A DNA stretch of 64,000 nucleotides from a virus. The notes beneath the pieces were generated by a model. The model did no database searches. It worked only from the letters and a program-made list of their open reading frames with translations, and was not told the origin of the DNA. Positions within the stretch are counted from its first letter, which is position 1. Every line of letters begins with the position of its first letter. Where the stretch lies: positions 108,520-172,519 of the IMG/VR virus record IMGVR_UViG_3300036399_001571. One strand, 5' to 3'. The translations under genes were made by a program, and so were the position numbers. This document shows, piece after piece, positions 1-64,000 of this stretch.

Positions 1-54
1 ACAGAGCCCCGTCTTTGCCTTTGTTTGGTTGGTTTGCGGGGCTTTTGGGCGCAC

Positions 55-88
55 GAAAAAAAAGAGGGGCAGGTTTCCCCACCCCTCT
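55..88 (-). terminator. Rho-independent terminator
   Basis: AGAGGGG/CCCCTCT stem (63-69/82-88) followed on the minus strand by a T-run, just downstream of CDS 113-535. Confidence 0.65.
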
Positions 89-112
89 CTCCTTTTCGGT
101 AGCCAGTTGTGA

Positions 113-535
113 CTAGAGGTACTCCGACACCGACTTGAGAGTAGATGCGCTCACATACTCTTGGTCAGTCATCTTGAGGACACGGATTGCCTGCTTGATT
201 TCGTCAGTCTCGCGCTCGTACCTGTGTTCAGGGTATGTATCAACCTGTGTAGGTTCGGTTGGGAGTGCTGACTTTGGCAACTCCATAGTGACGCTGAACT
301 CCACCGTCTTGCTCTTGGAGTTGCTGGAATACCAACGCTGACGGCTTGCGTCAGTTATCACGCCCTTGCTCTTGACGAGTTTGAGGATAGCCAAGTTGTA
401 GGCTTCCTTTTCCTTCTCAAAACGGGCTTCCTCTTTTTCTTGATTGGCGAAACGCTGTTGGCGCTCTACCAATGCTTTCTCTAGTGATGAGATGAGAGTA
501 CCCACCTTCACCTTGACGGATATTGACTTACTCAT
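113..535 (-). CDS. hypothetical phage protein (140 aa)
   Basis: ORF with GAAAGG RBS and upstream conserved promoter. Confidence 0.8.
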   Translation of the reverse strand: MSKSISVKVKVGTLISSLEKALVERQQRFANQEKEEARFEKEKEAYNLAILKLVKSKGVITDASRQRWYSSNSKSKTVEFSVTMELPKSALPTEPTQVDTYPEHRYERETDEIKQAIRVLKMTDQEYVSASTLKSVSEYL

Positions 536-693
536 TATGCCCTGCCTTTCGTAGTAGTTGATTGGGGCAGTAACGACATTACAACACCCGATATCAGATT
601 TACAAAGTGCTTTCCGCCACCGTCATCTAAACACCGATACTTGACAAGCCCTCTCACACCTGCTAGCGCACCAACTTTTTTCGGCTGGTTGGG

Positions 694-707
694 CGAACAT
701 ATGTTCG
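694..707. promoter_or_regulatory. LexA/SOS-box-like palindrome CGAACATATGTTCG
   Basis: Matches actinobacterial CGAAC-N4-GTTCG; intergenic. Confidence 0.6.
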
Positions 708-797
708 GTGAGCCCCGGTGGGTCAGCCCGCACGGCGGGGCTTATTCATAAAAAATGGCAGAGAGCTCGAAGCCCCCTGCCTAATTTTTATCGAGTG

Positions 798-1202
798 TCA
801 GTCTCTCCACTCCGTGACCACTGGCGTCAAGTCCATGCTCTCTCTGCTGTTGTTTATCATGGTGCCCAACTCCAAGTCATGTGAAGCCTCTAGAGCCATG
901 TTGGCAAAGTGTTCTGTCATGAAGTCGCTCGGAACGTCAGTGTCATAGCCTTCATCGTCAGCGATACCGACCAGCACAGCGTCACCAGCGAGAACCCTGC
1001 GGAACAACAAAGACGTGATGTTGTTTGTCGGCAGGTCAATGAGCAAGCCTTCGTCATGTACGTAGGCAGTAACGCCCATTTCCCAATCGTTCACACAGTC
1101 AAACCAGCCACCAACTAATTCGTGAATGACGGTATGCGCACCGTCACGTGGAATGTCAATAGCGGTTACTTCACCGCTTGTTTTCACGAGTACTGCTTTC
1201 AT
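798..1202 (-). CDS. DUF3846-like phage protein
   Basis: LVGGWFDCV, VHDEGLL..LPTN, LAGDAVLVG motifs; RBS and promoter upstream. Confidence 0.7.
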   Translation of the reverse strand: MKAVLVKTSGEVTAIDIPRDGAHTVIHELVGGWFDCVNDWEMGVTAYVHDEGLLIDLPTNNITSLLFRRVLAGDAVLVGIADDEGYDTDVPSDFMTEHFANMALEASHDLELGTMINNSRESMDLTPVVTEWRD

Positions 1203-1271
1203 TTTTTCCCTCTTTCGTAGTAGTTGATTAGAGATTACAGGAATAGATATCAGATTTACAAAACAATTTGA

Positions 1272-1436
1272 TTAGTGAACTAAATTACTTTCGGGAACGA
1301 TTGCGAGTGGGTCAAACTTTCCTGAACCACTTACACGAACCAAGTAACGCAGGTGATTGTCGTAACCAACAACCACTCCACTGATGATGTTCCCGTGATT
1401 GTCACGGTACGCCACCTGCGAACCCTCGTCTTTCAT
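1272..1436 (-). CDS. small hypothetical protein (54 aa, MKDEGSQV...)
   Basis: ATG after GAAAGGGG RBS and promoter at 1477; shorter than the ORF-track call. Confidence 0.65.
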   Translation of the reverse strand: MKDEGSQVAYRDNHGNIISGVVVGYDNHLRYLVRVSGSGKFDPLAIVPESNLVH

Positions 1437-1618
1437 AAGCACCCCTTTCGTTGAGTAGTAGTACCTTACAGGAACCGATATCAGATTTACAAAAATACAT
1501 AGCCCCGCTAGCTTTGCGACAGGTTGTACAGCGGGGCTTTCATAGCGGCAAATAGATTGCGCTGCGCACCCATTACTAGAAGTGGGTTCTGTTGCCAAGC
1601 CCCACTCGGCTCCGTTTG

Positions 1619-1861
1619 TTAGACAGTGATGGTTCCACCTTCCCAAATGCCTCGGGTGCGGTGTCCTACCAGTGGATACTCATAGTTGAGGTATCCAAGT
1701 GGGTAGTCCGCAGCGAAGCGATTTGTTGCGATGACGGTCGCCATGTCAATGCCACAGCGCTCCAAGTCACGCACAAAGGACAGAATCAGGTGTGTGTAAA
1801 CCACACGCTGACGAATCATCTGTCCATCGTGGAACTGAAGAATGCTCTTTTTCATATTCAC
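1619..1861 (-). CDS. hypothetical protein (80 aa)
   Basis: GTG start after AAAGGGGG RBS; promoter at 1922. Confidence 0.7.
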   Translation of the reverse strand: MNMKKSILQFHDGQMIRQRVVYTHLILSFVRDLERCGIDMATVIATNRFAADYPLGYLNYEYPLVGHRTRGIWEGGTITV

Positions 1862-1972
1862 CCCCTTTCAAAGAAGTGTGGTTCGAGCGGTTCTCGAACG
1901 CAGTAGCACCTTAGTAAACCCGATATCAGATTTACAAAACAGCAAGGGCGCAAATAAGCCCCGGCACAACTC

Positions 1973-2143
1973 CTACCGCATGCTCCCTGAATACATTCTG
2001 TCCTGAAGGTCTGCGAAGTGATAATCGCACAATGAAACGGTAATAACGCCACTCTCATACTGGCGCACAGTGCCACCGCACATATCTGCGCTATCGGCAT
2101 TGGTGTCGTATTCTCGGCATTGTTGGTGTGTTTGGTTATTCAT
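1973..2143 (-). CDS. small hypothetical protein (56 aa, MNNQTHQQC...)
   Basis: ATG 9 nt after the -10 box of promoter 2167, near-leaderless; below ORF-track cutoff. Confidence 0.55.
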   Translation of the reverse strand: MNNQTHQQCREYDTNADSADMCGGTVRQYESGVITVSLCDYHFADLQDRMYSGSMR

Positions 2144-2301
2144 AGTGATATGACCTTATCAAACTAGATATCAGATTTCCAAATTGAACAATAAGCCCCG
2201 GCATTAGGAGAAAGCAATACCTCTAATGAGGCGGGGCTCCTGGCCAAATAAGTGACGCAGGTTTCCCCACGCCACCTAATCGGTTGAACTTGCTTCGCTG
2301 A

Positions 2302-2604
2302 TTATTCCTCGTAGCGAAGGTCGTAATCCTCAATGTCGTCACACCATGCGCCAAGGTGGTGAGATTCAATGATTGCCCATGCAGGCGCACTCGTCTTACC
2401 CTTCCACGACACACCTTCAGGCAATTCAATGAGTTCATCCCCACTGAAGTCTGCGTTGTAACTGTCAATTGCTTGAATGCACACTGGCACCATTGACAAT
2501 GGCACTGGCGGGTAGTGATTACTCCGCAGGTGGATTGCTAGGGCTGTATCCAGTGATAGGCCCATGTCGTTGTCGGCTAGTTCGCTTGCTAACTGATTAC
2601 CCAT
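2302..2604 (-). CDS. hypothetical phage protein (100 aa)
   Basis: ORF with AAGGGGG RBS. Confidence 0.75.
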   Translation of the reverse strand: MGNQLASELADNDMGLSLDTALAIHLRSNHYPPVPLSMVPVCIQAIDSYNADFSGDELIELPEGVSWKGKTSAPAWAIIESHHLGAWCDDIEDYDLRYEE

Positions 2605-2893
2605 TATTTGCCCCCTTCAGGACTAGTAGTAGTGAAGTTGGTGGGAGCCTGTCGGGGGACATTTCCATCCCCCGATTAGCGTTATAGGACACTCTTCAGT
2701 CCCACCAACAGTAAACACTTTACGGTATGCGATATCAAATTTACAATTCACGACTGGCCACCCCTGCGCCTTCAGGAGCGTGGTTTGAGCCCCGCATACC
2801 AACTGTCTTGGGTGTTGGAGTGGCGGGGCTATAAAGCCAAAAAAGTCGAGCAACCTACTGGCTGCCCGACTTCTCGGAGGGTTTTACTGGCGC

Positions 2894-3133
2894 TTACTGG
2901 CGCTGGAGTTTGTACAACTCGTAAATCCAGCCAGTGCCACCGCCGTAGTGATACTTCTCACCAACAGTGTTCTTCATTTCGTACAGCGCGTCATCCAACA
3001 TGTAGATGGCTCCCTCTCCTTCTTCGCTCTCGAGATTCCTGAGCATTTCAGTCATCTCATCGAGCAAGGTCCTAAGTTCTTGGGCGATTTCCCCAACACT
3101 CTTTACCTTTTCTTCTTCCAGTATTTCGTCTAT
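2894..3133 (-). CDS. acidic hypothetical protein, apparent ATA start, possible paralog of 3490-3738
   Basis: 79-codon open frame after AAAGGGG RBS; YHYGGGTGW resembles YWYGSADGW of the neighbour. Confidence 0.5.
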   Translation of the reverse strand: MDEILEEEKVKSVGEIAQELRTLLDEMTEMLRNLESEEGEGAIYMLDDALYEMKNTVGEKYHYGGGTGWIYELYKLQRQ

Positions 3134-3153
3134 GTCTTTCCCCTTTGTTCGAA

Positions 3154-3169
3154 TGTTCCACGTGGAACA
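3154..3169. promoter_or_regulatory. parS-like palindrome TGTTCCACGTGGAACA
   Basis: Perfect 16 bp palindrome (20 bp with flanks) matching the chromosomal parS consensus. Confidence 0.65.
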
Positions 3170-3241
3170 TTTCCTTACAAGACCAACTCTAGTACACCTG
3201 ATATCAGATTTACAACTTCACTTTTTAGCCCCGTCTTGGGG

Positions 3242-3255
3242 CGAACATATGTTTG
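3242..3255. promoter_or_regulatory. LexA-box-like CGAACATATGTTTG
   Basis: One mismatch to CGAAC-N4-GTTCG, ~25 bp upstream of promoter 3200. Confidence 0.5.
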
Positions 3256-3316
3256 CAGCCGTAGGCGGGGCTATAAAACTAAAATGTCGGGCAACCGATT
3301 TGGCTACCCGACACTT

Positions 3317-3493
3317 TCAGTCGATTTGGATTTTGTCAAACACTTCGGCTCGAGCATTGAGCATCGCCCAATGAAAAGCGTCCATGAAAATCTGCTGCTT
3401 CTCTGCCGACCTGAACTCTCGCTCGGCGTGGGCTCGAGCCTCGGCGGTCTTAACCGCCAAGAGCCCGACCCACCACTCGACCTTCTCGTTCAC
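3317..3493 (-). CDS. small hypothetical protein (58 aa, MNEKVEWW...)
   Basis: GTG overlaps the TGA of 3490-3738 (translational coupling). Confidence 0.55.
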   Translation of the reverse strand: MNEKVEWWVGLLAVKTAEARAHAEREFRSAEKQQIFMDAFHWAMLNARAEVFDKIQID

Positions 3494-3738
3494 CAGTTAG
3501 CCGAGTTAAACGGCTCTTTGTTTGGTTCTTTGAGCGCTCGCTCCCAGCCGTCGGCACTGCCGTACCAGTAACTTCCCTTGTAATCACTGACGATGTAGCC
3601 GAGTTTCCCTAGCACTGCTTCCTCGATTGTCTCGTCCTCGGGTTGGCTGTCGAGTATCTCGAGTAGTTCGAGTACCGCTTCCCTGATTTCATCAAGAGCC
3701 TTCGCTCCTGCTTTCCGCACCTCTACTTGACCTTCCAT
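3490..3738 (-). CDS. hypothetical protein (82 aa)
   Basis: AAGGGG RBS; promoter TTGCAA-17-TAGAGT at 3798-3826. Confidence 0.75.
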   Translation of the reverse strand: MEGQVEVRKAGAKALDEIREAVLELLEILDSQPEDETIEEAVLGKLGYIVSDYKGSYWYGSADGWERALKEPNKEPFNSANW

Positions 3739-3759
3739 TACTTTCCCCTTTTCTCGGAA

Positions 3760-3775
3760 TGTTCCACGTGGAACA
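3760..3775. promoter_or_regulatory. parS-like palindrome TGTTCCACGTGGAACA
   Basis: Second perfect copy (22 bp palindrome 3757-3778) in a 5' leader. Confidence 0.65.
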
Positions 3776-4030
3776 TTCGGTTTTTCTTACAAGACCAACT
3801 CTAGTACACCCGAAAGAGAATTGCAACTTTTATTTATAGCCCCGCAGAAGTTTTTTTCATTTAACATACAGATGACATACAGGTAACATACAAATTTTCG
3901 TCAGCAGAAGGGCAGGCGGGGCTGTTTTGAGAAAAAAATAAGCCACACCAAAACTCAACGCAGGTTGAAAGGGGTAAAACGCGGAGTAATGGTGTGGCTA
4001 TTTATTAGTAGGTATTGCTACCCACTAAAC

Positions 4031-4285
4031 CTAGTTTGACATTTCGTGAGTTTGCTCGTCAAACCTTCCAACTAAGTGAGGCTGTAATACCTCGTTGTAT
4101 CCGTCTGCAATACTGCAAGCCTGCGAGTGAGAAACACAGGGCATTGAGTATTGTAGGAAGTCGCTACTGTCTCCAGTAGGTGACTGAATATGAAGCATTA
4201 CTGCCCAAGTAGTAGAAACCCCATAAACCTGCATTGGGTCGTGGACTACTTGTGCGCTAACGATAGAACCTTTACCTGATTTCAT
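4031..4285 (-). CDS. hypothetical protein (84 aa, MKSGKGSI...)
   Basis: TAATG overlap with upstream gene; GAAAGGT RBS. Confidence 0.6.
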   Translation of the reverse strand: MKSGKGSIVSAQVVHDPMQVYGVSTTWAVMLHIQSPTGDSSDFLQYSMPCVSHSQACSIADGYNEVLQPHLVGRFDEQTHEMSN

Positions 4286-4533
4286 TACTTGCCTACCTTT
4301 CCAGTAGTGAGTGTTTGCTCTAGGACTAGCCACGAGTGACCAGAACTTGTGTTTGCGTGGATTTGGAAACTGTAAGTGTTGTAGTCGCCTACACTCTCCC
4401 AGTATTCCGAAGCCTCGTCAGTTGCCAACCAAGCCTCACACTCTTTACGAGTGTCTGCCTCAAAGGCTGGCGTGTCGCTATCTGGGAGACAGCCTGCGCT
4501 TGCCCACCAAACCTGATAAACGGTATGTTTCAT
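4285..4533 (-). CDS. hypothetical protein (82 aa)
   Basis: AAGGGG RBS; promoter at 4597. Confidence 0.75.
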   Translation of the reverse strand: MKHTVYQVWWASAGCLPDSDTPAFEADTRKECEAWLATDEASEYWESVGDYNTYSFQIHANTSSGHSWLVLEQTLTTGKVGK

Positions 4534-4739
4534 AATTTCCCCTTTCCGAGAAACTTACGGGGATACTTTCCCCGTTGAGATAACAGTACAGGACTAGATA
4601 TCAGATTTACAAAATTACTTATTGCGCTTTATTACTGCGTAGATATAGGTAAAGATAACGCCACTAAGAAACCCAATAATTAGCCCTTGTGTGTACATAA
4701 CTGCTTGCACGATTTTTTCTTTCCGTTGTAGGTGATACT

Positions 4740-4768
4740 AAATTACAGGCTTGTAGTGATTATGTCAA
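4740..4768 (-). promoter_or_regulatory. sigma-A-type promoter TTGACA-17-TAATTT
   Basis: Canonical -35, 17 bp spacer, extended TG -10. Confidence 0.6.
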
Positions 4769-4865
4769 GGATTTCGATATAGCCCCGCATATCGGGCTGA
4801 GCCCGTCTAATAGCCGGGGCTCCGGGAAAAATTTCAGCCGGGTGAACAGGCTGAAACTGGTGGGC

Positions 4866-5120
4866 TCACCAAGTCGAAAGGTCGACGCCCCCGTGTGGGA
4901 AGTTCTCGGCGAAGCCTGTCGTCCAAATCGAGTTGCCTGTTGGGCACCTGTAAGTGTCGTGCTCCCCGAGCTTGTCCAGTATGTCCACGATGACTTCGTC
5001 ACCAGCGACTGTCACCAGTATCACATGGCCCTCGTAGACCTTGTATGAGCTGTCGCCAGCGTTGATGTATGTACCAATGCGCAGCTTCTCTGCGTCTACG
5101 AGCTGTGGCGTGTAGTTCAT
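4866..5120 (-). CDS. hypothetical protein (84 aa, MNYTPQLV...)
   Basis: ATGA overlap with upstream 41-codon ORF 5117-5242. Confidence 0.6.
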   Translation of the reverse strand: MNYTPQLVDAEKLRIGTYINAGDSSYKVYEGHVILVTVAGDEVIVDILDKLGEHDTYRCPTGNSIWTTGFAENFPHGGVDLSTW

Positions 5121-5335
5121 TCCCAATCCAACCCGTCTGTGAAGGCCTCGTTCTCTGCGTACCACGCAAGGTCGTCCTCTTGTACGAGGTGCCCGTCCAG
5201 TGTGTACTCCCCGTCATCCCACGGGTTGAATTCTGCTTTCATTTTGTGCCCCTTTCAGTTGGCCTTGCTTCCGTGCTCCAAACATTACAACACGCGATAT
5301 CAGATTTACAAAACGGGCGAACAGGCCAGCCCGGG

Positions 5336-5349
5336 CGAACATGTGTTCG
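5336..5349. promoter_or_regulatory. LexA-box-like CGAACATGTGTTCG
   Basis: Exact CGAAC-N4-GTTCG upstream of promoter 5296. Confidence 0.6.
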
Positions 5350-5450
5350 TGCGCGACCCGGAGTCCCGGCTATCAGGCGCGAGCGCCGGGGCTCATGGAA
5401 AATTTTGGGGGTGTAACAAGGTTTTTATTCCCTGTCACACCCCCTCGGGT

Positions 5451-5768
5451 TTAGAACTCGTAGGAGTAGTAGTACCTGCGACCGCTCAGGTGAAGCACAG
5501 CCCAACTATCCAACGAATCACCAATCTGAACCCACCTTCCGTTTTTGCGGAGTGTAAAGCAAGCGGTTGGGTTGTTTGGGTTTGGTGTAATTTCCCAGTC
5601 GTTGCTGTAAGGCTTCGCACCTTCGGCTGGCTTGACATCGTCTTGCTGAACGATAATCTTCTTGCCGTTTTCACTGACGAAAACAATCGTTACTGAGTGA
5701 GTGTCCACTCCGTTGCTTACGTGTGCGCCGTTTCCGACTACTGGCTTTATTCTTTCCTTGGTTTCCAT
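5451..5768 (-). CDS. hypothetical phage protein (105 aa)
   Basis: GAAAGGGG RBS; promoter at 5818. Confidence 0.8.
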   Translation of the reverse strand: METKERIKPVVGNGAHVSNGVDTHSVTIVFVSENGKKIIVQQDDVKPAEGAKPYSNDWEITPNPNNPTACFTLRKNGRWVQIGDSLDSWAVLHLSGRRYYYSYEF

Positions 5769-5935
5769 TGTGTCCCCTTTCGTGGAACTCGTTTACAAAA
5801 TAAACTTTACAGTACGCGATATCAGATTTACAAAAATTGGAATTTTTTACATAGCCCCGCTGCCGGATTTTTTATTACTATGCCGGGGCTAGCTAAGAAA
5901 AAAGAGCAGGCGCTTTCGCACCCACTCTCTCTCCG

Positions 5936-6127
5936 TTATCGGGTTGCGGACTGCACTCGGTCAGCGAGGTTCTTGATGGCGATTTGCAGACTAATCGTTA
6001 CCATGTAGAGGTAATGATTTTCAATTTTGTCCTTTTTGTAAATCTCTAGGATTTCTTCCCGTGTCTTGATGAGTGACAGGATTTCGTCTGCGCATTCTGT
6101 AAGACTGAGTGTGTTGTCTGTTTCCAT
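5936..6127 (-). CDS. hypothetical protein (63 aa)
   Basis: GAAAGGGG RBS; promoter at 6181. Confidence 0.7.
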   Translation of the reverse strand: METDNTLSLTECADEILSLIKTREEILEIYKKDKIENHYLYMVTISLQIAIKNLADRVQSATR

Positions 6128-6199
6128 TTCGTGCCCCTTTCGTAAGGCTTGTTGTTGTTACTGATTACATTACAGCAAGCGATATCAGATTTACAAAAG

Positions 6200-6213
6200 C
6201 GAACATGTGTTTG
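6200..6213. promoter_or_regulatory. LexA-box-like CGAACATGTGTTTG
   Basis: One mismatch; abuts the -35 of promoter 6181. Confidence 0.5.
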
Positions 6214-6305
6214 CCCAGCCCCGCTGCACCTTCGTGTAAAGAATTTATGCCGGGGCTTTCAGCAATGAATATCGTTGACTGAATAATTCATAAAGTGAAA
6301 ACGCA

Positions 6306-6338
6306 ACCGGGGAGACTCGGTGGTGAAGTCTCCCCGGT
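6306..6338 (-). terminator. strong hairpin, probable terminator
   Basis: Perfect 12 bp stem ACCGGGGAGACT/AGTCTCCCCGGT right after the stop of 6345-6632. Confidence 0.65.
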
Positions 6339-6344
6339 CAGGAT

Positions 6345-6632
6345 TTAGTAGACGACTACCGAGGCCTTCGTCCACTTGGTGAATGAGTGAGTGCTAGGCA
6401 CTCCGTCAATGGTGAGCACTAGGAACTTTCCTGCGTTGCTCCACTTTTTATTCTCAGGTGCAATCTTTGAAATTGTTCCCGTTGCGTATCCCCACGCCTG
6501 TCGCTCACGGCGTGTGGTGTTCTTTCCGAACAGGCGAGCTTCAGTCTCGCCAGTCACCGTGTTGGTGATATAGCCAACCAGTATTTGGTCGCCGACTTCT
6601 AGGTCGCTTACTTTTACCCTTGTTGTTTCCAT
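6345..6632 (-). CDS. hypothetical protein (95 aa)
   Basis: GAAAGGGG RBS; promoter at 6675. Confidence 0.75.
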   Translation of the reverse strand: METTRVKVSDLEVGDQILVGYITNTVTGETEARLFGKNTTRRERQAWGYATGTISKIAPENKKWSNAGKFLVLTIDGVPSTHSFTKWTKASVVVY

Positions 6633-6684
6633 TGCTATCCCCTTTCAGTTGGATAAATAAATCGTACAACAAGCGATATCAGAT

Positions 6685-6858
6685 TTACAAAATACCCTCG
6701 AGCCCCGCAGTCGCGGTTACAGACGCGCTCTCTGCTGTCATCAAGTGAAGTCGTATGTCAAGAAGCAAGTCCTGCATTTCGCTTGAGGCTACGAGTTCAC
6801 GGCTAGAGATATTGACTAGCGCCTTATCAAGAAGTGTGATTATTTCTTTTTCGTTCAT
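6685..6858 (-). CDS. small hypothetical protein (57 aa, MNEKEIIT...)
   Basis: ATGA-coupled to the upstream gene; its TAA stop is inside the next promoter's TTGTAA. Confidence 0.5.
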   Translation of the reverse strand: MNEKEIITLLDKALVNISSRELVASSEMQDLLLDIRLHLMTAESASVTATAGLEGIL

Positions 6859-7037
6859 TGTGGGCAGTCCTCGTATGGGTTGGGGTTTCCTTCATTGTCC
6901 TCGCAAGAACAGAAGCCGAATAATTCTACTTGAGTTTCGTGAGTGAGTTCAGTCAAGTCCTCGTATGACGGGGAGCCCCGTAGTTCCTCTATCACTAAAC
7001 TCCAAAAATCCACAAAAAGTTTCTCTTGTGAGTTCAC
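6855..7037 (-). CDS. small acidic Cys-containing protein (60 aa)
   Basis: GTGA overlap with upstream gene; GAGGGG RBS. Confidence 0.5.
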   Translation of the reverse strand: MNSQEKLFVDFWSLVIEELRGSPSYEDLTELTHETQVELFGFCSCEDNEGNPNPYEDCPQ

Positions 7038-7231
7038 TTCTTGCCCCTCATCTCCAAGCCGATTAGTACTACGGCAACTCCGACTAACACTTGACTTACT
7101 CCTACCCACTGAAGGATAGAGGCGAGTTCGTTACCCGTGAGAGAGGCGTAGGCGTTCTCTTTCTGCCAGAACCAAGCACCGATTAGTGCGCTTACTGAAC
7201 CAAGTCCAATAATCCAGTCGGGCTTATTCAT
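7034..7231 (-). CDS. small membrane protein (65 aa)
   Basis: Two hydrophobic segments; coupled to upstream lipoprotein gene. Confidence 0.6.
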   Translation of the reverse strand: MNKPDWIIGLGSVSALIGAWFWQKENAYASLTGNELASILQWVGVSQVLVGVAVVLIGLEMRGKK

Positions 7232-7707
7232 TACGCACTCCTCATTGGGCATACTTCCCAAAAAGCACGATAGAAATCACTTGCCGCGTCATTCACATCG
7301 GTTATGTAATTGTTCACCGATAGGTCACGCCTTTCTGATTCCCAATAAGCGTTGTAAGCGTCTAGATATTCATCTATGACATTTACAAAAACACTTTGCT
7401 CAAAAGACACGGTTGGTATGTCAAGTGTTCTCACATACGAGCGAAGGTCTCGTAAGGCACTCACCTTCGCCTCATATTCAGACCGACTTGGTATTCCTCC
7501 GTTGTCTGTTGCGTTTTCCCACGACGCTTCTACATCGTCTGCGAGTAGTGAGATTTTTTCAGCAACAACCTTATTGCAGTCTTTGCCATAACTAATTGTT
7601 GTAGTTGTCGCAATGGTTGTTTCCACTGCTACGGGCTCACTGTTGCCACAAGACGAAATACTCATTACGAGTATCGCCCCTAGTAATACTGTCTTTACTG
7701 CTTTCAT
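7231..7707 (-). CDS. putative lipoprotein (158 aa)
   Basis: MKAVKTVLLGAILVMSISSC signal with lipobox Cys, then Thr-rich linker. Confidence 0.65.
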   Translation of the reverse strand: MKAVKTVLLGAILVMSISSCGNSEPVAVETTIATTTTISYGKDCNKVVAEKISLLADDVEASWENATDNGGIPSRSEYEAKVSALRDLRSYVRTLDIPTVSFEQSVFVNVIDEYLDAYNAYWESERRDLSVNNYITDVNDAASDFYRAFWEVCPMRSA

Positions 7708-7895
7708 TACTTCGCCCCCTTGACTTTGATAATGAGCGAGCAAACTCCATAAACCATTCCGAACCATAACGCTCCACCAATCGCCATATCCAAAAAGACA
7801 TATGGTGATGTTGTGTTTATGCTCCCAGCCGAAGCCGCTAACGCTCCGACTACTGCTCCAATGTTTGACGCTTTCTTTCGTGTTTCGTGTTTCAT
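7707..7895 (-). CDS. small membrane protein (62 aa)
   Basis: Two hydrophobic segments; AAAGGGG RBS; promoter at 7949. Confidence 0.65.
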   Translation of the reverse strand: MKHETRKKASNIGAVVGALAASAGSINTTSPYVFLDMAIGGALWFGMVYGVCSLIIKVKGAK

Positions 7896-7988
7896 TACTT
7901 ATCCCCTTTCTAAGGGCTTGTTGTTGTTAGTAATAACTTAGGGCAACGGATATCAGATTTACAAATCCACTTATAGCCCCGGTGGATG

Positions 7989-8321
7989 TTATGCGCACTC
8001 TTCCATAACTTGACCACCATCAGTTATGCGCAACTCACAAGTGTTGTGTGTTGGTAGGTAAATTGTGTCGCCGATAGCGAGGTTTGTTCCGTACAACTTC
8101 ACGAGCCTGTCCACTACTTCCATAGTGTTGCCCTCGCAGTTTGTTCGGGCTATCCAGTAAAGCGTGTCGCCCTCTTTGATAGTGACTGGTGTTCCGTCAC
8201 AAAAGAACTCGCTGTCTTTTGTATTCAGTCTGTCCAAGTATCCAAATGCGAATACTGACGCAAGTGTTATTGCGATAGTGATAAGCACTGTCTTTGCTGT
8301 TCGGTAGGTTTGTTCGTTCAT
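7989..8321 (-). CDS. membrane-anchored LysM-domain protein
   Basis: N-terminal TM helix, then VTIKEGDTLYWIA...LAIGDTIYLP LysM pattern. Confidence 0.75.
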   Translation of the reverse strand: MNEQTYRTAKTVLITIAITLASVFAFGYLDRLNTKDSEFFCDGTPVTIKEGDTLYWIARTNCEGNTMEVVDRLVKLYGTNLAIGDTIYLPTHNTCELRITDGGQVMEECA

Positions 8322-8472
8322 TGCTCTCCCTTTCAGTAGGTAACTAAATCATATCCGAGCCGATATCAGAATTACAGGATACCCGTGCGGGGCTATTTCG
8401 AGCCTTTATGGATTTGTAAATCTGATATTGGGGACTATATGCTTTACTTATCCACGAGAAAAGGGGAAAGAA

Positions 8473-8589
8473 ATGAAAGTATCATCACACACAAAAGCCA
8501 AGTGCCAAGAGTGCGAGCGAGTATTTGACTTGCTTGACGAGGAACAGGCAAATGAGTTTTTTCACGGTCACGATTGCGAGGGACAATGA
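8473..8589 (+). CDS. small Cys/His (Zn-finger-like) protein (38 aa)
   Basis: After divergent promoter 8413 and AAAGGGG RBS; CxxC and HxHxC. Confidence 0.5.
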   Translation: MKVSSHTKAKCQECERVFDLLDEEQANEFFHGHDCEGQ

Positions 8590-8753
8590 GCAAGAACATT
8601 ATCTGCCCTACTTGTAGTGGCTTTATTCCTAACGGGCACACGCCAGGTTTATATCCAGGTGCTATCTCACGGAAAGACAACAAAACAGAAATTTGTTCGC
8701 AATGCGGTGAAGACGAGGCAATGGAAGATTTCTTCCGTATGATGAAGAAATGA
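8586..8753 (+). CDS. small Zn-ribbon protein (55 aa)
   Basis: CPTC...SRKDNKTEICSQCG; ATGA-coupled at both ends. Confidence 0.6.
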   Translation: MSKNIICPTCSGFIPNGHTPGLYPGAISRKDNKTEICSQCGEDEAMEDFFRMMKK

Positions 8754-9124
8754 GCGACACACCGAAAAAGCCATTCAATGATGTATTTGTTGGAAAAGAA
8801 TACGAAGATTGGAAAGCAATTGGCGAACAGCGAGGCTGGGAGAGCGGGGCTAAAGCGCCCACTCGGCAAGAAATACAGGAAGCACTTGAGGCAGGTGACG
8901 AAACTACCTTGCTTATGGACGGGTTTGACGAAGCCTTTATCGGTTGGTCACGCCGTATCAACGAACCACTACTTGCCGTCTACGACTATGACGCAATAAT
9001 CAAGGTTTGTGTTGAGCGAGACGGTATGGATTTTGAGGAAGCCGTTGAGTATGTGGACTACAATGTCATAGGTGCTTGGGTTGGCGAACAGACACCAATA
9101 ATCGTTATGCCGTTTATCCACTAA
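8750..9124 (+). CDS. conserved phage hypothetical protein (124 aa)
   Basis: DGFDEAFIG...AVYDY...EEAVEY..YN..GAWVGEQTPI pattern. Confidence 0.7.
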   Translation: MSDTPKKPFNDVFVGKEYEDWKAIGEQRGWESGAKAPTRQEIQEALEAGDETTLLMDGFDEAFIGWSRRINEPLLAVYDYDAIIKVCVERDGMDFEEAVEYVDYNVIGAWVGEQTPIIVMPFIH

Positions 9125-9141
9125 TTTACTATCGGAGAAAA

Positions 9142-9459
9142 ATGACAGCAGTAGCAGTAAGAGTGAGCGCACCACCGAGTGGCGATTTGCCTTGTACTGG
9201 CAGGCAGGATTTGTTTTATGGCAAGTACGCCGAAAGACCTGAAGCACGATTGCGCCGTGAAGAAAAAGCCAAAAAAGTTTGCGCTACTTGTTCACAGGCG
9301 ACTATTTGCCGTGATTACGCCCGTAGTAATGGCGAAGTGTTTGGTATTTGGGGCGGAGAAACAGAAATGGAAAGATACAGCGCAGGATTTATGTTGTCAG
9401 TACCACCTCACTTGTCACGGAGAGTTGTTACTATGAAAGAAAGATATGGGAACTTATAA
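9142..9459 (+). CDS. whiB: WhiB-family Fe-S transcription factor
   Basis: Four Cys (C..., CATC, IC) and GIWGG turn; GGAG RBS. Confidence 0.9.
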   Translation: MTAVAVRVSAPPSGDLPCTGRQDLFYGKYAERPEARLRREEKAKKVCATCSQATICRDYARSNGEVFGIWGGETEMERYSAGFMLSVPPHLSRRVVTMKERYGNL

Positions 9460-9670
9460 CGATTTCCTCGCCACGATTTCTATTTACTACGAGCGACAAC
9501 TTGTAGCAGGTGGAGACTTGCGATACGGGCAAATGTATATGAACCACCTTTGGGAGATAAAGCCCCGCATAGCAGAGAAACTAAATGGTTCGTTGCTTGA
9601 CCCGTTTCATAGGGATAATTGCCCACCTAAAGTCCACGAGTTTGTAGAAAGACTTTGGTCTAGCGAATAG
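9446..9670 (+). CDS. hypothetical protein (74 aa)
   Basis: Overlaps the WhiB stop, same operon. Confidence 0.65.
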   Translation: MGTYNDFLATISIYYERQLVAGGDLRYGQMYMNHLWEIKPRIAEKLNGSLLDPFHRDNCPPKVHEFVERLWSSE

Positions 9671-10003
9671 GACAGCAAGACGAACGGCGAGGTTTCTGAA
9701 TAACCCGTGAAGGCTTTGGTTCAGCCTCTTTTTTCTTCTTTTTTTCTTCGTCTGCCATACAACAAGAATACACCTTGCGTTTCGAGCTGAGCCCCGCTAA
9801 CATCTCGGTATGAGTATGCCCCCGCTTTATACCTGTATTGTTTGCCAAAATGGAATTGACCCAAGCGCAGCGAGTTCTCTTAGGTTGGCAACCGTTTGGC
9901 TAAAGAGTAGCGGTAAGACAGTTCACGCCGTTGAGACCGAACTGTATCGCTATCGTCACAGTTTTTGTAGTCTTGACCCGAACTTCCAGCAGGACAGTTT
10001 GTT

Positions 10004-10195
10004 CTAGCCAAGCCTCATTGCGCCAATTGTTGGGTTCATTTCTCCAAGCGTCTTGCCAGCCGTATTGTTCGTGACGGCAACCCGAGCGTCAAGGTTGTTG
10101 AGTGCCACCTGAACTGCGTCAAGTTTCTTGTTTATTTCCTCAACCGAATTCATTACCGACTTCATTGCTTGTTCTAACGAGGCTTCTATTTCCAT
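10004..10195 (-). CDS. small coiled-coil protein (63 aa)
   Basis: MEIEASLEQAMKSV... heptad-like pattern. Confidence 0.45.
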   Translation of the reverse strand: MEIEASLEQAMKSVMNSVEEINKKLDAVQVALNNLDARVAVTNNTAGKTLGEMNPTIGAMRLG

Positions 10196-10225
10196 AACGC
10201 CAAGCATAGCAAGTATGATGAGCCA

Positions 10226-12148
10226 GTGAGACTTTATCTTGACCACGATTTACTAGCCCTTGACTTCCCGTATGACCCAGCACAAGTTGCCGAAGTCAAG
10301 TCAATAGCCGGGGCTAGCTGGGACAAGGTGGACAAACTGTGGAAAGCACCCGTAGCCTCAATTGACGAGGTGCGAGCCTTTGCGATAAAGCACGATTTTG
10401 AGATAACAGACGAAGTACTTAGGTTCACTGCCCCAAAGAGAGCGTCACGAAAAGGTGTGTATCTCAAAGGTGACTGGACTTATATCCAATTCCCCTATGA
10501 CAAGGTTGTACTCAAAGCAGTAAAGCAAATAGCAGGGGTAACTTGGGATAACAAAGAGATGGCGTGGAGAGCGCCACTTACCTCAACAGCCGAAGCAATA
10601 GCGTGGGCTAACTCATTTGGAGTACTTGTGTCGCCCGAAGTACACGGAGTATCTGCCTCAATGACTAAGAAGTTAGATGAACTAAAGGAAGCCTCACGCT
10701 CAACCGACGCTGATATAGAAGTGCCTTCACTACAAGGAACGCTACTGCCTTACCAAAGAGCAGGCGTGGAGTATGCGTCTAAAGCCCGTAGAAGTTTTAT
10801 CGCAGACGAAATGGGACTTGGAAAGACGATACAAGCGATAGCGACACTGGAATATTCGTCAAAAGATAGCGAAGTGTACCCAGCAGTAATCGTCTGCCCC
10901 CCTTCACTTGTACTGAACTGGAAGTCGGAGTGGAATAGGTGGTTGCCTGATAGACGAGTTGCCGTTGTAACCAACCGTAGAGAGATACCAGAGCCCCGTT
11001 CATATGATGTGCTCGTTGTCGGATACTCAAATATTTCTCACTGGGAAAAGCAACTACTTGCGCATAACTCTTATGTGTTTGACGAGAGCCACTACGCCAA
11101 AAGCCCAACGGCACAGCGAACTAAGTCGGCTATAAAAATGGCAAAGAGTGCCCCTAAACACGGGATAGTCCTATGTCTTACTGGAACACCCGTAACCAAT
11201 AGACCAGCGGAGTACGCCAGCCAATTAGACATAATCGGAAAACTAAAAGAGTTTGGTGGCTTGTGGGGATTTTATAGACGGTATTGTTCAGCCTTCCAAG
11301 ACAGGTTTGGTCAATGGAATATCAGCGGTCACTCGCACCTTGACGAACTCAACGACAGGCTTCGTGGTACTTGCTATATCAGACGAACCAAGTCGCAAGT
11401 GCTTACTGAACTGCCACCCGTGATACACAGCACCCTTGTAGTAGAGGGGACTGATGCGGGGCTCAAGGAGTATCGGAAGGCAGAAAAAGACATAATAAAG
11501 TACATAACCGATAGAGCAAAAGAGATAGCGATAGAACTCGGGGAAAGCCCGTACTCGGCTTCGGTTATTGCGAGAATAAAAGCAGAAAGCAACGAACATC
11601 TAGTAAAACTCTCGGTACTTAGACGGCTCGCTGCGAAAGCCAAAATGCCAATGGTTGAGGAGTGGGTACAGTCCCGCATTGACGACGGAAAGAAAGTGGT
11701 AATCGCAGCGCACCATAGAGACGTGGTAGATGAACTCGCACGAAAGTTCGGCAACCTTCGTATTCAGGGTGGTATGTCGGTTGAGGAAGTGGAAGCACAA
11801 AAAGCACGATTTCAGAACGAACCCGTAGAGACTGCGCCAGTTATTGTGTTATCTATTCAGGCAGCGAAAACTGGTCACACGCTTACAGCCTCGCAAGACA
11901 TACTCTTTGTAGAACTGCCATACACGCCAGCAGACCTAGACCAAACTTACTCACGCCTTCACCGAATTGGGCAGACAGGAAGCGTTACGACTACTTATAT
12001 GCTCGTTGACGGGACTATTGACGAGGAAATCTATGCGCTCATAGAAAAGAAGCGCAAGGTAGTGAACGCTTCAGTTGAGGGTGGAGAGTTCGCTGAAGGT
12101 GGCAACGCTACGCAGTTGGTACTTGACTTACTCAACCGATATCGATAA
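10226..12148 (+). CDS. SNF2-family helicase/translocase with two HARP-like N-terminal domains
   Basis: LLPYQ, ADEMGLGKT, DESH, LTGTP, QTYSRLHRIGQ motifs; duplicated FPYD...K.IAG..WD...W.AP. Confidence 0.92.
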   Translation: MRLYLDHDLLALDFPYDPAQVAEVKSIAGASWDKVDKLWKAPVASIDEVRAFAIKHDFEITDEVLRFTAPKRASRKGVYLKGDWTYIQFPYDKVVLKAVKQIAGVTWDNKEMAWRAPLTSTAEAIAWANSFGVLVSPEVHGVSASMTKKLDELKEASRSTDADIEVPSLQGTLLPYQRAGVEYASKARRSFIADEMGLGKTIQAIATLEYSSKDSEVYPAVIVCPPSLVLNWKSEWNRWLPDRRVAVVTNRREIPEPRSYDVLVVGYSNISHWEKQLLAHNSYVFDESHYAKSPTAQRTKSAIKMAKSAPKHGIVLCLTGTPVTNRPAEYASQLDIIGKLKEFGGLWGFYRRYCSAFQDRFGQWNISGHSHLDELNDRLRGTCYIRRTKSQVLTELPPVIHSTLVVEGTDAGLKEYRKAEKDIIKYITDRAKEIAIELGESPYSASVIARIKAESNEHLVKLSVLRRLAAKAKMPMVEEWVQSRIDDGKKVVIAAHHRDVVDELARKFGNLRIQGGMSVEEVEAQKARFQNEPVETAPVIVLSIQAAKTGHTLTASQDILFVELPYTPADLDQTYSRLHRIGQTGSVTTTYMLVDGTIDEEIYALIEKKRKVVNASVEGGEFAEGGNATQLVLDLLNRYR

Positions 12149-12244
12149 GCCCCGCACTCGCTTCCGTTCTGTAAATCTGATATCGGGCTTACTAGGCTTA
12201 CGTTGCCGTAAGGCAAACGAGCCCAATGAAAGGGGGTGAGCAAA

Positions 12245-12421
12245 ATGGAACAGTGGCAAGAGGAGGGTTTCGCTTCAGAGGAGGAATTCTTTGAGTTACA
12301 GCGAAGCCTTTGCGAGGAGGAACAGCGGGCGGAATTCATTATGAGTTACGTCGCTGGTGGTGGCTTGTCAAGCGAGGCGCAAATCGCTTGGTTTCACCAC
12401 AACCACTCGTGGGGCGAGTAA
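12245..12421 (+). CDS. small acidic protein (58 aa)
   Basis: Downstream of plus-strand promoter 12170 and AAAGGGGG RBS. Confidence 0.6.
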   Translation: MEQWQEEGFASEEEFFELQRSLCEEEQRAEFIMSYVAGGGLSSEAQIAWFHHNHSWGE

Positions 12422-12482
12422 CCCACAGAGGCAGGGGCTGGGGCTGGCAACCCTTGTCCCTCGCCTGCGCGTGTGGCGGGGC

Positions 12483-12905
12483 TTACTCGGTTTCTTTGGT
12501 TGGAACTCTGCCCATAAGTTCGTCAGCAATTAGTTTTGCGTACTTTCTGCGCAGTTTCCATACTTTTTGGTTCATTTCAGCCATTGCGTCAGTGTTTCGT
12601 GCTTTCTTTATGCTGTCGCTGTCAAACACGCCGTACTTTCTGAACAAGATGTCGTCAATATCGTTGTTTTCTATCATTATGTCGGTAATCCAATGGCCCC
12701 GCTTGTCAATGCTAAGCAACAGTTCGCAAAGACCCTCAAATCCAAACTCGTTATAGACACGATTAGTCACTAAGTCACAAAAATGCGCACGATACATAGT
12801 CTCGGCTTCGGCAGTGTGCGTCATAAACTCACTCAGCCATACGGCGAGTTCTTCTTTTGACGGAATATCACCGTCTTCACTGTCAAACTCAAAGTCGTCT
12901 TCCAT
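12483..12905 (-). CDS. hypothetical protein (140 aa)
   Basis: ORF with GGAAGG RBS. Confidence 0.7.
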   Translation of the reverse strand: MEDDFEFDSEDGDIPSKEELAVWLSEFMTHTAEAETMYRAHFCDLVTNRVYNEFGFEGLCELLLSIDKRGHWITDIMIENNDIDDILFRKYGVFDSDSIKKARNTDAMAEMNQKVWKLRRKYAKLIADELMGRVPTKETE

Positions 12906-12961
12906 TAGCCTGCCTTCCGTTGCGCCGGGGCTCTAGTAATCAATGATACTTGTGGCAACTG

Positions 12962-13987
12962 TCAAGCCAAAGACAGAATAACTTCTTGCGCTAACACTTT
13001 CTTTTGTGTCACCCACGAGTTGTTGTTCATTGAGGCAAGCGCCCGTTCATCTGCTTTTGCGTCACGATAATGGTCAAGGTATTCAGCAATAGCGTTGTAA
13101 GCACTCCACCCGTTATACCCGTAGCCACCTGCGTTGCGTTCGTTGTCATACACGCCACGAACTAATGCCACTACCCCGTCACGGTTTTTCTTTTGTCTCT
13201 CCGTACCGTTCATTTCGTTCGGGAATACCTTGTCAAGTATCGTTGCGAGTTGCGCACTTCGTGGTGGAACGTTGATAGCAAGCAAGCGATTAGCCGTAAG
13301 TTGGAATGACTTCGCCCACTCCGTTGATATTTCTAGGACTTTTTGCGCTTCCTCAATAGCATTATCAGCGTTACGAGTGTGTCGTGCCGTGAATACCCGA
13401 CGAGCCGACGACTGCCCTGCGATTACCGTGTTTTTACACACCGCACGAATTGAGGTATTGGCAAAGGTGATAGCCGTCTTACCGTCGTGTCCGTTGCGAA
13501 CTAGCAAGTAACGGTCTATCTTGTCGTTGATACCCGTAGGGTCTATGACGAGTTGCCCCAAGTCAAGCGAACTAAAGAACTCTCTACCTTCGTCAAGTAC
13601 GCCACAAGTATCTACTACTGCGTCGCCCTTAGAAGCCCCGACTATTGCGAGGGCATACTCCAAGCACTCACGGTTTTGCTGTACGACATAGCGAGTGCCA
13701 ACCGTAGCAAGTCCGTCAAAAGTGCCGTCGGGGTTCACTCTCACGGTTGCCCGACTGTCCTCAATAACGACTGGCGTATTATCAGGATTTCTGATTAGGT
13801 TGCCCTCTGCGTCTACGACTGCGACTTTAGTAGTGACGACATCAAAGTCTGCTTGCGCCGCCTGAAGCATTGCCTCTGCTGTTTGTAGCCCCTTCATAGG
13901 CACTCCAAGCCTATGCCACGGGACTTCACGGTCTGCGTAAGCCATTTTCGCTACGCCCTTAGTGTCTACTTCTAGCATATGCGCCAT
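12962..13987 (-). CDS. DUF932 / phage-plasmid-like protein (TIGR03299-like)
   Basis: PWHRLG, VGTRYVVQQN, RNGHDGK, IRAVCKNT, WSAYNAIAEYLDH motifs. Confidence 0.88.
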   Translation of the reverse strand: MAHMLEVDTKGVAKMAYADREVPWHRLGVPMKGLQTAEAMLQAAQADFDVVTTKVAVVDAEGNLIRNPDNTPVVIEDSRATVRVNPDGTFDGLATVGTRYVVQQNRECLEYALAIVGASKGDAVVDTCGVLDEGREFFSSLDLGQLVIDPTGINDKIDRYLLVRNGHDGKTAITFANTSIRAVCKNTVIAGQSSARRVFTARHTRNADNAIEEAQKVLEISTEWAKSFQLTANRLLAINVPPRSAQLATILDKVFPNEMNGTERQKKNRDGVVALVRGVYDNERNAGGYGYNGWSAYNAIAEYLDHYRDAKADERALASMNNNSWVTQKKVLAQEVILSLA

Positions 13988-14088
13988 AACTTCGTGCCTC
14001 TCGCTGTTACTTCTAGTTAGATTTATCTAAAGGCAAGCATACACTCGCCCCCTGCCTCACAGTGTATGCCGGGGCTATCTCGACATAA

Positions 14089-14124
14089 CAAAAAGGGGGG
14101 CAGGCTGTGACACCTACCCCCTTC
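14089..14124 (-). terminator. Rho-independent terminator
   Basis: AAGGGGG/CCCCCTT stem with T-run on minus strand after 14137-14361. Confidence 0.6.
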
Positions 14125-14136
14125 GCTTTCGTTTTG

Positions 14137-14361
14137 TTAGTTGTATTCGTTGGTTAGCCAGTCATCACTTGACTTAGTGACTGGCGTAGCGAACTGACCA
14201 AATAACTGGCGAGCATATGGTGCGACAATTTCAGCGCCTCGCTTGACGGTCTGAAACTGCGTCACCTTTCTACCTGCCTTGTATCCAACGGCACTACCTA
14301 AGCCGAACGATACGACTGCTGTCATTGTTAGTAGTACGAGTACTGCGATTATTTCTATCAC
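14137..14361 (-). CDS. small membrane protein (74 aa)
   Basis: N-terminal hydrophobic helix; AAAGGGG RBS. Confidence 0.65.
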   Translation of the reverse strand: MIEIIAVLVLLTMTAVVSFGLGSAVGYKAGRKVTQFQTVKRGAEIVAPYARQLFGQFATPVTKSSDDWLTNEYN

Positions 14362-14397
14362 TTGCTTCCCCTTTGTTAGTAGTAACTTACCTACCTA

Positions 14398-14426
14398 AGT
14401 ATAGGGATAGTCATAGTACTTGTCAA
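14398..14426 (-). promoter_or_regulatory. sigma-A-type promoter TTGACA-17-TATACT
   Basis: Near-consensus boxes with 17 bp spacer. Confidence 0.75.
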
Positions 14427-14532
14427 GTCACCCGTACGACACCCGTAGGCACTTGCGAACTTCACAGAAATACGACTTGTGCCGTGTTTGTGTGGTTGTA
14501 TAGGTGGCGTGGTGGCTATAAGCCCCGGCTTT

Positions 14533-14811
14533 TCACTGCCTCTTGTCGTCTACGAACTCTGCGTATGCTTTCAGTGCTTCATCAGGTGCGCCGTCTACTA
14601 GATATTGGTGCATAACGCCTGCGAGGTCACGCCACTTGCCGTCACTTAGTACCTTCTCGGTAATCGTGTAGCCTTCGTGTTCGGTTGCCCAACTTATTGA
14701 GTGGGGCTGTGCCTTGTGTAGATAAGCAACGGCTTCGTAGTAAGTGCCGAAACTCTCAAGCACTGCGCCGTCTCTCGCTACTTCGTAACTAATCTGCGCT
14801 TCTGTGTTCAC
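14533..14811 (-). CDS. hypothetical protein (92 aa)
   Basis: GTGA-coupled to LysM gene. Confidence 0.7.
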   Translation of the reverse strand: MNTEAQISYEVARDGAVLESFGTYYEAVAYLHKAQPHSISWATEHEGYTITEKVLSDGKWRDLAGVMHQYLVDGAPDEALKAYAEFVDDKRQ

Positions 14812-15080
14812 TTGTCAAACCTCACTTCTTGAGACACTCGGATTACTTGTCCGTACTTCGCCACTAGGTCATCAGTCGCTTTCAGTGTGTTGCCGTGACA
14901 CCACTTGACTGCTAAGCCACTTAGGGTATCGCCTTCCTGAACGATTACTCGGTCAATATCGCAACGATAATTTTCGTCGCCTCGCATTGAGATAATCATT
15001 GCGATAATCGTCACGAGGAATACGAGTGGGAGTGTAATCAGGTCACGCTTGCTTGGTCGGTTTGTGTAGTGGTTGTTCAT
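14808..15080 (-). CDS. membrane-anchored LysM-domain protein
   Basis: TM helix then VIVQEGDTLSGLA; paralog of 7989-8321. Confidence 0.72.
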   Translation of the reverse strand: MNNHYTNRPSKRDLITLPLVFLVTIIAMIISMRGDENYRCDIDRVIVQEGDTLSGLAVKWCHGNTLKATDDLVAKYGQVIRVSQEVRFDK

Positions 15081-15108
15081 TGTCTGCCCCTTTCAGTAGG
15101 TACTAATT

Positions 15109-15137
15109 ACACTAGGGTAGTTTGTGACAAAGGTCAA
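15109..15137 (-). promoter_or_regulatory. sigma-A-type promoter TTGACC-17-TAGTGT
   Basis: 17 bp spacer, upstream of RBS of 14808-15080. Confidence 0.6.
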
Positions 15138-15289
15138 GGATTTCCGAGCCTTATGGGCATTGGGTTATACCCGTAGGGCTACCCGTAGGCACTGCGCCAA
15201 CCTCATAGGGATTAGTAGGTGGCAGGGTGAGTGTGTTGCCACTACCTATGCCGGGGCTTCGAGCTTGCTGTTCGGTAATGGCAGGTGGA

Positions 15290-16072
15290 TTACTTAGTGA
15301 CGGTGCGCTTCTTTGGTGACTTCTTAGTGACTTGCTTCTTTGGGGCGGTGCGCTTGCTCACTGTCACTGATTTGTTTGGCGTGGGTAGCACTGTCACGGT
15401 AATCGCTCTAGCACTCTCAACCACTAGCACTGTCGTTGTTGTCGTTGTCGTAGGTGCTTCGGTAATCACTGGCTCACTCTCAACCACTGTCACTGGCTCA
15501 CTGTCTGCTACTGCTTCGGCTGTCTCGGATACAGGGACTGTCGTAGTCGTGGGTGCGATAGTCGTTGTCGTAGTCGTAGGGGCGAGGGTAGTCGTAGTCG
15601 TAGTCGTGGTCGTAGGTGCTTCGCTCACGGCTTCATTACAACTAACTGAACAGTCGCCATTGGTGACTACTGGATTACTACTAGCACCAACCAACTGATA
15701 GACGGCACTACGAGCGAGGGCGGTATCTATTCCGTCACGCCATAGGGCGAGCATAAAGTTAGGGCGATAGCCGTTGCCACCTGAACCGTGACCAATACCA
15801 ACTCCGACATATTCGCACACTGCGAACCATTGGTGCGCTTTCGCTATCGCCTTACCTAGTGCGCTATGACCACCATTGGAATAGGTAACTAATCTCTCAA
15901 ATGCTTCAGTGCCTATCTCGGTGTCAATAATCGTTATGACTGTCGGTTGCTGTGACGAGGGTGCTTCTCTCGGCTCACTACACTCACTTGCTCTCGCTTC
16001 GGTGATAGTGACAAGGGGTAGCGATAGCGATAGGGCTAGGGCTAATGCGATAAAGGTTCGTGCTTGCTTCAT
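15290..16072 (-). CDS. secreted protein with Thr-rich stalk and Lys-rich tail (260 aa)
   Basis: Signal peptide MKQARTFIALALALSLSLP; poly-Thr runs; PKK-rich C-terminus. Confidence 0.7.
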   Translation of the reverse strand: MKQARTFIALALALSLSLPLVTITEARASECSEPREAPSSQQPTVITIIDTEIGTEAFERLVTYSNGGHSALGKAIAKAHQWFAVCEYVGVGIGHGSGGNGYRPNFMLALWRDGIDTALARSAVYQLVGASSNPVVTNGDCSVSCNEAVSEAPTTTTTTTTTLAPTTTTTTIAPTTTTVPVSETAEAVADSEPVTVVESEPVITEAPTTTTTTTVLVVESARAITVTVLPTPNKSVTVSKRTAPKKQVTKKSPKKRTVTK

Positions 16073-16130
16073 AGTAACTCTCTCTCGGTATGGGCTACCC
16101 GTAAGGCTACCCGTAGGCATTGGAATTTTT

Positions 16131-16487
16131 TCACTTTTTTTCGCTTATCCACTCACCACCACTGGCGAACACTGTCTCTCCCTCATTGGTGAAACTCCAA
16201 GCGTAATCGCAACAAGGCTTTTGCTCATAGGGGCTAGGGTGTGCGCCTTTCTCTAGCGACTTCGCTAGTAGTGGGAATGTCTCTAGTAACTTGACGATAC
16301 AAGCGTGGCAGATATTCCACGACTTAGGTTCACTATCAGACATTAGAAACTCAAGGTTGTCGGTGAAACCACCATAGAAACCAAATGCTTCATAGGGTAA
16401 GCACCAACCACTGTCTAGTGTTGTTGCTGTCGGGTGACTTACGAGCTTGACTTCATCACAAGCGTCACACTTCACTGCGTTGCTCAT
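16131..16487 (-). CDS. Cys-rich hypothetical protein (118 aa)
   Basis: CDAC, CHAC, CC; ATGA-coupled. Confidence 0.7.
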   Translation of the reverse strand: MSNAVKCDACDEVKLVSHPTATTLDSGWCLPYEAFGFYGGFTDNLEFLMSDSEPKSWNICHACIVKLLETFPLLAKSLEKGAHPSPYEQKPCCDYAWSFTNEGETVFASGGEWISEKK

Positions 16488-16777
16488 AGTGCGTACTCTC
16501 CACGCTTACGGCGATAGTGCGATACAAAGTCATCACTGTCGTAGTCACAAGGCGTCCACACTATGTCGGCTTCGCTAAAGGTATCGTCAAGGTGTAAGCG
16601 AACTACTACATAGTCAAATGCGTCATAGGCGTTGTATGCGATAAACCTCATACAGCCTACGAGGGTAGAACGGTGTTCGTAGTGACTAGGTAAGTCATAG
16701 CGACACATACTCCAAGCGTCACCATAAGAGGGACACTCAACCACTGCGTACCTGCGTCTATCTTTCTCAATAGTCAT
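16484..16777 (-). CDS. hypothetical protein (97 aa), probably leaderless
   Basis: ATG 6 nt after the -10 TACGCT of promoter 16798, no SD. Confidence 0.65.
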   Translation of the reverse strand: MTIEKDRRRYAVVECPSYGDAWSMCRYDLPSHYEHRSTLVGCMRFIAYNAYDAFDYVVVRLHLDDTFSEADIVWTPCDYDSDDFVSHYRRKRGEYAL

Positions 16778-16816
16778 AGTGTAAGCGTAGGGTAGGTGAT
16801 ATCAGAATTACTAAAT

Positions 16817-16905
16817 GGGGTAAGCAAGTAGGTAAGAGTAAGCAACGAGGTAAGCGAGTAGGTAGGTAAGCGAGTAAGTAAGTAGGTAGGTAAGTAGGTA
16901 GGTGT
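16817..16905. repeat. low-complexity GTAA/GTAG tract
   Basis: Irregular GGTAAG/AGTAGG/GTAA repeats in an intergenic gap. Confidence 0.6.
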
Positions 16906-17019
16906 TACCCGTATGCTACCCGTGTGCCTTGCGTTAGTCATACTCTCTCAACTTCAGTGCGAAATAGATAAGGGCGATACTTGCTAGGCAGAATAACTCA
17001 AGCACTGTCTCACCACTCA

Positions 17020-17220
17020 TTAGTCATTGCCTTGCGTATCGTTGCTATCCACTGCGTAGTCACTGCTGTCAAGCGTGAACTTAGGCATAACGAATAGCGT
17101 GTTGCCTATGCTGTATGCGTTACGGCTTGCGTTGTAAATTGCGTCAGGGAATAAGCGAACTAAGTCAATTGCTTTCAGTGGCGTATCGCTTAGGTGAACT
17201 ATGTTGCGTATTCGTGCCAT
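17020..17220 (-). CDS. hypothetical protein (66 aa)
   Basis: ATG after AGTAAAG; start uncertain. Confidence 0.5.
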   Translation of the reverse strand: MARIRNIVHLSDTPLKAIDLVRLFPDAIYNASRNAYSIGNTLFVMPKFTLDSSDYAVDSNDTQGND

Positions 17221-17233
17221 TGTCGTTGTCGCT

Positions 17234-17458
17234 TTACTTCGTACTAGCGACTGCGTGTGCGTAATAAATATCGTCACACCACTCTGCCAACTTCACTAAG
17301 TCGGCGACTAACGAACCTTGCGAGTTGAGCAACCCACGCAACCCATCAGGCAATGTTTGTGAATTGCTGTCACCACTGCGTGTTGTGTTGTGTATCGCCG
17401 TGATTAGGTCGCTAGCAATTTTTGCTATGTCACCAAAGTCGTTTGCGTTGTATACCAT
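17234..17458 (-). CDS. hypothetical protein (74 aa)
   Basis: AAGGGGG RBS; promoter at 17501. Confidence 0.65.
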   Translation of the reverse strand: MVYNANDFGDIAKIASDLITAIHNTTRSGDSNSQTLPDGLRGLLNSQGSLVADLVKLAEWCDDIYYAHAVASTK

Positions 17459-17547
17459 AATGCCCCCTTGTGTAGTAGTTACGGTAAGCATAGCGTATGC
17501 GATATCAGATTTACAAAACGCCTTCCAGAGTGGTAGGCGGGGCTCTT

Positions 17548-17561
17548 CGAACACCTGTTCG
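17548..17561. promoter_or_regulatory. LexA-box-like CGAACACCTGTTCG
   Basis: Exact CGAAC-N4-GTTCG upstream of promoter 17501. Confidence 0.6.
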
Positions 17562-17616
17562 CCCTTGGTGGGCACCCGTATTCCAAATTTTTCACTTCAC
17601 CGTATTTCAACTAGAT

Positions 17617-18249
17617 TTATCTAAAGCGGCTCTTAGAGGTCTTCTTCTTGCCTTTTGCTGCCTGGTAGGCCTCCATGTCGTCTATCGGCGTCACAAGCTC
17701 TCCTATGTTCGTCCAGTCCGCCTTCTCGCCTAAGTGCATGACCGCTGTCTTGACTTCCCAGCGCATCTCAGCATCGAATGCAATGTCTAATAGTTTGATA
17801 TGCAGCTTGTTGAGGTCGTATATGGTCATCGGTGATGAGTCGCCATACCTGAAGTGTTCTCTGAGTGCTGCAGATAGCTCTGCGTAGTTTCCGTCAACAT
17901 GAATGATGTCTTCAGGCTTTGTGATGTTTGTAGCTATGTAGCCATATGGCTCTTCCATCAAATTGAGAAACGTCCGCATGAGTTCTCTCATTTTTTGAGT
18001 CCCAAAACCGGCTTCTTCTAACTGTCCAAGGAGTAGAACAATGAAGCATCCTTCATAGGTGAAGCTTCTGTCATAGCCTGAGACACCTGTCTGTATGTAG
18101 GCGGGGGGGATAAACCCTTCTTTAATCCAGTTATCGAAAGTCTTGTACTGAGTTTCGGTGTAAAAGGAGAGCTCTTGCAGTGTGAGTGTAAGAGTTTGTT
18201 TCTTTTGTAGATGGAGAGCTTTGATTCTCTCTGTGTCCATAAGTGCCAT
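17617..18249 (-). CDS. MerR-like winged-HTH regulator
   Basis: LQELS..T.TQYKTFDNWIKEGFIPP...G..RSFT...LLLGQLEEAGFGTQKM follows the MerR N-terminal pattern. Confidence 0.65.
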   Translation of the reverse strand: MALMDTERIKALHLQKKQTLTLTLQELSFYTETQYKTFDNWIKEGFIPPAYIQTGVSGYDRSFTYEGCFIVLLLGQLEEAGFGTQKMRELMRTFLNLMEEPYGYIATNITKPEDIIHVDGNYAELSAALREHFRYGDSSPMTIYDLNKLHIKLLDIAFDAEMRWEVKTAVMHLGEKADWTNIGELVTPIDDMEAYQAAKGKKKTSKSRFR

Positions 18250-18446
18250 TGTGTTGTTCCTCTAGGTGTAAATATAACAGAAGACGTGGCAAACCAGGAT
18301 AAATTTAACTGAAAGTTGGCGCGCCGTTTTTCTCAGTTTCGTTATGCGTGGTAGCTACAAAATATATAACAGCTTGCTATTGCTGTTTAAATTTATCCAA
18401 TAGAGGGCCAAAAATAAAAAAATCGCGGGGAAACCCGTCGCCTAGA

Positions 18447-18836
18447 TTACAAGTCCCCGCCGTTTCGTTTTAATTTATCCAGAACTCTGAACTCAGCAAG
18501 CGATTTTGACTTGTATCCATTTGCTGTCATTCTGGCGTTCATGGCGTCGTGTTCTTGTTTCTTTCTTGTTTGTCCTGTGAGCTGGAGAACGTGCTGTCCA
18601 TAGAGCGTGATTCTGTATTTCTCTTGTCCTTTTGACCCTGTCTCTTCCAGACAGCCGCTTCTTGCCAGATGCTTGAAAGACTCCTCAACATGATTGATGT
18701 AGTCCTTCCTGTTGAGTTGGAAGCTCCGGTAATCAGCACGAGTGAACCAGCCTTTTTTCATCTTTGCATAACACATGACAACATAGGCCTGGCTGCCCTG
18801 TTTGATTGGCTTTCTATTTGGGATTTGATTTGTCAT
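18447..18836 (-). CDS. hypothetical protein, possible winged helix (129 aa)
   Basis: L...G.LE.......YRIT.YG wing-like pattern. Confidence 0.55.
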   Translation of the reverse strand: MTNQIPNRKPIKQGSQAYVVMCYAKMKKGWFTRADYRSFQLNRKDYINHVEESFKHLARSGCLEETGSKGQEKYRITLYGQHVLQLTGQTRKKQEHDAMNARMTANGYKSKSLAEFRVLDKLKRNGGDL

Positions 18837-18838
18837 AT

Positions 18839-19150
18839 TTAGTCTTTTTTGGTTCCTTGCCAGCTCAGTGAGTTGATGATTCTCGACTCCTCATGCAGTG
18901 CCATTGCGTACTCCCCAATGACGGTGCCCGTAGAATCGTCCACAATCGCATTGTGGAGCCTTGTAGCGAGCCCTTTCCATAGTTCTATTAGTTCTGCCGC
19001 ATTTGTGGCGTCATCATGCATTACGCACTTGCTCACAGGGTTTCGTATCTTCTCCAAAAACTCTGGGTAATCAACTTTTGCCTTTGGTTTTACCTTTTTT
19101 GCCATTCCGATTGACTTTCCGGTGGCTGTAACTACTTTTGGTTCCGTCAT
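18839..19150 (-). CDS. hypothetical protein (103 aa)
   Basis: In-operon ORF. Confidence 0.6.
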   Translation of the reverse strand: MTEPKVVTATGKSIGMAKKVKPKAKVDYPEFLEKIRNPVSKCVMHDDATNAAELIELWKGLATRLHNAIVDDSTGTVIGEYAMALHEESRIINSLSWQGTKKD

Positions 19151-19197
19151 GGACCAGAGCGTATCTATTTTTTGGTTTTTAACAACCTAAATTTGAA

Positions 19198-20043
19198 TTA
19201 ATCATACTTTGAGCCAGATTTCCGGTGCGCCCATAGGCCGTGGAAAAAGCGTTGTTCAGGCCTGAATCCGCCAAGTACGGCGTGTGCCATGAGGAACAGG
19301 TCAACAACGATTACATCGCCCTCATTCCACTCGTGAACCTGTCGAATATCCTCGTTGTTGTGTATTTGTTTTGTAAAGAACAATGACAACTCAAGAAATC
19401 GTGCATCTTCGTAATCTGAAGGCCGCCTTCCATCAAAGCTGTGCAAGTAATAGGTCTCTCTATCGTATTTAAAAAGGGCGCTGAGTCTTAGGGCGTTTCT
19501 GCCAGACGGTTCGTACATCTCAACGGCATCATGGAGTGCCGGAATCTGTTGGCGCCCTGGCTCATCGAGCGCCCAACCGTAAAACGCTGCCACTTTGCAT
19601 TTTTTGAGAAAATCGGCATCTTCTTCACTGAGCATGTCGTATACATCAGAGATGTTCACAAACAAGGTATTCCCAACACCGGTTTCGCACTTGAACTTCT
19701 CCATATTCCAAGTCGCCCCGACTGCAGGGTTGTGGTGACCCATATGCTCAAGGTGCCAGGACAAAAGTATTTCATCTTTTTTAATGTTGTGCCTGTTGTG
19801 CATATTCATTGAGTGTGAGTGGTTTTCTTCATATGACCAAATTTGCTCACCAAATTCTGACGAGTTTGGATACCAGCCCATTCTGTCGCCGAATATCTTT
19901 GTTAAAAGCAGCTGTTCGGAGCGAGAGATACTAGTGCCACGAAAAACAATCAGTGCGTTCCTCTTGAAAGCATCTACGTAGCCATCAATGTTCTGAATGA
20001 TTGACTCAAATGAATCAACAATGACTGGTTCAACAATTTTCAT
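19198..20043 (-). CDS. TauD/TfdA-family 2OG-Fe(II) dioxygenase
   Basis: LIVFRG, WHLEH, GNTLFVN, HEWNEGDVIVVD...H motifs. Confidence 0.8.
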   Translation of the reverse strand: MKIVEPVIVDSFESIIQNIDGYVDAFKRNALIVFRGTSISRSEQLLLTKIFGDRMGWYPNSSEFGEQIWSYEENHSHSMNMHNRHNIKKDEILLSWHLEHMGHHNPAVGATWNMEKFKCETGVGNTLFVNISDVYDMLSEEDADFLKKCKVAAFYGWALDEPGRQQIPALHDAVEMYEPSGRNALRLSALFKYDRETYYLHSFDGRRPSDYEDARFLELSLFFTKQIHNNEDIRQVHEWNEGDVIVVDLFLMAHAVLGGFRPEQRFFHGLWAHRKSGSKYD

Positions 20044-20072
20044 ACTCGCAATAATCCTATTCCTTCTGTCAG

Positions 20073-21080
20073 CTACAACGATTCAACCAAATTCTTAGCC
20101 CAGTGCCAATGAGCATGTGAGCCAAAGTGACCCATGGGTCTGTTGTCCTCAAAATGAAGGGTTGACTTCTTTAATCTATCCAGTTCGACCTCTTCGATAA
20201 TCAGGTCAAACTTTCTATGCTTCTTGGGTACCAAATATCTGTCATAACCATAATTGAAGCATCCATTAGACCTGTTTTTTAGGTCAACACAGCACTCCCC
20301 CGACCACATGTTATGTGAGTAATTTCCAAGGATTTCATTTGTCTCATAATCGACATAGGGGTTATACAGCTGAAGATAGTTCACTGTGTATTTGTTCTTT
20401 ACGTAAGATTTAAAGTTCTCTAAAAATTTGTACTCTAAATACTCACTTGTGTCTGTCCACATTTGCCAGCGCAGCACAATGTCGTTCGCCGCACACATTG
20501 CCTCCAACTCGCTCAGCGCTACTACCGACTGTGTCGATGCTTGTTCATTCGTGTAGGAGTTGTCGGTCATTCCCACATGGGTATGGCCATCGACTATCTC
20601 ACCAGATTCCGTCGTATGTTGGTATCTGGTAATTTCTGGGAAATTGCAGAGAACTATTTCAGGGGCACCGTAGGTTCGGATGTATGTGGCCAGCATCCTT
20701 ACCTGAAGGGCAATTGACGAACCAGGTTTTCCGAGGTTCACCACGTCGTCAATTCCAGTTAATTCTCCAACCACCGAAGGCCATATGAAGTTTTCCGGGA
20801 CACCAACACCGAGAGTGTGCGAACATCCAAGGGCTATAATCCCCGTATCTTCATGAAAATCTTTTGACCTAAAATTGTTTATGTTAAAAGAGTAACTAAG
20901 AAGTTCCGGAGAAGCATATTCGCTCTTTAGGTTTGATGTATACGATGTATACGGAGAATAGCATTTCTCAAAAGATACGTGTTTGAACCCGGCACTCTCC
21001 CATGTCATTAACGGCTGTGGCGGTTCATGTTCTGCTTTGCTATTTATCATCATAGTGAGTCGACTAGGTTTTTTGCCCAA
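20073..21080 (-). CDS. SGNH/GDSL-hydrolase-like protein, paralog A
   Basis: ALGCSHTLGVG..., NLGKPGSS; C-terminal HFGSHAH. Confidence 0.6.
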   Translation of the reverse strand: MGKKPSRLTMMINSKAEHEPPQPLMTWESAGFKHVSFEKCYSPYTSYTSNLKSEYASPELLSYSFNINNFRSKDFHEDTGIIALGCSHTLGVGVPENFIWPSVVGELTGIDDVVNLGKPGSSIALQVRMLATYIRTYGAPEIVLCNFPEITRYQHTTESGEIVDGHTHVGMTDNSYTNEQASTQSVVALSELEAMCAANDIVLRWQMWTDTSEYLEYKFLENFKSYVKNKYTVNYLQLYNPYVDYETNEILGNYSHNMWSGECCVDLKNRSNGCFNYGYDRYLVPKKHRKFDLIIEEVELDRLKKSTLHFEDNRPMGHFGSHAHWHWAKNLVESL

Positions 21081-22075
21081 TGAAAATGGGCATGCGAGCC
21101 AAAATGAGCCACTGGTATAGTGCCCCTAGTATTCAAGGTCGATTTTTTTAATTTCTCTAGTTCATTTTTTTCAATAATTAAGTCGTGTTTTTGGTATTTT
21201 TTAGGGACCGAATACCTATCGTAACCATAATTGAAGCATCCGTTTGACCTCTTTCTCAAGTCACTACAGCACTCTTCTGGCCATGAATCATGCGAGTAAT
21301 CTCCGCAAATTTCATTTGTCTCGTAGTCAGTATACAAGTTGTGCATATGGAGATAATTTGCGGTGTACTTATTCTTTACGTAGGAGGTAAAGTTATTCAA
21401 CAATTTATCTTCAAAATTTTCACCTGTGCCCGCCCACATTTGCCAGCGGAGTAAAATCCCGTTTGCATTACAGATTGCTTCTAAATCTCCAAGCGCCAAT
21501 ATGGATTGTGTCGATGCTTGCTCATTCGTATAAGAATTATCTGCCATACCCATGTAGGTGTTACCATCAACTATTTCTCCAGATTCGGTTATATGTTGAT
21601 ACCTGACAATTTCTGGGAAATTGCAAAGAACCATTTTGGGAGCACCATAGGTTCTGACGTAAGTGGCCAACATTCTTACCTGAAGGGCAATTGACGAACC
21701 AGGTTTTCCGAGGTTCACCACGTCGTCAATTCCAGTTAGTTCTTTAACAAACGATGGCCATATGAGGTTTTCTGGAACACCGACTCCGAATGTGTGCGAA
21801 CACCCAAGTGTCACCGTGTTTGTGTTTTCATGGAAGTCTTTTGACCTAAAATTATGTATATTAAAAGAGTAACTAAGCAGTTCTGGCGACGCATATTCAG
21901 ACTGGAAGTTTAACGTATAAGAGGTGCGCGGTGAGTCACGCTCCTCAAATGAAATATGCTTGAAACCGATGGTGTCCCATTTCGGTGAAGAAAATGGAGC
22001 GTTTTTGTCAAAATGCGATGGTTTCAATGGCGCACTAGACACCAAATTTTTTTTGTACTCCTGCCATGGGCTCAT
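21050..22075 (-). CDS. SGNH/GDSL-hydrolase-like protein, paralog B
   Basis: TLGCSHTFGVG..., NLGKPGSS; highly similar to paralog A. Confidence 0.6.
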   Translation of the reverse strand: MSPWQEYKKNLVSSAPLKPSHFDKNAPFSSPKWDTIGFKHISFEERDSPRTSYTLNFQSEYASPELLSYSFNIHNFRSKDFHENTNTVTLGCSHTFGVGVPENLIWPSFVKELTGIDDVVNLGKPGSSIALQVRMLATYVRTYGAPKMVLCNFPEIVRYQHITESGEIVDGNTYMGMADNSYTNEQASTQSILALGDLEAICNANGILLRWQMWAGTGENFEDKLLNNFTSYVKNKYTANYLHMHNLYTDYETNEICGDYSHDSWPEECCSDLRKRSNGCFNYGYDRYSVPKKYQKHDLIIEKNELEKLKKSTLNTRGTIPVAHFGSHAHFHWAKNLVDSL

Positions 22076-22173
22076 GATGCTCTTTAGTATGTGAATCTGG
22101 ATTTTTTTCCAAATGCACGTCTCCAGAGAATCCGGATTATTTTACGGAATTTTCTAACTTTCATACCGCTATC

Positions 22174-23607
22174 CTACATGCAGATATTTATAGTGGAATG
22201 TAACGAATTCCACTTTTTGATGTCTTCCACATCGTTTAGTAACGGCTGACCCTTTATATTTAGGCTTGTATTGAGAAGAACTGGAATGCCTGAGTATTTC
22301 TTCCATTTTTTTAGCAGCTCGTATAAACCAGGATGCTGTTCCTTGTTGACGGTTTGAACCCGTGATGTTCCGTCCTTATGGACAACCGATGGGATTAGCT
22401 CTGGTTTCTTGCATTTAAATGCGTACTGCATATACGGGCTTGGCTGACTCATTTCAAACCACTCCGATGCATGTTCCTCCATAATCACGGGGGCAAACGG
22501 GCGAAACAGTTCCCTTTCTTTTACGGTATTAACCAAGTCTTTGCACGAAGGGTCTCTTGGGTCGGCAAGAATGCTCCTGTTTCCTAGCGCACGTGGGCCA
22601 TACTCGGCTCTTCCATTTGCGACTGCCGCAATCTTGTTGTTCACAAGCTGACTGAATATTGAATCAACCGGGTATTCTCCGGGGACTGTTTCCCCAAGAT
22701 AGGGGCTCTTCCAATCAAGGTGTTTGCCGTATATTGCGGCCGCCGCACCAAGACTGCTTCCGGCATCACCTGGATTTGGCATTATCCATACCTGATTGTA
22801 GATATCGAATAATTTCGTATTTGCCGAGCAGTTGAGTGCGCACCCACCCATGAATACCAAATTCTCTTTGCCTGTTTTTTTCTTTGCGAAGACCATGAAT
22901 TCAATTAGTCTTTTTTCGTAGACGGCCTGAACGGCTGCTGCGATATGAAATTTATTCTGCTCTGTAGGAACTACAGAGAATCCCCCAACCCCGTAATGGA
23001 ATATTTCTGTCTGCTCTTCGATTGTTGGGAATAACTCATTGATTTCAGAGAAGTAAATCTCGGGGTCCCCATATGCGGCCATTCCCATCATTATGTACTC
23101 TTCTTCATTGGGTTTTAGTCCTATGTATTCAGTAAAGGCCGAGTAGAACAGGCCGAAGCTAAATGGGTAATTTCTGGAGTAAACCTTTTTAATTGTTTTT
23201 CCATTCCCCGACCAGATACTGGTTGTTTCAAATTCCCCAATGGCATCAAGAACGACAATCACGGCATCTTCAAACGGGCTTGTGTAATACCCGGCACAAG
23301 CATGGGAGTAATGGTGTTTAAAGTTGGTAATTTTCGAGTCGGGGAAGTATTTTTTTACAGCAGAATAAGAAGAACCGTAGCCACCAAACAGATTCATTCG
23401 CAATTTCTTTAGCCGTGGCTTTTCGTAGTATCCGATTGCGTCTGGCTTGCCGTACTTAAACGCCTCTTTTACTATCTCGTCGTTTAAGTGCCAATCATTT
23501 TTTATTTTGCTATATCTCTCAGAGTGTGAAGCAAAAAGAATCTCACCATTCTCGATAACGGAAATTGATGCATCGTGAGAGCAGGCGTTCACGCCAAATA
23601 TAATCAC
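22174..23607 (-). CDS. carbamoyltransferase (NodU/CmcH family)
   Basis: HDAS, ERYSK.K, HHYSHA, GGCALNC, EYGPRALGNRSILADP, FRPFAP, LLNTSLN motifs. Confidence 0.93.
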   Translation of the reverse strand: MIIFGVNACSHDASISVIENGEILFASHSERYSKIKNDWHLNDEIVKEAFKYGKPDAIGYYEKPRLKKLRMNLFGGYGSSYSAVKKYFPDSKITNFKHHYSHACAGYYTSPFEDAVIVVLDAIGEFETTSIWSGNGKTIKKVYSRNYPFSFGLFYSAFTEYIGLKPNEEEYIMMGMAAYGDPEIYFSEINELFPTIEEQTEIFHYGVGGFSVVPTEQNKFHIAAAVQAVYEKRLIEFMVFAKKKTGKENLVFMGGCALNCSANTKLFDIYNQVWIMPNPGDAGSSLGAAAAIYGKHLDWKSPYLGETVPGEYPVDSIFSQLVNNKIAAVANGRAEYGPRALGNRSILADPRDPSCKDLVNTVKERELFRPFAPVIMEEHASEWFEMSQPSPYMQYAFKCKKPELIPSVVHKDGTSRVQTVNKEQHPGLYELLKKWKKYSGIPVLLNTSLNIKGQPLLNDVEDIKKWNSLHSTINICM

Positions 23608-24014
23608 TGGTTATCAGTATTTATTCCGACGACCGAGTACTTTCCGTGGCGCAGTGTCTCTGCGGCATACTCTGGGTTGAGGGTTTTTCGCCATCCGCCG
23701 ATTGATTTCATGAGGACTCCAGGTCCACCGGTGGCACTGCACGTTTTAGATGCAATATCTTCGTATTTGGAGATGATATTACCGATTTGTATCAGGGTGT
23801 GCTTGTCATCCATGTTTGATGGCTTTATGTAGAAGCGAAGGCCGCCAAACTTTTCCTTGACTTGGTAAATCTGGTAGTTCGGGTCCACTCTGGTCAGTTC
23901 TTTGTCGCAATCCAGGACAAGCTGATACCAGCCTTCATCGACGTCTATCGATTTCCAGTATTCAGGAACTATCTTCTTCTTGAGCTCCTCTATCTGTAGT
24001 TGCAGCTCATTCAT
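23604..24014 (-). CDS. conserved phage hypothetical protein (136 aa)
   Basis: GWYQL...QVKEKFGGLRFY pattern. Confidence 0.7.
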   Translation of the reverse strand: MNELQLQIEELKKKIVPEYWKSIDVDEGWYQLVLDCDKELTRVDPNYQIYQVKEKFGGLRFYIKPSNMDDKHTLIQIGNIISKYEDIASKTCSATGGPGVLMKSIGGWRKTLNPEYAAETLRHGKYSVVGINTDNQ

Positions 24015-24041
24015 TTCTTCTCCTTTTTTGATTTATCCTAG

Positions 24042-24114
<73 letters not shown>

Positions 24115-24119
24115 TTTTC

Positions 24120-24341
24120 TTATCTGATTGCCTGCCACCAAGCATCTTCTTCGTCAGCGGAATAATTATTTTTTATTCTCTCGCGGACCCTGTCATACAA
24201 CCCATCCTTGATGTCCTCGTAGACTTCTGTTGCAATCTGCACATCACCAAGGTCCATGGCGAGCATCTCTGCTGTTTGTTGCCAGTCAGTAGCAATCTTT
24301 TTCCAGTTCTTTATCTCTGCAACCATGTCTTGCATATACAC
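24120..24341 (-). CDS. hypothetical protein (73 aa)
   Basis: GAAAGGG RBS; lies between two tRNA genes. Confidence 0.65.
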   Translation of the reverse strand: MYMQDMVAEIKNWKKIATDWQQTAEMLAMDLGDVQIATEVYEDIKDGLYDRVRERIKNNYSADEEDAWWQAIR

Positions 24342-24348
24342 CCTTTCG

Positions 24349-24423
24349 TGCCCCTGGTTGGAATTGAACCAACGTGGACCATTACGGTTTCTACACCTTA
24401 TAAGAGTGAGCCGATACAGGGGC
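24349..24423 (-). tRNA. atypical tRNA-like gene, anticodon TAT (Ile), D-arm missing
   Basis: 7 bp acceptor GCCCCTG/CAGGGGC, T-arm GTTGG-TTCAATT-CCAAC, loop CTTATAA; only ~8 nt before anticodon stem; 20 nt variable region. Confidence 0.65.
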
Positions 24424-24658
24424 GAGCATTACTCTGCCAACCTTTGTATTCGACCAGTTAGAAACATTAGTAACGAAAGCCCACCCCTACCATCTGTTTA
24501 TGCAATTTTAATTTCATTTTGCATCTTCTTCCGGTGTTTGCTTGTCTTCGGTTTCTTCTAAATCTTCGTATGTTTCGTAAACTTCAATAAGCGCATCGGT
24601 TCCATTTGTCATCCCAGGTTTTTCGAGGCTAATAAACCTGCGTACAAATTTACGCTTC

Positions 24659-24931
24659 TCATCCACGTCGTCGTGCTCTGTGGTTCGTTACGGCGGAGGC
24701 GTATTTTTCTGCATAACTTTGGTCTGTATATTCCATTCTTACAACATCATAAAGCTCATCTGCTAGGTCGCGCTCTTTTTGGTAATCGTTTCTCCAGTTG
24801 TCCCTGTCTAGGCGAAGCAAGACATTGTGGTCGCGCAGCGCTTTTATTTCATTTATAACTGTCTGCGCAAATGGACTTGGGCTCTTTCTGAGCTCTTCAA
24901 TGATGTCTATTTGGTCTTCTTCTGCTGACAC
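24659..24931 (-). CDS. coiled-coil hypothetical protein (90 aa)
   Basis: In-operon ORF. Confidence 0.6.
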   Translation of the reverse strand: MSAEEDQIDIIEELRKSPSPFAQTVINEIKALRDHNVLLRLDRDNWRNDYQKERDLADELYDVVRMEYTDQSYAEKYASAVTNHRARRRG

Positions 24932-24935
24932 TTTT

Positions 24936-25394
24936 CTATCCTTGTTCGTCGTATCTCTGGTTAATCATCATGTCTTGGACATCTTCAGGCATAAGAAGAA
25001 AACCTTTTGCCGGATTGTCCGCGCCACCAAGATTTATCTTATTAGAGCTGTTGAACCTTTCCGGGAATGCTCGTAGGTATCTTTTTAGCCTCGCTACAGA
25101 GACAACAATAAATGCTCCCTCAGGTGAAAAGATATAAACCCACCATTTAGCGGTAGTTATGTTTATGCCGCTTTTGTTCCAGACCTGAACGCCGTTAACG
25201 TCCTTGTATCCGCGTGGGTTTTGGTCTGTTTCAACAACCATCCTCCCATTGCGATACCTGTCGCTCTTCACTTCAAACGAACCGTCTGAAAGGTCGTCGA
25301 GGAATATTGACACAAGGGATTCACCTTGTTGCCCGTAGGCCAGGTCTTTTTTAAAATCAAATTTTCGTGCTGGAATATCAAACTCTGCGGCCAT
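24936..25394 (-). CDS. phage protein, possible PD-(D/E)XK nuclease fold
   Basis: DFKKDLAYGQQGE...FEVKSDR pattern. Confidence 0.55.
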   Translation of the reverse strand: MAAEFDIPARKFDFKKDLAYGQQGESLVSIFLDDLSDGSFEVKSDRYRNGRMVVETDQNPRGYKDVNGVQVWNKSGINITTAKWWVYIFSPEGAFIVVSVARLKRYLRAFPERFNSSNKINLGGADNPAKGFLLMPEDVQDMMINQRYDEQG

Positions 25395-25431
25395 TAACCA
25401 ATCATGCCAGCATTAAAACTTAATTGCAACC

Positions 25432-26145
25432 CTAGTTTTTGTATACTCGCCAGTTTCCTAGCTTGCCCTGAGAGTTGTCCATAATCCATTTTGCAAATTT
25501 TACGTTGCAGTTAACGTCTTTGAGACCGCTCATTCGATTTTCTACGGCATCTTCTCCGCAGACATCAGCAACTCGCGACCTCCAGGAAGAATTAATCTGA
25601 AGTAAGCCAGTGTCGTATGACTTATCCTTGTTCAGAGCGTAGGTCATGTTGCCATTGGCATCCCATCTAGCGTTTTGAGCAGCTGGATTGCATCCACTTT
25701 CACGCCATGCAATATACGAAAACACCTCAACCGGCTCAAGCCCCACCTGTTTGAATAGCGGCTCCCACATCGGACAGCGCTTTGACTGGTCCGCTGGGAT
25801 GTTGTATACGGCGCTCATTGGCGGAGTTGGAACGTTGCTTACGGGAAGATTGAGTGATTGGAGCTTCTCTATATGCTCTCGGCGAGTTATCGGACCGTAA
25901 GTTCCATCTATTCGCACTGTGCCTATCGCCTGTTGTAGGCTTTTGACTCTTTCACTCTTCTCTCCGAATGAGTAATTGTCCAATAAAACATGCCTATTTT
26001 TGGCCTCTTCCATTCTGTCTGGAGAAACAACAGAGACAGCTGGTTGAGGCGCCAGCATGGCTACCTCCGCCTTTGTCCCACCCGGGATTGAAATCCCTAG
26101 GGCTCCAAAAAGTATAGAAATAGACCATCCTGTGATTTGCTTCAA
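25432..26145 (-). CDS. lytic transglycosylase (SLT-like) with peptidoglycan-binding domain
   Basis: Signal peptide; GEKSERVKSLQQAI...DGTYGPIT; IAWRESGCNP..., DTGLLQIN. Confidence 0.85.
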   Translation of the reverse strand: MKQITGWSISILFGALGISIPGGTKAEVAMLAPQPAVSVVSPDRMEEAKNRHVLLDNYSFGEKSERVKSLQQAIGTVRIDGTYGPITRREHIEKLQSLNLPVSNVPTPPMSAVYNIPADQSKRCPMWEPLFKQVGLEPVEVFSYIAWRESGCNPAAQNARWDANGNMTYALNKDKSYDTGLLQINSSWRSRVADVCGEDAVENRMSGLKDVNCNVKFAKWIMDNSQGKLGNWRVYKN

Positions 26146-26283
26146 TGTTGTTCTCCTGAACTCGGCGGATAGGGCAACAAGCTTTAGTAAATAGCTTGCC
26201 TATGTCAGTATCGGGTACTTCAATATTACCAAATTATTGCGCAATAGCAACTTCAACGATAGCTTAACTCTTGACGAGTGGCC

Positions 26284-26562
26284 CTAATCCCCAATAACCG
26301 TACGGTCTTGAAGGCTTGTCATAAATTTCTCAAAATCTTTCAGATTTACTGAGGTTTTGAATGAATTTTCGGACTCAACATCATGAATATCGAGATTCAT
26401 TGATTGAACAAGAACGCTGGCAATGTCGCCGCAGTTATTTGATGCATCATCAATTTCTTCTTCGCTCATATCTTCATCTATATAAAAGTACAAAAGCACC
26501 CCTGCAATATGCTCAACGAGATTTAGGCGGGCTTCATCATTTGTTGCTGTCATGTGTTGCAT
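26284..26562 (-). CDS. acidic hypothetical protein
   Basis: ORF; start refined to MQHMTATND. Confidence 0.55.
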   Translation of the reverse strand: MQHMTATNDEARLNLVEHIAGVLLYFYIDEDMSEEEIDDASNNCGDIASVLVQSMNLDIHDVESENSFKTSVNLKDFEKFMTSLQDRTVIGD

Positions 26563-26636
26563 CCTATCACCCGTGGTGATAAAGTTGCACTCGCCGAAGT
26601 CATCCGACCTCGGCATACGTAAACCAAGGAGAAGAA

Positions 26637-27113
26637 ATGAACCCGGCACCAACGGTGATTATCGGTAACGTTACGGCGGAACCAGAACTCACCTTCACAT
26701 CAAACGGACAGGCACGCCTGTCATTTTCAGTAGCCGCAAACTATGTTTGGTACGACCAGGCAGGCGAAAAGCAGGAAAAGGTTTCCTTTTTCAACATCGT
26801 CGCATGGCGCTACACAGCCGAGAATGCTGCAAAGACACTGGAAAAGGGAATTGGTGTAATCGTAACAGGACGCCTTGAACAGCGTTCATGGGACGACAAA
26901 GAGACAGGTCAAAAGCGTTCAACAGTCGAAGTTATTGCAGACGAAATTGCAATTAACACTCGCAGTGTTGAAACTGTTGTCCGTCGCACCAAGCAGGACG
27001 GTGGTCAAGCGCAGGGCGGTTCATCCGCTCCGGCACAGCGCCGCTCAAAGCCAGCAGCATCAAACCGCCAGCCAGTAGGCGTCGGCGTAGATGGTGAATC
27101 AGAACCATTCTGA
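26637..27113 (+). CDS. ssb: single-stranded DNA-binding protein
   Basis: GNVTAEPEL, FFNIVAW, VIVTGRLEQRSW, acidic tail EPF. Confidence 0.95.
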   Translation: MNPAPTVIIGNVTAEPELTFTSNGQARLSFSVAANYVWYDQAGEKQEKVSFFNIVAWRYTAENAAKTLEKGIGVIVTGRLEQRSWDDKETGQKRSTVEVIADEIAINTRSVETVVRRTKQDGGQAQGGSSAPAQRRSKPAASNRQPVGVGVDGESEPF

Positions 27114-27132
27114 TTCCTGCTATTTAAATAAA

Positions 27133-27182
27133 CAAAACCCTCGTTAATTTCGTGCAGAGACGCGAAGACGAGGGTTTTTTTA
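27133..27182. terminator. bidirectional terminator
   Basis: AAAACCCTCG...CGAGGGTTTTT between convergent genes. Confidence 0.65.
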
Positions 27183-27475
27183 TGCTCTTTTTAAGCCATG
27201 CAATATTTTCGTAAGTTCATCGCCGTCAAACGGAATGGCATAAGCATCGACATAGTTCTTAGCATCCAAAAGCATGTCTATGACCTCCGCCACTGGGACT
27301 GAAGACCTAGGGTCTTTGACTAATTGCTTTGAAAGCCGCTGTAAGTGAGTATCTATGGAATCCATGGGTTAAGTATAAACATAAAAAATATCTGCTTTGG
27401 GGTTGCCAATGTATTTTTTAGTTATTAATATCTAAGTCAACCTACAAATAGACGGACATAAAGGAGTTATTACTA

Positions 27476-27685
27476 ATGTCTGAATACAATAAACTAAAGA
27501 ACAGCGGACTTGGTCGCGGTCGACCGAAACTCAAAGAGGAAGAGCGTGTTCTGCGCAAGCAGATGAATTCTGTTCGCCAGGAAGCCCGCAGGCGTGCTCA
27601 TCTCGTTCTTCAGCATCGCCATCAAGTTGAGTATGACGAGATTTTCCAAGAAGAACTTAAATCCCTTTTCAAAAAGGGACGCTAG
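27476..27685 (+). CDS. small basic DNA-binding-like protein (69 aa)
   Basis: AT-hook-like GRGRPK; AAGGAG RBS. Confidence 0.6.
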   Translation: MSEYNKLKNSGLGRGRPKLKEEERVLRKQMNSVRQEARRRAHLVLQHRHQVEYDEIFQEELKSLFKKGR

Positions 27686-27784
27686 TCAGATTCTTGTTCC
27701 CTGGTGGCTTCATATGCCTCCAGGGACTTTGCATCATGAACTAATTCTCCAGTTTTAAATCTAAGAACAAGGGGCGGAGGTTCT

Positions 27785-27985
27785 TCAGGGGTAGTCAATG
27801 TTCCCACTTTTCATTGAGCCTCTACCCTTTTTTGAGGGCTTCATGACTTTTGACTTTGATTTTCCATACTGAGATTCTAGCCATTCGTCGAAGTCTTCTA
27901 CTTCTCCGGGCTTAGAAATAACGTATTTTTCGTATTGCTTTATTAAGCCAATAAGCTCATCGTCTTCTTCATCAAATCGTGGCAT
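27785..27985 (-). CDS. small hypothetical protein (66 aa)
   Basis: ATG just after stop of 27988-28497. Confidence 0.5.
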   Translation of the reverse strand: MPRFDEEDDELIGLIKQYEKYVISKPGEVEDFDEWLESQYGKSKSKVMKPSKKGRGSMKSGNIDYP

Positions 27986-27987
27986 TT

Positions 27988-28497
27988 CTATCTGGACCTT
28001 CGCGCTCTTCTTCCAGCTTTTGCCGCTCTCATCGTATTTGGAACGAATTGTTTTCCTTTTTTGCTTCCGGCAATCTTTTTCCTGTTTGTTGCATTTTTTT
28101 GTGCTGGTGTTAGTTTTTCCCATGCCGCTGCAGGAAGATATCTACGCATTCCGTCTGGTCGGTTTGCTGGCTTACCATCGCTGGTAGTCCATTTTTCTTT
28201 CGTCCACTTCTTTAGAGACCTCTGAGTCTTGCTTAATCCGCCGCGATAACCGCCACCAGCTTTTCTGTACTGCACAGCAAGCAATTGAGCTTTTCTGGCA
28301 GACCACTGGCCAGGTTTGCCGCCATCAGAGCCGGCAAGAATGCGAGATTTAATTCTTTCTCGTAGCTCCGGTTTTGTGTATGAGTTTTTTGCTGATTTTT
28401 CCATTAACTCGGAATCAACACCAGCTAAAAATTCGCCAACAGCCTGCTCAACCCACTCCGGGCCGTAATCTTCTGATTTATCTTGTCTGCTGGCCAT
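27988..28497 (-). CDS. DUF5872-like basic phage protein
   Basis: YTKPELRERIK...GGKPGQWSARKAQLL...YRKAGGGY; LKKWTKEKW. Confidence 0.65.
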   Translation of the reverse strand: MASRQDKSEDYGPEWVEQAVGEFLAGVDSELMEKSAKNSYTKPELRERIKSRILAGSDGGKPGQWSARKAQLLAVQYRKAGGGYRGGLSKTQRSLKKWTKEKWTTSDGKPANRPDGMRRYLPAAAWEKLTPAQKNATNRKKIAGSKKGKQFVPNTMRAAKAGRRARRSR

Positions 28498-28551
28498 TTG
28501 TTTCTCCGCTTAAAATAATACGCGATATAGAAGCGGATTCGTGTTAAGTGT

Positions 28552-28851
28552 TTATTGCAGTCTTTGACCGCATTTTAAGCAGGTAACAGACCATGGGTAG
28601 CGCCTGACCGAAGGGTGCTCACATTCAAGTAGCGTCTTTGCCTTCGCATTTAGCACGTCTCGTATCCACGCCGACATGGTTTTACCATCGACGGCCGCAG
28701 CCTGCCTCCAGCGCTCCCTGACCTCGTCCGTGGTTCTGATTAGGACCGATGTGTTGGTTGGTCCTTCGTCTTCTTTTTCTAGTGGTCTTACCGACAAATC
28801 TGTCGAATCAGCGACGGCCTTCATTGCAGCTTCAAGGTTGCTGTCACTCAT
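28552..28851 (-). CDS. ribbon-helix-helix-like protein with C-terminal Cys motif
   Basis: SVLIRTTDEVRERWRQAA...MSAWIRDVL; CLKC. Confidence 0.55.
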   Translation of the reverse strand: MSDSNLEAAMKAVADSTDLSVRPLEKEDEGPTNTSVLIRTTDEVRERWRQAAAVDGKTMSAWIRDVLNAKAKTLLECEHPSVRRYPWSVTCLKCGQRLQ

Positions 28852-29485
28852 CTGTTTCCTCTTCGTTTGGTTCTTCTTCTACGGATACTATCTCAGCATC
28901 AACGATGTCTGCTTCACCCAACATTTGTCTCACAGCGCTTTCTGGGAGAACTCCAGACATCCCCATTAGTTGAAGAAGTTGCCTTGCTTCTGATTCTGGG
29001 TCAAATGTATTTCCAATTTGCTTGAGCTGTTCAGAGCCAGCAAGTGTTGCCTTTATCGTTTCGCTCGTCTTATTCCCAACATCCATCTGAACGCTGATGT
29101 TGGTTTGGTCCATGCCTAGAAGTTTTGTGCGCCTATCCATGATGGAAAGAACCTGCTGTATCGCCTTCAAGTCCGGCTCAACGGCAACTTCTGTTCCATC
29201 ATCCATCACCTGTCTTCTGTGTTGGGTTAATGGCCAAATTGCCTGCTGAAGACTGTCCAGTCTTTCAAGTTCAAGCCGAAGAACTTCCGGGTAAGCCATC
29301 AAGGTCTCGCGGTTCATTTTCTCTAACTGACGAGAAATTGCTTTAGACACAGCGCTCGTTGTCATTCCAAAACGTCTTGCTATTTCGGATGTCGAAGTGC
29401 CAGCTTGGCGAAGCTTAAATATTCGCATGTCTCTTTCACCAAGAAACTCACGCGTAGCAATTTTATTGCTTTTGTCTTCGCTCAT
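28844..29485 (-). CDS. HTH protein, terminase-small-subunit-like
   Basis: LRQAGTS.SEIARRFGMTTSAV; LELERLD; AIQQVLSIMDRRTKLLGMD. Confidence 0.55.
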   Translation of the reverse strand: MSEDKSNKIATREFLGERDMRIFKLRQAGTSTSEIARRFGMTTSAVSKAISRQLEKMNRETLMAYPEVLRLELERLDSLQQAIWPLTQHRRQVMDDGTEVAVEPDLKAIQQVLSIMDRRTKLLGMDQTNISVQMDVGNKTSETIKATLAGSEQLKQIGNTFDPESEARQLLQLMGMSGVLPESAVRQMLGEADIVDAEIVSVEEEPNEEETDE

Positions 29486-29502
29486 TACCCTATCTTAGTG
29501 AC

Positions 29503-31329
29503 TTATTTGTCAACTTTCATGAACTCAATCACTTCGAACGGGAATACCTTGCCTCGTTTGATTTTCAAAGGCCACTGACGTTGGTCGCGAGCTCCTCTGA
29601 AGTGCCGAACGTCGTAAACGTATGGCTCGTTGGCTGTCGGGTCCGGTTGAAGAGAAATACCAAACTCCGGCCAGCGCGACCAAACAGCAGAACCAAAAGG
29701 ACGCAATTCTCTTGTATTAAGAGTTGTTCCAAGTGGTGCGTGGTGCTCGAGCCAAAGAGCGCATCCATAAACTGTTCTAATTGTGTCTAGGTACTTGGCA
29801 ACCTCAACAGCAATGGCCTCTGAGGTTCGTCCGCCTGGGTCGACGAATGCCTTATACAAAGGACCCATCACCAAAATGTCTGGCTTGACTCGCTCAATCG
29901 CTTCTTCAAGAATCAATCTGTCTTCTGGCTTCAATAGGTCCATTCCAGACGGTTTGGTTAAAACCTCTCCATAAACCCTGGCGACATGTCCGCGACGCAT
30001 TGCTTGCGTAAGGATTGCAGAAGATGCTCTTCGAATAATTCGCTCAGGGTTTTCAAGGTCAACGGTCAAAGTTACGACGGGCTTCATCTGCCCGTACGTG
30101 AAAGGGTGAATACCAGCAGCAGCACAAAGCGCAACTTGCCGCGCGAGCATAGTCTTGCCAACGCCTTCGGCAGCAACAACGATTACTCTTTCGCCACGTT
30201 CAAGAAGACCAGGAATAACCCAGTCGTAAGATTCATCAACCTGCTCCGCAATAAAGTCGTTCCATTGAACCAGTCTGCCTGGGTCCGTGATTTGCTTCGA
30301 TGTAGTTGCAGAAAGAATCATCGACATTTTTGAAACCATTTGACCAGGACTTAAGTCCTCCCTACCAAATAGTTCTTGAATCTTTACGAGCGCCGAATCA
30401 AAAACAGATTCTTTCTTTTCTTCGATTGGCTCGCTATCTTCTTGAAATTCATTTTCGACATTTTCAACATGCTCTGATTCATTTTCTTCAGATGGCGAAA
30501 ATGCGACAAGTGTCTCAAATGTCCCACCTGAAGATAGGTGGTCAGTAATGTCTTTTACATCTGGGCAAACCCATGCCTGCGCATCGCACCCTGCATCTGT
30601 TAAGACTTTCAGCAGTTTTGAAGCATGCTCTCTTCCAGGGGCATCGTTATCTGCGACGATGTCTACAACTGCGCCTTTAAGCGCTTCTGTGTGGATGTCG
30701 AGCCAGTGTCCAGCTCCACCGGGCATTGTTGTTGCAACATACCCCAACGCAATAAGTGTGTCTGCGTCTTTCTCTCCCTCAACTACCCAAATTGGCGTTC
30801 CAGAATCTTTTGCAGCAAGAACAGCTGGAAGATTGTAGAGAATTTTTGGAACTTCTGAAAGCGAATATGACCATCCGCCATTCTCAACCGGTTTTCTCTG
30901 TCGAAAAGTCTTAACACCATCCTGATTTGTATATCGAACTTTTTGAAACAGCAATTCACCAGATTCGTCGATGTAGTCATAAGAGCAAACAAATTTAAGC
31001 TCCTCTTTAATGATGGGCTTTGGCGCCTGCGTTGACGTTTGTTGTTTTTCTTTTTTAACAATTGGCTTTTCGTAAATTGTGCTCGTGCCGTTTTGGGGCA
31101 TTATGTCGGAAATCGCTAAACCAACCGAAGCACATATCTCTGCGACATCGCACCCATTGCCTCTATGGCAATGAACCAAAACGCGACCATCTGTTCCCTC
31201 ACTTACAGAAAGAGATGGGTTGTTATCGTCATTCCTGCAAGGGCAGCGTGCCATAAAGTTCCCGCCACTTTGCCTGACCCCATCAAGTCTGTCAAGGAAG
31301 TTCTGGACGATTGGTCCGGGCGTTGTCAC
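29503..31329 (-). CDS. primase-helicase (Zn finger + TOPRIM + AAA_25/RepA-like)
   Basis: CPCRND..PSLS; VVEGEKDAD; ADND.PG; Walker A AAEGVGKT. Confidence 0.88.
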   Translation of the reverse strand: MTTPGPIVQNFLDRLDGVRQSGGNFMARCPCRNDDNNPSLSVSEGTDGRVLVHCHRGNGCDVAEICASVGLAISDIMPQNGTSTIYEKPIVKKEKQQTSTQAPKPIIKEELKFVCSYDYIDESGELLFQKVRYTNQDGVKTFRQRKPVENGGWSYSLSEVPKILYNLPAVLAAKDSGTPIWVVEGEKDADTLIALGYVATTMPGGAGHWLDIHTEALKGAVVDIVADNDAPGREHASKLLKVLTDAGCDAQAWVCPDVKDITDHLSSGGTFETLVAFSPSEENESEHVENVENEFQEDSEPIEEKKESVFDSALVKIQELFGREDLSPGQMVSKMSMILSATTSKQITDPGRLVQWNDFIAEQVDESYDWVIPGLLERGERVIVVAAEGVGKTMLARQVALCAAAGIHPFTYGQMKPVVTLTVDLENPERIIRRASSAILTQAMRRGHVARVYGEVLTKPSGMDLLKPEDRLILEEAIERVKPDILVMGPLYKAFVDPGGRTSEAIAVEVAKYLDTIRTVYGCALWLEHHAPLGTTLNTRELRPFGSAVWSRWPEFGISLQPDPTANEPYVYDVRHFRGARDQRQWPLKIKRGKVFPFEVIEFMKVDK

Positions 31330-31718
31330 TGTGCTTCCCGCAGGGCTTTCTTTATTGCCGCATCCTTAAGGCGATAGTTGCCCTTATATGCAAACCCATT
31401 GGCGTTTCGCCTTCCGATTCCAGGAAGGAAAATTCTTGCTTCTCGAGATAGGAGAATCCCTTTGTCACTTCTCATCATTGCGCGTTCAGCTTCTGTTTTC
31501 CCTCCCCAAATACCAATTGGTTCATGACGAAGTGAATACTCAAGACAGTGCTCCATTGATGGGCATGAGTTGCAAAGCTCAATTGCTTCTTTTGTATCTG
31601 CCCTAAATTTAAGCCACTGTTCCCTTGGCAAACCTTTTTCGATTACTGGGAACCACTTGTCAACATCGTGTCCTTTGCAGTTTCCCTCTGCTGGCGGCGC
31701 ATCGTAGTTTGGCAACAA
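31326..31718 (-). CDS. whiB: WhiB-family Fe-S transcription factor
   Basis: C...WFP...CNSCP...CLEYS...GIWGG. Confidence 0.9.
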   Translation of the reverse strand: MLPNYDAPPAEGNCKGHDVDKWFPVIEKGLPREQWLKFRADTKEAIELCNSCPSMEHCLEYSLRHEPIGIWGGKTEAERAMMRSDKGILLSREARIFLPGIGRRNANGFAYKGNYRLKDAAIKKALREAQ

Positions 31719-31727
31719 TTCAACTCC

Positions 31728-32150
31728 TTACGTCGGATTAGGTTTGGTTATCCTAGCGACGTCGGATGAAGAAAGAAATACCAGAGCGTGTTTTACTACA
31801 AGATTTCCGGAGATGTCTGTTGCGACAATATCTATTGCTTCTAATGGTATTTTAAACTTTGAAGCAATTGCAGCTTTCATTTTGCTTATATCAATTTCTT
31901 CTTCAACAAATTTTACATTGTCATCAATGTCTGTTGGAATGGCTCCGGCGGTAAGAGCTTTCATTTCGCCATCTTTTTCCACAGCACGAAGACACCATGC
32001 ACAAGCTAATTTTGGCGTCGAAGCAGCGCGCGCACGTGTTTCAGTGTGCCCACAAGAAAGCAAGTGTCGGTATTCGACTTTTCCCCAAGCACCCTCACGG
32101 GTAATTTGAACCACATCTTGGCGTGGCGCTTTGCGATGTTCAGTTGTCAC
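31728..32150 (-). CDS. hypothetical protein with LSCGH/CAWC Zn motif
   Basis: In-operon ORF. Confidence 0.65.
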   Translation of the reverse strand: MTTEHRKAPRQDVVQITREGAWGKVEYRHLLSCGHTETRARAASTPKLACAWCLRAVEKDGEMKALTAGAIPTDIDDNVKFVEEEIDISKMKAAIASKFKIPLEAIDIVATDISGNLVVKHALVFLSSSDVARITKPNPT

Positions 32151-32177
32151 AGCCCACCATTATGGTGGAAGAGGAAG

Positions 32178-32441
32178 TTATTTTGCGATACCCTTAAACA
32201 ACTTTCGCAACCACTTCTTCAAGCCGCGAGCATCAACTGATACTTGCGCTGGAATGCTGTCGATAAGTTGTTCAATTTTGTCTGCATGCTCAGCCACTTG
32301 CTTTGCTGCTACTGCTTCTACGAAGTCTTCTGCTTTTGCAAAAGTGCTTTTTGGAGCAGCCTTCTTTGCAGGAGCCTTCTTTGCGGCAGCCTTCTTTGCA
32401 GGGGCCTTTTTTGCTGTTGTCTTTTTCTTTGATGTTGCCAT
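32178..32441 (-). CDS. histone-like AKKAP-repeat protein (87 aa)
   Basis: KKAPAKKAAAKKAPAKKAAPK repeats. Confidence 0.65.
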   Translation of the reverse strand: MATSKKKTTAKKAPAKKAAAKKAPAKKAAPKSTFAKAEDFVEAVAAKQVAEHADKIEQLIDSIPAQVSVDARGLKKWLRKLFKGIAK

Positions 32442-32522
32442 GACCTTGACTTTATCAAACCATTTACCACCGTGGCGGAACCACCTCCCCTGTAGAAGCG
32501 CGGTCCGACCTAGGCTGTTGCC

Positions 32523-33170
32523 GTGGAAGGCTCTTATGACAATGATTATAGTAAAATAGCTCTTGCTATAACTGCCGCCCAACTAGCAAAGTCGACCAGC
32601 GTAAAAGAATTCGGAATCGGCGAAGACCTGGCTATCAATTTTTTTGGCTGGGATGAAGAGCGACTAGCCATTGTCTGCCAGATAAGGCAGGATTTGATGA
32701 AGATTGACCCAGAAGAGCGTTTAGCACGCTGTACGGAGCTCTGTGCGGTTCTCAGGCGATACTGGGGGGTGTCTTCGATAACAATGGTGGCCGAGGGTTA
32801 CTGTTCTGCAGATATGGCCGAGACAGAGGGTTTATCGCTAGCAGATGCATTTCTGGACGCATCAAAACCAGTGAAAGAGTGCATTACGGTAACAAACGTC
32901 ACTTTAGACCAGAAGGCCGTAGAGGATGGCGGTTTTGTGACTACAATTCTTGCCGTTCCTTATGCATACGAGCTGGGACGGACACTGAAGTGGTTTGACA
33001 CCCTCATCTACACCAATGGTGGAGGCAAGAATTTTAGGAATTCAAAGTATCCACAGTCAATGAGGCGAGCCTTGAAAAACAAGGTTGTTGACGACCTCCC
33101 GGACGAGGCATACGAGGAGCTGGTAAGCCTGATTAATTCAAATGGATTTCATATACAAGAATTTTATTAA
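32523..33170 (+). CDS. hypothetical protein (215 aa)
   Basis: Long ORF; start uncertain. Confidence 0.65.
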   Translation: MEGSYDNDYSKIALAITAAQLAKSTSVKEFGIGEDLAINFFGWDEERLAIVCQIRQDLMKIDPEERLARCTELCAVLRRYWGVSSITMVAEGYCSADMAETEGLSLADAFLDASKPVKECITVTNVTLDQKAVEDGGFVTTILAVPYAYELGRTLKWFDTLIYTNGGGKNFRNSKYPQSMRRALKNKVVDDLPDEAYEELVSLINSNGFHIQEFY

Positions 33171-33185
33171 AGTATAATAATTCAA

Positions 33186-33524
33186 ATGCCATTTTATGAC
33201 AACTCATACGACGACTTGTATGGTCGTTCGCGCAATCTATTCGACAACGTCACAATTCTGCCAGCTGATAGGACTCCGTGCCTCGTGTGTGGGCATCCAA
33301 CTGGGGACTGTGCTGGGGATAACTCATCCCATACGAGGATAGCTGGGTTCGGAATGATTGAATCACTTAAAGTTGTTCAAACTTTTTTGGTAGAAGAAGA
33401 CATACACGAAGAGAGACAAATAACACCTTCGATAAAAACAAAAGTTCTGTTGCACAAGAAGGGTAAACAGATACCATATGCCGAAGCCGAGCGACTTGGG
33501 TTAATAAAAAAATGGACAAACTAA
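33186..33524 (+). CDS. hypothetical protein (112 aa)
   Basis: ORF with CLVCGHPTGDC motif. Confidence 0.65.
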   Translation: MPFYDNSYDDLYGRSRNLFDNVTILPADRTPCLVCGHPTGDCAGDNSSHTRIAGFGMIESLKVVQTFLVEEDIHEERQITPSIKTKVLLHKKGKQIPYAEAERLGLIKKWTN

Positions 33525-33616
33525 GAGCAAAGTTACTACGACTTTAGACCCTTTCAGTATTCTCGGCTAAGTTAAAATCGATACCTACTCAAATCACTAT
33601 CACAACAGGACAAATC

Positions 33617-35542
33617 ATGACTTCGCTTGACCAATCATTCGTGGATTCGTATTCTCTAAAACAAGCTCCTTGGGGCTTCAACGGTATGGGGGAAATTGTA
33701 TTTCTTCGTACTTACAGCCGCAAGAAAGAAGATGGAAACAACGAAACTTGGCCAGAAACCCTTCAGCGCGTAATCAATGGAGCAATGGAAGTTGGAGTTG
33801 AGTACACAAAAGAAGAAGCAGAGGCACTGTTTGACCACTGCTTTAATCTTCGTTGCTCATTCTCTGGTCGTTCGCTTTGGCAGCTTGGAACGCCTCTTGT
33901 TCAGAAGTTCAATGCAACATCACTTAACAACTGCTACTTCACCAACATCGAAAAGATTGAAGACTTTGAATTGTTGTTCGAATACTTGATGCTTGGTGGT
34001 GGCGTTGGCTTCTCCGTTGAGCGCTCAAAGATTCACGACTTGCCAAAGGTTAAAGCAGGAGTCACAATCACGCACGAACGTTCCAACGATGCAGACATCA
34101 TTGTCCCTGACTCACGTCAAGGTTGGAAGCGTCTCTTGCATGCAGTGTTGAAGTCATATTTCGACACGGGTAAGTCTTTCTCATACTCAACAGTTCTTAT
34201 CCGTGAATACGGTGCGCCATTGAAGACATTTGGTGGCACTGCATCTGGCCCAGGAGCACTGATTGATGGTATTGCCGACATTTGCAAAGTGATGCAGAAT
34301 CGTGAGGGCAAGAAGCTCCGTTCAATTGATGTCCTAGACATCTGTAACATCATTGGCCGCATTGTGGTTTCAGGCTCATCACGTCGTTCAGCACAGATTG
34401 CGATGGGTGACCCGGACGACGTTCTTTTCCTCCGTGCAAAAAATTGGGCATCTGGGAATATTCCTGCGTGGAGAGCGAACTCCAACAACTCCATATACGC
34501 CGACCACTACGACGAAATCATGTCGGAACTGTGGAAGGGGTACGACGGAACCGGCGAGCCTTACGGCTTGTTGAATCGTCGACTTGCTCGTAAGTTCGGA
34601 AGACTTGGTGAAGCAAAGCCTGACAACTCAATTGAGGGCTTTAACCCTTGTGCTGAAATCGCACTTGCTGATGGAGAGTCGTGCAACTTGGCAACAATAT
34701 TCCTGCCAAACGTTGAGTCCCTTGAGCAATTTAAAGAAATCTCAAGCTTGCTCTACAAGACACAAAAGCAAATCACTCGCATGGCTTATCCATACGAAAA
34801 GACAACAAACATCGTGAGCAAGAATGCACGACTTGGTCAGTCTGTTACTGGAATCCTCCAGTGTTCAGAGGAACAAGTTTCGTGGTTGTCCCCTGCTTAC
34901 GAGTATTTGCAGGAATTTGATAAGCAATACTCCGCAGAGCGTGGATGGCCAGCATCAGTTCGTTTGACGACCGTTCAGCCATCAGGAACGCTTTCATTAC
35001 TTCCTGGAGTGACTCCTGGAATTCACCCTGCATTTGCTCCTTTCTATGTGAGACGTGTTCGCTTTGGTTCTTCAGACCCACTCGTTGAGGCTTGTCGCAA
35101 GCGTGGATACAAGATTCAGTGGGATATTGGAATCGACGGCAGAGAAGACCACACTCGCTATGTTGTGGACTTCCCATGCATGTCACCAGAGGGTTCGACA
35201 CTTGCTGCGGCAATGACTGCTGTGCAACAGCTTGAATGGGTAAAGAAGATGCAAACTGAATGGGCAGATAACGCCGTGTCGGTTACTGTCTACTACCGCA
35301 AGGAAGAGCTTGGAGAAATCCAGGAATGGCTTTCAAAGAACTACGACAAGAGCGTTAAGTCAGTTTCGTTCCTGCTCCACGTAGACCACAACTTCTCTCT
35401 TCCTCCATATGAAGAAATCACCAAGGAGGAGTACAACAAGATGCTCGCCAAGGTTGACTTCTCTGCGCCATTGCAAGATGTAACTTTTATGGGTGATTTG
35501 GACCTCGACAATTGCGCAACAGGTGCTTGCCCGATAAAGTAG
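33617..35542 (+). CDS. nrdJ: class II (adenosylcobalamin) ribonucleotide reductase, monomeric type
   Basis: FLRTYSR, SLNNC, RRSAQI, FNPCAEI, TTVQPSGTLSLL, C-terminal CATGACP. Confidence 0.95.
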   Translation: MTSLDQSFVDSYSLKQAPWGFNGMGEIVFLRTYSRKKEDGNNETWPETLQRVINGAMEVGVEYTKEEAEALFDHCFNLRCSFSGRSLWQLGTPLVQKFNATSLNNCYFTNIEKIEDFELLFEYLMLGGGVGFSVERSKIHDLPKVKAGVTITHERSNDADIIVPDSRQGWKRLLHAVLKSYFDTGKSFSYSTVLIREYGAPLKTFGGTASGPGALIDGIADICKVMQNREGKKLRSIDVLDICNIIGRIVVSGSSRRSAQIAMGDPDDVLFLRAKNWASGNIPAWRANSNNSIYADHYDEIMSELWKGYDGTGEPYGLLNRRLARKFGRLGEAKPDNSIEGFNPCAEIALADGESCNLATIFLPNVESLEQFKEISSLLYKTQKQITRMAYPYEKTTNIVSKNARLGQSVTGILQCSEEQVSWLSPAYEYLQEFDKQYSAERGWPASVRLTTVQPSGTLSLLPGVTPGIHPAFAPFYVRRVRFGSSDPLVEACRKRGYKIQWDIGIDGREDHTRYVVDFPCMSPEGSTLAAAMTAVQQLEWVKKMQTEWADNAVSVTVYYRKEELGEIQEWLSKNYDKSVKSVSFLLHVDHNFSLPPYEEITKEEYNKMLAKVDFSAPLQDVTFMGDLDLDNCATGACPIK

Positions 35543-35546
35543 AGGC

Positions 35547-36179
35547 ATGGCAGGAAGAAAACCAATACCAGAAGAAGAACGTTTTTGGGAAAAAGTGGAC
35601 AAGTCTGGACCAAATCCAAATTATCCAGATTGCTGGGAATGGACTGCGCATAAGGTAAAAAAATACGGTCATTTTGTATGCAAGCAAGATGGAGTCAATA
35701 AAAAACTTGGCGCCCACGTATACAGCTGGCAAAAAGCAAATGGTAAGCGGGTGCCGAAAGGGCTTGAAGTCTGCCATACCTGCAATAACCCACCATGCGT
35801 TCGCCCTGACCACCTAGAGGCCGAGACTCGTTCCCATAATCAGCGTTATTCTGTTACGAACGGCAACAACACGCAGAGAAAAAAAACACACTGCCCATAT
35901 GGACATCCATACGATGAAGCGAACACAATCAAAAAAATAAGCAAACATACCGGTCTTGATACACGAGATTGCAGGACTTGTCAAAAGAGATGGAAGAAAG
36001 AACGCGTTGCACGCAGACAGAAGGAAAAGGGAATAGAACCCAAAAAACCAAATCACTGCAGAAAGGGTCACGACTTCAGCGTTTACGGGGAGAAGTGGTA
36101 CGTAAAAAAAAGCGGACGCCCATACCGAACGTGCGTAGAGTGTATGCGGATTAGAGAGAGAAAGAGGAGAAATGGCTAA
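35547..36179 (+). CDS. HNH homing endonuclease with THCxxGH Zn modules
   Basis: CWEWT..., VCHTCNNPPCVRPDHLEA; two CxxGH...CxxC modules. Confidence 0.88.
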   Translation: MAGRKPIPEEERFWEKVDKSGPNPNYPDCWEWTAHKVKKYGHFVCKQDGVNKKLGAHVYSWQKANGKRVPKGLEVCHTCNNPPCVRPDHLEAETRSHNQRYSVTNGNNTQRKKTHCPYGHPYDEANTIKKISKHTGLDTRDCRTCQKRWKKERVARRQKEKGIEPKKPNHCRKGHDFSVYGEKWYVKKSGRPYRTCVECMRIRERKRRNG

Positions 36180-36630
36180 GCACATGCCACATATTGAAAG
36201 ATTTTTCCAGAAAGTTGATAAGTCTGGTAATGAAAAGTTTCCGGATTGTTGGATTTGGACTGGTGCGCCAACAAGCAGGAATTATGGTTCTTTTTCCTTC
36301 TACACCAAGAAGCCCGCGATTGGGGCGCATGTATCAAGCTATCTTTTCCACAAGGGCGATGTCCCAAAAGGAATGCTTGTGTGTCATCATTGCGACAACC
36401 CACCGTGTGTTAATCCAGAGCATTTATTCCTTGATACAAACTCCGGGAACATGAGAGACATGATGAAAAAAGGTAGACATGGCTGGACGAACAGGGAGAG
36501 AACCCACTGTAGGCGTGGTCATGAATTCGAAGTTTTTGGAGTGATAAAGCGCACAAAAAAAGATGGGACAAGCTACCGTACATGCAAAGAATGCATAAAA
36601 ATAAATAGAAAGAACAACAAGAATAAGTAA
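36172..36630 (+). CDS. HNH homing endonuclease
   Basis: CWIWTG, VCHHCDNPPCVNPEHLFL, THCRRGH. Confidence 0.88.
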   Translation: MAKHMPHIERFFQKVDKSGNEKFPDCWIWTGAPTSRNYGSFSFYTKKPAIGAHVSSYLFHKGDVPKGMLVCHHCDNPPCVNPEHLFLDTNSGNMRDMMKKGRHGWTNRERTHCRRGHEFEVFGVIKRTKKDGTSYRTCKECIKINRKNNKNK

Positions 36631-36634
36631 ATAT

Positions 36635-36707
36635 GCGTCGGTGGCCAAATGGATAAGGCAACAGACTTCTAATCTGTAGACTGTAGGTTCGAGTCCTACC
36701 CGACGCG
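36635..36707 (+). tRNA. tRNA-Arg (TCT)
   Basis: Cloverleaf; loop CTTCTAA. Confidence 0.92.
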
Positions 36708-36712
36708 CACAG

Positions 36713-36788
36713 TGGCAAGTAGCTCAGTTGGCAGAGCAAGGGACTGTTAATCCCTGGGTCGTAGGTTCGAGCCCTACCTTGCCAGCCA
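36713..36788 (+). tRNA. tRNA-Asn (GTT)
   Basis: Cloverleaf; loop CTGTTAA; encoded CCA. Confidence 0.93.
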
Positions 36789-36871
36789 CTATACTGACGA
36801 TGGCCTCTTGCTAGAGGGCGTCATTAATATTTCTGTCGGTGCGCAGTTAGAGCGTCTAGCAAGCACTATTT

Positions 36872-36961
36872 GGAGCGATGGCAGAGAGGCTTATTGCACC
36901 TGTCTTGAAAACAGGAGTCCGTTTGCGCGGACCGGGGGTTCAAATCCCTCTCGCTCCTCCA
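36872..36961 (+). tRNA. tRNA-Ser (TGA)
   Basis: Cloverleaf with long variable arm; loop CTTGAAA; encoded CCA. Confidence 0.92.
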
Positions 36962-36980
36962 CTTATGTTACGCTTTTACG

Positions 36981-37056
36981 CACGCAGTAGCATCAGGGGT
37001 AGAGCACCCGTGGAATCTAACGGGAGGTCTCTGGGTTCAATTCCCAGACTGCGTGT
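36981..37056 (+). tRNA. atypical/pseudo tRNA with 8 nt anticodon loop
   Basis: Acceptor CACGCAG/CTGCGTG, T-loop TTCAATT, anticodon stem CCCGT/ACGGG around GGAATCTA. Confidence 0.55.
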
Positions 37057-37060
37057 CTAA

Positions 37061-37132
37061 GCCCGTTTAGCTCAGTGGTAGAGCTCTTCACTTGTAATGA
37101 AGCGGTCCTCGGTTCAATCCCGAGAGCGGGCT
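37061..37132 (+). tRNA. tRNA-Thr (TGT)
   Basis: Cloverleaf; loop CTTGTAA. Confidence 0.92.
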
Positions 37133-37157
37133 CTAACTGGGGTAGAATTTAGCCCCT

Positions 37158-37958
37158 ATGGGCATAACGATTTACAGAAACCAGAGAATTGGCGTAATAC
37201 CGCCAACCCCAGCTACCTCTGTTATTGAAGACTCGGTCACCCCTGAGAGCGTAAAGGCACTAATTGAGTACGGCTCCATGCTGGGTCATCCTGTTTCGTA
37301 CGCCCAGGAACAAAATGGAAGATTAATCCAAAATCTTGTTCCAGTTCATAAGACTGAATACCAGCAGATATCAACATCATCGAAAGTTGAGCTGGAGATG
37401 CATACCGAGTCATCATTCCATCCATACAGGCCTTCATACGTCCTTCTTCTTTGCTTGCGCGGTGATGATGCGGTGGCAACCACTTACGCTGATGATTTCG
37501 ACATCGTTCCAAGATTAAGTCAAGAGGCAATTTCTGTGCTTCAAAAAGAATGGTTTACAACTCAGATTGACCAGAGTTTTAGGTCAGATGGACAGCCAGA
37601 TATCGATGTTAGGACGGCGATACTTGAAGAAACAAATAGGGACGCTAATCCAGGATGGAAGATAACTTACGACTCTTGGTTCATGAAAGCCGTTGGAGAT
37701 GGGACTGAAGAATCTCGCATGCAGGCTCAAAGAGCACTCAAGGAAATGCGTGATGCGGTTAATGATTCAACAAAAGAGGTTGTCTTGAAGACCGGTGACT
37801 TACTTGTTATAAATAACGATTGCACCGTCCATGGACGAAAGCCATTTCAACCACGATATGACGGAACGGATAGATGGGTTCAGAGGATGCTTGTGGTGCG
37901 TGAAATGCCACCGCCAGAGCACGTTAATGGCCATATGATTACCACCGAGTTCAACTAA
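37158..37958 (+). CDS. clavaminate-synthase/AsnO-like 2OG-Fe(II) amino-acid hydroxylase
   Basis: LEMHTE, YVLLLCLR, GDLLVINND..VHGR.PF.PRYDGTDRW. Confidence 0.85.
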   Translation: MGITIYRNQRIGVIPPTPATSVIEDSVTPESVKALIEYGSMLGHPVSYAQEQNGRLIQNLVPVHKTEYQQISTSSKVELEMHTESSFHPYRPSYVLLLCLRGDDAVATTYADDFDIVPRLSQEAISVLQKEWFTTQIDQSFRSDGQPDIDVRTAILEETNRDANPGWKITYDSWFMKAVGDGTEESRMQAQRALKEMRDAVNDSTKEVVLKTGDLLVINNDCTVHGRKPFQPRYDGTDRWVQRMLVVREMPPPEHVNGHMITTEFN

Positions 37959-38257
37959 TGATGGATTTTGACGTGATGTTCGAACCAAGATACGACCTTT
38001 ATCAGGTCGCAATTTTTCAATCCAGATATAGCGGGATATATGAAGGTGGGGAATGGTTCGCAATTGCTAATTTTAAGAGTTTTGACGAAACTGGAATTTC
38101 GGAATATGTATTCGGCGATGATTGTGATGCCGTAGATTTTTGGATGTCTGAAAAATCAGAAATGATTGGAGTTGGGAGTACGCCAGATGCTGCTGTAGCG
38201 AATCTCTATGAGCGGTACGAGAAAAAGGGTGGACCTACTCAAACATCTCAGAGTTGA
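37958..38257 (+). CDS. conserved phage hypothetical protein (99 aa)
   Basis: SRYSGIYEGGEW...GVGSTPDAA pattern. Confidence 0.65.
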   Translation: MMDFDVMFEPRYDLYQVAIFQSRYSGIYEGGEWFAIANFKSFDETGISEYVFGDDCDAVDFWMSEKSEMIGVGSTPDAAVANLYERYEKKGGPTQTSQS

Positions 38258-38604
38258 TAAAGCTCATTTTATTCCATAGTTTTTTTACCAATGGAATTGA
38301 AGTTACAGCAACAAATAGAGCAATAGCAACAGTAAGTATCAATGAGTTCTTTTTACCAATTTTTAGCTTATTTACATTCATGATTGGTCCCATCTATTCT
38401 AGAGATACTATCTATAGGTTCATCTTATAACAAGATTGCACGCCATAATGTACGTTATGTTCTACATCGTCTTAATTTTAACAGCAACAGCAGTAGTGTC
38501 CATTCATAGATTCGTTATGAACTCGGTTGAGTCATACGATGGCTACGGTGCAGGTTCGTTCCGTGAATGGAAAGAATTCGAGAGGCAGAAGCTAGGCTTC
38601 TAGG

Positions 38605-39213
38605 CTACTTAACGTATATTCCTATACGTTCTAACTCGGTCCCCTCGTCGCTGATAAACCTATAACCCTCTGGCTTTGGGTCTGGCTCGTCTTTCCATAC
38701 TGGAATCATCGAATCATTGCCATAGGCAAAGTCCGAATTTTCTCTTAGGTGAATTTCGATTAGTTTGCCACCAATAAACTCGCAGTTGATTGTCCTGTAC
38801 TGAAGCGGGATTAACCCTATGAACTGTGGCAGAGGGTGCCATTTATCTGTTTTTTCCCATTTAGTGAATCTTTGATAGGGGCGCTCTAAATGCTTTGTCC
38901 CAACTGTTTTAAGGATTGGCTGATACCCCTTGTAGTCAATGCTTAGGTGTTCTCCCTCGAAAACCTCACACCAGAACTCGCCTGGGTGCAGAAGTTCTGT
39001 TGTGTCTTCTTCTATGTATATTTTTCTTGCTTTTTCTCCCATGCCCTCGATATTCATTACTGGTTTCACGAAGTACTCACCCGGCTTCGGAACGGGGGTT
39101 CCACGTGGTCCACAGATATGTCCGGAGAGCCTGGAAACAATTAACTTGTCAAATAACCAGAGGTGTTTTGGGTCGCAGTTAAGCCATGCTTTTGCTTCTA
39201 GTGATTGCTCCAC
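38605..39213 (-). CDS. phage protein, possible ATP-grasp-like
   Basis: YFVKPVMN..GMG, FWCEVFEGEHLSID, EFIGGKLIEIHLR. Confidence 0.55.
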   Translation of the reverse strand: MEQSLEAKAWLNCDPKHLWLFDKLIVSRLSGHICGPRGTPVPKPGEYFVKPVMNIEGMGEKARKIYIEEDTTELLHPGEFWCEVFEGEHLSIDYKGYQPILKTVGTKHLERPYQRFTKWEKTDKWHPLPQFIGLIPLQYRTINCEFIGGKLIEIHLRENSDFAYGNDSMIPVWKDEPDPKPEGYRFISDEGTELERIGIYVK

Positions 39214-39215
39214 AT

Positions 39216-39461
39216 TTACGGCTCAATGAAGATGCACTCGCCAGGGCACTCTTCGGCGGCTTCTACTACGTCAGATAGTCTTTCGTCTGCGAAAGATGCC
39301 ATTCCTTGTGCGCCCTCTGGATTCCCCACAGCGGCCGCATAAATCTTGTCCCCTTCGCGCACATACGCAAGACCGTCTGGCATCATGTGAAAAACATCTG
39401 GGGCTATCTCTGCACATAGTCCGTCTCCAGTGCATAAGTCTTGGTCAATCCACACTCTCAT
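39216..39461 (-). CDS. ferredoxin (actinobacterial single-cluster type)
   Basis: IDQDLCTGDGLCAEIAPDVF...ECPGECI. Confidence 0.92.
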   Translation of the reverse strand: MRVWIDQDLCTGDGLCAEIAPDVFHMMPDGLAYVREGDKIYAAAVGNPEGAQGMASFADERLSDVVEAAEECPGECIFIEP

Positions 39462-39856
39462 TACTTAAATTCGGTCCAGGTTTTATCGCCGACGCCGAAA
39501 TATTCTCTTGCGTAACCAGACTGAATGATGTCCTTGTTGAGACATGCTGTCGTTGGGTCGTCTATCTTGTCTGAGCTGTAGATTCGTGCAAGAACACGCC
39601 CATATTTGTCATTCTTGTCTGGAATGGTGTTAACAAATACCCATTTATGGCTTGTCAACCAGTCCTTGGTGAACGACTTAGCCTTAAGACCCATCTCTTT
39701 TTCTGCAAGGTCTTTGGTTCTTGATTCAGGAGTATTTACTCCATACAAGCGAACACGAATTTTGTGATGGATGCTAAAACCAAGGTCTATCATCAAATCA
39801 ATCGTGTCACCATCAACGACGTTGAGGACTGTAGCCCCATACCAAAATCGCTGCAT
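39461..39856 (-). CDS. thermonuclease (SNase-like)
   Basis: VVDGDTID, RVRLYGVNTPE, DKYGRVLA. Confidence 0.9.
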   Translation of the reverse strand: MQRFWYGATVLNVVDGDTIDLMIDLGFSIHHKIRVRLYGVNTPESRTKDLAEKEMGLKAKSFTKDWLTSHKWVFVNTIPDKNDKYGRVLARIYSSDKIDDPTTACLNKDIIQSGYAREYFGVGDKTWTEFK

Positions 39857-41850
39857 CAGAAATTTCTTATGTTGCGATTTTGGCCAGATGTTCTTTTGTA
39901 CTGATTGCCCGGCAATCGAGGACGGTCTATTGTTGGTCCTTGGCTGCCGCGTGATTCACCAATTCTTGGACGGTCTATGGTTGGTTTGCCAACAGGGCGA
40001 ATATCGTCCCGTCTACGGTTACCCGGTTTAATCTTGTTTGGATTGGAGCGGTCGATGTTGTCAGGACGACGTTTATCATTTGCTCCTGTTCTTTTGTCAG
40101 GACCATACAGCTGGAGTGTTCCATCACGCTGTTCTTTGATGTATTCCCTGTCTTTTGGGTCCTTTCCGTCGTATTGCTGCAACTGTCCATCAGCGTCTTC
40201 CAGAATGTATCCCGGCTTATACTCGGACCGACTGGCTCTATCAGCCGAATCTGGTTTTCTATTTGGGGCTGAACGGTCTGTTCTGTCGGCGCCTCTGCGG
40301 TCATCTGCGCTCGTTGGTCTGCGCGAATCCGTCTGACCACGACGTGTTGCAGCATCTCTTGTTCCTTGAGCTTCTTGACGGCCGACACGAACTGGTTGGT
40401 CTCCTGCTACTCGGTTTCCAGTTCCTCTGTCAACGCTGTCTGGGCGTCTCCTATCGTCGGCGCTTGTAGGGCGGCGTGAGTCTGTTTGACCGCGGCGAGT
40501 TGCGGCGTCTCTTGTTCCCTGTGCTTCTTGACGACCCACACGAACCGGCTGGTCACCAGCAACTCTGTTGCCAGTTCCCTTGTCAATCGAGTCAGGACGA
40601 CGTCTATCATCGGCGCTTGTTGGTCTACGTGAGTCGGTTTGACCGCGACGTGTAGCAGCGTCAGAAACTCCAGTTGTTTTTCCACGATTCGCCTGAACTC
40701 GCTCTGCCGAATCGATTCGACGAGCTGGCGGAGAATTATCGATTCTGTCCGCTGGTTTTCTATCTGCAGCAGATGAGCGCTGTGCCTGACCGGTAAGTCT
40801 GTCACTTTGCGCTTGATTTCTTCTATCTCTTGCTGCATCCGTGTTTGCTCTACCGATTTGTGCTTGCGCTTCAGCCCCAGCTCGCACCGTCTGCTTGTCA
40901 AAAGCAGCTCTTGCTCTAGCTCTTGCGTCTCTTTCTTTCTTTGAACGGTCTGCTACGTCCCTGTTCGGCTTGATGCCTTGAGATGCAAGCTGTCCACGTA
41001 CAAATTTTCTACGTCGCTTTTCATAGTCAGTGTTGCTTTGACGCTTGTACGGAACTCGCTGTTCATCTGGCGTGCCATCAAAAATCATTCCGTCGCCGTC
41101 AGCATCAACCATGTCGAGCGAACCCTGGGCTGTTGCGCCAATTGTTCCACCGCGCTGCTGACCTATGGTCTGTCCTTGAAGTTGCTTTTCTTCTACTGAT
41201 TCAGAATCATCTTTTTTCTTTGTGTTCTGGTATCTCTCAAGAAGTCTCTTGCCCTTAGCGGCGAGCTTCGCTGCATCTTCTGCATTCTTTGGAACTCTTT
41301 CACCCCAAGCTGCAGCAGAAAGAGCCAAACGTGTTGCTCTACCTTTTTCATCGACCATTGGGCCTGATGGATTCGTAAAAAATCTTGTTAGGAATGAACC
41401 CTTGCGACGCATCTTCTCTGGCGTATCAGCAGCACCCTTCACTCCAGGCTTTAGGTTTGAGCCTTCTGTTCTGTTGAAGTGCGCTCTCCCAGCTGCTGTC
41501 AAACCACCCTTTGGGTCTTTTAGTTTTTGCTTTGCTGATTTCTCATCTACCGGAACGCAGTTTGGAACCATCTTTCCGGCCTTGCTTCTCTTCATCCCGA
41601 TTTGCTTATAACCGTCCCAGCACGGACTGTCTGATGCTTTTGTTTCGTTGTCCTCGAAAGAGTCAAAATCATCCGAGTAATTATCAAACACTTTTGACGA
41701 GAAGTACTCGTCGTATATAGGCATTAATTCTTCGTCATCTACTTCTGATACCACTTCAACCTTGAGATTGAGCAATTCTTCGAAAAGTTGGTCGTCATCT
41801 ATTTCGTTCATTTCACAATTCTCCCATATTTTTATTGGTTTGAAGGACAA
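39856..41850 (-). CDS. multidomain head-region protein with Arg-rich 51-aa repeats (664 aa)
   Basis: CWDGYK...VPNCVP and DPKGGLTAAGR...RRKGSF phage motifs; repetitive C-terminus. Confidence 0.7.
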   Translation of the reverse strand: MSFKPIKIWENCEMNEIDDDQLFEELLNLKVEVVSEVDDEELMPIYDEYFSSKVFDNYSDDFDSFEDNETKASDSPCWDGYKQIGMKRSKAGKMVPNCVPVDEKSAKQKLKDPKGGLTAAGRAHFNRTEGSNLKPGVKGAADTPEKMRRKGSFLTRFFTNPSGPMVDEKGRATRLALSAAAWGERVPKNAEDAAKLAAKGKRLLERYQNTKKKDDSESVEEKQLQGQTIGQQRGGTIGATAQGSLDMVDADGDGMIFDGTPDEQRVPYKRQSNTDYEKRRRKFVRGQLASQGIKPNRDVADRSKKERDARARARAAFDKQTVRAGAEAQAQIGRANTDAARDRRNQAQSDRLTGQAQRSSAADRKPADRIDNSPPARRIDSAERVQANRGKTTGVSDAATRRGQTDSRRPTSADDRRRPDSIDKGTGNRVAGDQPVRVGRQEAQGTRDAATRRGQTDSRRPTSADDRRRPDSVDRGTGNRVAGDQPVRVGRQEAQGTRDAATRRGQTDSRRPTSADDRRGADRTDRSAPNRKPDSADRASRSEYKPGYILEDADGQLQQYDGKDPKDREYIKEQRDGTLQLYGPDKRTGANDKRRPDNIDRSNPNKIKPGNRRRDDIRPVGKPTIDRPRIGESRGSQGPTIDRPRLPGNQYKRTSGQNRNIRNF
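40293..40662 (-). repeat. 153 bp in-frame tandem repeat (~2.4 copies)
   Basis: DAATRRGQTDSRRPTSADDRR... unit repeated with 153 bp period. Confidence 0.85.
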
Positions 41851-41862
41851 TAAATGATAACA

Positions 41863-42396
41863 CTAGCCAGCGTCAACAATCATGTGAATCCTATGAGTGG
41901 AGCCATTGTTGTCGACTCTGTGAACCCTGTTGGTGTTGTCTATCACCCAAATCTCCCCTGGTTTTAAATTCTTAGAAATACCACCAACCGTGAATGTGCA
42001 GGAGCTATTTGTGACAATAGGTATGTGTATTCTGTGAGTGTTTCTGGTGACCACCCCCTGGTCTTTATGCGGCTTAATAATCCCTCCAGGGTTCATCCTT
42101 GTCAACATCGAGGACGTTTCTGAAACTTGACCAATGGATTCTCCTGCAATTTTGCATATTTCCATTATGTCCGAACTGAATTGTTCGTAATGTTGGTGCT
42201 TTTCTGGACTGTACTCATTGGACTTTGGAGAATACTTCAACGGGATTGTCTCGGTGTGATAACTGGCTATCCCCCCTGTGTTTTTTCTACCCTTATATTC
42301 ACTCCAATCTAGGTCATTGAAGGATAAAACCTTATTCAGTAGATTCTGAAAGTCTGGGAAAATTCCCACATATCTAAATGCTTCATTTTCTTTCAT
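41863..42396 (-). CDS. aspartyl/asparaginyl beta-hydroxylase-family 2OG-Fe(II) oxygenase
   Basis: PGGIIKPHKD, RIHIPIVTN, GEIWVIDN...H.V.N.G..HRIHMIVD. Confidence 0.85.
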   Translation of the reverse strand: MKENEAFRYVGIFPDFQNLLNKVLSFNDLDWSEYKGRKNTGGIASYHTETIPLKYSPKSNEYSPEKHQHYEQFSSDIMEICKIAGESIGQVSETSSMLTRMNPGGIIKPHKDQGVVTRNTHRIHIPIVTNSSCTFTVGGISKNLKPGEIWVIDNTNRVHRVDNNGSTHRIHMIVDAG

Positions 42397-42415
42397 GAAA
42401 TCATCCTATATAAAG

Positions 42416-42457
42416 CAAAAACCTCACGCCCCCATTGCTGGAAACGTGAGGTTTGCT
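42416..42457 (-). terminator. Rho-independent terminator after capsid gene
   Basis: AAACCTCACG/CGTGAGGTTT stem with T-run. Confidence 0.7.
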
Positions 42458-42472
42458 TTTACTTGGTTTGAA

Positions 42473-43849
42473 TTACGCTTCTGGAGCTCCGTCGAAGTCA
42501 ATCGAAACGAACGCTTCTGGACGCTTAACAGCGAGAGCAAGTCTCTGTTCTGCAAGAATCACGATTGCGTTGCGCACGAAGAAGTCTGAGTGCTGTTCCG
42601 AAATTCGGATTGAAGCCTGCTCGCGGTCGTACAGCTGTGCAGCAGTACCGAAGGCGCCGACGAGGCCGGTTCCTTCTGTCATTGCTGGAGTGTCGATAAC
42701 TGGCATTCTCCAAACGCGTGGCTCGCCACCCATTGCAACCGAAACTGCGATGAGGTATTGACCCTGCTCGTCCTTCGTCAACTCGATGTCTTCCCAGTCG
42801 TTCGGGTGCAATACAACGCCCGATGGCTCGTAGTAAGCCAAGAACGAGAGTGTTGCGGCACGACGGATTGCATCAGCCTTGGTGTCTGCTACTGGAAGTG
42901 TTGCACCATCTGACCAGGCGTATGTCTGGATGTTTGGTGTGTTCAAAACGCCCAAGAGGTTCTCGCCAGCGCCGTCGCCATTGAGGATTTGGTTGTCTTC
43001 CAACAAACGAAGGCCGTACATCAATTCGTTGTCGATGATTGAACGCAGCTGTGGCTCATCGGCAAGGACGTTGCGGTGTGCAGCTTCCCAGTGTGCCAAT
43101 GTGCGAACAGGAGCCTGCTCACCAACGAATGAGAATGATGACTGTGGCTTCAACGCGAATGCGTTGTTTCCACCGTTACGCTCTGCGATTGTTGATGCCG
43201 AGTTAACACCAGCAGCGTAGCCGTAACCCTCCTGGATAGGAGTGGTGAAACCGAGCTGACGGAAGTACTCAATAACAGCAGCAGTTGTTGTGCGAACTGG
43301 GAACAAGTCACGAACACGCTTTGTGCGCATTGGCTGTGTAATCATCGCATCGCGCTGTACTGAACCAAACGAGCCAAGACGGCTGTTTGTTACGTCAGTG
43401 CCAGGAAGTGCTGAGTAAACGTCCTTCACATTGTATGAACCAGATGTGAACGAAGCCTTTACCTGCCATGGTGCAACCATGTTTGCGCCGTTACGGCCGT
43501 TTGCGAGTGTCTTGAATTCAGCTGAGTCCAAGAACATTTCGCCGATTGACTTGATTTCACGGCTTGAAAGCTGTGCAACTTCTGCACTTGCTGCAGCGAA
43601 TGAACCTGCAACACTTTCTGCTGGCTGTGAAGCCCAAGAATCAACGCTGTTCATTGTCTGCATACCGTCAATGAGGCTCTTGATTTCCTTGATGTCTGAC
43701 ATGTTCTTGTCGAACGCTGTCTTCTGCTCAGGGGTGACGACAACTGTGCCGTCTTCTACACGGAATGAATCCGCAATGGCCTTATTATCGGCCATCTTTC
43801 CACGAAGTGCACCTTGCAGTTCGTTTAATCTTGCATTGTCTTGCGACAT
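42473..43849 (-). CDS. major capsid protein, HK97 fold
   Basis: Coiled-coil delta domain; VRDLFP, TLAHW, EDNQILNGDG...GVLN, LHPNDW, F.RN...ILAEQRL.L.V.RPEAF. Confidence 0.93.
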   Translation of the reverse strand: MSQDNARLNELQGALRGKMADNKAIADSFRVEDGTVVVTPEQKTAFDKNMSDIKEIKSLIDGMQTMNSVDSWASQPAESVAGSFAAASAEVAQLSSREIKSIGEMFLDSAEFKTLANGRNGANMVAPWQVKASFTSGSYNVKDVYSALPGTDVTNSRLGSFGSVQRDAMITQPMRTKRVRDLFPVRTTTAAVIEYFRQLGFTTPIQEGYGYAAGVNSASTIAERNGGNNAFALKPQSSFSFVGEQAPVRTLAHWEAAHRNVLADEPQLRSIIDNELMYGLRLLEDNQILNGDGAGENLLGVLNTPNIQTYAWSDGATLPVADTKADAIRRAATLSFLAYYEPSGVVLHPNDWEDIELTKDEQGQYLIAVSVAMGGEPRVWRMPVIDTPAMTEGTGLVGAFGTAAQLYDREQASIRISEQHSDFFVRNAIVILAEQRLALAVKRPEAFVSIDFDGAPEA

Positions 43850-44001
43850 GTTTTGCTCCTATTGGAATTGATTGAGGGTTGGGTTGTTAACTTTTATTGT
43901 GGCTTAGGTAAGCACCCAGCCCTAGTTATATAAAGTAACAGAGATTTACACCTTTTAGTGGAACTACTTTATTTGCAAACAAAAGTGTGTAAATGATTAA
44001 A

Positions 44002-44721
44002 TTAATCTTCTGTTAGTTCTTCTTGGATTGATTTTTTTCTTTTTAGTTTTCCTAGCTCTTCTCGTAAAACTGTTCTGATTACATTTCTTTCTTGCGCAGC
44101 TCTTCCTCTTCGCCCAAGCGAAGTTGTGCCGGCTAAACGGGCGTAATCACTCATGTTTGTGCATGGCATCCAAACTGCCCTGCCAGTTTTGGATATTCTT
44201 CTGCTTATCCCAATACACCCCATTTGACGCGAACGAGCACGAGCTGATTCTGGGTCAGTAAAAACATCTGGGTCGTTGTCTCTAACGTATTGAGGTCCAG
44301 TCATTGCCGCTTTTGCCATGCTCGCACCAAACATGTTCATTGTTGGGCCGCCAGAAACAGTTGAGCCGCTTGATACGGATGAGCCAACGGCTTGGGGTGG
44401 GGCGAACTGATTTGGGCCAGAAGTTATTCCTGGAGCAGAGCCGTTAATCCCCTGTATTGGCCGTTCATTAAGTTTTTCCCAACCATCTCTTTTTTTCTTG
44501 CGTTTCTTACGACCTACTTCTTCTCTTTCTAAACGCCCTTCGAACGATGACTTCTCTTTCCATTTAGAAGTTTCGGCTCTATTGGAAATTCGCTCCAAGG
44601 AATCCATTGAAGCACAAGGCATCCAATTCCCGTCTTCGTCTTTGTGTGCTCCTCTGCATCCAATCATTTCTGCAACACGAAGAGCTTCCATCTTCTTGAC
44701 TAATTCTTTTTGCTTAGCCAT
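44002..44721 (-). CDS. head-region hypothetical protein with two GC...MPC motifs
   Basis: MIGCRGAH...WMPCAS and MGCIGIS...WMPCTN. Confidence 0.7.
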   Translation of the reverse strand: MAKQKELVKKMEALRVAEMIGCRGAHKDEDGNWMPCASMDSLERISNRAETSKWKEKSSFEGRLEREEVGRKKRKKKRDGWEKLNERPIQGINGSAPGITSGPNQFAPPQAVGSSVSSGSTVSGGPTMNMFGASMAKAAMTGPQYVRDNDPDVFTDPESARARSRQMGCIGISRRISKTGRAVWMPCTNMSDYARLAGTTSLGRRGRAAQERNVIRTVLREELGKLKRKKSIQEELTED

Positions 44722-44722
44722 C

Positions 44723-45448
44723 TTAGAATCGCTTCAGTCTTTGCTCTATAGCTTTGCTTATTCTTGTGCCATGGCTTAATTCTTGGTTTTCAGATATTGA
44801 TTTAACTCTTCTCAGCGAGCGGTTGCTCGTGCAGCCAATTTCTGACTTCTCGTCAATAAATCGAGATATCTTTCTTGACATGCCAAATCCTGCTGTTTCT
44901 TGAATTTTCATAGATTCAAAGGATTGTTTGTATTCTGAGCGTTGGTCGATAAATTTTCCAGATTTAGTATCGATTGAGACTTTTTTACTTTTTGCCTCTT
45001 TTATCAAAGAAATCTTTTTAATTTTATTTTTGAAAGATTTTGCTCTGTAGTCGAACTTTGAGAATTCTGATGAATTTTTATCCACTTTCTCTGATTTAGT
45101 CTCAATTTCTGAATTCTTGTTAATTATGGTTCTACCAACAAAAATAGTTTTTGAAGCAAAAGTCTTCTTAATTACCTTTTCGGCAAATTCATTCAATTCT
45201 ATTTTCTTTGACAATGTTTTATCAATAATTGATTTTGCTGCATTATCGCTAACAGACTTGAATGTAGTTGATTCAGTCCATTCTGGAGCTTTTATATCAG
45301 CTTCTGAAGAAACTGTCTTTTGGGCGTGCTCAGCCCAATCCGAACCCATTTCATGGAAACCATAAAAAGACAAAGAATCATCACTTTTCACAACTAGTGC
45401 AAATGGAGTATCTCTGACTACATCTTTAATTACGAGTATTTCAGGCAT
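44723..45448 (-). CDS. Lys/Ser-rich hypothetical protein (241 aa)
   Basis: Start refined to MPEILV after AAGGTGG RBS. Confidence 0.7.
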   Translation of the reverse strand: MPEILVIKDVVRDTPFALVVKSDDSLSFYGFHEMGSDWAEHAQKTVSSEADIKAPEWTESTTFKSVSDNAAKSIIDKTLSKKIELNEFAEKVIKKTFASKTIFVGRTIINKNSEIETKSEKVDKNSSEFSKFDYRAKSFKNKIKKISLIKEAKSKKVSIDTKSGKFIDQRSEYKQSFESMKIQETAGFGMSRKISRFIDEKSEIGCTSNRSLRRVKSISENQELSHGTRISKAIEQRLKRF

Positions 45449-47471
45449 TTGTTCCACCTTTGAGTACTTCAACAATGCTTCTCTTGCTGTTAGAAAGTGT
45501 TTCTAGTCGGTTTTTGTATAAAGTTTCTACTATCGACAAGTGTGTCTTTTCTCCGGCCGAGAGACCATCTTTTTCGAATCTTCTACGTAGCTCATTCATC
45601 TTAAAAGAGCGTGCCCTCTTGAGTAGGGCTTCAATGTGTTTTCTATACGCAACCTGCTGGTCCTGTTTCAAGTTGTTGTAGTACTCGGAGTACCTGGCAC
45701 CGTTTGAACCCTGGTAAAAACCAGCGATGGTCATTTTTGTTCTCTTGGATATTTGAATCTTGTCAAGGTCAACCAACCCAGAGGTCACGTTCTGTGCAAG
45801 CATCGGCACTGCGCCTTCAGGGGTTGTTAATGGGTAAATTGAAGAACTTGGTCTGTCTCTTTGGTCTGTCAAGAAATCAGAAATCATTATCGTAGCAACA
45901 TCTTCTGGCTTGAGGTCCGAGAACTTTACGTCAGGGCTAAATTTTGCGCCCTTTAGCGCTGTTTCGACATCTTCTCGGATATATCTTCTCTTATCAGACG
46001 GCTTGTCAGCAAAGATTACGTCAGGGGATTGTAGGCCAAGATGTTGCTGAACATCTGACGCAAATCTTTCAGCCAAGTGCTGATACTTGTCTGGAGATGA
46101 GTAAAGAAAGTATTTATCTGCGCCAATCGTTAGAAGAGACTGGTTGTTTGCAAGTTTTCTTTCCTGTATAAGCTTGCTGTTCGACAATAGTTTTGGCATG
46201 ATTTCCGCTGAAACCATAGATATCGAGCCACCAGCAGAGATGTGTTCAATTGCAGCTTCAAGTGAGGTTATTTTCTTCCCAGTTTGAGCATTTGATGACG
46301 ACTGTCTCGCAACGGCTGCACTTTCTCCTGCAGGAGCTTTTGGCCTTCTTTTTCCGGAGAAAGCCTCTGTGGCCCAACGAAATTTACCTTTTACTATCTC
46401 GTTTGGATTCTTTAGTCCTATAAAGTTTTCCGAGTATCTAATTCCATCACCCGTTTCGTCTGCAACCATCTTCAGCTTCGATGCAGGGTCGGATGTTGAC
46501 TGCGACTCAATTGCCGTATTGACAGTGCGACCAAGTTTCCTTCTCTCACCAACTGAAAGCTTTCTTGCCTTCTCTAGCGTGATTGTGGAGCCACCAGGCA
46601 AAACATAGACAAGAGACTTAACGCCAGTATTCGAAAGAAGTCCAAGCTCGTCGTTGCCTATGTCATCTGGAGAAAGAGCTGAAAGGATGTATGTTGCGCC
46701 TTCCATGTCTCTGTTATCCGGGATTGCTCTCAAAACCTTTGCAGGGACTACTGGCTCTAAAACAAAACCGTCTCTTCTAACCATTCTTGTAGCCTTGCCG
46801 TTATATCCACCAATTTCTGAAACCATTCCTTTTACTTGTTCAGCAGCAGAACGTGGATTATCAAGAGATACTTTTGGAATCTGTGGCTTGCGTGATTCAA
46901 TCAGATTTCCAGGCAGGTCGCCACCGGTAAGAGGTTTTCCTGTTACGGGCTCTGGTTTTGCTGGTCCGCGTCCTGCGCGTCGAAGAGCAGCAACGAGCAT
47001 CCTTAGTGGTGACGGAATATCAAAAAGTTTTGCTCCGCAAGTTGATAGACGAGAGTCAGTAAATCTTCCACCGTACTGGTAGCCCTCTGGACATCTGTAG
47101 CCACGATTTTGTCCTGGCTTTGAACCACCGACACCACCAGGCTTTCCAGGGGTAAGTGTTCTGTATATAGCAGAACGAACTGGAGAACGAATTGGGTCTG
47201 AGTCTCCGGGTATAGCAAGGCTTCTCAATGTTGAACCAATGCGTGATGCTTTTGTCTGTATCTCTACAGAGTCAAATGCACTCTTTCTGAGTATTCTGTC
47301 CGTGCCATTACGCTTGGATAAAGCCTTGAATGACACTACATTTTCAGAAAGCTTCATTCTTGAGCGCGCAATATTATGCAGATTCTTTGCATCAATATCT
47401 GCAATTACGATACGCGCGACAACTACGGCACGCTCAGGGCAGCATGGCAATGAGCCATCAATTTCACTCAT
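45441..47471 (-). CDS. head-region protein (676 aa) with possible degenerate HipA/PI3K-like C-terminus
   Basis: RCPEGYQYGGRFTD...C motif; AERFASDVQQHLGLQSP and DFLTDQRDR. Confidence 0.65.
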   Translation of the reverse strand: MSEIDGSLPCCPERAVVVARIVIADIDAKNLHNIARSRMKLSENVVSFKALSKRNGTDRILRKSAFDSVEIQTKASRIGSTLRSLAIPGDSDPIRSPVRSAIYRTLTPGKPGGVGGSKPGQNRGYRCPEGYQYGGRFTDSRLSTCGAKLFDIPSPLRMLVAALRRAGRGPAKPEPVTGKPLTGGDLPGNLIESRKPQIPKVSLDNPRSAAEQVKGMVSEIGGYNGKATRMVRRDGFVLEPVVPAKVLRAIPDNRDMEGATYILSALSPDDIGNDELGLLSNTGVKSLVYVLPGGSTITLEKARKLSVGERRKLGRTVNTAIESQSTSDPASKLKMVADETGDGIRYSENFIGLKNPNEIVKGKFRWATEAFSGKRRPKAPAGESAAVARQSSSNAQTGKKITSLEAAIEHISAGGSISMVSAEIMPKLLSNSKLIQERKLANNQSLLTIGADKYFLYSSPDKYQHLAERFASDVQQHLGLQSPDVIFADKPSDKRRYIREDVETALKGAKFSPDVKFSDLKPEDVATIMISDFLTDQRDRPSSSIYPLTTPEGAVPMLAQNVTSGLVDLDKIQISKRTKMTIAGFYQGSNGARYSEYYNNLKQDQQVAYRKHIEALLKRARSFKMNELRRRFEKDGLSAGEKTHLSIVETLYKNRLETLSNSKRSIVEVLKGGTNA

Positions 47472-48129
47472 AATCCCCACCGCAGCATTCTGCAGACTTG
47501 CGACCAGAAGGGATTTCAAACTTTACGGTTTCGCCTTTTTCGTCTTCACCCTCCATTTCCCAGTTATTGTCATCCCTGAGCAATTCTGCAAACTTTGGTT
47601 CCATCTCAATGAAGTCACGCAAAACGCTAAAAGCGTGAAGAATGTCTGATTCGGTTACTACGTCATTTGGCTTTTTGTCATTAGCGCCTTTGAATTCATG
47701 GAAGAAAACATCATCTTCGTAGTACGAGTCATTTAATGACTTCTTTGCAGTTCTCTTTGCGGCGCTGCGGAGATGGCTGGCAAACTCAGTGTTCGTCCAA
47801 TTTCTCTTCTTGAGCTTTCCGCGGCAATTCTTCATGCCCGGATGATGGCATCCCTCGTTTGGCCAAAGACCAGTTGTTTCATGATGTAACCATGCGCAAA
47901 TATTGTTCAATGGGTATAGCTCTGGGTGGTTTGCAAGAATCACTCGGCAACGACGGAATCCGCCTGGTTTGCGCATGATTGGTCGCCAGTAGCGTAAAAG
48001 TCTTTCTAGGTTTCCACGACGAGGGCCGTATCCACGGAGCAGGTCGCCAGTAACCAGCTCTTGAGGGATTATTCCGCCAAGAGGGTCGAGTTTCACTTCG
48101 TTATTTTCGAATTCAGAACTCATTGCCAT
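47464..48129 (-). CDS. actinophage head-region protein (221 aa)
   Basis: LLRYW...GGFRRC...CAWLHHETTGLWP motif. Confidence 0.65.
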   Translation of the reverse strand: MAMSSEFENNEVKLDPLGGIIPQELVTGDLLRGYGPRRGNLERLLRYWRPIMRKPGGFRRCRVILANHPELYPLNNICAWLHHETTGLWPNEGCHHPGMKNCRGKLKKRNWTNTEFASHLRSAAKRTAKKSLNDSYYEDDVFFHEFKGANDKKPNDVVTESDILHAFSVLRDFIEMEPKFAELLRDDNNWEMEGEDEKGETVKFEIPSGRKSAECCGGDYE

Positions 48130-48547
48130 CCTCGTGTTTATTTGCGGAATTGTCTACCTTATAATCTACCATTTTAATGAGACTCTTATTATTTATAAAG
48201 TCAATTGCTCGTGCATTCTTCTTTTCGAGCTTCACTTTTGTTTCACCAACTGTTGACAGTGTTGTTATGCCCTCAAGAACTTCTTTTTCTATTTCGACAT
48301 CTTTCTTGATGAACGTCTCATACCACTTGCCCTTTGTTGGATTCTTGGGAGCATCCCATAGAGAACGATGAAACTTGGTGTTTCTAATCTTGTTTAATCC
48401 TTGCGCTTTTGAAGCCCATGAAAAGAAGTGAATCTTTACAGAAGAGCCATCTGGCCTAACGATTGCTCCGTCCTTTTCTCCAGCCTTTGCGTCCACGTCG
48501 TAGTAAACCTTATTGCCGTCGTATGTTCCAACAAGTACAGCTTTCAT
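48113..48547 (-). CDS. hypothetical protein (144 aa)
   Basis: In-operon ORF. Confidence 0.65.
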   Translation of the reverse strand: MKAVLVGTYDGNKVYYDVDAKAGEKDGAIVRPDGSSVKIHFFSWASKAQGLNKIRNTKFHRSLWDAPKNPTKGKWYETFIKKDVEIEKEVLEGITTLSTVGETKVKLEKKNARAIDFINNKSLIKMVDYKVDNSANKHEDGNEF

Positions 48548-48549
48548 GA

Positions 48550-51500
48550 TTAGTCGACCATCAAATCTAATTGTCCGCTTTTTCTGATGCTGTCAAGTGT
48601 TTTCTTTAGTTCTGCTTCAACTTCTGCATCGATGTTTCTTTTAATTATCTCATCAACCCTGGTTGTTGGACTGGCTGTTTTGTCGTAAGAGCGAGGGTTC
48701 TCGATGTTTATTCCCTGTGGGTGAGCGAACTTAACATAACCAACTCCCATGCCTTCATACTTCTCTTTAATCTTCTTGGCGGCGCGGTACTCCTTGAGCT
48801 TGACCATGCTTGCCGTATTCAGTGGTTTGCCCCCAGATATTGAATAGAAGTAGGCAACCTCTTCTGGCGTGAATCCAAGTTTCTCAAGTTTTGATGCAAG
48901 CGACCTGTCGTTCACCACATCTGAGATATCTTCTGATTCAGCAATCTTGGCCACCTTTGAATACGGGTAGTGAATTCCCTCAACTTCATTCTTCTTGAAT
49001 CCACCAAGAATCTGAGCCTCAAATGGCTCATGGGAACGAGCCGATGAGTCAACTGACCCAACTGGTGCCATCTTTCCATTTTCATCCATTGACGCATTGA
49101 CGGAAGAAAAGTTCTTATCCATCTTTGCTCCGAGTAGATGAAGCATTGCTTCAGTGTTCTGTTTCTTTGAAGAAATTCCGTCAGCATTCATGATTGCGTC
49201 GGCAATGTCGTCAGGGTCGTTGGAGTTCATCGCTACTGGTCTGTGCGCCGACTGTAGAGCCTCTCCACGCCCATAGGCGGTGCGATTAGACACTTCAGGC
49301 TTAAGGATTACCTCTATTTCTCCGAGTGCAGTAAGACCGTCGCCAACCACGTCATTATCGCCAATCTCAAAGATTGCATCACTTCCGATGTTCCCCTTGC
49401 CAGATGCGGCTATCTGCCTCTTCTTCTCTTCGTTGTGTGAACGATGCACAACATATCCGCTTACTGGTTTTGCAGAGTTTGGGGTTGATTTGCTAATACC
49501 AATTCTGCTGTTGTACTCATCTCTAAATGCATCAGATGAGCGGCCAGCTCTTTTCCCAGAACTGAAAGCAGAATCCCCAAATGGGTCGTATTCTGTTTTT
49601 GCTGGTGTGTAATCGTTCTCATTGTAACCATCAAATGGGTCATCATATTCACTTGATGCTGGTAGTGACTCGGAGCCAAAACGACTACGCAGCTCAGCGA
49701 GGTCTGGTCCATCACTAATACCATCTTCGCCAATACCATCTTCGGTGTTTTTTTTCTTTTTTAGTTTTTTGAATTTCTTTCCAACTTTGTCTCTGGCTGA
49801 ACCGACTATCTCGCCAGCATTTTCCAAAAGTTCAGCCCCCTCACCGCGTATGATGTCACCAAATTCATCAAGCCTCTGCTTGTTCTCATCTGTAACGACT
49901 CGCTCATCAATAAAATCTGAAGCAATAGTCCAAGCGTCTGCAAGCTTGTCCACCACTGGGTCCGGAAGGCCATTTGGTGCGACTCTGTCCACGGCGGACA
50001 TTGCAACATCCATTTGGTTTTGAGTTATCTTCCCTCTTTGAACTGCTTCTTCTAGACCACGCTCGGCAACTTCTCTTCCAGCTCTTCTGGCAACGTCAAC
50101 TGCAAGCGCGGTTGCAAAACCAACAGGACCACCAGCCGCAAGAGCGCCAGCCATATTCACGCCGTACTTAACGCGTTCACGAGTGTCTTCGTCTGCTCCA
50201 GAACGCTTCAGAACTGCGTCCAACACTCTTCCTGTTGCGCGACTGCCAGCAATTCCGGCAACTCTCTGTGTTTTACTTGGCTTGTTCGTGGTTCGACGGC
50301 CAGACGAAAATCTATCGCCTACCATGACCCCTGTTGTCCCAGTAAATTTGTCTGATATGCCAACGCTCTTTTGAGCATTTTTGCTCATTCGCGCTAGTTC
50401 TTGTGGCCACAGTTCAAGTGTTGACGGTCTGCCTAACTGCTCTTCTGTTCCGGAAGCATTCATTTCAATATATGCATGTGGCATATTTGAATGCATTTGA
50501 TAATTAAATCCCTCGCCTTTTGCAATTCTTCTCACGGCCGATTCCGCTCCAGTAGATGAGCTGTATTCTCCGGGTTTAAAGAAATGTTTTGCACCAAGTT
50601 CTTTTAGTGCTGTTCTGACCATTTCATTTGAATCACCGTCTTCTGTTGTTTTTACAACCTGAAAACTACCCTTTGGCATCTTTATTCCGCCACCTGGTTT
50701 AGGTGTTAAGACGGTGTCAACTGGGAAAAGAGAATCTACGCTGTCTGGATTATTTTCCAATACATCTCTAAGTCGAACAACTATCACATTCGAACCTGGT
50801 TTTTGTTGGCGAGCAATATGACCACCAGCCATATGGTTGAGCGCAAAGTGTATAGTGTGTCTTTGGACGGTTACCTTTTCTCCTGAATCAGAGGTCAATT
50901 CATAGGCGCTAAGTGGTTTAAGTATTATGTTCCCGTCAGCGTCCAGTGGTGGGTCGTACTGAGTTTCGTGAACCAAGTACAAATCATCCACACCAATCTT
51001 GTCCAGACCCTCTTTCCGTTCTTGCAAAAGGTCGTCCTCAGAGAAAGATATTCCTTCAATAGATTTTTCTCTTTCTTCAGCAATAAGCTTCAAACCAATT
51101 TCAGAAAGCCTGTCGAACTCTTTTGCTGCGTCATCATCACCACGAACAGACGCATAAAGCAATGCGTCAACATTTGTTGACCTTCCAGGACTTCCTCCTT
51201 CACTGAGGTGCGCGGCGCGGGCAGCTACCCACTTCTCAGCAAGTTCCTGTCCTTTATCACTTGTTCTATCCAGACCGGTTATGGCGTAAGGATTTATCGG
51301 CACATTTTTTATCTCAGTGTCTGACTCCATTTCAAAATCATTAGTCGGACCACCGAATACGACAGACTCCCCTCCAATGTCGTATACATCAAATGCCTTC
51401 CTTTCTTCTCCGAATCGTCCTTCCTTTTTTGCAAATCCTTGAGTTGGAGATTTTTTAAGGTCTCCAGGTTTTAGCGTTCTCTCTATTGCCCCAGATGAAA

Positions 51501-54500
51501 GTTTTTCTGGTTTTTCAGAAATTTCTTTTCCTCTTTTTACTCCAAGCTCATCCTCGTCTTGAAAAGTTTCGGCTCGTTCAATTTTTCTGTATATATTTGC
51601 TCCAGACGACAGTTTTGGAGCTGTGCGCCTTGTTCTTGGGTTTAATCTTCTCTCAAGTCTGCGACCAATTGGGCCACTTTCAAGAACGATATCGTCTGTC
51701 TCAGTTGGCAAGAATTCGCCATCGTCAGCAAATTTTGTAAGTTGATTCTCTGTCATTCTTACGCGTGGACGCTTGTCTATCCCTGCGTGAAATTCGACCG
51801 CTGCATCTTCGATATCTTTAAGAATTGCTTCTACTGATTTTCTGGCAACAACATCAGCTACTGCCGGGTCTAATGATTCCCTCGACATGTCGTTCATTAC
51901 TTCTTTTGGACTCTCGCCAGCCATGACGCGCTTGATATCTTCAAACGTCATATTTGCCCTAGTGGCTCTTACGACTTTTCTTTCTTCGCGCGTCTGTGGG
52001 ATGCCAAGAACCTCACTTCCCGTAGTTGGGTCTAATGCTGCACCTGCTGAAGTCTTGTATGGTGCGCGCTTTTTAGTTCCAGGTACATGGTCAGGGTCGA
52101 ATTCAGGTGGCTGTGGAAGATTTGCAATTATTTCTCCACGCTTTGCAAGTTCGTCGTCAATAGACTTGAGGGTTGCCCTATCTGTTCCCTGCCAACCTTT
52201 TCTATCATTTGCATAGTCTGGGTTAAGGAGCCGTCTGTAAACATCTGCTCTTCGATTAACCAGCTCATCAACGTCCATGCGGAATACTGTTGTCAGCCGC
52301 GGTCTTCCGGTTATTGGGTCGACCGGGTCTGGTTTGATGTCGGCTTCTGCTGGTTGGACGAGTGGGACCCTCGCGATAGACGTCTCGTATGGGGACCTTT
52401 CTAAAGTTCCAGGAATGTAGGGATAGTCTCGCGGTGGTGTCTTTGGAAGATTTGCGACTATCTCACCACGATAGGCTAATGTTTTATCCACTTCGGCAAT
52501 TAGGCCATCATAGTCATATGGGTTGTCATCTCTATTTCTAAAGTCCGGGTCAAGCATTGCTTTGTACAGCCGAGCTCTATAATTAAGCAGTTCTTCTACG
52601 TTCAAAAGATATATTGAACTTAAATCAAACTCTTTGCCAGTTCTAGCTTTATACATGTCTCTGGCATCTTTAATATCAGCTTCTGCTGGTTGAACCAGTG
52701 GGGTCTTACCAATTTCGGCTATGTAGTCTTCGGACGGTGGCTCACCGAAAGAACCACCAGCGCTTATTACTTGACGTTTAACTTCTACGTTCTTATCTTC
52801 AATTTCAACTTCACGTTTTGGTCGTGATGGTGTAGAAGAAAGACCATTCTCTCTTCTTTGCGCAACGTACTTATTAGCAACTCTGTCAATTTTCTTTTTT
52901 GTCCCCTTTGCGTGCTGTCCAGCACCAGGACCCTCTTCGCCAATCGAGGAAGAGACTCTGTCCAAGACGTCGACGACATTGTCCTGTTCTTGGACACGCA
53001 GAACGATTGTCCCATCAGGCCTTACGTCGACAACTTTCATTTTTCCTGGAGGAAGAACAAGGGCTCCTTCTTCTCCAAGTTCAGTCTCGTTTGTCCTGAA
53101 CAGTCCTTTATCACCTTTTGAAACCTGGACTATTACGCGAGTCTTTTCCTTGCCAGCACGAGTAATTACATCTCCATCAGCATCACGTGCCTCACCTGGT
53201 TTGTGTGGTGATTCATCTGTAATGATTCGTCCGCTTACAAAACTCTGATTATCAAAGTATTCGCTTACATCCTTGAATCCGCTATCTGTTACACCAAAAT
53301 AAATCTCTGCTTCAATTTCTAGGTCATCAGGGATTGAAGACTCGTCCATTGCCTCCATTGCTGGAATAAGAACTTTCTCGATTTGGTCTTCGAGTGATGC
53401 TGTTTCGCTTTCTGGAGATAGGTCGCCAGCGCTTCTTTGTGCTCTTCTGTAACGTCGATTTATATTCTTTACCGCAGAAACATTCCCGTCAGGGTCAACA
53501 AGGTTTCCGATGTCAGTGAGTTCTGGGTCGCCTAGTCGCTCTACTGCAATAGCCTGTTCTTCAGTCATTGCTAAAGATTCGTCTCTTTGAATCTTCTTCG
53601 CGTAACTAGCGCCAGCTTTATCTGTCTTGACTTTCTTGGTTTTCTTTAGCGCCTGTTGCCTTGGTGGGTTTACGATTTCATCTATTCTTGTATCAAGTTC
53701 ACGTCTTTGCTTTGCCCAAACTTTTGCGTCATCAGAGCCTTCAAGTTTTGACTTAAATATTGCTCTCAACATCTTCTTGTCTTCAAGCAGGACTGATTTA
53801 TCGTCGGCGGAGAGTCCTGGCTCCTTCAGGGATATTTCGATATCAGCAAGCTTCTGTACAAACTCATCTTCCGTCATATCTTCGGCTTGCTGTTGCAGAT
53901 TCTTTATCTCTTGCTGGCGAGAACGCGCAGCCATTTCTTTTGGTCTAAGGTTCCCTTCTGAGAACATCTTTTCGCGAACTGATTCGCGCATCTTTTTAAC
54001 GTCGCTGCGCCGTCTGTCTTTGTCTTCGCTGCTAAATCTTTCAGCCCATTTCTTTTCTATCAAAGCAATCTTTGCGTTGTTTTCTTTGATTTTTCTATTT
54101 AAATTCTTGAACGCAGGAGAATCCTTGCTTTCGCCAGTTGCCTCGAGATTGTCAAATGCATCGTTGTAGGCTTCCCTGTTATATTCGAGACCGGCAAGGG
54201 CGTCGATAAAATCGCCATTTGTTGTAGAAGAATCCTGTGACCATTCTTCAATTAGCGACAGCTCTTTCTTGTGTGCTACTTCAAGTCGCTCTCGCACTTC
54301 TGCAATACTGTTTCCAGATAGTTCTGGGTCTGGACCAAGGTTCTCGTAGTAACGAGCCTCAATTTCTCGAAGACCATCTGCATCAGACCTTCTTCTAATG
54401 TCAATGTACCTGCCGTCAGATACGTCATCCATCCACTCAAGCGCAGCGTCAATGTCGTCACCGTAGATGAGACCAAGGTCCCTGAGAGCCCAAAGTTCTG

Positions 54501-56448
54501 CAGCAGCCTCTAGAGCCCAATGCTCTGCTCCGTACTCATCATTGAAATACATTTTTGGATACTCTCCAGCGAGAAATCCGACTACATCCGTTCTGGATAA
54601 CGCATTTTTAAGCGACTCAAGGTCAATCCCATCGCCAGCCTTTGCCATAAGACTCATCACCATTCCGCTAGTGAGGTCTCTAATATTCTCCACCCTTACA
54701 GGCTCGCCCTTGTCGTTGAGGACAGTAATGAAACCGTTGGTTCTAATCTGTCGTTCTGCTTCTCGGTTGAAAGCCTGCATTTGAATAGTGTGGGCAATCT
54801 CGTGCTTCATAATATGTCGCGCAAATGCTCGTTCTTCAACCATTGCCGCAAGCTGCTTTGAATGCCCGTCAACGGTAACCAAGAAGTCAGTTAAAGCAGT
54901 TGCTCTTTCTGAATCGGTTTTACCACCAACAAAATCAATCCTCATTCTTTCGCCTGGAGCAAGACTTGGTATTAATGCTTCCTGATTATTCATTATCTCG
55001 GGAATATCAACATATATAACGCTCATCACGCGTTTGCTGTCTGGCGATGTGTACCCACCAGTAGATGCTTCGTCCATGCGTGGGTCGTCAGGACTTTTAA
55101 CTTGAAAATCTATACGTGCAATAGTTCTCATATGTTCTGGGTCAGCAATGAATGAGTCAAGAGCCGATTCAAGTAGAGCTCTTTCGGTTGTGTACCAGCG
55201 CTCTGTGTCTGCTGCAATCAAGCTCTTTTGACGCTCTGGAGTTAGGCCTGAAAAGCCCGGAACGTGCGCAAGTCTTGCTTTTACTATCTTGTCAATGTCC
55301 TCTGCGGATAGTCTTGTGCTTGTATCTATCGTCCATGCACCGCTGTCTCTCAGCTTCTGGAAAACCTCAAATACGTCGTCGTTTGTTTTTATCTTTTCAT
55401 CTGTTCTGATTACCCCAAGCGAGTCCATCAGGCTTGCGATGTTTATGTCCTGCTGAGCAAGCTTGTCTTGAGCGCGAATCATTCCATCAACAAATACCCT
55501 GCTATTTCTGTCGCTGAGGCTCGCTTCACGCCACTTTTTGATGTTCTTGATTCTTTTGCCGTTTTCATCACGCCATACGGTTCTACCGATTCCCGGTATT
55601 GCTCCGTTATCAAGCCATGATAGAAACTCAAAAAGTTTTTTTGTTGTGTGTTTTACACCAGTTTCTTTGCTGACATCAATCCCACTTGCCATCCTTTTAG
55701 CAAAGTCGAATATCTCTGATGCTGAAATTCCGAAACAGTTTGTTCCTGCATTGTCGGTGAACTGGTTTGCCGCAGGTGTACCTGGTGGGCATCTAAACTT
55801 TCCATTTTCATCAACAATGATTCCAAATGCGCTGGCAGCCCTAGCAATTAGAGACCTTCCTCTTTGCCCAATCGTTCTGCCTGGAAGCCTTTTTTCACTG
55901 TAGCCAGAAGGGTTGACAGTCTTTTCTCCGTTAAGACTAAATGGGTCAAGAGTTTGTTCTGATTCTTCGATTATCTCATCAGTTTTTTGGTTGACCTTAT
56001 ATTTTCTTATTCGTAGTTTTGGTTTTGCTGCGAGGATTTTTGCATACTCGTCAGCTGAAACAGAACGTGGCTCATCGACCCATCCAAAGTTTGGTTTCTT
56101 TACTGCAGTATTCCGCAATTTAACTGATGGGAAAAGATTGAGGATTTTGCCTTCTTCCCACTTTTGACCTGGAAGATAGTTGTACCCGTTTAGACGTTCA
56201 ACCATTCCAGGCGTTCCGCCTTTATTGGTCCTCTTTTTCCCGTCGGTGTCTTTGTATGTCTCGTTACCTGTTGCGCCATCAAGCGCCTTTACAGACAGCC
56301 CGGCGTTTAGCGTTGGCCTTGTTATTGATTCAGTTACAGCCTTCTTGAACGCAATTGCTGCGTCGTTGAGGTCTCGTCTGCCAGCGAGCGGTGATACAAG
56401 CCTCTCGGATGTGATTGTACGTGTTTTATAGAACGGCTTACCCGTCAT
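48550..56448 (-). CDS. giant multidomain protein (~2632 aa): zincin HExxH, ART-like segments, internal repeat
   Basis: HEIAH at 54790-54804; V.KGDKG...EEGALVLPPG ART-like strand; C-terminal LGEIEVILKPEV..RTAY/EAQILGG; start refined to MTGKPFY after GAAAGG RBS. Confidence 0.8.
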   Translation of the reverse strand: MTGKPFYKTRTITSERLVSPLAGRRDLNDAAIAFKKAVTESITRPTLNAGLSVKALDGATGNETYKDTDGKKRTNKGGTPGMVERLNGYNYLPGQKWEEGKILNLFPSVKLRNTAVKKPNFGWVDEPRSVSADEYAKILAAKPKLRIRKYKVNQKTDEIIEESEQTLDPFSLNGEKTVNPSGYSEKRLPGRTIGQRGRSLIARAASAFGIIVDENGKFRCPPGTPAANQFTDNAGTNCFGISASEIFDFAKRMASGIDVSKETGVKHTTKKLFEFLSWLDNGAIPGIGRTVWRDENGKRIKNIKKWREASLSDRNSRVFVDGMIRAQDKLAQQDINIASLMDSLGVIRTDEKIKTNDDVFEVFQKLRDSGAWTIDTSTRLSAEDIDKIVKARLAHVPGFSGLTPERQKSLIAADTERWYTTERALLESALDSFIADPEHMRTIARIDFQVKSPDDPRMDEASTGGYTSPDSKRVMSVIYVDIPEIMNNQEALIPSLAPGERMRIDFVGGKTDSERATALTDFLVTVDGHSKQLAAMVEERAFARHIMKHEIAHTIQMQAFNREAERQIRTNGFITVLNDKGEPVRVENIRDLTSGMVMSLMAKAGDGIDLESLKNALSRTDVVGFLAGEYPKMYFNDEYGAEHWALEAAAELWALRDLGLIYGDDIDAALEWMDDVSDGRYIDIRRRSDADGLREIEARYYENLGPDPELSGNSIAEVRERLEVAHKKELSLIEEWSQDSSTTNGDFIDALAGLEYNREAYNDAFDNLEATGESKDSPAFKNLNRKIKENNAKIALIEKKWAERFSSEDKDRRRSDVKKMRESVREKMFSEGNLRPKEMAARSRQQEIKNLQQQAEDMTEDEFVQKLADIEISLKEPGLSADDKSVLLEDKKMLRAIFKSKLEGSDDAKVWAKQRRELDTRIDEIVNPPRQQALKKTKKVKTDKAGASYAKKIQRDESLAMTEEQAIAVERLGDPELTDIGNLVDPDGNVSAVKNINRRYRRAQRSAGDLSPESETASLEDQIEKVLIPAMEAMDESSIPDDLEIEAEIYFGVTDSGFKDVSEYFDNQSFVSGRIITDESPHKPGEARDADGDVITRAGKEKTRVIVQVSKGDKGLFRTNETELGEEGALVLPPGKMKVVDVRPDGTIVLRVQEQDNVVDVLDRVSSSIGEEGPGAGQHAKGTKKKIDRVANKYVAQRRENGLSSTPSRPKREVEIEDKNVEVKRQVISAGGSFGEPPSEDYIAEIGKTPLVQPAEADIKDARDMYKARTGKEFDLSSIYLLNVEELLNYRARLYKAMLDPDFRNRDDNPYDYDGLIAEVDKTLAYRGEIVANLPKTPPRDYPYIPGTLERSPYETSIARVPLVQPAEADIKPDPVDPITGRPRLTTVFRMDVDELVNRRADVYRRLLNPDYANDRKGWQGTDRATLKSIDDELAKRGEIIANLPQPPEFDPDHVPGTKKRAPYKTSAGAALDPTTGSEVLGIPQTREERKVVRATRANMTFEDIKRVMAGESPKEVMNDMSRESLDPAVADVVARKSVEAILKDIEDAAVEFHAGIDKRPRVRMTENQLTKFADDGEFLPTETDDIVLESGPIGRRLERRLNPRTRRTAPKLSSGANIYRKIERAETFQDEDELGVKRGKEISEKPEKLSSGAIERTLKPGDLKKSPTQGFAKKEGRFGEERKAFDVYDIGGESVVFGGPTNDFEMESDTEIKNVPINPYAITGLDRTSDKGQELAEKWVAARAAHLSEGGSPGRSTNVDALLYASVRGDDDAAKEFDRLSEIGLKLIAEEREKSIEGISFSEDDLLQERKEGLDKIGVDDLYLVHETQYDPPLDADGNIILKPLSAYELTSDSGEKVTVQRHTIHFALNHMAGGHIARQQKPGSNVIVVRLRDVLENNPDSVDSLFPVDTVLTPKPGGGIKMPKGSFQVVKTTEDGDSNEMVRTALKELGAKHFFKPGEYSSSTGAESAVRRIAKGEGFNYQMHSNMPHAYIEMNASGTEEQLGRPSTLELWPQELARMSKNAQKSVGISDKFTGTTGVMVGDRFSSGRRTTNKPSKTQRVAGIAGSRATGRVLDAVLKRSGADEDTRERVKYGVNMAGALAAGGPVGFATALAVDVARRAGREVAERGLEEAVQRGKITQNQMDVAMSAVDRVAPNGLPDPVVDKLADAWTIASDFIDERVVTDENKQRLDEFGDIIRGEGAELLENAGEIVGSARDKVGKKFKKLKKKKNTEDGIGEDGISDGPDLAELRSRFGSESLPASSEYDDPFDGYNENDYTPAKTEYDPFGDSAFSSGKRAGRSSDAFRDEYNSRIGISKSTPNSAKPVSGYVVHRSHNEEKKRQIAASGKGNIGSDAIFEIGDNDVVGDGLTALGEIEVILKPEVSNRTAYGRGEALQSAHRPVAMNSNDPDDIADAIMNADGISSKKQNTEAMLHLLGAKMDKNFSSVNASMDENGKMAPVGSVDSSARSHEPFEAQILGGFKKNEVEGIHYPYSKVAKIAESEDISDVVNDRSLASKLEKLGFTPEEVAYFYSISGGKPLNTASMVKLKEYRAAKKIKEKYEGMGVGYVKFAHPQGINIENPRSYDKTASPTTRVDEIIKRNIDAEVEAELKKTLDSIRKSGQLDLMVD

Positions 56449-56464
56449 GGCGGGCCGCCCTTTC

Positions 56465-57913
56465 TTAGATTGTGTCAGTTTCTGCTTCGAGCAGCTGGAA
56501 TTCAACAAGGGACTTCATGAAATCTCCATCAAGAGTTTCATCTTCCTTCTTGCTCATTCCTTCGCCACCGGCAACCCAGCCTGCTGGGATTAAGTTTTCT
56601 TTGCCGAGTTCGCGAGCGCGCTTGAGAATGTGTCGCTTTGCAGCTTCTTTATCCTTTGCGCGACCAAATGCTTGGATTGCATTTCTGAGGTCAGACTCGT
56701 TCGAAATTGGGTATGAACCATCTGGAAGCGCGTTTCCTTCTTTGGCCATCGAATCACGCTGTTCTTCTGTGAATGCGCGCTTCAACGCAATTTCTGCTGC
56801 TTCAGCTTCAATCTCTTCTGCTTCTTCTGGTTCGTACTTGTCGTAACCAAGAACTTCGCCATCAAGAGCAACGAATACATCGTATGACTTTCCGTCAAAT
56901 CCTTCGATTTCAACAGCGTATGAGTCGATGCCTTCGAAGTTGTCTGGCTCAACAGCAACTACATGACCGTCAATTGACTTGACTGCGATTTCAGCTGCAT
57001 CGGTGAAGCTAATCAAATTGAGTTCATCAATTGCTGTCTTCTGTTCAAACACGCTTTCATCGAGCTTGTGCCAGCCCATAACTTCTGCAGAAGTTCCGTC
57101 GATGAATACTTCGACTGCCTTGCCATCCTTGCCCTGAACATCAATGACGAACATGTCAGCATCTGGTGAGTAACCTGAATCGATTACTTTTCCGTCGAAC
57201 ATTTCTTCAGCCATCCCCTCAACACTCAAGAGGCCTGGCATTCCTTTTTCTGCGATACATCCGCCTGGGCAGTTGTCGCAAACAGAAGTTACAGCAGAGT
57301 AAGACTTACGCTCAATTGCGCAGATGTAATCATGTTCGCCAAGCTCATCTGACTTCATTCCCATTGTCGCCATGCGGCGCTTGCGGAATTTTTCCATCAT
57401 GATATTTTGCTTCTCGGCTTCCGCCATGTCCTCTTCATCCTCGGAGTCCATGTCGTCCTCCATCGAGCCTTTTTCTTCTTCGGACATTTCTTCTTCGTCG
57501 TCCTCTTCGGACTCCATGTCCTCTTCTTCTTCGTCCACCATCTCTTCTTCATCGCCTTTTTTCTTAAACTTCTGCATGGCGGTATTGACTTTTTCCCCGC
57601 CATCCATCATGTCTTCTTCTTCCATGTCATCCTCTTCGGACTCCATGTCTTCTTCCATGCCCATACCCTTCATTGGCTTCTTCTTTGGCATCATGCCGTA
57701 CATCTTTTGCATGTCCTCTTCGGTCATGTCTTCATCAGCGATGTCAAGGTCTGTTGCCGGTACCATCTTCATCTCTACTGGCATAGCGCCACATTTGCCG
57801 CACACCTTTGCTCCTGGAGTGAAACCGCACGCAGATGCATCAGCTCCTTTGGCGCACTTGAGCACAGCCCCTTCGCTGTCAATACTCACTGTTGCCTTGT
57901 CGTCGTAAGCCAT
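56465..57913 (-). CDS. acidic protein with two PepSY-like domains and a C-terminal PDGSYPI domain
   Basis: Met/Glu/Asp-rich linker; two AE...GxV...Y/F.V.....DG....V..DG domains; ALPDGSYPI...DL.NAIQAFGR...HI.KRA..LG. Confidence 0.7.
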   Translation of the reverse strand: MAYDDKATVSIDSEGAVLKCAKGADASACGFTPGAKVCGKCGAMPVEMKMVPATDLDIADEDMTEEDMQKMYGMMPKKKPMKGMGMEEDMESEEDDMEEEDMMDGGEKVNTAMQKFKKKGDEEEMVDEEEEDMESEEDDEEEMSEEEKGSMEDDMDSEDEEDMAEAEKQNIMMEKFRKRRMATMGMKSDELGEHDYICAIERKSYSAVTSVCDNCPGGCIAEKGMPGLLSVEGMAEEMFDGKVIDSGYSPDADMFVIDVQGKDGKAVEVFIDGTSAEVMGWHKLDESVFEQKTAIDELNLISFTDAAEIAVKSIDGHVVAVEPDNFEGIDSYAVEIEGFDGKSYDVFVALDGEVLGYDKYEPEEAEEIEAEAAEIALKRAFTEEQRDSMAKEGNALPDGSYPISNESDLRNAIQAFGRAKDKEAAKRHILKRARELGKENLIPAGWVAGGEGMSKKEDETLDGDFMKSLVEFQLLEAETDTI

Positions 57914-58050
57914 AAAATAGAGCTCCTTGCGCCTAATGGTATGCAGAAGGCTAAATAGCCAACTGTTTATTAAATTATTTGTTTGTAAAAGTATAACCTA
58001 CCATAGCGCCGCTATGGGAAGTATTAATAAAACGCTTTTCTAATTATCTA

Positions 58051-61000
58051 TTAACGTCTTCTTTGTGAGTTGTCGTGAAGCTGAAGAAGTTTTGTCCATT
58101 GAGTTGGAGACAAGAATCCTTTGGCTTTGAATTGAGAAACAAGGCTTTGAGCAAATCCACTCCATTTGGCATTTTCTGCCCAGCCCATTATTTCTTTTTG
58201 CATTCTTGGGGTTATGTTTTCTGGGGCTCCGTTGTTTTCTCGCCCGGAAGAGAGTTTTGTAACTGCTTCCTGACCAGAATTGGTTATTCTGCGAGCGGCT
58301 CTTCTTCCACTGCTCATAGAACCTCCACCCTTGACTGAGTCAACGGTTTCGCTTAAGTCGTACTTCTTGTTGAGTCTGTCAACTATTTCCTGAACTTCTT
58401 CATCAGAGTAACGAAGCGCTTTTCCAACACGAGGGCTGAATTTTGGCTGCTTGCCTTGTTCAAAGGTCTTTAGACGGCTGATTATCTTTGCCGCACCAAG
58501 CACCTCATCGATATCGTCCCACTTAACCTTTTTGCCACTTCTTTCAACGGCGTCAACAACGTTTCTCCAGAGCGAGAATTGGGGAATTGAGTTGTCAAAC
58601 TTGGTGCCGTCTTCACCGAATACTTCGCCAGCGCTTGGGATTATGCCTTGATTAACAAGTTGTTCAACTATTCCTGTTGGGACGCCTTCTTGTTTCCATT
58701 TTTTGAGCTGTATTGGTGTCGGCGTGAACGTCACTCCGTCAACTTCAAACGTCAGGGCTTCAGATAGTTCTGCATCTGACTCGACGCCAAGTGAATCTGA
58801 AAGCGCGGAAACAGAGAATCCGCCCTTGGAAATTTCTTGTGCAACGGTTTGCTCAGTCTCAACCATGTCTGCAGGGGACATGAGTCCAGCCATGTAGATT
58901 CCCTCGTCAAGGAAGTCATCATATTGCTCACGAGTGAGCTGGTTTCCGTCCTTGTCGTACCAGTACGGCTTAGCACCAAAGCCCCAAATTCCATCAATTA
59001 TGTCGCTTGTCTGGAAAGGGTTTGAACTGTCAGAGAATGCTCTGTCAATCAAGGCGTAAGCATCAGCTTCGGAAATGCCTGCTCCTTCTTTGAACATCTT
59101 CTCTGCTTCTATCTCGCTTATACCGAGGTAATCTGCAATTTGTTCTTTGCTCAATGGCTTGCCGTTTTCGTCTTTCAGAATTTGCTGCAGCTTCCTGGCG
59201 TCAAGCATCCACTTACCATCTGGAGACCTGTCGTTATTTTCTGAAGTTTTTCCAAACTTTATTTTGACATCAGCTGCCAACTCTCGGCCAACCTTGTTTC
59301 TTTGCAATTCACCAGGCATCCTGAGTCTTCCGGAACTGAATTTTTCAGTGCCGAATTCGTCTTTGCTTGGTCCAGGTCGCTTCTTGCCCGGAATTGTTGC
59401 TGCTCTCTGTCTTACGCCATCAGCAAACGCCTGTCTGTCGGCATCTGACATTGGTCGTCGTTTTGAACCCTGTGTTCTTCTGTTTCTTCCAGAGCTAAGT
59501 CCTGGAGCATCTCCTGGCTCCAGGAAGTCGGCTACATCGCCTTCAACCATGTCGAAGTTAGAGAGGTTGCTAGGTGAGAAAATGTCTTCAGGAAGACCGC
59601 CCTTGCTCTCTCTGTTTAGTGATACTCCGCTTTCCTCGAAAGACTCACCTATCCCAAAGAGGTCGCTTAGCTCTCTCTCTAGCCTGTTGATTGCACCGTA
59701 GTACATGTCGCTGAGTTTTGCAGCAAAATCTTCCGGCTTTGTTGTGTTGTTGATTGAGTCAACCAAGTCTTCAATTTCATTTATTTGACTCTGCAGTGAG
59801 GAGCGAATGAACGAATCGTCGATTGCCTCGATATCTTCAAGTACTCCTTGGATTTCCTGAGCATCAAATCTCATCGAATCAACGGCATCAGCGGCATCCC
59901 CGTCAGCATCGTCTATATGCTTTTGCATTGCTGACTCGAAGTCAACCTTGCCGCCATCTCTCCAGCTGTTTCTGTACGAATTTTCTAGAAGGCCTATCTT
60001 TTCGCGCAAATCATCGGTTTGCTGATTCAGGAGTGCAAGATTCTCTACATGGTCTTCCAGCTGTGATTCGATGTCATATATTGCTGAATCAAGTCTGTCA
60101 ATAAATTCCATATCATCATCTGAAATTTGTCCAGTCAAATCATCGATGCTTGGTGTACTTTGCTTTGTGATTTTCTTACCATCAAGAGCTGCGCGGATGT
60201 ATTCATCCCTCGTAGCAACTAAGTCATCGATTGCGTCAATAGCTTTTTTATGGTCTTCTAGAGCAATCCTTCCACGTCCACCATTTGGAAGGAAGCCAAT
60301 TTTCCCATCAAGAGCATCCTGTGTTACTGGATTGTTGAACTGCCCGCTCTTTTCAAACTCGGACTTGATGTCTTCTGGTGACCTTCCAGAACTCAGGCGT
60401 CCACCGCCAGGAATCCTGCTAGAAACCAAACTTCTCGTTCTTCTTCCAGAAGAGAAAGACGTTCCTTGAGGGACTCCAGGTTGTGTTGGATTGATTGGGG
60501 CAACTGCGCCGTCAATCAAGCCCTCAATCTTGTGGAGACTGAAACTTCTATACTGACCCGATTCCTCATCAAGTCCTATGAAGTATATTCCTCCGCCCTT
60601 CTTGGTCATCATTCCGGTTGGATAAACCATTCGTGGCTTGCCGTTGTAAGTAAATGAGATGACCTCACCGTTTCTGCGTATGGAATCAAAGTCATACTTT
60701 TCAACAGGAACCGCAGGCAAGTTTGCCGCGATGTGCCTTGAGTTTGAGCCAGCCTCATCCGTTCTCTTGAGAGCGTCTGTGACTAAGCCAATTTCCTCAG
60801 CAGGAGTTTCGTCGTATCTAGAGCGAACCCCGGATGAAAGTCTGCTGTTTTCTTTCATCAATTCAGCCTGGATATCGCTAGCTTCGTCTGCCCAGTCTTC
60901 TGCGCTCCAGTCAAGGCGTGATTCATCTATCTGCGCCATCATCCGGACATATTCCTGTCTGTCTGCGCGCTCTCTTGAAGCTCTCTTGTAATTTTCGTAC

Positions 61001-64000: not shown

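What the first reader, a model, noticed from the sequence alone, without database searches (positions are those of the whole stretch)
5..17544. AGCCCCG/CGGGGCT heptamer ~20-fold enriched and confined to the first 17.5 kb
Seen: about 40 copies against ~2 expected (2 x 17500 / 4^7, equal base frequencies). At least ten are inverted pairs 18-72 bp apart just upstream of the promoters, and several lie inside coding genes (8845, 9561, 10309, 10992, 11457, 13634). I noticed none in the remaining 46 kb. Spacers are variable and mostly do not pair, so these look like paired protein-binding sites rather than terminators. Inference: a regional DNA mark, for example coating or protection of first-injected DNA, cassette recombination sites, or looping sites. 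I know no named element with this sequence.
Basis: partly seen in the sequence, partly recalled or inferred. Interest (0 to 1): 0.78.

Follow-up and report, generated by a model that had tools for sequence, protein, structure and literature searches.

The report
Heptamer marking a phage's early-gene block
A strict 7-base DNA word, AGCCCCG, occurs 56 times in one 34-kb block of small early genes of a 172-kb uncultured actinobacterial phage and nowhere else in the genome. Selection keeps it in dozens of related phages, and its position points to an unidentified DNA-binding protein that controls that block.

Summary
There are exactly 40 copies in window 5-17544 and none in the other 46 kb.

In the whole 172,519-bp record there are 56 copies, all at genome 92,567-126,057. 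The block therefore runs about 16 kb left of the window and is internal to the record. The other 138 kb have none, and the core GCCCCG is itself depleted there.

The word is strict. One-mismatch variants are not enriched. Sites are evenly spaced at about 0.6 kb, and the word is the top 7-mer in relatives down to 58% helicase identity, although their promoters differ.

Orthologous sites are conserved 93/104 against 27 expected from their flanks. Copies inside the helicase gene exceed synonymous-shuffle expectation ten-fold, in both orientations.

Close pairs are almost always convergent, and pairing does not extend beyond the heptamer. The promoter-proximal copy lies about 10, 20, 41 or 105 bp upstream of the -35 box, a 10.5-bp periodicity.

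Best reading: sites for a sequence-specific protein that controls early transcription, most likely shut-off or insulation. The binder is unknown; a conserved HA plus sigma-r4-like HTH protein is a candidate. I found no description in the literature. This scan has already noted the same word in sister genomes.

The parts
5..17544 (.). Window part of the heptamer field: 40 exact copies of AGCCCCG/CGGGGCT. The field continues leftwards to genome 92,567, for 56 copies in all.
5..43 (.). Convergent pair, 25-nt spacer. It lies between the T-run terminator at 55-91 and the next promoter, which is left of the window.
711..742 (.). Convergent pair, 18-nt spacer. A LexA-type box at 694-707 abuts it.
1501..1538 (.). 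Convergent pair, 24-nt spacer. The proximal copy is 8 nt upstream of the -35 of the promoter at 1477-1492.
2194..2238 (.). Convergent pair, 31-nt spacer, 11 nt from the -35.
2788..2830 (.). Convergent pair, 29-nt spacer, 41 nt from the -35.
3227..3272 (.). Convergent pair, 32-nt spacer that holds a degenerate LexA-type box. It is 11 nt from the -35.
3838..3923 (.). Convergent pair with a 72-nt spacer that holds three ACATACA repeats.
4781..4821 (.). Convergent pair, 27-nt spacer.
5853..5890 (.). Convergent pair, 24-nt spacer, 19 nt from the -35.
6217..6257 (.). Convergent pair, 27-nt spacer, 20 nt from the -35, downstream of the terminator at 6304-6340.
1957..17544 (.). Single intergenic copies. 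Next to promoters: 1957, 5387, 6701, 7975, 8388 (shared by two divergent promoters), 12148, 17538. At other gene ends: 9790, 12477, 12926, 14070, 14521, 15252.
6974..13640 (.). Intragenic copies: 6974, 8845, 9561, 10309, 10992, 11457, 13634.
590..17516 (.). Conserved sigma-A-like promoters TTGTAAATCTGATATC-N-TAnnnT. The 16-mer starts at 590, 1246, 1477, 1922, 2167, 2731, 3200, 4597, 5296, 5818, 6181, 6675, 7949, 8362, 16798 and 17501 on the minus strand, and at 8414 and 12169 on the plus strand. They are co-extensive with the heptamer field.
757..781 (-). Intrinsic terminator of the upstream cassette. Similar ones lie at 55-91 (read by eye), 3281-3317, 6304-6340 and 14096-14121. The order on the transcribed strand is gene, terminator, heptamer(s), promoter.
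10226..12148 (+). SNF2-family helicase gene with three internal heptamers and one at its stop codon. It was used to find relatives.
9142..9459 (+). WhiB-family gene (a clue that the host is an actinobacterium).
12962..13987 (-). DUF932 gene with one internal heptamer.
694..707 (.). LexA-type palindrome CGAACnnnnGTTCG. Others lie at 5336-5349 and 17548-17561, each beside a heptamer.
3154..3169 (.). Perfect parS-like palindrome TGTTCCACGTGGAACA, with a second copy at 3760-3775, in 5' leaders.

Best explanation
AGCCCCG (fuller form D-AGCCCCG-S; AGYCCCG in deeper relatives) is the recognition word of a sequence-specific DNA-binding protein that reads double-stranded DNA, one protein per heptamer.

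The sites fill the roughly 34-kb block of small genes, each with its own promoter and terminator, that host sigma-A RNA polymerase transcribes. That these genes are 'early' is inferred. Between each terminator and the next promoter sits a convergent pair or a single site. The promoter-proximal copy sits on a fixed face of the helix relative to the -35 box, so the bound protein can touch RNA polymerase. Further single sites inside long genes keep one site about every 0.6 kb.

I think the protein most likely switches off or insulates early transcription, by contact at promoters and by roadblocks within units. That would explain why the word is purged from the middle and late genes.

The binder is unidentified. 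The best candidate is a conserved 123-aa protein with a helicase-associated (HA) domain and a sigma-70 region-4-like HTH, encoded at the far edge of the block (genome 94,946-95,317).

Shown: the restriction to one region, the strictness of the word, selection at the DNA level, and the phasing. Inferred: that a protein binds, which protein it is, and whether it represses or activates.
For: Region restriction: 56 of 56 copies fall in 34 kb and none in 138 kb. The same holds in relatives: all 57 sites of a complete 160-kb genome lie in 34 kb, and all 56 sites of a 90-kb contig lie in 32 kb.

Strict word: the 21 one-mismatch variants total 42 copies inside the block against about 37 expected from outside. 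Only AGTCCCG stands out, at 5 inside and 1 outside.

Purifying selection: 93 of 104 orthologous sites are exactly conserved, against 27 expected from the 78% identity of their flanks.

Copies inside the helicase gene: 32 observed against 3.25 expected after synonymous-codon shuffling. They occur in both sense orientations and at different positions in different lineages.

No hairpin signal: complementarity at position 8 is 28 observed against 27.9 expected, and spacers are no more structured than their shuffles.

Pair geometry: 72 close pairs are convergent, 9 divergent and 2 direct. Spacing peaks at 24-25 and 31-36 bp.

Helical phasing to the -35 box: in this genome the distances are 8-11 (8 cases), 19-21 (7 cases), 41 and 102-105 nt; Rayleigh R = 0.69 at 10.5 bp, p about 2e-5, n = 23. 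Over two promoter families in relatives R = 0.71 (n = 66), and in a third family R = 0.81.

Even spacing: the coefficient of variation of gaps is 0.39-0.45, against 0.97 for random placement.

Promoters differ between relatives while the heptamer stays the same.

Depletion outside the block: GCCCCG is seen 2 times against 12-28 expected.

Candidate binder: it has an HA domain plus Sigma70_r4. It is present in all four long relatives that carry the heptamer and in 32 IMG/VR loci, its recognition helix LSRQRVHQI(V/L) is near-invariant (RIHQI in three loci), and it always lies near the edge of the block.
Against: No binding was measured, and no tool here models protein with DNA.

Eight of the 31 promoters have no heptamer within 123 nt, yet they share the same core, so the sites are not needed for promoter recognition.

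A word this exact, with no degenerate copies, is more typical of enzymes or translocases than of transcription factors.

The candidate binder is linked only by conserved position and by conservation of its sequence. No lineage was available that lacks the heptamer and has enough sequence to test co-loss.

The statistics across relatives are not phylogenetically independent.

The direction of control (repression or activation) is inference.
Confidence: 0.5

Rival explanations
1. Recombination sites at cassette boundaries. On this reading the pairs act like PeSL motifs or integron attC sites and drive gain, loss and shuffling of promoter-gene-terminator cassettes.
For: Pairs sit exactly at cassette boundaries. 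Homology with the nearest relatives breaks near the heptamers at many places, for example at window 1946, 3266, 4803, 5381, 5835 and 6257. PeSL motifs are composite terminator/promoter sequences that mediate such shuffling in T4-like phages (PMC4122927).
Against: No tyrosine or serine recombinase is detectable in the genome. Seven bases are too short for homologous exchange. Single copies are selected inside an essential-looking helicase gene. The helical phasing to the -35 box is left unexplained. Breakpoints would fall in intergenic DNA in any case.
Confidence: 0.12
2. A mark on first-entering or packaged DNA. A protein ejected from the virion would bind the word to protect, anchor or pull in this segment.
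For: The restriction to one region and the even 0.6-kb spacing fit this. The phage encodes giant polyvalent proteins with a sigma-r4-like HTH, ArdC-N, a zincin peptidase and WYL domains, of the kind thought to be delivered with the DNA.
Against: The block is internal to the record, and relatives assemble as circles, so no end is defined. The HTH module of the polyvalent protein is not detectable in a complete relative that carries 60 heptamers. Phasing with the -35 box points to transcription rather than to entry.
Confidence: 0.1
3. A hijacked host protein reads the word. It could be a regulator or nucleoid protein of the actinobacterial host, used as an activator, a counter-silencer or a decoy.
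For: The same block also carries host-type sites: LexA-type boxes and perfect parS palindromes, some of them abutting heptamers. The word is constant across phages with 47-61% GC and with different promoters. From memory, the DosR half-site GGGACT resembles the variant CGGGACT.
Against: An unrelated Arthrobacter phage shows no enrichment, with 1 copy in 41 kb. Some relatives of this clade lack the word entirely. No host genome could be reached to test for the word. The arrangement is the reverse of a DosR box.
Confidence: 0.15
4. The word is the target of an enzyme, such as a nickase, a methyltransferase or a Type III/ISP-like motor, that acts only on this block.
For: The all-or-none exactness of the 7-mer, the head-to-head pairs and the strong avoidance elsewhere are typical of enzyme recognition sites.
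Against: No C5 or N6/N4 methyltransferase family was found in the genome. No nuclease has been linked to the word. Phasing to the -35 box is not expected for such an enzyme.
Confidence: 0.08
5. An RNA or DNA hairpin formed by the paired arms: a terminator, a processing site or a stabiliser.
For: The arms would pair, with a free energy of -12 to -22 kcal/mol, if they were transcribed. The spacer is 17 nt in many relatives.
Against: Pairs lie downstream of canonical T-run terminators. Pairing does not extend beyond the arms. Spacers are unstructured. Sixteen of the 40 window copies are singles. Intragenic copies occur in both orientations. There is no Rfam or tRNA match.
Confidence: 0.04

Closest known systems
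Stoperators and operators of Cluster A mycobacteriophages (L5 / TipsytheTRex repressor; PMC9283540)
   Same: Many copies of a short asymmetric word in an actinobacteriophage, lying in promoters and short intergenic gaps. Each is probably read by a monomer and proposed to stop both initiation and elongation.
   Different: Stoperators are 13-mers, are spread over the whole genome, keep one orientation relative to transcription, and serve the immunity repressor of a temperate phage. Here the word is a strict 7-mer confined to one block. It occurs in both orientations, mostly as convergent pairs, and also inside genes. The phage has no detectable integrase.
PeSL composite terminator/promoter motifs of T4-like phages (PMC4122927, PMC2839356)
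   Same: Repeated regulatory modules flank small variable genes in a hyperplastic early region, and mosaic breakpoints fall nearby.
   Different: A PeSL is the terminator stem-loop plus the promoter itself. Here the terminator and the promoter are separate elements and vary between relatives, while the heptamer between them is the constant part and also occurs inside genes.
Class I activator sites (CRP type) and phage phi29 p4 sites (from memory)
   Same: The sites lie upstream of the -35 box at whole numbers of helical turns. phi29 p4 binds inverted repeats separated by about 15 bp and contacts RNA polymerase to repress early promoters and activate late ones.
   Different: The binder is unknown, no p4 homologue was sought, there are 56 sites including intragenic ones, and the sites are not needed for promoter identity.
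Region-specific chromosome words (matS, SlmA/Noc sites, parS clusters, KorB operators; from memory)
   Same: A word is present in one domain of a replicon and absent from the rest, and is read by a domain-organising or silencing protein.
   Different: Those sites are longer and mostly palindromic, and none is known in a lytic phage with this sequence.

Membership tests
Cluster A stoperators | 13-bp asymmetric consensus | tested here: not met
   Only 7 positions are fixed, plus a weak D at -1 and S at +8.
Cluster A stoperators | Sites are distributed across the whole genome | tested here: not met
   All 56 sites lie in 34 kb of the 172 kb.
Cluster A stoperators | Orientation is tied to the direction of transcription | tested here: not met
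   There are 28 copies on each strand. Convergent pairs dominate, and intragenic copies occur in both senses.
Cluster A stoperators | Bound by a monomeric immunity repressor of a temperate phage | not testable with these tools
   No binding assay is available. No integrase was found.
PeSL | A conserved terminator stem-loop fused to an early promoter, flanking variable ORFs | tested here: inconclusive
   The terminator-promoter junction architecture is present. However, the heptamer is a separate element and also occurs in genes.
Intrinsic terminator | GC-rich stem, short loop, U-tract | tested here: not met
   Loops are 18-72 nt with no consistent T-run. Separate canonical terminators lie alongside.
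Integron attC | An integron integrase and folded imperfect repeats at cassette ends | tested here: not met
   There is no Phage_integrase or Resolvase hit. The arms are perfect 7-mers with unstructured spacers.
Chi-like recombination hotspot | A genome-wide distribution with a strand or orientation bias | tested here: not met
   The word is restricted to one region and its orientation is balanced.
Upstream activator/repressor site contacting RNA polymerase (class I geometry) | The site sits on one face of the helix at integral turns from the -35 box | tested here: met
   A 10.5-bp periodicity is seen: R = 0.69 (n = 23) in this genome, and R = 0.71 and 0.81 in relatives.
Upstream activator/repressor site contacting RNA polymerase (class I geometry) | A defined protein binds the site and changes promoter output | not testable with these tools
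   Only a candidate exists: the HA + Sigma70_r4 protein.
Known RNA family / tRNA-like element | A match to a curated covariance model or a tRNA fold | tested here: not met
   There are no Rfam matches at gathering score and no tRNAs in 1-18000.

The most novel reading that the evidence does not exclude
A lytic phage divides its chromosome into compartments with a 7-base address word. A small protein with a sigma-region-4-like HTH, possibly the conserved HA-HTH protein, recognises about 56 exact copies. It docks on RNA polymerase at each early promoter, blocks elongation about every 0.6 kb, and so silences or insulates the whole early block at once. The word is purged from the rest of the genome. 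This would be a regional gene-silencing mechanism not described for any phage.
Probability: 0.3. Interest if true: 0.85.

Novelty: new variant of a known kind. Interest (0 to 1): 0.72.

Why it matters
How large lytic phages switch off dozens of strong early promoters together is poorly understood outside a few model phages. Nothing is known for this abundant, uncultured clade of actinobacterial phages.

A strict word that is under selection, phased with promoters and confined to the early block gives a direct experimental handle. The oligonucleotide is known, a candidate reader is named, and the predictions are simple.

It also offers a sequence signature for finding the early compartment in metagenomic phage contigs. 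And it may yield a compact and very specific protein-DNA pair.

Tried and rejected
- Megablast of window 1-8000 against cultured phages found no match.
- An exact scan of IMG/VR for the promoter 16-mer gave only single chance hits, because relatives use other promoter sequences.
- A full-text search for the heptamer found only unrelated papers.
- A search for the host with the ribonucleotide reductase in bacterial genomes found only phage contigs binned into MAGs.
- The HTH of the polyvalent protein was considered as the binder, but it is not detectable in a complete relative that has the heptamers.
- Phage methyltransferases: none were found for PF00145 or PF01555.
- Site-specific recombinases: none were found.
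- Arthrobacter phage Mimi, which shares DUF932, shows no enrichment.
- No cultured phage carries the HA-HTH protein, and the helicase has at most 35% identity to any cultured phage.
- A tRNA minihelix reading of AGCCCCG-N17-CGGGGCT was considered. The spacers lack a T-arm, and ARAGORN and Rfam find nothing.
- The relative L115 lacks the word. Its repeated TCCGGAGA is its own promoter, not a replacement site.


Full report
**1. The observation**

AGCCCCG and its complement occur exactly 40 times in the window, all between 5 and 17544. Dinucleotide-preserving shuffles give a mean of 4.4 and at most 10. The window is bases 108,520-172,519 of a single 172,519-bp virus record.

Over the whole record there are 56 copies, 28 per strand. 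All lie between 92,567 and 126,057, and the other 138 kb have none. The field therefore runs about 16 kb beyond the left edge of the window. It lies inside the record, not at an end.

Composition does not explain the enrichment. Markov models of order 1-3 expect 2.7-5 copies inside the block.

Outside the block the core hexamer GCCCCG is seen twice against 12-28 expected. It is the ninth most depleted of 2,080 hexamers under the maximal-order model.

**2. The word itself**

Aligning the 56 sites shows seven invariant positions. The preceding base is rarely C, and the following base is C or G in 51 of 56 sites. No further conservation is seen, so the sites are not parts of a longer repeat.

The 21 one-mismatch variants are not enriched in the block: 42 copies, against about 37 expected from their density outside. 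The one exception is AGTCCCG, with 5 copies inside and 1 outside.

**3. Architecture**

In window 1-8300 the genes are small and lie on the minus strand. On the transcribed strand the order is gene, GC hairpin with T-run, one or two heptamers, then a conserved promoter TTGTAAATCTGATATC-N-TAnnnT.

The promoter 16-mer has about 31 copies in the genome, and they cover the same stretch as the heptamers (95.4-126.0 kb).

Ten window pairs are convergent (AGCCCCG...CGGGGCT), with spacers of 18-72 nt. Seven window copies lie inside ORFs, including three in an SNF2-family helicase gene and one in a DUF932 gene.

When pairs are counted as one locus, the loci in the dense core are evenly spaced. The mean gap is 604 bp, the range is 229-1276 bp, and the coefficient of variation is 0.39 against 0.97 for random placement (P < 5e-5).

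**4. Relatives**

The phage has no close cultured relative. Its capsid is at most 48% identical and its helicase at most 35% identical to actinobacteriophage proteins.

Three things point to an actinobacterial host: a WhiB gene, LexA-type boxes and parS-like palindromes.

The helicase finds 53 IMG/VR loci at 58-99% identity. AGCCCCG is the most frequent 7-mer in nearly all of them, across 47-61% GC, although their promoter sequences differ.

In a complete 160-kb relative, all 57 copies lie in 34 kb. In a 90-kb contig, all 56 lie in 32 kb. The even spacing recurs in both, with coefficients of variation of 0.41 and 0.45.

Deeper lineages also enrich AGTCCCG. Three loci (L113-L115) lack the word. 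L115 uses a different promoter type.

**5. Selection at the DNA level**

Of 104 heptamers of this genome that align to relatives, 93 are exactly conserved. Only 27 would be expected from the 78% identity of the 30 flanking bases.

In 16 helicase genes there are 32 internal copies, against 3.25 expected after shuffling synonymous codons. They occur in both orientations relative to the mRNA and at different positions in different lineages.

This excludes a coding by-product. It also argues against an RNA-strand-specific signal.

**6. Hairpin or protein site**

Among 83 unique close pairs in all loci, 72 are convergent, 9 divergent and 2 direct. Spacing peaks at 24-25 and at 31-36 bp.

The base next to each arm is complementary in 28 pairs, against 27.9 expected if the arms are independent. 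Spacers are no more structured than their shuffles. The pairs lie beyond canonical terminators, and no Rfam family or tRNA matches.

The nearest heptamer upstream of a promoter lies at discrete distances from the -35 box: 8-11, 19-21, 41 and 102-105 nt. The Rayleigh statistic is R = 0.69 at a 10.5-bp period (p about 2e-5, n = 23) in this genome alone. It is 0.71 (n = 66) over two promoter families, and 0.81 in a third family whose distances are 3, 13, 23 and 33 nt.

The sequences between heptamer and -35 box are unrelated, so the phasing is maintained by selection and not inherited through duplication. Phasing of this kind is the signature of a DNA-bound protein that meets RNA polymerase on one face of the helix.

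**7. Mechanism**

I conclude that the heptamer is a protein recognition site that marks the early block and is tied to its transcription.

Eight of the 31 promoters have no nearby heptamer yet share the same core. The sites are therefore not needed for promoter recognition.

The sites are purged elsewhere, they recur about every 0.6 kb, and they are placed inside long genes. Together these favour a factor whose binding is disruptive wherever it occurs. The most economical reading is shut-off or insulation of early transcription, by contact at promoters plus roadblocks. An activator remains possible.

The phage has no detectable integrase or resolvase and no C5 or N6/N4 methyltransferase. This weakens the recombination and methylation readings.

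**8. Candidate reader**

A 123-aa protein is encoded at genome 94,946-95,317. It combines a helicase-associated (HA) domain with a Sigma70_r4-like HTH.

It is present in all four long relatives that carry the heptamer, at 61-95% identity. It is also present in 32 IMG/VR loci. In these its recognition helix LSRQRVHQI(V/L) is near-invariant (RIHQI in three loci), and the gene always lies near the far edge of the block: 1-3 heptamers on one side and 7-14 on the other.

This is association only. The sigma-r4-like HTH inside the giant polyvalent protein was rejected as a universal reader, because a complete relative with 60 heptamers lacks it.

**9. Comparison with known systems, and novelty**

The closest known system is the stoperator array of Cluster A mycobacteriophages. 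It differs in site length, distribution, orientation rule and phage lifestyle.

PeSL motifs share the cassette architecture, but a PeSL is the terminator-promoter unit itself.

I found no paper describing this word. Earlier agents of this scan reported the same word in sister genomes. My tests agree with their main points, and I add the helical phasing, the site-conservation test and a candidate reader.

**10. Limits**

- That the block is 'early' is inferred from promoter type and gene architecture.
- Statistics across relatives share ancestry and are not independent.
- The physical genome ends are unknown, and the record is cut inside a giant ORF with an 82%-identical 1.3-kb repeat at both ends.
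- No binding or expression data exist.

Noticed in passing
whole genome (G000), including window 1-64000: GATC is completely absent from the 172.5-kb genome. GATC-containing hexamers are the most depleted words, with 0 seen against about 80-110 expected. This suggests strong avoidance of a GATC-specific host restriction system.
   Followed up: partly
genome 92,476-109,143 (L129 and window 605-624): A second element confined to the same region, tGACGGTGG(C/T)GGAA, has eight copies, all on the minus strand. Four lie just upstream of early -35 boxes and four lie directly before start codons in the left part of the block. It is also seen in relatives, including L115, which lacks the heptamer.
   Followed up: partly
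window 3860-3895: Three direct ACATACA repeats about 11 bp apart lie inside the unusually long 72-nt spacer of the pair at 3838/3917. The 79-bp pair spacing is conserved in L072 and L073. The arrangement looks like iterons.
   Followed up: no
window 3154-3169 and 3760-3775: Two perfect parS-like palindromes TGTTCCACGTGGAACA lie in 5' leaders of small genes. The phage also has a ParB_N-domain gene at genome 13,004-13,204.
   Followed up: partly
window 694-707, 5336-5349, 17548-17561; genome 103,170: LexA-type palindromes CGAACnnnnGTTCG lie 2-5 nt from a heptamer. Degenerate copies lie at about 3246 and 6198.
   Followed up: partly
window 58051-63999 and genome 1-5085 (minus strand): A giant ORF runs across the record junction. 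The 1982-aa part in the window has Sigma70_r4 HTH, ArdC-N, MPTase-PolyVal zincin and WYL domains, making it a polyvalent protein. The first 1.3 kb and the last 1.3 kb of the record are 82% identical, so the record is probably a circle cut at an internal repeat.
   Followed up: partly
window 17617-18249 (-): A 210-aa protein at the right edge of the block has an N-terminus that looks like a MerR-type HTH by eye, with no Pfam hit. It is a possible reader of the invariant promoter spacer ATCTGATATC.
   Followed up: no
window 500-8500, 5' leaders: A (C/A)CTACTAC motif recurs just upstream of the Shine-Dalgarno sequence of many cassette genes. A TACCTAC-rich tract lies at 16813-16940.
   Followed up: no
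L072, L073, L076 (relatives with 92-98% identical helicase): The early promoters of close relatives read TTGGAAATTTGGTAT(C/T) in place of TTGTAAATCTGATATC. The 'invariant' spacer is therefore specific to each phage while the heptamer is not.
   Followed up: partly

What the first reader, a model, noticed from the sequence alone, without database searches (positions are those of the whole stretch)
590..17517. 18-copy early promoter with a fixed 18 bp spacer and an operator inside the spacer
Seen: every copy reads TTGTAA (or close)-ATCTGATATC-N8-TANNNT with exactly 18 nt between boxes and points at a gene, including the two plus-strand copies. Four promoters in the same region without the ATCTGATATC core (3798-3826, 4740-4768, 14398-14426, 15109-15137) all have 17 bp spacers, an internal control. 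Known: sigma-A does not read most spacer bases, so spacer conservation implies a second protein. Inference: a single-regulator early regulon covering dozens of small genes.
Basis: partly seen in the sequence, partly recalled or inferred. Interest (0 to 1): 0.8.

Follow-up and report, generated by a model that had tools for sequence, protein, structure and literature searches.

The report
Lineage-recoded promoter set of an actinophage
An uncultured 171-kb phage of Actinobacteria drives about 30 small early-type gene units from one promoter whose 17-base upstream block is nearly invariant within the genome but rewritten in every related phage lineage, so an unidentified phage-specific protein, not the host sigma factor alone, must read it.

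Summary
The window holds 18 copies of tTTTGTAAATCTGATATC-N8-TAnnnT. The whole genome holds 30 phased copies plus one orphan, all within 30 kb.

The host is very probably an actinobacterium: the phage has three WhiB-like genes and its nearest capsid and helicase relatives are actinophages. TTGnnn-18-TAnnnT therefore fits SigA.

New evidence comes from relatives. They keep the architecture (block, 6-8 free bases, TAnnnT) but each lineage has its own block, with more than 10 types. In the closest complete relative (helicase 98% identical), 16 clearly orthologous promoters changed in concert: position 5 T>G 16/16, position 13 A>G 16/16, position 10 C>T 13/16. Their 8-nt spacers drifted freely. A co-evolving trans factor therefore reads the block.

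I favour the positive reading, because block-to-TAnnnT spacing stays exact even in a lineage whose block has no -35-like hexamer.

Every recognisable HTH protein examined and the WhiB-like proteins failed the covariation test. One virion-cargo module follows the block types weakly.

The scan has noted similar promoter sets on other phage DNA.

The parts
576..606 (-). block promoter (block 590-606, 8-nt spacer, -10 TAATGT 576-581)
1232..1262 (-). block promoter, -10 TAATCT
1463..1493 (-). block promoter, -10 TAAGGT
1908..1938 (-). block promoter, -10 TAAGGT
2153..2183 (-). block promoter, variant TTTGGAAATCTGATATC; ATG 9 nt after the -10 (near-leaderless)
2717..2747 (-). block promoter, variant ATTGTAAATTTGATATC
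3186..3216 (-). block promoter; its leader carries the parS-like palindrome at 3154-3169
4583..4613 (-). block promoter, -10 TACTGT
5282..5312 (-). block promoter, -10 TAATGT
5804..5834 (-). block promoter, -10 TAAAGT
6167..6197 (-). block promoter, -10 TAATGT
6661..6691 (-). block promoter, -10 TACGAT
7935..7965 (-). block promoter, -10 TAAGTT
8348..8378 (-). block promoter, variant CCTGTAATTCTGATATC; divergent partner of 8413
8413..8443 (+). block promoter of the plus-strand operon (small Zn-finger-like ORFs, WhiB-like gene 9142-9459, helicase 10226-12148)
12168..12198 (+). block promoter after the helicase gene, variant TCTGTAAATCTGATATC
16784..16814 (-). block promoter, variant TTAGTAATTCTGATATC; ATG 6 nt after the -10 (leaderless-like)
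17487..17517 (-). block promoter, right-most of the array; first gene encodes 74 aa
3798..3826 (-). block-less promoter TTGCAA-17-TAGAGT; paralogue of the 3186-3216 cassette; its gene (3490-3738) is absent from relative G001
4740..4768 (-). block-less promoter TTGACA-17-TAATTT
14398..14426 (-). block-less promoter TTGACA-17-TATACT (11/12 to consensus); its gene (14137-14361) is absent from G001
15109..15137 (-). block-less promoter TTGACC-17-TAGTGT
58315..59328 (-). weak candidate for the block reader: a 338-aa module of the protease-led cargo polyprotein, lying between two LSSG junctions; its alleles follow the block types

Best explanation
The motif is a phage-private promoter class. Host RNA polymerase with its housekeeping sigma (SigA of an actinobacterium) recognises the low-information -10 (TAnnnT). 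A 17-18-nt block from about -37 to -20 contains a weak -35 (TTGTAA) and the first 10-11 spacer bases, and this block is read by a phage-specified, fast co-evolving sequence-specific factor that sits in fixed register with the polymerase. That factor most likely recruits or licenses the polymerase, acting like the T4 MotA box or a substitute for sigma region 4, rather than merely blocking it.

Thirty such promoters each drive one to three small genes in a mosaic 30-kb early or host-takeover region, and about half follow a GGGGC hairpin element. Related phages keep the design but rewrite the block, so each lineage has its own transcription code.

Shown: the sites, their phasing, their restriction to this region, the lineage-specific recoding and the concerted switch at orthologous promoters.

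Inferred: promoter activity, SigA dependence, the existence and positive sign of the factor, and 'early' timing.
For: 1. Thirty phased sites carry about 2 bits per position over 17 positions, then 8 nearly free positions, then T-A-n-n-n-T. This is far more information than a -35 needs.

2. The host is an actinobacterium. The genome has three WhiB-like genes over the Pfam cut-off, and the nearest capsid and helicase relatives are Gordonia and Arthrobacter phages. TAnnnT with about 18 nt to TTGnnn is the usual SigA pattern (my own knowledge).

3. Relatives found through the helicase and through the gene next to the array keep block + 6-8 nt + TAnnnT. Each has a different block, with more than 10 types.

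4. G001 has a helicase 98% identical and 31 syntenic sites reading TTTGGAAATTTGGTATC. In 16 clearly orthologous pairs, position 5 is T>G 16/16, position 13 is A>G 16/16 and position 10 is C>T 13/16. The 75 nt downstream of the block are 85% identical, whereas its first 8 nt, the spacer, are only 59% identical.

5. In lineage L134 the block (AATCCGGAGAA..ACGCA) has no -35-like hexamer, yet 18 of 18 sites keep exactly 13 nt to TAnnnT although those bases vary. Block and -10 therefore act as one unit.

6. Only 1 of 31 blocks lacks a -10.

7. Block-less promoters in the same region have TTGACA-like -35 boxes at 17 nt, whereas block promoters have 4/6 at 18 nt.

8. No integrase was found, and no relative turned up in 185,579 bacterial species genomes. 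An immunity repressor is therefore less likely.
Against: - No transcription data exist.
No sigma region 2 domain appears in 7 genomes and no MotA DNA-binding domain.
- The recognisable HTH proteins have invariant HTH motifs across lineages. However, Cluster A repressors with identical HTH motifs can have different sites (PMC6550527), so this exclusion is not absolute.
- Most lineages keep TTG at -35, so SigA region 4 may still bind.
- Actinobacterial promoters often work with a -10 alone, so the block need not be required for activity.
- Fixed phasing could partly be inherited from cassette duplication.
Confidence: 0.5

Rival explanations
1. The sites are strong SigA early promoters, and the conserved bases are the operator of one phage repressor that shuts the whole early regulon off. 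Either a shut-off repressor made after infection or an immunity repressor would fit. Repressor and operator diverge together between lineages.
For: - TTG is kept at the -35 position in most lineages, and the lineage-specific part lies mainly in the spacer.
- A precedent exists in actinophages. Cluster A mycobacteriophages have about 30 asymmetric, oriented repressor sites whose consensus co-varies with the repressor, and one of them overlaps the early promoter (PMC6550527, PMC9283540).
- Early promoters must fire before any phage protein is made unless the factor is injected.
- parS-type palindromes in two leaders could hint at plasmid-like carriage.
Against: - Every block but one is phased to a -10 to the nucleotide, including in a lineage whose block has no -35-like hexamer. 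Stoperators are mostly not promoter-associated.
- No integrase, no prophage relatives and no Cro/CI-type repressor gene was recognised among about 90 proteins scanned.
- Block promoters have poorer -35 boxes and a longer spacer than the block-less ones.
Confidence: 0.3
2. No second protein is involved. The cassettes are ordinary strong SigA promoters kept alike within a genome by recombination between copies, as proposed for the PeSL cassettes of T4-type phages. The block differs between lineages because a different master copy spread in each.
For: - The region is mosaic. Many genes between promoters are present in G000 and absent in G001, or the reverse.
- About half the promoters follow a GGGGC hairpin element, as in terminator-plus-promoter cassettes (PMC2839356).
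Against: - Conservation is sharply bounded. There are 17-18 nearly invariant bases between flanks that are not conserved among the copies, and the 8-nt spacers of orthologous pairs are only 59% identical. Conversion tracts would not share the same ends in 30 copies.
- The same three positions switched in 13-16 of 16 orthologous promoters whose flanks stayed in place.
- The block carries far more information than SigA uses.
Confidence: 0.1
3. A phage-encoded sigma factor or RNA polymerase, too divergent to detect, reads the whole element.
For: - A private, recoded promoter is typical of phage sigma factors and of T7-type polymerases.
- The genome has giant unannotated virion proteins: a 2,652-aa protein has no Pfam or PDB sequence match.
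- A Microbacterium phage with 18-bp repeats encodes a sigma factor (PMC7302621).
Against: - No sigma region 2 was found in 7 related genomes while the controls rang.
- The T7-type polymerase family was not found, but its control did not ring, so that result is inconclusive.
- The -10 stays the generic TAnnnT in all lineages, and block-less TTGACA-17-TAnnnT promoters sit in the same array. This points to the host sigma.
Confidence: 0.07

Closest known systems
Bacteriophage T4 middle promoters (MotA box with AsiA-remodelled sigma-70; PMC2988021, PMC6755090)
   Same: A host-sigma -10 is combined with a phage-specific box at or over the -35 position, in fixed register: 12 +/- 1 bp from the -10 in T4 and 8 nt here. 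Dozens of copies occur per genome. The factor acts together with the host polymerase.
   Different: The T4 box is 9-10 bp and tolerant of changes, whereas this block is 17-18 nt and nearly invariant. TTG at -35 is retained in most lineages here. No MotA DNA-binding domain was found in 7 genomes; AsiA was not searched. The host is an actinobacterium. The block is rewritten between close relatives, which is not a known feature of MotA boxes.
Operator and stoperator sites of Cluster A mycobacteriophages (L5 gp71-type repressors; PMC6550527, PMC9283540)
   Same: Both are in actinophages. Both have about 30 asymmetric sites oriented with transcription. The consensus is lineage-specific and co-varies with the binding protein. 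A monomer with two domains can read an asymmetric site.
   Different: Stoperators are 13 bp and mostly not at promoters, and they act in temperate phages with a recognisable repressor. Here 30 of 31 sites are phased to a -10, and no integrase, no repressor and no prophage copies were found.
PeSL cassettes (promoter-early stem-loops) of T4-type phages (PMC2839356)
   Same: Repeated terminator-plus-early-promoter cassettes flank small dispensable genes in a hyperplastic, mosaic region.
   Different: PeSL similarity follows the sigma-70 consensus elements. Here the conserved part is a block that sigma would not read, and it is recoded per lineage.
T7 / T3 / SP6-type phage promoters
   Same: A private promoter code differs by a few bases between close relatives and co-varies with its reader.
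   Different: Those promoters are read by a single-subunit phage polymerase and run through +1. Here there is a sigma-type -10 and no such polymerase was found (that search was inconclusive).
Repeated intergenic motifs reported in cultured actinophages, e.g. the 18-bp repeats of Microbacterium cluster EC phage Quhwah (PMC7302621). From my own memory, unchecked: the conserved early promoters of Streptomyces phage phiC31.
   Same: Multi-copy motifs of about 18 bp lie upstream of genes in actinophage genomes and are thought to control phage gene expression.
   Different: Those are 12 copies with looser conservation, in a phage with an annotated sigma factor. No comparison of recoding across lineages was made.

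Membership tests
Sigma-70/SigA-type -35/-10 promoter | -10 hexamer with T-12, A-11 and T-7 | tested here: met
   30 of 30 phased sites have TAnnnT. The commonest forms are TAAGGT (7) and TAATGT (3).
Sigma-70/SigA-type -35/-10 promoter | -35 hexamer resembling TTGACA, 17 +/- 1 nt upstream | tested here: met
   TTGTAA (4/6) lies at exactly 18 nt in the window copies. In relatives the hexamer ranges from 5/6 (TAGACA) to about 1/6 (AATCCG).
Sigma-70/SigA-type -35/-10 promoter | Transcription start about 7 nt after the -10 | not testable with these tools
   No transcriptome exists for this uncultured phage.
T4-type sigma appropriation (MotA/AsiA middle promoters) | A phage-specific box at fixed distance upstream of a host-type -10 | tested here: met
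   The block ends exactly 8 nt before TAnnnT in 30/30. In lineage L134 the core 11-mer ends 13 nt before it in 18/18.
T4-type sigma appropriation (MotA/AsiA middle promoters) | A MotA-type activator gene | tested here: not met
   PF09158 (MotCF) gave no match in 7 genomes. AsiA was not searched.
Cluster A stoperator/operator-repressor system | Many asymmetric sites oriented with transcription, with a lineage-specific consensus | tested here: met
Cluster A stoperator/operator-repressor system | Most sites lie away from promoters and block elongation | tested here: not met
   30 of 31 sites are phased to a -10.
Cluster A stoperator/operator-repressor system | A temperate phage with an immunity repressor and integration or partition genes | tested here: not met
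   No tyrosine integrase. No relatives in bacterial genomes. No repressor was recognised. One ParB_N-domain protein lies in the packaging region. Serine integrases were not searched.
MerR-type spacer-operator promoters | A 19-20-bp spacer with a dyad-symmetric operator | tested here: not met
   The spacer is 18 nt (17 in two lineages). GATATC is palindromic in this genome, but the corresponding GGTATC in G001 is not.
Phage sigma-factor promoters | A phage gene with sigma region 2 | tested here: not met
   PF04542 gave no match at E<=1 in 7 genomes, while the controls rang in 11 of 14. A very divergent sigma is not excluded.
T7-type single-subunit RNAP promoters | A phage RNA_pol (PF00940) gene | tested here: inconclusive
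   No match, but the control rang nowhere.
PeSL-type terminator-promoter cassettes | A stem-loop terminator joined to an early promoter, flanking small genes in a mosaic region | tested here: inconclusive
   GGGGC lies within 45 nt upstream in 14 of 30. Terminator-like hairpins number 33 against 18 +/- 5 expected. Gene content is mosaic between G000 and G001. Terminator function is untested.

The most novel reading that the evidence does not exclude
The block is read by a protein that travels in the virion. The candidate is a 338-aa multi-helical module (window 58315-59328) cut out of the protease-led cargo polyprotein. It would be injected with the DNA and dock host RNAP-SigA onto the phage's private promoters before any phage gene is expressed. 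Promoter block and cargo module would be recoded together, so each lineage has a transcription code that relatives and the host cannot use.

The module's alleles follow the block types. G001 and G007 (same block) are 87% identical, G000 is 62-65% identical to them, G010 is 57-60% and G002 is 25-28%. By contrast the helicases of G000 and G001 are 98% identical.
Probability: 0.12. Interest if true: 0.85.

Novelty: new variant of a known kind. Interest (0 to 1): 0.55.

Why it matters
Transcription control in phages of Actinobacteria, especially the abundant uncultured ones, is almost unknown. This family offers a natural series of more than ten promoter codes on one conserved architecture, including pairs of near-identical phages that differ at three promoter positions in 30 promoters. 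That is an unusually clean system for finding a new kind of promoter-specificity factor for SigA holoenzyme and for asking why phages privatise their promoters.

Tried and rejected
**Database searches that gave nothing**
- Close DNA relatives among cultured phages: none.
- The exact 16-mer in IMG/VR: only single chance hits.

**Proteins tested and rejected as block readers**
- P0001, a 123-aa protein with an HA domain and a sigma-region-4-like HTH at the left edge of the array. Its recognition helix LSRQR(V/I)HQIV is invariant in the 21 sequences aligned (G000 plus 20 loci), 16 of them with a defined block (about a dozen types).
- P0002, a 213-aa TerS-like HTH protein. It is identical between G000 and G001 over the HTH.
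- P0004, a 152-aa MarR-like winged-helix protein. Its HTH is identical between G000 and G001 and nearly so in four lineages.
- The tandem sigma-region-4-like module of the cargo polyprotein (window 62392-62874). G001 and G007 share a block but have different recognition helices, and the module is absent from complete genome G003.
- The three WhiB-like proteins. No allele pattern follows the block, except two residues next to the Cys motif of one of them.
- The small Zn-finger-like ORFs of the helicase operon. n65 does not track block type. n38 has two A/B-specific residues, but only one lineage split is available.
- The fast-evolving proteins at genome 100178-100588 and 93126-93674. Their alleles do not follow block type.
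- The first gene of the array. The same gene is present in A-type and B-type phages.

**Other negative or weak results**
- Pfam and PHROGs scans of about 90 further proteins found no other regulator.
- A screen for genes where G001 is closer to the B-type contigs G006/G007 than to G000 gave no clean hit outside the cargo polyproteins.
- For the cargo module P0005, Pfam gives only sub-threshold HTH hints (E about 0.1). There is no PDB sequence match and no Atlas hit. The model has pLDDT 77, Foldseek finds nothing at E<=0.001, and VIA-align gives a best Z of 5.2 to lambda-repressor-like HTH domains over residues 252-335, within the noise range.
- No second multi-copy motif exists outside 95-126 kb.
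- A MerR-type mechanism is rejected on spacer length and lack of dyad symmetry.

Full report
**1. What is there**

The window is bases 108520-172519 of a 172,519-bp IMG/VR phage record. The two ends of the record repeat each other: bases 1-1292 nearly equal 171228-172519. The genome is therefore about 171.2 kb, circularly permuted or terminally redundant.

The core ATCTGATATC occurs 19 times at up to 1 mismatch in the window, against 3.2 +/- 1.7 in shuffles. One hit is a palindromic echo, leaving 18 sites, and all 18 read (t)TTTGTAAATCTGATATC-N8-TAnnnT.

The array continues upstream of the window. The genome has 30 phased sites plus one orphan without a -10, all between 95.4 and 126.0 kb. A position-by-position count shows 17-18 nearly invariant bases, then eight nearly free bases, then T, A and T of TAnnnT.

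In 27 of 30 sites an SD-preceded start codon follows 24-77 nt after the -10. Two others have an ATG 6-9 nt after the -10. No other multi-copy motif exists in the remaining 140 kb.

They have TTGACA-like -35 boxes at 17 nt. Two of them drive genes that are absent from the closest relative.

**2. Which phage and which host**

The phage has a T4-type large terminase, a Baseplate_J protein, an HK97-type capsid, two giant virion proteins, five tRNAs, a ribonucleotide reductase, a primase and a helicase. There is no DNA match to cultured phages. Its capsid is nearest to Gordonia phages (48%) and its helicase to Arthrobacter phages (33%).

Three WhiB-like genes score over the Pfam cut-off. From my own knowledge, this family is confined to Actinobacteria and their phages.

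From my own knowledge, TTGnnn, about 18 nt, then TAnnnT is the usual shape of actinobacterial SigA promoters, which often rely on the -10 alone. No integrase was found, and no relative appears in 185,579 bacterial species genomes. The phage is probably lytic.

**3. The decisive comparison**

The helicase next to the array retrieved 53 related loci at 58-100% identity. The gene at the left edge of the array retrieved 32 more.

These loci keep the architecture but not the block. Block types, aligned on the -10, are:
- TTTGGAAATTTGGTAT(C/T)
- TTGGAAATCTGAAG(T/C)ACC
- TTTGTATCTGTCCTGTGC (17-nt spacer)
- TTGGTTTCTGAYAYWGC
- TTTGTCGGnTnnGGGTGGG
- cTAGACATYTGTTGTA
- GTTGTTTTTACCnCTTAnTACC
- TAATCCGGAGAAnnACGCA
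- CTTnCCTGTTGACCATAG
- TTTGAGATAGGTTGCACG
- CTTGTTGGGTTGGGTAAG
- a GC-rich lineage whose conserved element is GCTATCTTTATT, over the -10 itself

The complete relative G001 (160 kb, helicase 98% identical) has 31 syntenic sites. In 16 pairs that are clearly orthologous (75 nt downstream of the block 85% identical without gaps), block position 5 is T>G in 16/16, position 13 is A>G in 16/16 and position 10 is C>T in 13/16. The 8-nt spacers are only 59% identical.

This concerted, position-specific switch, at promoters that stayed in place and between freely drifting flanks, is what co-evolution with a sequence-specific reader predicts. Neither chance nor sigma-A recognition explains it. Recombination between copies would not produce such sharp common boundaries.

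**4. Activator or repressor?**

There is no direct evidence either way.

For a positive element:
- Block and -10 are phased to the nucleotide in every lineage. This includes L134, whose block has no -35-like hexamer and whose 13 intervening bases vary (18/18).
- Only 1 of 31 blocks lacks a -10.
- Block promoters have a poorer -35 and a longer spacer than the block-less promoters beside them.
- The phage shows no sign of lysogeny.

For a repressor:
- TTG is kept at -35 in most lineages.
- Early promoters should fire without new phage proteins.
- Actinophages offer a close precedent in the Cluster A operator and stoperator sites, whose consensus co-varies with the repressor (PMC6550527).

I put the positive reading at about 0.5 and the repressor reading at about 0.3.

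**5. Who reads the block?**

Not found. There is no sigma region 2 in seven genomes and no MotA DNA-binding domain. The T7-type polymerase search was inconclusive.

Four recognisable HTH candidates were tested by asking whether their DNA-reading parts change with the block:
- P0001: the recognition helix is invariant in the 21 sequences aligned (G000 plus 20 loci), 16 of them with a defined block.
- P0002: TerS-like, identical over the HTH between G000 and G001.
- P0004: MarR-like, invariant.
- The tandem sigma-region-4-like cargo module: it has different helices in G001 and G007, which share a block, and it is absent from G003.

All four fail. One caveat applies: in Cluster A repressors an identical HTH can go with different sites, because a second domain contributes (PMC6550527).

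The three WhiB-like proteins, the small Zn-finger-like ORFs of the helicase operon, two fast-evolving early proteins and the first gene of the array also fail.

The only segment whose alleles follow the block types is a 338-aa module of the protease-led cargo polyprotein (window 58315-59328). It lies between two LSSG junctions. Those junctions were noted earlier in this scan (e1-5957999, e1-5957953), and I saw their positions. The identities are as follows:

| Comparison | Cargo module | Helicase |
|---|---|---|
| G001 vs G007 (same block) | 87% | 94% |
| G000 vs G001 / G007 | 62-65% | 98% / 92% |
| G010 (third block type) vs the others | 57-60% | 86-90% |
| G002 vs the others | 25-28% | 77-79% |

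In its C-terminal helical domain one helix reads AKIISR in the phage with TTTGTAAAT. It reads TKVQTR in the three phages with TTTGGAAAT.

Against this module:
- This is essentially one evolutionary switch.
- The module is acidic.
- HTH hints are sub-threshold.
- Fold matches to lambda-repressor-like domains (Z 5.2) are within noise.
- In complete genome G003 only a marginal profile hit is found, inside its cargo polyprotein (E = 2.8e-4).

**6. Comparison with what is known**

The element works most like T4 middle promoters: a host -10 plus a phage box in fixed register (PMC2988021). It is not a member of that system, because no MotA was found, the block is longer and stricter, TTG is retained and the host is different.

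It shares the co-varying multi-copy asymmetric site with Cluster A stoperators. It fails their defining features: sites away from promoters and a temperate lifestyle.

It shares cassette layout and mosaicism with PeSLs (PMC2839356). It shares the idea of a private promoter code with T7-group phages.

Repeated intergenic motifs are reported in cultured actinophages (PMC7302621). This scan has noted comparable promoter sets on other phage DNA (e1-5782212, e1-5979255, e1-5362334, e1-6008423, e1-5356502). I did not test those notes.

**7. Verdict**

This is a new variant of a known kind, of moderate interest, with a clean experimental path.

Noticed in passing
window 3154-3169 and 3760-3775: Two perfect 16-bp palindromes TGTTCCACGTGGAACA, of the chromosomal parS type, lie in the 5' leaders of two paralogous cassettes. 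One cassette has the block promoter and the other a block-less promoter. Chance expectation is 0.01. The same palindrome sits in the orthologous leaders of relatives L091, L092, L101 and L104. A ParB_N-domain protein is encoded at genome 12917-13711.
   Followed up: partly
window 62709-64000 (record bases 171228-172519) and record bases 1-1292: The two ends of the record are near-identical repeats of about 1.29 kb (100 of 102 bases in a sampled stretch), although the record is classed as linear. A 3,239-aa protease-led polyprotein ORF runs across the junction: window 58051-64000 continues into record bases 1-5100 on the minus strand.
   Followed up: partly
window 62392-62874 (minus strand): A module of about 160 aa in the cargo polyprotein carries two tandem sigma-70-region-4-like HTH motifs. 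The first keeps the R-E-x-x-R-Q pattern of sigma region 4.2. It lies just upstream of an LSSG-type junction (RLSSGK). It is present in the G000, G001, G002 and G007 lineages but not in G003. It does not co-vary with the promoter block.
   Followed up: yes
window 9142-9459 (+), window 31326-31718 (-), and locus L081:13993-14325 (+): Three WhiB-like genes occur in one phage. One of them lies in the plus-strand operon driven by the block promoter at 8413.
   Followed up: partly
leaders of the 30 block promoters, e.g. window 540-575, 1205-1231: A short leader motif CTAC(T/C)A, often as CAACTACTAC just before the SD, occurs in 14 of 30 leaders. It occurs in 1.1% of random 64-nt windows. Its function is unknown.
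   Followed up: partly
L082:2946-3317 (+) and L082:3454-3470: P0001 is a 123-aa protein with a helicase-associated-type N-terminal domain and a sigma-region-4.2-like HTH. Its recognition helix is invariant in the 21 sequences aligned. It is encoded at the left edge of the promoter array on the opposite strand. It is followed by the only orphan block, which has no -10.
   Followed up: yes
L082:8178-8588 (minus strand): A 136-aa early protein is only 48-67% identical among phages whose neighbouring genes are 87-97% identical. Such fast evolution is suggestive of an arms-race target. Pfam gives only a sub-threshold hit to phi29 SSB.
   Followed up: partly
L120 (whole locus) and L126:11650-12400: In relative L120 the conserved promoter ends in CAYAAT six bases before the ATG (20 copies), so the mRNAs are probably leaderless. 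DnaA-box-like TTATCCACA repeats occur in L120, and TGTTCGATTT iteron-like repeats in L126.
   Followed up: no
window 24041-24114 and 36635-37133: Five tRNA genes are present: Met, Arg(tct), Asn, Ser(tga) and Thr(tgt).
   Followed up: no

What the first reader, a model, noticed from the sequence alone, without database searches (positions are those of the whole stretch)
3152..3778. Two perfect parS-like palindromes in duplicated gene leaders
Seen: TGTTCCACGTGGAACA at 3154 and 3760, each between promoter and RBS, inside a duplicated leader (CTTACAAGACCAACTCTAGTACACC shared). Known: this matches the 16 bp chromosomal parS consensus loaded by ParB. No parA/parB is in the window. Inference: the phage may recruit host ParB (and SMC) to position or segregate its genome, titrate ParB off the host chromosome, or use ParB spreading to repress these genes.
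Basis: partly seen in the sequence, partly recalled or inferred. Interest (0 to 1): 0.72.

Follow-up and report, generated by a model that had tools for sequence, protein, structure and literature searches.

The report
Host-type parS sites in phage promoters

Summary
TGTTCCACGTGGAACA occurs exactly at 3154-3169 and 3760-3775, as the core of 20- and 22-bp perfect palindromes. These are the only two copies in the 172,519-bp virus genome. Each lies between a promoter and a ribosome-binding site of a minus-strand early cassette.

This 16-mer is a genuine chromosomal parS variant. In bacterial genomes it occurs in clusters. In 7 of 8 Actinomycetota genomes inspected it lies upstream of parA-parB, directly upstream in the three small genomes. 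The phage has three WhiB genes, which points to an actinobacterial host. It has no ParA and no ParB HTH domain, only a ParB-like protein consisting of the N-terminal domain.

Ten copies in seven related phage contigs keep the 16-bp core invariant, although its flanks, linkers, -10 boxes and downstream genes vary. The array-wide promoter core has also diverged in concert between two complete genomes.

Best reading (about 0.5): host ParB binds these sites as an operator and loading site in the middle of the early-gene array. ParB binding itself is untested. Remaining rivals are a phage XRE repressor, an RNA 5' hairpin, and a role in genome positioning or ParB titration. All relatives belong to one lineage, about 85% identical in DNA. 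Another note in this scan flagged the same stretch.

The parts
3154..3169 (.). parS-like 16-bp palindrome of unit B (core of the 20-bp palindrome 3152-3171)
   Evidence: Exact match. Identical to natural parS sites upstream of parAB in Actinomycetota. Invariant in 10 copies from 7 phage contigs.
3760..3775 (.). parS-like 16-bp palindrome of unit A (core of the 22-bp palindrome 3757-3778)
   Evidence: On the + strand, together with the T-run that follows, it also scores as terminator-like.
3174..3215 (-). Promoter B: -35 at 3210-3215, 18-nt spacer carrying the array's conserved core, -10 at 3186-3191, and the start of the shared 25-nt leader (3174-3198)
   Evidence: It is one of about 30 copies of the array promoter. 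Alignment, coordinates. The transcription start is inferred, not mapped.
3786..3826 (-). Promoter A: -35 at 3821-3826, 17-nt spacer without the array core, -10 at 3798-3803, and the shared 25-nt leader (3786-3810)
3136..3146 (-). Ribosome-binding site of gene B, 7 nt after the palindrome core
   Evidence: Invariant block in the 8-copy alignment. Coordinates.
3741..3751 (-). Ribosome-binding site of gene A, 8 nt after the palindrome core
2894..3133 (-). Gene B: a small acidic protein of 79 codons with a C-terminal aromatic and glycine-rich motif. The window copy has ATA where orthologues have ATG.
   Evidence: No Pfam or PHROG family.
3490..3738 (-). Gene A: an 82-aa acidic protein that occupies the variable first slot of operon A
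   Evidence: Six metagenomic homologues at 71-88% identity. Relatives carry other gene types in this slot.
3317..3493 (-). Conserved 58-aa second gene of operon A, whose start overlaps the stop of the first gene
   Evidence: 98-100% identical in four relatives. Overlapping stop and start seen.
3281..3317 (-). Intrinsic terminator that ends operon A
   Evidence: 16-pair stem followed by a T-run.
2845..2870 (-). Terminator-like hairpin after gene B
   Evidence: Read from the sequence. Coordinates.
3864..3892 (-). Three direct TGTATGT repeats at an 11-bp period, upstream of promoter A
   Evidence: Two of the three repeats lie in the stretch aligned, and they are conserved in all A-type units. Function unknown.
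3941..3999 (-). Strong terminator-like hairpin that insulates unit A from the cassette upstream
   Evidence: Read from the sequence.

Best explanation
The palindromes are functional copies of the host chromosome's parS. The phage most likely infects an actinobacterium, and the host ParB dimer recognises the 16-bp core as soon as the DNA enters the cell. The core lies about 16 nt (unit B) or 22 nt (unit A) downstream of the -10 box and 7-8 nt upstream of the ribosome-binding site. Bound ParB would therefore act as an operator or roadblock for these two insulated early cassettes. This is the same arrangement that small-genome actinobacteria have at their own parAB leader. The sites also lie near the midpoint of the roughly 27-kb early promoter array, so they could load CTP-bound ParB clamps that spread over the array. 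As phage copy number rises, ParB would be diluted over many sites, which would relieve repression. Shown here: the sequence identity to natural parS, the position, the conservation, and the absence of a phage parAB. Inferred: ParB binding, repression, spreading and dilution.
For: (1) The exact 16-mer is a natural parS. Of 120 bacterial loci holding it, 34 have two or more copies within 8 kb and 24 have a ParB box II ORF in the same 8 kb. It occurs in 20 of 401 sampled Actinomycetota genomes, against 1 of 401 for the reversed control. In 7 of 8 of those inspected it lies upstream of parA-parB, often as a pair 36-58 bp apart. In one genome a TIGR00180 ParB gene lies 1.8 kb away. (2) The host phylum fits: three WhiB genes score above cut-off, and the nearest capsid proteins come from Gordonia and Brevibacterium phages. 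(3) There is no phage ParA, no ParB HTH domain, no full-length ParB and no integrase. (4) Ten copies in seven phage contigs have an invariant 16-bp core, while the bases next to it, the linker length (4 or 10 nt), the -10 box and the downstream gene all vary. (5) G000 and the complete relative G406 are about 85% identical over 66% of the genome, and their roughly 30-copy promoter core has diverged in concert, yet the palindrome has not changed. This fits a partner that does not co-evolve with the phage. (6) The central four bases are also self-complementary, which an RNA loop does not need. (7) ParB repression of promoters next to parS is documented in Pseudomonas aeruginosa (10.1101/151340, title only).
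Against: No binding data exist. The host is inferred only to phylum level, and its own parS variant is unknown. All relatives come from one lineage, so the conservation evidence is phylogenetically shallow: at 85% identity a neutral 16-mer stays unchanged about 7% of the time per pair. The phage encodes an XRE-type HTH protein whose HTH region is identical in G000 and G406, and it could bind the palindrome. Any palindrome also folds as an RNA hairpin, here -12.3 kcal/mol. The scan covers very many windows, so some chance matches to a famous motif are expected. The phage DNA might be modified, which could block ParB. ParB-mediated repression is usually only modest.
Confidence: 0.5

Rival explanations
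1. Host ParB does bind, but the selected function is not transcription control. The site would serve to position or segregate the phage genome, to load SMC, or to draw ParB off the host origin. Its place in a promoter leader would then be incidental, or copied together with a host parAB leader.
For: The sequence evidence is the same as for the best explanation. There is no integrase, so a non-integrated carrier state could use host ParAB. A parS site alone can stabilise a plasmid in Bacillus subtilis cells that have Spo0J and Soj (Lin and Grossman 1998, from my own knowledge).
Against: In all ten copies the site sits in the same place between the -10 box and the ribosome-binding site of a small cassette. 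Segregation does not require this. The genome looks virulent: a large early array, its own replication genes and tRNAs, and direct terminal repeats in G406. One complete relative has a single exact site.
Confidence: 0.15
2. The palindrome is the operator of a phage-encoded dimeric repressor, and its likeness to parS is a coincidence. The candidate is the 72-aa XRE/HTH_3 protein encoded in the early array, about 6.8 kb before the window start. An unrecognised regulator is also possible.
For: A perfect palindrome at the start of a transcript is the classic layout for a phage operator. An XRE protein exists. It is 96% identical between G000 and G406, with an identical HTH region, which matches an unchanged operator.
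Against: A random 8-nt half-site matches one of the four natural TGTTNCAC forms with a probability of about 6 in 100,000. The match extends to GAA/TTC flanks like those of a parS in a small actinobacterial genome. The XRE gene has its own conserved inverted repeat, different in sequence, about 30 nt upstream of its start. That would be the usual place for its operator.
Confidence: 0.2
3. The element works as RNA or as a terminator. It could be a stem-loop near the 5' end of the two mRNAs that stabilises them or is recognised by an RNA-binding protein or an RNase. On the + strand it could act as a terminator against antisense transcription.
For: The predicted hairpin is stable at -12.3 kcal/mol, with a z-score of -3.7. 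It lies close to the inferred 5' end. On the + strand, palindrome A plus the following T-run scores as terminator-like. One relative changes the pair just outside the core from A-T to T-A.
Against: Ten copies show no compensatory change inside the stem. The loop bases are invariant and self-complementary. One copy has a T/T mismatch at the flanking pair. The T-run is absent in B-type units. The whole leaders are not unusually structured, with z-scores about -1.5. None of this explains the exact identity to parS.
Confidence: 0.1

Closest known systems
Chromosomal parS bound by ParB/Spo0J (16-bp consensus TGTTNCACGTGNAACA; Lin and Grossman 1998 and Livny et al. 2007, from my own knowledge; Jalal et al. 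2020, PMC7383237)
   Same: The same 16-bp palindrome. This exact variant is used upstream of parAB in natural Actinomycetota genomes. It lies in a leader or promoter region, as at the parA gene of small-genome actinobacteria.
   Different: It lies on a virus genome without parA, without a full-length parB and without an origin-proximal cluster. There are one or two sites per genome, each upstream of small genes of unknown function.
ParB as a repressor of promoters next to parS (Pseudomonas aeruginosa parS3/parS4, 10.1101/151340), and plasmid RK2 KorB with its palindromic operators (from my own knowledge)
   Same: A ParB-family protein bound to a palindrome at or near a promoter lowers transcription. 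This is how the phage cassettes would work.
   Different: In those systems the regulator is encoded by the same replicon. Here it would be a host protein acting on a virus.
Phage and plasmid-prophage partition cassettes: P1 parABS, N15 sopAB with centromere sites dispersed in regulatory regions, and mycobacteriophage parABS of extrachromosomal prophages (from my own knowledge; context in PMC7157519)
   Same: A centromere-type site on a phage genome. In N15 the sites also lie in regulatory regions.
   Different: Those elements encode their own ParA and ParB with private centromere sequences. This phage encodes neither and uses the universal chromosomal sequence.
Phage ParB-like proteins without a DNA-binding domain, which activate 5-methylpyrimidine dioxygenases (PMC13229309), and the survey of the ParB-CTPase fold (PMC12704722)
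   Same: The phage's own ParB-like protein (genome 12917-13711, phrog_723) matches only the N-terminal domain of Noc/Spo0J.
   Different: Nothing links that protein to the palindromes. It has no detectable HTH domain for parS.

Membership tests
Chromosomal-type parS (ParB/Spo0J binding site) | 16-bp inverted repeat matching TGTTNCACGTGNAACA | tested here: met
   Exact palindromic form with C/G at the N positions, at 3154-3169 and 3760-3775.
Chromosomal-type parS (ParB/Spo0J binding site) | This very sequence is used as parS in real chromosomes, clustered and next to parAB | tested here: met
   34 of 120 bacterial loci hold two or more copies, and 24 of 120 have a ParB box II ORF within 8 kb. 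In 7 of 8 Actinomycetota loci it lies upstream of parA-parB. Found in 20 of 401 genomes against 1 of 401 for the control.
Chromosomal-type parS (ParB/Spo0J binding site) | Specifically bound by ParB, which loads as a CTP-dependent clamp | not testable with these tools
   This needs EMSA, ChIP or a reporter assay. The host has not been isolated.
Chromosomal-type parS (ParB/Spo0J binding site) | A host that encodes a canonical ParB | tested here: inconclusive
   Host phylum inferred as Actinomycetota from three WhiB genes and capsid similarity. All five bacterial genomes probed had a TIGR00180 ParB. The actual host is unknown.
Self-encoded partition cassette (parABS / sopABC type) | The element encodes its own ParA ATPase | tested here: not met
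   No AAA_31 or CbiA match in G000, and no CbiA match in G406.
Self-encoded partition cassette (parABS / sopABC type) | The element encodes a centromere-binding ParB with a DNA-binding domain | tested here: not met
   No HTH_ParB match. TIGR00180 matches only positions 27-99, below cut-off, in both complete genomes. PDB matches are restricted to the N-terminal domain.
Operator of a phage-encoded repressor | Palindrome overlapping a promoter or the start of its transcript | tested here: met
   The core starts 16 or 22 nt after the -10 hexamer. The transcription start is inferred.
Operator of a phage-encoded repressor | A cognate phage DNA-binding protein | tested here: inconclusive
   One XRE HTH_3 protein is present and conserved. 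It has a different conserved inverted repeat upstream of its own gene.
Structured RNA element (5' stem-loop) | Base pairs maintained through compensatory changes | tested here: not met
   No substitutions inside the 16-nt core in 10 copies. The only change on both sides is at the flanking pair, in one copy, and another copy breaks that pair. The depth of divergence is limited.

The most novel reading that the evidence does not exclude
A virulent phage uses the host's universal ParB-parS-CTP clamp system as a built-in regulator. One or two orphan parS sites near the midpoint of a roughly 27-kb early-gene array load host ParB. ParB then blocks the two parS cassettes and spreads over the array, giving either a silencing mechanism or a copy-number timer as replicating genomes dilute ParB. 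The phage's own N-terminal-domain-only ParB-like protein might engage host ParB clamps. Orphan host-type parS sites may be widespread on viral contigs. None of those loci had a ParB box II ORF. The sites lie outside long open frames three times more often than a control 16-mer.
Probability: 0.25. Interest if true: 0.85.

Novelty: new variant of a known kind. Interest (0 to 1): 0.68.

Why it matters
ParB-parS is known as a self-encoded segregation and regulation module of chromosomes, plasmids and plasmid-prophages. A phage that keeps only the cis site, in the exact chromosomal form and inside early promoters, would be a natural case of a virus wiring a conserved host DNA-clamp loader into its own gene programme. 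Four searches of the held paper library found no report of this. It is directly testable with ParB from any cultivable actinobacterium. It would also make orphan parS a marker for host prediction, since such phages should infect ParB-bearing hosts. Finally, it offers an entry point into how ParB, SMC and related host systems treat incoming viral DNA.

Tried and rejected
- Protein-based locus searches with gene A found nothing in viral contigs or metagenome contigs.
- Scanning IMG/VR for the G000 promoter core gave only single, chance-level hits. Close relatives use a diverged core.
- None of the first 120 IMG/VR contigs holding the 16-mer is a relative of this phage.
- Pfam, PHROGs and the ESM Atlas gave nothing for the regulated small proteins.
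- A megablast of 2000-6000 and a tblastn of gene A against cultured phages found nothing.
- An apparent terminal overlap of the genome was a spurious 20-mer match.
- A predicted pairing between the leader and the start of gene A is not conserved in cassettes with other first genes.
- I compared the site, from memory only, with other actinobacterial operators (Rex, LexA, CRP/GlxR, NrdR, HrcA, HspR). None matches.

Full report
**Observation.** The window is the last 64 kb of a 172,519-bp IMG/VR virus record that CheckV rates complete. Dinucleotide shuffles expect 0.29 matches at up to three mismatches. The perfect palindromes are longer than reported, 20 bp at both sites and 22 bp at the second. 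The whole genome has only these two sites at up to two mismatches. Among all inverted repeats with arms of at least 7 nt and short gaps, this is the only one present twice.

**Anatomy.**
- The genes here run on the minus strand.
- The genome holds about 30 copies of one promoter, with a -35 box, an 18-nt spacer with a nearly invariant first part, and a TAnnnT -10 box. They lie mostly on the minus strand between genome positions 98.8 and 126.0 kb.
- Unit B (3215 down to 2845) uses this promoter. Unit A (3826 down to 3281) has a 17-nt spacer without the conserved core.
- Both units share an identical 25-nt stretch covering the -10 box and the first transcribed bases. After it come a linker of 4 or 10 nt, the palindrome, 7-8 nt, an identical ribosome-binding site, and then a small acidic protein gene.
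- The two coding sequences are barely alignable (BLASTP E = 0.015), yet the regulatory blocks are identical. The duplication is therefore old and the regulatory part is under constraint.
- Operon A has a second, 58-aa gene and a clear intrinsic terminator. Unit B ends in a terminator-like hairpin.

- 34 of the 120 loci have two or more copies within 8 kb, and 24 carry an ORF with the ParB box II motif in the same 8 kb.
- In a sample of 401 Actinomycetota genomes, 20 have the exact site, against 1 for the reversed control.
- I fetched eight of these genomes. In seven the site lies upstream of a parA-parB operon, and in five it is a pair 36-58 bp apart.
- In three small genomes (1.7-2.0 Mb, local GC 51-55%) the second site lies roughly 40-130 nt before the parA start. 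This is the same leader position as in the phage. One site there also shares the GAA/TTC flanks of the phage palindrome.
- In one genome a TIGR00180 ParB gene lies 1.8 kb from the pair.

The sequence is therefore a genuine, naturally used chromosomal parS variant, not merely close to a consensus.

**Host and phage-encoded partners.**
- Three WhiB-family genes score above the Pfam cut-off, and the closest capsid proteins are from Gordonia and Brevibacterium phages at 48-54% identity. Both point to an actinobacterial host.
- The genome has no ParA, no ParB HTH domain and no integrase.
- Its single ParB-like protein (genome 12917-13711, phrog_723) matches only the N-terminal domain of Noc/Spo0J.
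- Phage ParB-like proteins without a DNA-binding domain have recently been described as activators of thymine dioxygenases (PMC13229309).
- The complete relative G406 has the same ParB-like protein and no CbiA-type ParA; AAA_31, the ParB HTH domain and integrase were searched in G000 only.

**Relatives.**
- A scan of metagenome contigs with 21 nt of the leader, not the palindrome itself, found four contigs. All four have the exact 16-mer downstream. Two of them carry a second, B-type copy whose leader differs, so that copy was not selected by the query.
- A protein alignment of B-type genes found two IMG/VR relatives, one of them a complete 160-kb genome with terminal repeats (G406). Both have the exact site in the same cassette position.
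- G406 has one exact site.
- Across the ten copies the 16-bp core never varies. The bases directly outside it do vary: A or T on the 5' side, T or A on the 3' side. The linker is 4 or 10 nt, the -10 box has two forms, and the first gene of operon A belongs to three different types.
- In the 8-copy alignment the core is the longest invariant block, and its edges coincide with the 16 bp of parS.
- G000 and G406 align over 66% of their length at about 85% identity.
- Their roughly 30-copy promoter core has changed in concert at three positions, while the palindrome has not. This is what one expects if the promoter element co-evolves with a phage factor and the palindrome answers to a conserved host protein.
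- In both genomes the site lies within 1 kb of the midpoint of the promoter array: 111.7 and 112.3 kb against 112.4 kb in G000, and 92.2 kb against 93.05 kb in G406. The genomes are syntenic, so this counts as one observation, with a chance probability of roughly 0.07.

**Mechanism.** I consider it likely that host ParB binds this DNA, because chromosomal ParB proteins recognise this motif across bacteria and the exact variant is used in the inferred host phylum. Bound at about +10 to +30 (an inferred position), ParB would hinder RNA polymerase at these two cassettes. ParB repression of promoters next to parS is documented (10.1101/151340). Loading of sliding clamps from a mid-array site, and relief of repression by dilution as genomes replicate, are inferences only. 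I put the operator and loading-site reading at about 0.5. A further 0.15 goes to ParB binding whose main purpose is positioning, segregation, SMC loading or titration.

**Rivals.**
- The phage encodes a 72-aa XRE-type protein in the early array. Its HTH region is identical in G406, so it could be the binder (0.2). Two points count against this. A chance match of a half-site to a natural parS form is about 6 in 100,000. The XRE gene also has its own, different, conserved inverted repeat about 30 nt upstream of its start.
- An RNA hairpin (-12.3 kcal/mol) or a + strand terminator cannot be excluded (0.1). However, there are no compensatory changes, the loop is invariant and self-complementary, and the leaders as a whole are not unusually structured.

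**Limits.** All relatives come from one lineage of modest divergence.

**Wider hint.** None of the 120 loci has a ParB box II ORF. 31% of the sites lie outside open frames of 100 aa or more, against 11% for the control (Fisher p = 0.002). Orphan host-type parS on viral contigs may therefore be more common than this one lineage. Four searches of the held literature found no description of the phenomenon.

Noticed in passing
window 3131-3133 (minus strand): Gene B has ATA at the codon where its orthologues in L194, L195 and L327 have ATG, behind an identical ribosome-binding site. It is either a rare ATA start or a weakened gene start. The next in-frame start listed is TTG at 3067.
   Followed up: partly
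window 3864-3892: Three direct TGTATGT repeats at an 11-bp period, followed by an A-rich run. They lie between an inverted pair of the AGCCCCG-type heptamer, upstream of promoter A, and two of the three lie in the aligned stretch and are conserved in all A-type units of relatives. They could bind another factor.
   Followed up: partly
window 3490-3738 and L192-L195, L328: The first gene of operon A is a swappable slot with an 82-aa, a 66-aa or a 74-aa type in different phages. The promoter, palindrome, ribosome-binding site and the overlapping 58-aa second gene stay nearly identical.
   Followed up: partly
G000 genome 98.8-126.0 kb (window 1-17.5 kb) and G406 78.9-107.2 kb: The roughly 30-copy early promoter core differs between the two genomes at three positions in nearly all copies. 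The whole array has evolved in concert, presumably together with a phage factor that reads the spacer.
   Followed up: partly
G000 genome 101793-101810 (L326:894-911), outside the window: A conserved 18-bp inverted repeat with 7-nt arms and a 4-nt gap lies about 30 nt upstream of the 72-aa XRE gene and is also present in G406. It is a candidate XRE operator or a small hairpin.
   Followed up: no
window 9211-9375 (+), window 31476-31688 (-), and genome 90062-90253: Three WhiB-family genes in one phage genome, all above the Pfam cut-off.
   Followed up: no
IMG/VR loci L004-L123, for example L022, L059, L090, L095, L102, L123: Many unrelated viral contigs carry the exact parS variant without a ParB gene in the fetched flanks. 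The sites are enriched outside long open frames. Several contigs have two parS-type sites 24-300 bp apart.
   Followed up: partly
G406:C1:41337-41352: The complete relative has a second site with two mismatches, far from the early array. It may be chance or a degenerate site.
   Followed up: no

Follow-up and report, generated by a model that had tools for sequence, protein, structure and literature searches.

The closest described systems are the polyvalent proteins, giant multi-domain conflict proteins that carry ArdC-N and MPTase domains and are encoded among late and virion genes (PMC5512222). Their predicted fate is to enter the host together with the DNA and to be resolved into separate units, and fusions to assemblin-like peptidases have been mentioned (PMC5512222). 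The chains analyzed here share with the polyvalent proteins of Iyer, Burroughs, Anand, de Souza, and Aravind (2017) the combination of many unrelated conflict domains. They differ from them in having a Peptidase_S78 (S78) domain at the N-terminus, a strict tetrapeptide at nearly all joints, exchange at these joints, and an MPTase that is dispensable in relatives. The prohead proteases of the phages SPN3US, phiKZ, and T4 provide a second point of comparison, since a single short motif directs their cuts in the major capsid protein (MCP), the portal, and ejection proteins (PMC10052503). This motif is L/I-x-E for gp21 of T4 and A-x-E for gp175 of phiKZ and gp245 of SPN3US, and the cargo leaves with the DNA (PMC10052503, PMC5694885). 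However, the cuts in these phages, shown by mass spectrometry, are mostly those of N-terminal propeptides on separate proteins, whereas we describe, from sequence alone, up to 16 internal junctions in one protease-fused chain, with a different motif. Finally, ArdC of plasmid R388 (PDB 6I89/6SNA) matches one of the modules in both sequence and fold, with the HExxH kept, but it is a free plasmid protein whereas the module is internal to a phage polyprotein.

Analogous arrangements are known in eukaryotic viruses. The herpesvirus assemblin-scaffold precursor has an N-terminal protease that cleaves its own chain at the R and M sites, with the specificity V/L/I-x-A|S. This precursor was reportedly described by Welch et al. 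in 1991. As in the present case, a protease of the assemblin fold is N-terminal on a longer capsid-internal chain, with a hydrophobic P3 and small P1 and P1' residues. Yet the herpesvirus chain has two sites and scaffold cargo in place of a string of effectors, and the likeness in specificity is an analogy only. Junction codes are also found in picornaviruses (3C protease), in adenoviruses (adenain, (M/I/L)xGx|G), and in ASFV (pS273R, GG|x). Like the chain analyzed here, these polyproteins are single translation products with short signals at the junctions and a protease associated with the virion, although proteases and hosts are unrelated. Our search of the literature returned no junction of the LSSG type and no polyvalent protein fused to an N-terminal prohead protease, and none of the papers searched describes such an organisation for tailed phages.

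Two giant proteins in the head-gene row

The window analyzed is a stretch of 64,000 nucleotides from an uncultured phage of 172 kb, whose contig ends overlap imperfectly. It encodes two giant proteins, A and B (Table 1). The preliminary description reported A as a protein of more than 1980 aa, yet the visible part is only the C-terminal 1982 aa of an ORF of ~3200 aa. Indeed, the relative L084 has a single 3190-aa ORF whose aa 1209-3190 match A at 99% identity. The N-terminus of the A chain is a prohead protease, spanning aa 34-184 of the ORF (Peptidase_S78, PF04586, 39.1 bits for a cut-off of 21; phrog_80, E 2e-25). Its WGHN and WSIGY motifs, which may hold the catalytic His and Ser of the HK97 dyad, are kept in 72-74 of 75 relatives, and S78 was found in all the lineages examined. 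The gene of this S78 polyprotein follows the portal gene directly and is located between it and the MCP gene. S78, sigma region 4, ArdC-N, MPTase, and WYL are present in one 3190-aa ORF, in keeping with polyvalent proteins, which combine many unrelated conflict-type domains.

For protein B, the ATG at 56448 is the most likely start, and B is best explained as another polyprotein of the head-gene row that includes A. Searches with Pfam, PHROGs, NCBIfam, PDB sequences, and tblastn against GenBank phages assigned it to no known family, and an Atlas feature search with its aa 1-1633 gave a score of only 0.85 with few shared features. The same row includes the MCP, in which the boundary LSSR is conserved as L-[ST]-S-[RHS] in ~60 of 80 relatives.

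Table 1. Features of the head-gene row and positions of the motif in A and B (window coordinates, except where another contig is named).
Feature	Coordinates	Strand	Evidence or remark
MCP, HK97 type, with N-terminal delta-like region of ~97 aa	42473..43849	-	phrog_10, E 2.4e-58; tblastn against phages
L-S-S-R in MCP, aa 93-96	43562..43573	-	1-4 residues before alignment start of MCPs without the N-terminal region
g239 (DUF3721 x2), directly upstream of MCP	44002..44721	-	C-terminal part fused to N-terminus of sister-lineage cargo polyprotein
g692, conserved head-module protein	45441..47519	-	N-terminal ~200 aa disordered; atypical protein-kinase-like fold predicted at aa ~390-672 (AF2); candidate motif reader
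ORF B, 2632 aa	48550..56448	-	large conserved N-terminal body and shuffled C-terminal modules
FSSGK in B	49552..49566	-	
FSSGR in B	50296..50310	-	
LSSGA in B	51487..51501	-	
LSSGA in B, aa 1633-1637 of 2652-aa frame	51598..51612	-	
Gene C, 482 aa	56465..57913	-	conserved directly after the polyprotein in relatives; without junction motif
ORF A, C-terminal 1982 aa of the ~3200-aa protease-led polyvalent polyprotein	58051..63999	-	runs off window and contig end
LSSGR, A aa 1916-1920	58240..58254	-	
MSSGR, A aa 1895-1899	58303..58317	-	
FSSGR, A aa 1554-1558	59326..59340	-	
LSSGR, A aa 1501-1505	59485..59499	-	
LSSGR, A aa 1202-1206	60382..60396	-	20 aa past the site at aa 1182-1186
FSSGR, A aa 1182-1186	60442..60456	-	
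WYL-like module, A aa 1109-1160	60520..60675	-	Pfam PF13280, 20.6 bits, just under the 21.8 cut-off
LSSGV, A aa 1054-1058	60826..60840	-	
LSSGR, A aa 852-856	61432..61446	-	after ArdC/MPTase module; AF2 pLDDT <50
ArdC module: ArdC-N (aa 539-657) and MPTase-PolyVal zincin (aa 683-805)	61585..62385	-	Pfam; invariant HExxH
LSSGK, A aa 532-536	62392..62406	-	directly N-terminal to ArdC module
Decayed junction LGSG, A aa 512-515	62455..62466	-	[LF]SSG in relatives L089, L090, L103
Sigma-70 region 4/HTH module, A aa 458-494	62518..62628	-	Pfam PF04545, E 6.6e-9
LSSGK, A aa 369-373	62881..62895	-	AF2 pLDDT <50
LSSGR, A aa 274-278	63166..63180	-	
Variant LSSR, A aa 40-43	63871..63882	-	reads LSSG both in L084, a 99% identical relative, and in the copy at the other contig end
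N-terminal part of A chain with S78 protease	L001:2-5062	-	

A strict tetrapeptide between modules

All 15 motif sites listed in the preliminary description exist, its coordinates falling inside the corresponding 15-nt motifs. Each of the 11 SSG in A has L, F, or M before it, and R or K follows in 10 cases. The four in B come after L or F, with R or K after two of them. By chance, one would expect ~1.2 SSG in A and ~1.0 in B, and only ~0.02 [LFM]SSG[RK] in each. The highest [LFM]SSG count in 20,000 shuffles was 4, to be compared with the 11 observed in A. In the remaining phage proteome, there are 8 [LFM]SSG in 45,866 residues (0.17 per 1000 aa), and A has 5.5 per 1000, so that this comparison, one of the checks proposed in the preliminary description, gives an enrichment of ~30-fold. 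The complete 3190-aa polyprotein of L084 has 16 [LFM]SSG for 0.21 expected, and shows no enrichment in the near-variants TSG, STG, SAG, ASG, [IV]SSG, or LSS followed by a residue other than G. Over 309 non-redundant instances, position -1 is L in 69%, F in 22%, and M in 3% of the cases, and the motif is usually preceded by R, K, S, or G and followed by R, K, or A. All six serine codons (TCT, TCC, TCG, TCA, AGC, AGT) are used, as previously noted, together with several codons for Leu and Gly. Since serines of both the AGY and the TCN type and otherwise varied codons encode the motif, its conservation is at the protein level.

The flanks of the motif are polar, with few hydrophobic residues. In the AF2 model, three of four motifs have a pLDDT below 50 and the fourth ends an unstructured stretch of 25 residues; the LGSG variant also sits in a low-pLDDT linker. 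The recognizable domains lie between motifs, in agreement with the preliminary description: sigma region 4 between A sites 370 and 533, ArdC-N and MPTase between A sites 533 and 853, and WYL between A sites 1055 and 1183. The best characterized of these modules is of the ArdC type, with an ssDNA-binding ArdC-N domain (Pfam E 3.7e-26) and, C-terminal to it, an HExxH metalloprotease domain (Pfam E 1.6e-42). Its residues H370, E371, and H374 are invariant in alignment A2, and A aa 539-815 match full-length ArdC (PDB 6I89) both in sequence (E 1e-42) and in fold (TMt 0.75, E 1.5e-18). A search with A aa 853-1982 against 1.8 billion representatives gave 31 matches, nearly all of them giants of the same family or their fragments, and no informative stand-alone homologs. 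Overall, [LFM]-S-S-G is a strict four-residue signal present at nearly every inter-module joint of the A and B chains.

Exchange of modules among relatives

When the chains of relatives are cut at the motif, the segments cluster into modules at a mutual coverage of at least 70%. These modules vary in order, number, and neighbors among 29 polyproteins, and the same is observed among the homologs of B. Comparison of homologs, which had been suggested as a check, revealed modules exchanged, moved, or lost exactly at the boundaries delimited by the motif. For example, the ArdC module has a motif, or the end of the protein, on either flank even in homologs of only 34% identity, and residues 8-283 of ArdC in the PDB map to a stretch that begins 6 residues past a motif. 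More generally, 29% of the ends of BLAST HSPs are within 15 aa of a motif, compared with 12% at random positions. A candidate module replacement between Z and L084 after aa 875 was discarded, because other BLAST settings align the two end to end at 79.6%, and we therefore claim no replacement there.

The motif is absent from the MCP, the protease, and the neighboring head genes of Gordonia phage Chidiebere, whose MCP is 48% identical, which indicates that the motif is specific to the family of the source phage. Within this family, a sister lineage has I-[ST]-G-x-M at its junctions instead, and there too the motif marks the limits of shuffled modules. The cargo of the sister lineage is fused to a g239-like head-module domain, not to the protease, and copies of the motif were found in only one of three stand-alone protease ORFs.

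Candidate readers of the motif

Since one of the giant proteins begins with a capsid-maturation protease, the signal most likely marks cut sites. The best explanation, which we judge somewhat more apt to hold than to fail, is that the prohead protease reads [LFM]SSG motifs as cleavage junctions and thereby releases packaged effectors. The idea of packaging in the head, already put forward in the preliminary description, gains support from the S78 prohead protease at the start of the polyprotein and from the position of its gene between those of the portal and the MCP. The LSSR at the boundary of the N-terminal region of the MCP is a further, tentative link to the head protease. We infer that the protease module would carry the chain into the procapsid and, during head maturation, would cut each junction, probably around S|G, which would place a hydrophobic residue at P3 and a small one at P1, as in other assemblin-fold proteases. 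This would free ~17 proteins, including an ArdC anti-restriction protein, a sigma-r4-like DNA binder, a WYL module, and many of no assigned function, which could then exit with the DNA at infection. The junctions would double as seams for the exchange of modules between phages.

Several observations count against cleavage by the prohead protease. The putative site of the MCP, L[ST]S[RHS], breaks the strict SSG rule of the polyprotein. When we checked if this boundary covaries with the dialect, the MCP of the I[ST]GxM lineage had no copy of the motif of its lineage. Given this looser site and the lack of the motif in the sister MCP, the MCP match (post hoc p ~0.02) could be due to chance. The Gordonia-phage relatives of the MCP also lack the motif. 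The protease domains of the two dialects are ~75-80% identical (estimated by eye) and have only 14 discriminating positions, which is little change for a switch in specificity. A 350-kDa chain at a protease-like copy number would also take much of the capsid volume, a problem that may be eased if a conserved slippery A-run (A10-11) yields a short form of ~565 aa. Finally, a conserved kinase-like head protein, g692, is another possible reader of a Ser-Ser motif.

This last protein leads to the alternative that the motif is a site of phosphorylation, or of another modification of serine, written in the linkers by g692 on a chain that may be cut or uncut. The modification could neutralise basic linkers in the DNA-filled head or switch effectors on. 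The domain of g692 at aa ~390-672 is modeled with a protein-kinase-like fold (pLDDT 80-93), its best structural matches in VIA being the CotH kinase (5JDA, Z 14.6, 232 residues, rmsd 3.5), CtkA (14.4), and HipA/PI4KIIa (12.8). The top 50 VIA matches are all kinases, and Foldseek also retrieves CtkA (1.4e-5). The protein occurs throughout the family and keeps Asp, Arg, and Asn residues without variation. Its SDFLTDQRxRP and AQN motifs are also conserved and may contribute to a catalytic Lys/Asp/Asn/Asp set. On the side of the substrate, the motif has two serines, R or K is at -3 from the second one in 54% of the instances, and the sister motif accepts S or T at the hydroxyl position. However, the motif is strictly Ser-Ser in this lineage, with no Thr. 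It occurs exactly once per junction and essentially nowhere else, other disordered stretches included, and the last module has no trailing motif. Furthermore, g692 is present in both dialects, at 37% identity, with no obvious covariation with them. It has no sequence-level match to kinases: the Atlas feature search was uninformative and the profile search against PDB sequences gave none, so that the matches come from the fold search alone. We consider modification by g692 unlikely, though a serious rival. It is likewise rather unlikely that the motif remains uncut and is a docking, packaging, or ejection signal, or a linker cassette that travels with the modules. The motif is in exposed linkers, modules recombine at or near it, and some polyvalent proteins, such as the N4 vRNAP and TraC1, are delivered uncut (PMC5512222). 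Yet the varied codons oppose a recombination site at the DNA level, and the pattern of a separator, with n modules and about n-1 motifs, is unexpected for a docking tag. Moreover, four residues remain strict across flanks that diverged past recognition, which implies a specific protein reader.

The effector-polyprotein proposal of the preliminary description is thus supported in part. The internal zincin, which it also considered as a cutter, is an unlikely one. Cutting of the junctions in cis or trans by the MPTase-PolyVal domain of the ArdC module would fit the invariant HExxH of this domain in A, and autoprocessing by the MPTase has been proposed for polyvalent proteins (Iyer et al. 2017, PMC5512222). 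But B lacks a zincin, and no MPTase was found in the complete genomes G002 and G011 or in the polyprotein of L115, which is complete. Nor was one found in the 48-kb contig G007, which contains both the portal locus (L117) and the MCP locus (L044) of an LSSG-lineage phage and encodes a polyprotein with 8 motifs. The ArdC/MPTase unit behaves merely as another mobile module. The maintenance of junction motifs in complete related genomes without the zincin makes it an unlikely general cutter, and we regard this reading as very improbable. An equally small chance, if not a slightly smaller one, is given to cleavage by a host protease after injection: it has no direct support, and would account for how poorly the MCP site agrees with the polyprotein motif, yet two motif dialects coexist inside one phage family of similar genomes. 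Among the candidates for complete polyproteins devoid of MPTase, L156 was rejected because a frameshift just past a junction interrupts its ORF, and the coding sequence resumes in an ORF that contains the MPTase.

Cleavage by the prohead protease can be extended to the family as a whole. In this ~150-170-kb uncultured phage family, the junction code would consist of lineage-specific tetra- or pentapeptides read by the maturation protease, delivering up to ~17 proteins per chain inside the head, with the slippery A-run setting the ratio of short to long forms. This broader proposal is plausible, even if we give it somewhat less than even chances. If true, it would bring polyprotein processing with a plug-and-play grammar of modules to tailed phages. 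Processing of polyvalent proteins was predicted in 2017 without a defined signal, and a junction motif that can be counted makes it directly testable, down to the exact termini. The two dialects in sister lineages provide a natural system to study the co-evolution of a protease, or another reader, with its sites, and the seams reveal how phages swap effector cassettes. The motif also offers an objective rule for dividing phage "dark matter", thousands of unannotated residues, into ~30 discrete modules. Many of these modules are probably anti-defence or take-over effectors, and each could be expressed and screened by itself. To the domains found in A, the polyproteins of relatives add UvrD, NUDIX, DnaJ, Zeta toxin, and GNAT.

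The head-gene row and its protease-led polyprotein

The window is the final 64 kb of a single phage contig of 172,519 bp, and its minus strand carries head genes in the order ORF A, C, ORF B, g144, g221, g692, g250, g239 and the HK97-type major capsid protein (MCP). Pfam matches in A are sigma-70 region 4, ArdC-N, the zincin MPTase-PolyVal and, at the borderline, WYL; the Pfam search of B gave no match. The cupin encoded immediately past the MCP gene resembles Asp/Asn beta-hydroxylases (PF05118, E 6.8e-15) and, together with its DUF6321 neighbour, hints at virion-protein modification.

Coordinates of the features discussed (window positions unless a locus is named)
Feature	Location	Strand	Description
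ORF A	58051-63999	-	1982 aa, open at window edge
C	between A and B	-	482 aa
ORF B	48550-56508	-	start probably ATG at 56448, giving 2632 aa
g692	45441-47519	-	
g239	44002-44721	-	small protein adjoining MCP
HK97-type MCP	42473-43849	-	
Cupin and DUF6321 protein	41863-42396 and 39856-41850	-	two ORFs
Contig-end overlap	62724-64000 and L001:1-1292		imperfect
Z	L001:2-5062	-	ORF at the other end of the contig
Run of 10-11 A	L001:3397-3407	-	codon 560 of protease module
In-frame stop	L129:17119-17121		single, 8 residues ahead of a junction
Frame shift	L156:19638-19650		directly past LSSGRNRKKG
Further motif-bearing ORF	L171:629-5110 (genome 20629-25110)	+	1494 aa
G002 polyprotein	G002:C1:61201-72291		3697 aa

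The preliminary description reported a protein of more than 1980 aa. This open frame exists, but it is only part of a gene of about 3200 residues. The first 1292 nt and the last 1277 nt of the contig share 81% identity, and the similarity breaks off exactly where the contig does on either side. Such an overlap is characteristic of a genome that is circular or terminally redundant; the assembly passed through two strain variants and wrapped around within the hypervariable polyprotein gene. The same gene is where many related IMG/VR contigs break. Z aligns end-to-end with aa 1-1633 of a complete 3190-aa ORF in a near-identical IMG/VR contig (L084), and A matches the same ORF at 99% over aa 1209-3190. 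This ORF opens with a Peptidase_S78 prohead protease (Pfam 39 bits for a cut-off of 21; phrog_80 E 2e-25) that has conserved WGHN and WSIGY motifs. Since both fragments map to one S78-led ORF, the real object is a polyprotein of about 3200 residues, led by the protease and bearing 16 junction motifs. Its gene comes after the portal gene, with the large terminase further on, and B is a second motif-bearing giant within the same head row. Two relatives have an interrupted polyprotein frame, by a stop in one and a frame shift in the other (see table), which are either assembly errors or natural breaks near junctions.

Strictness and context of the junction motif

All SSG sites located by the preliminary description in A (11) and B (4) are present at those positions, and every SSG in the two proteins is preceded by L, F or M; composition predicts about one SSG per protein. 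The maximum number of [LFM]SSG among 20,000 shuffles was 4, as opposed to the 11 observed in A, and the motif is enriched relative to the rest of the proteome (11 in the 1982 residues of A vs 8 in the 45,866 residues of the phage's other genes). The L084 polyprotein has 16 copies for 0.21 expected, with no enrichment of TSG, STG, SAG, ASG, [IV]SSG or LSS followed by a residue other than G. Leu, Ser and Gly codons vary between copies, with Ser drawn from both the AGY and TCN families; hence, as previously proposed, selection acts on the peptide and not on the DNA. The two variants noted earlier, LSSR and LGSG, do occur in A, but close relatives have LSSG at the position of the former and relatives have a genuine [LF]SSG at that of the latter. 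The motif observation is thus confirmed and extended.

Among 309 non-redundant instances in relatives, position -1 is L in 69%, F in 22% and M in 3%, with R/K in 54% at -2 and R/K/A in 58% at +1. Their flanks abound in G, S, D, R, K and P. Set against random positions, motif flanks are significantly richer in polar and poorer in hydrophobic residues. Modelled by AlphaFold2 from a 16-sequence alignment (mean pLDDT 71), A aa 362-1060 has three folded units, the middle one matching ArdC of R388 (sequence E 1e-42, fold TMt 0.75). Three of the four motifs in the model lie in segments with pLDDT <50, and the fourth ends a 25-residue unstructured stretch right before the first ArdC helix. The ORF of L171, which has no family match, has two motifs in junction context (GKFSSGRSD and PGFSSGRTG) and, lying outside the head row, may represent a third, small polyprotein.

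Module exchange and a second motif dialect

IMG/VR searches anchored on the MCP and on the portal gave more than 400 relatives each, of which 160 loci were retained. Their protease-led polyproteins span 2500 to 3300+ aa with 3-16 motifs, mostly at least 8, and nearly every SSG is preceded by L, F or M. When 29 long polyproteins were split at the motif and the pieces grouped at ≥70% mutual coverage, they resolved into modules of constant length that change place, neighbours and presence between phages, which is the exchange at SSG boundaries that the preliminary description had proposed looking for in homologs. For example, the ArdC module ranks 9th in L084, 2nd or 3rd in L142 and L145, and last in L106 and L132. 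The earlier statement that the ArdC/peptidase region is bracketed by the motif holds down to 34% identity: the module always lies between [LF]SSG, or at the protein end when last, so the motif behaves as a separator rather than a per-module tag. Homologs of B behave in the same way. BLAST HSP ends fall within 15 aa of a motif in 29% of cases, against 12% for random positions; part of this excess comes from divergence of the linkers, and the ends counted are not independent of phylogeny. The proposed beads-on-a-string polyprotein is well supported at the level of architecture and evolution. That the chains are packaged and cut, and which protein reads the motif, is inferred.

More distant relatives (L061, L065, L066 and L071) lack LSSG. 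The giant gene adjoining their MCP, upstream of it, has 9-12 copies of I-[ST]-G-x-M per 3200 aa (about 1 expected), which separate shuffled modules and bracket NUDIX, DnaJ, Zeta-toxin and GNAT domains. The lineage of L058-L060 has few copies of either motif. In G002, a complete genome of the I-[ST]-G-x-M lineage, the protease has an 831-aa ORF of its own, and the first domain of the polyprotein is a homologue of g239 (aa 134-219, its C-terminal part, 48% identical to polyprotein aa 23-108). With cargo led by the protease in one lineage and by a g239-like domain in the other, cargo strings have been joined to two different head-module proteins.

Candidate readers of the junctions

We think it somewhat probable that the junctions are cleavage sites of the prohead protease. 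S78 is found in every lineage examined, and in cis in the LSSG lineage. The MCP has L-S-S-R at aa 93-96, right before the alignment start of MCPs without this N-terminal region, and about 60 of 80 relatives retain the site in the form L-[ST]-S-[RHS]. This ties the MCP to S78 only loosely, because the site breaks the strict SSG rule, the sister-lineage MCP has no I[ST]GxM, and only 14 positions discriminate the protease domains of the two lineages. Herpesvirus assemblin cuts between A and S of V/L/I-x-A-S. By analogy with assemblin and the T4 and SPN3US proteases, a cut would fall behind the second Ser, placing L/F/M at P3 and a small residue at P1. The prohead proteases of T4, phiKZ and SPN3US are established to process both the MCP and ejected proteins at a single short motif, behind E of L/I-x-E in T4 and between E and S of A-x-E-S in SPN3US (PMC10052503).

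An internal HExxH domain, also suggested earlier as the processing enzyme, is unlikely to be the general cutter: the complete genomes G002 and G011 lack MPTase-PolyVal, as do a 48-kb contig (G007) that includes both the portal and the MCP locus of a phage of the LSSG lineage and the complete L115 polyprotein. Where found, MPTase-PolyVal is as mobile as other modules. Modification of the motif by g692 is an improbable reading. The Ser-Ser motif within basic linkers could be its substrate, and g692 is conserved in the head module throughout the family, with a C-terminal domain predicted to adopt an atypical protein-kinase-like fold (model pLDDT 80-93). The closest folds are CotH, CtkA, HipA, PI4KII and Fam20 (Foldseek CtkA, E 1.4e-5; VIA Z 14.6 for CotH kinase, 14.4 for CtkA and 12.8 for HipA, the top 50 VIA rows all being kinases), while none of the sequence libraries searched recognises g692. 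Against this reading, the motif occurs once at each junction and essentially nowhere else, the LSSG lineage has no Thr in the motif, and g692 accompanies both dialects. The N-terminal ~200 aa of g692 are disordered, with an invariant box (RCPEGYQYGGRFTDSRLSTCG). What weight remains is shared by the zincin, a host protease and an uncut docking or linker signal.

Polyvalent proteins were defined by Iyer et al. 2017, who predicted their processing, chiefly by MPTase, and noted that assemblin-like peptidases occur "always at the C termini"; a junction signal does not figure in their description (PMC5512222). Here, in contrast, S78 is N-terminal. The phage polyprotein joins two known ideas, polyvalent proteins and prohead-protease processing at a short motif. 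It adds to them an N-terminal S78 fusion, a strict separator motif, module exchange at separators and two dialects, and our literature searches found no description of such an S78-led, motif-separated, module-exchanging polyprotein.

Finally, the protease module contains a run of 10-11 A about 100 aa ahead of the first junction, and about half of the sublineages conserve it. In every case a stop follows within 0-6 codons in both the +1A and the -1A frame, so slippage would yield a short, ~565-aa form of the protease in addition to the long, cargo-bearing one.
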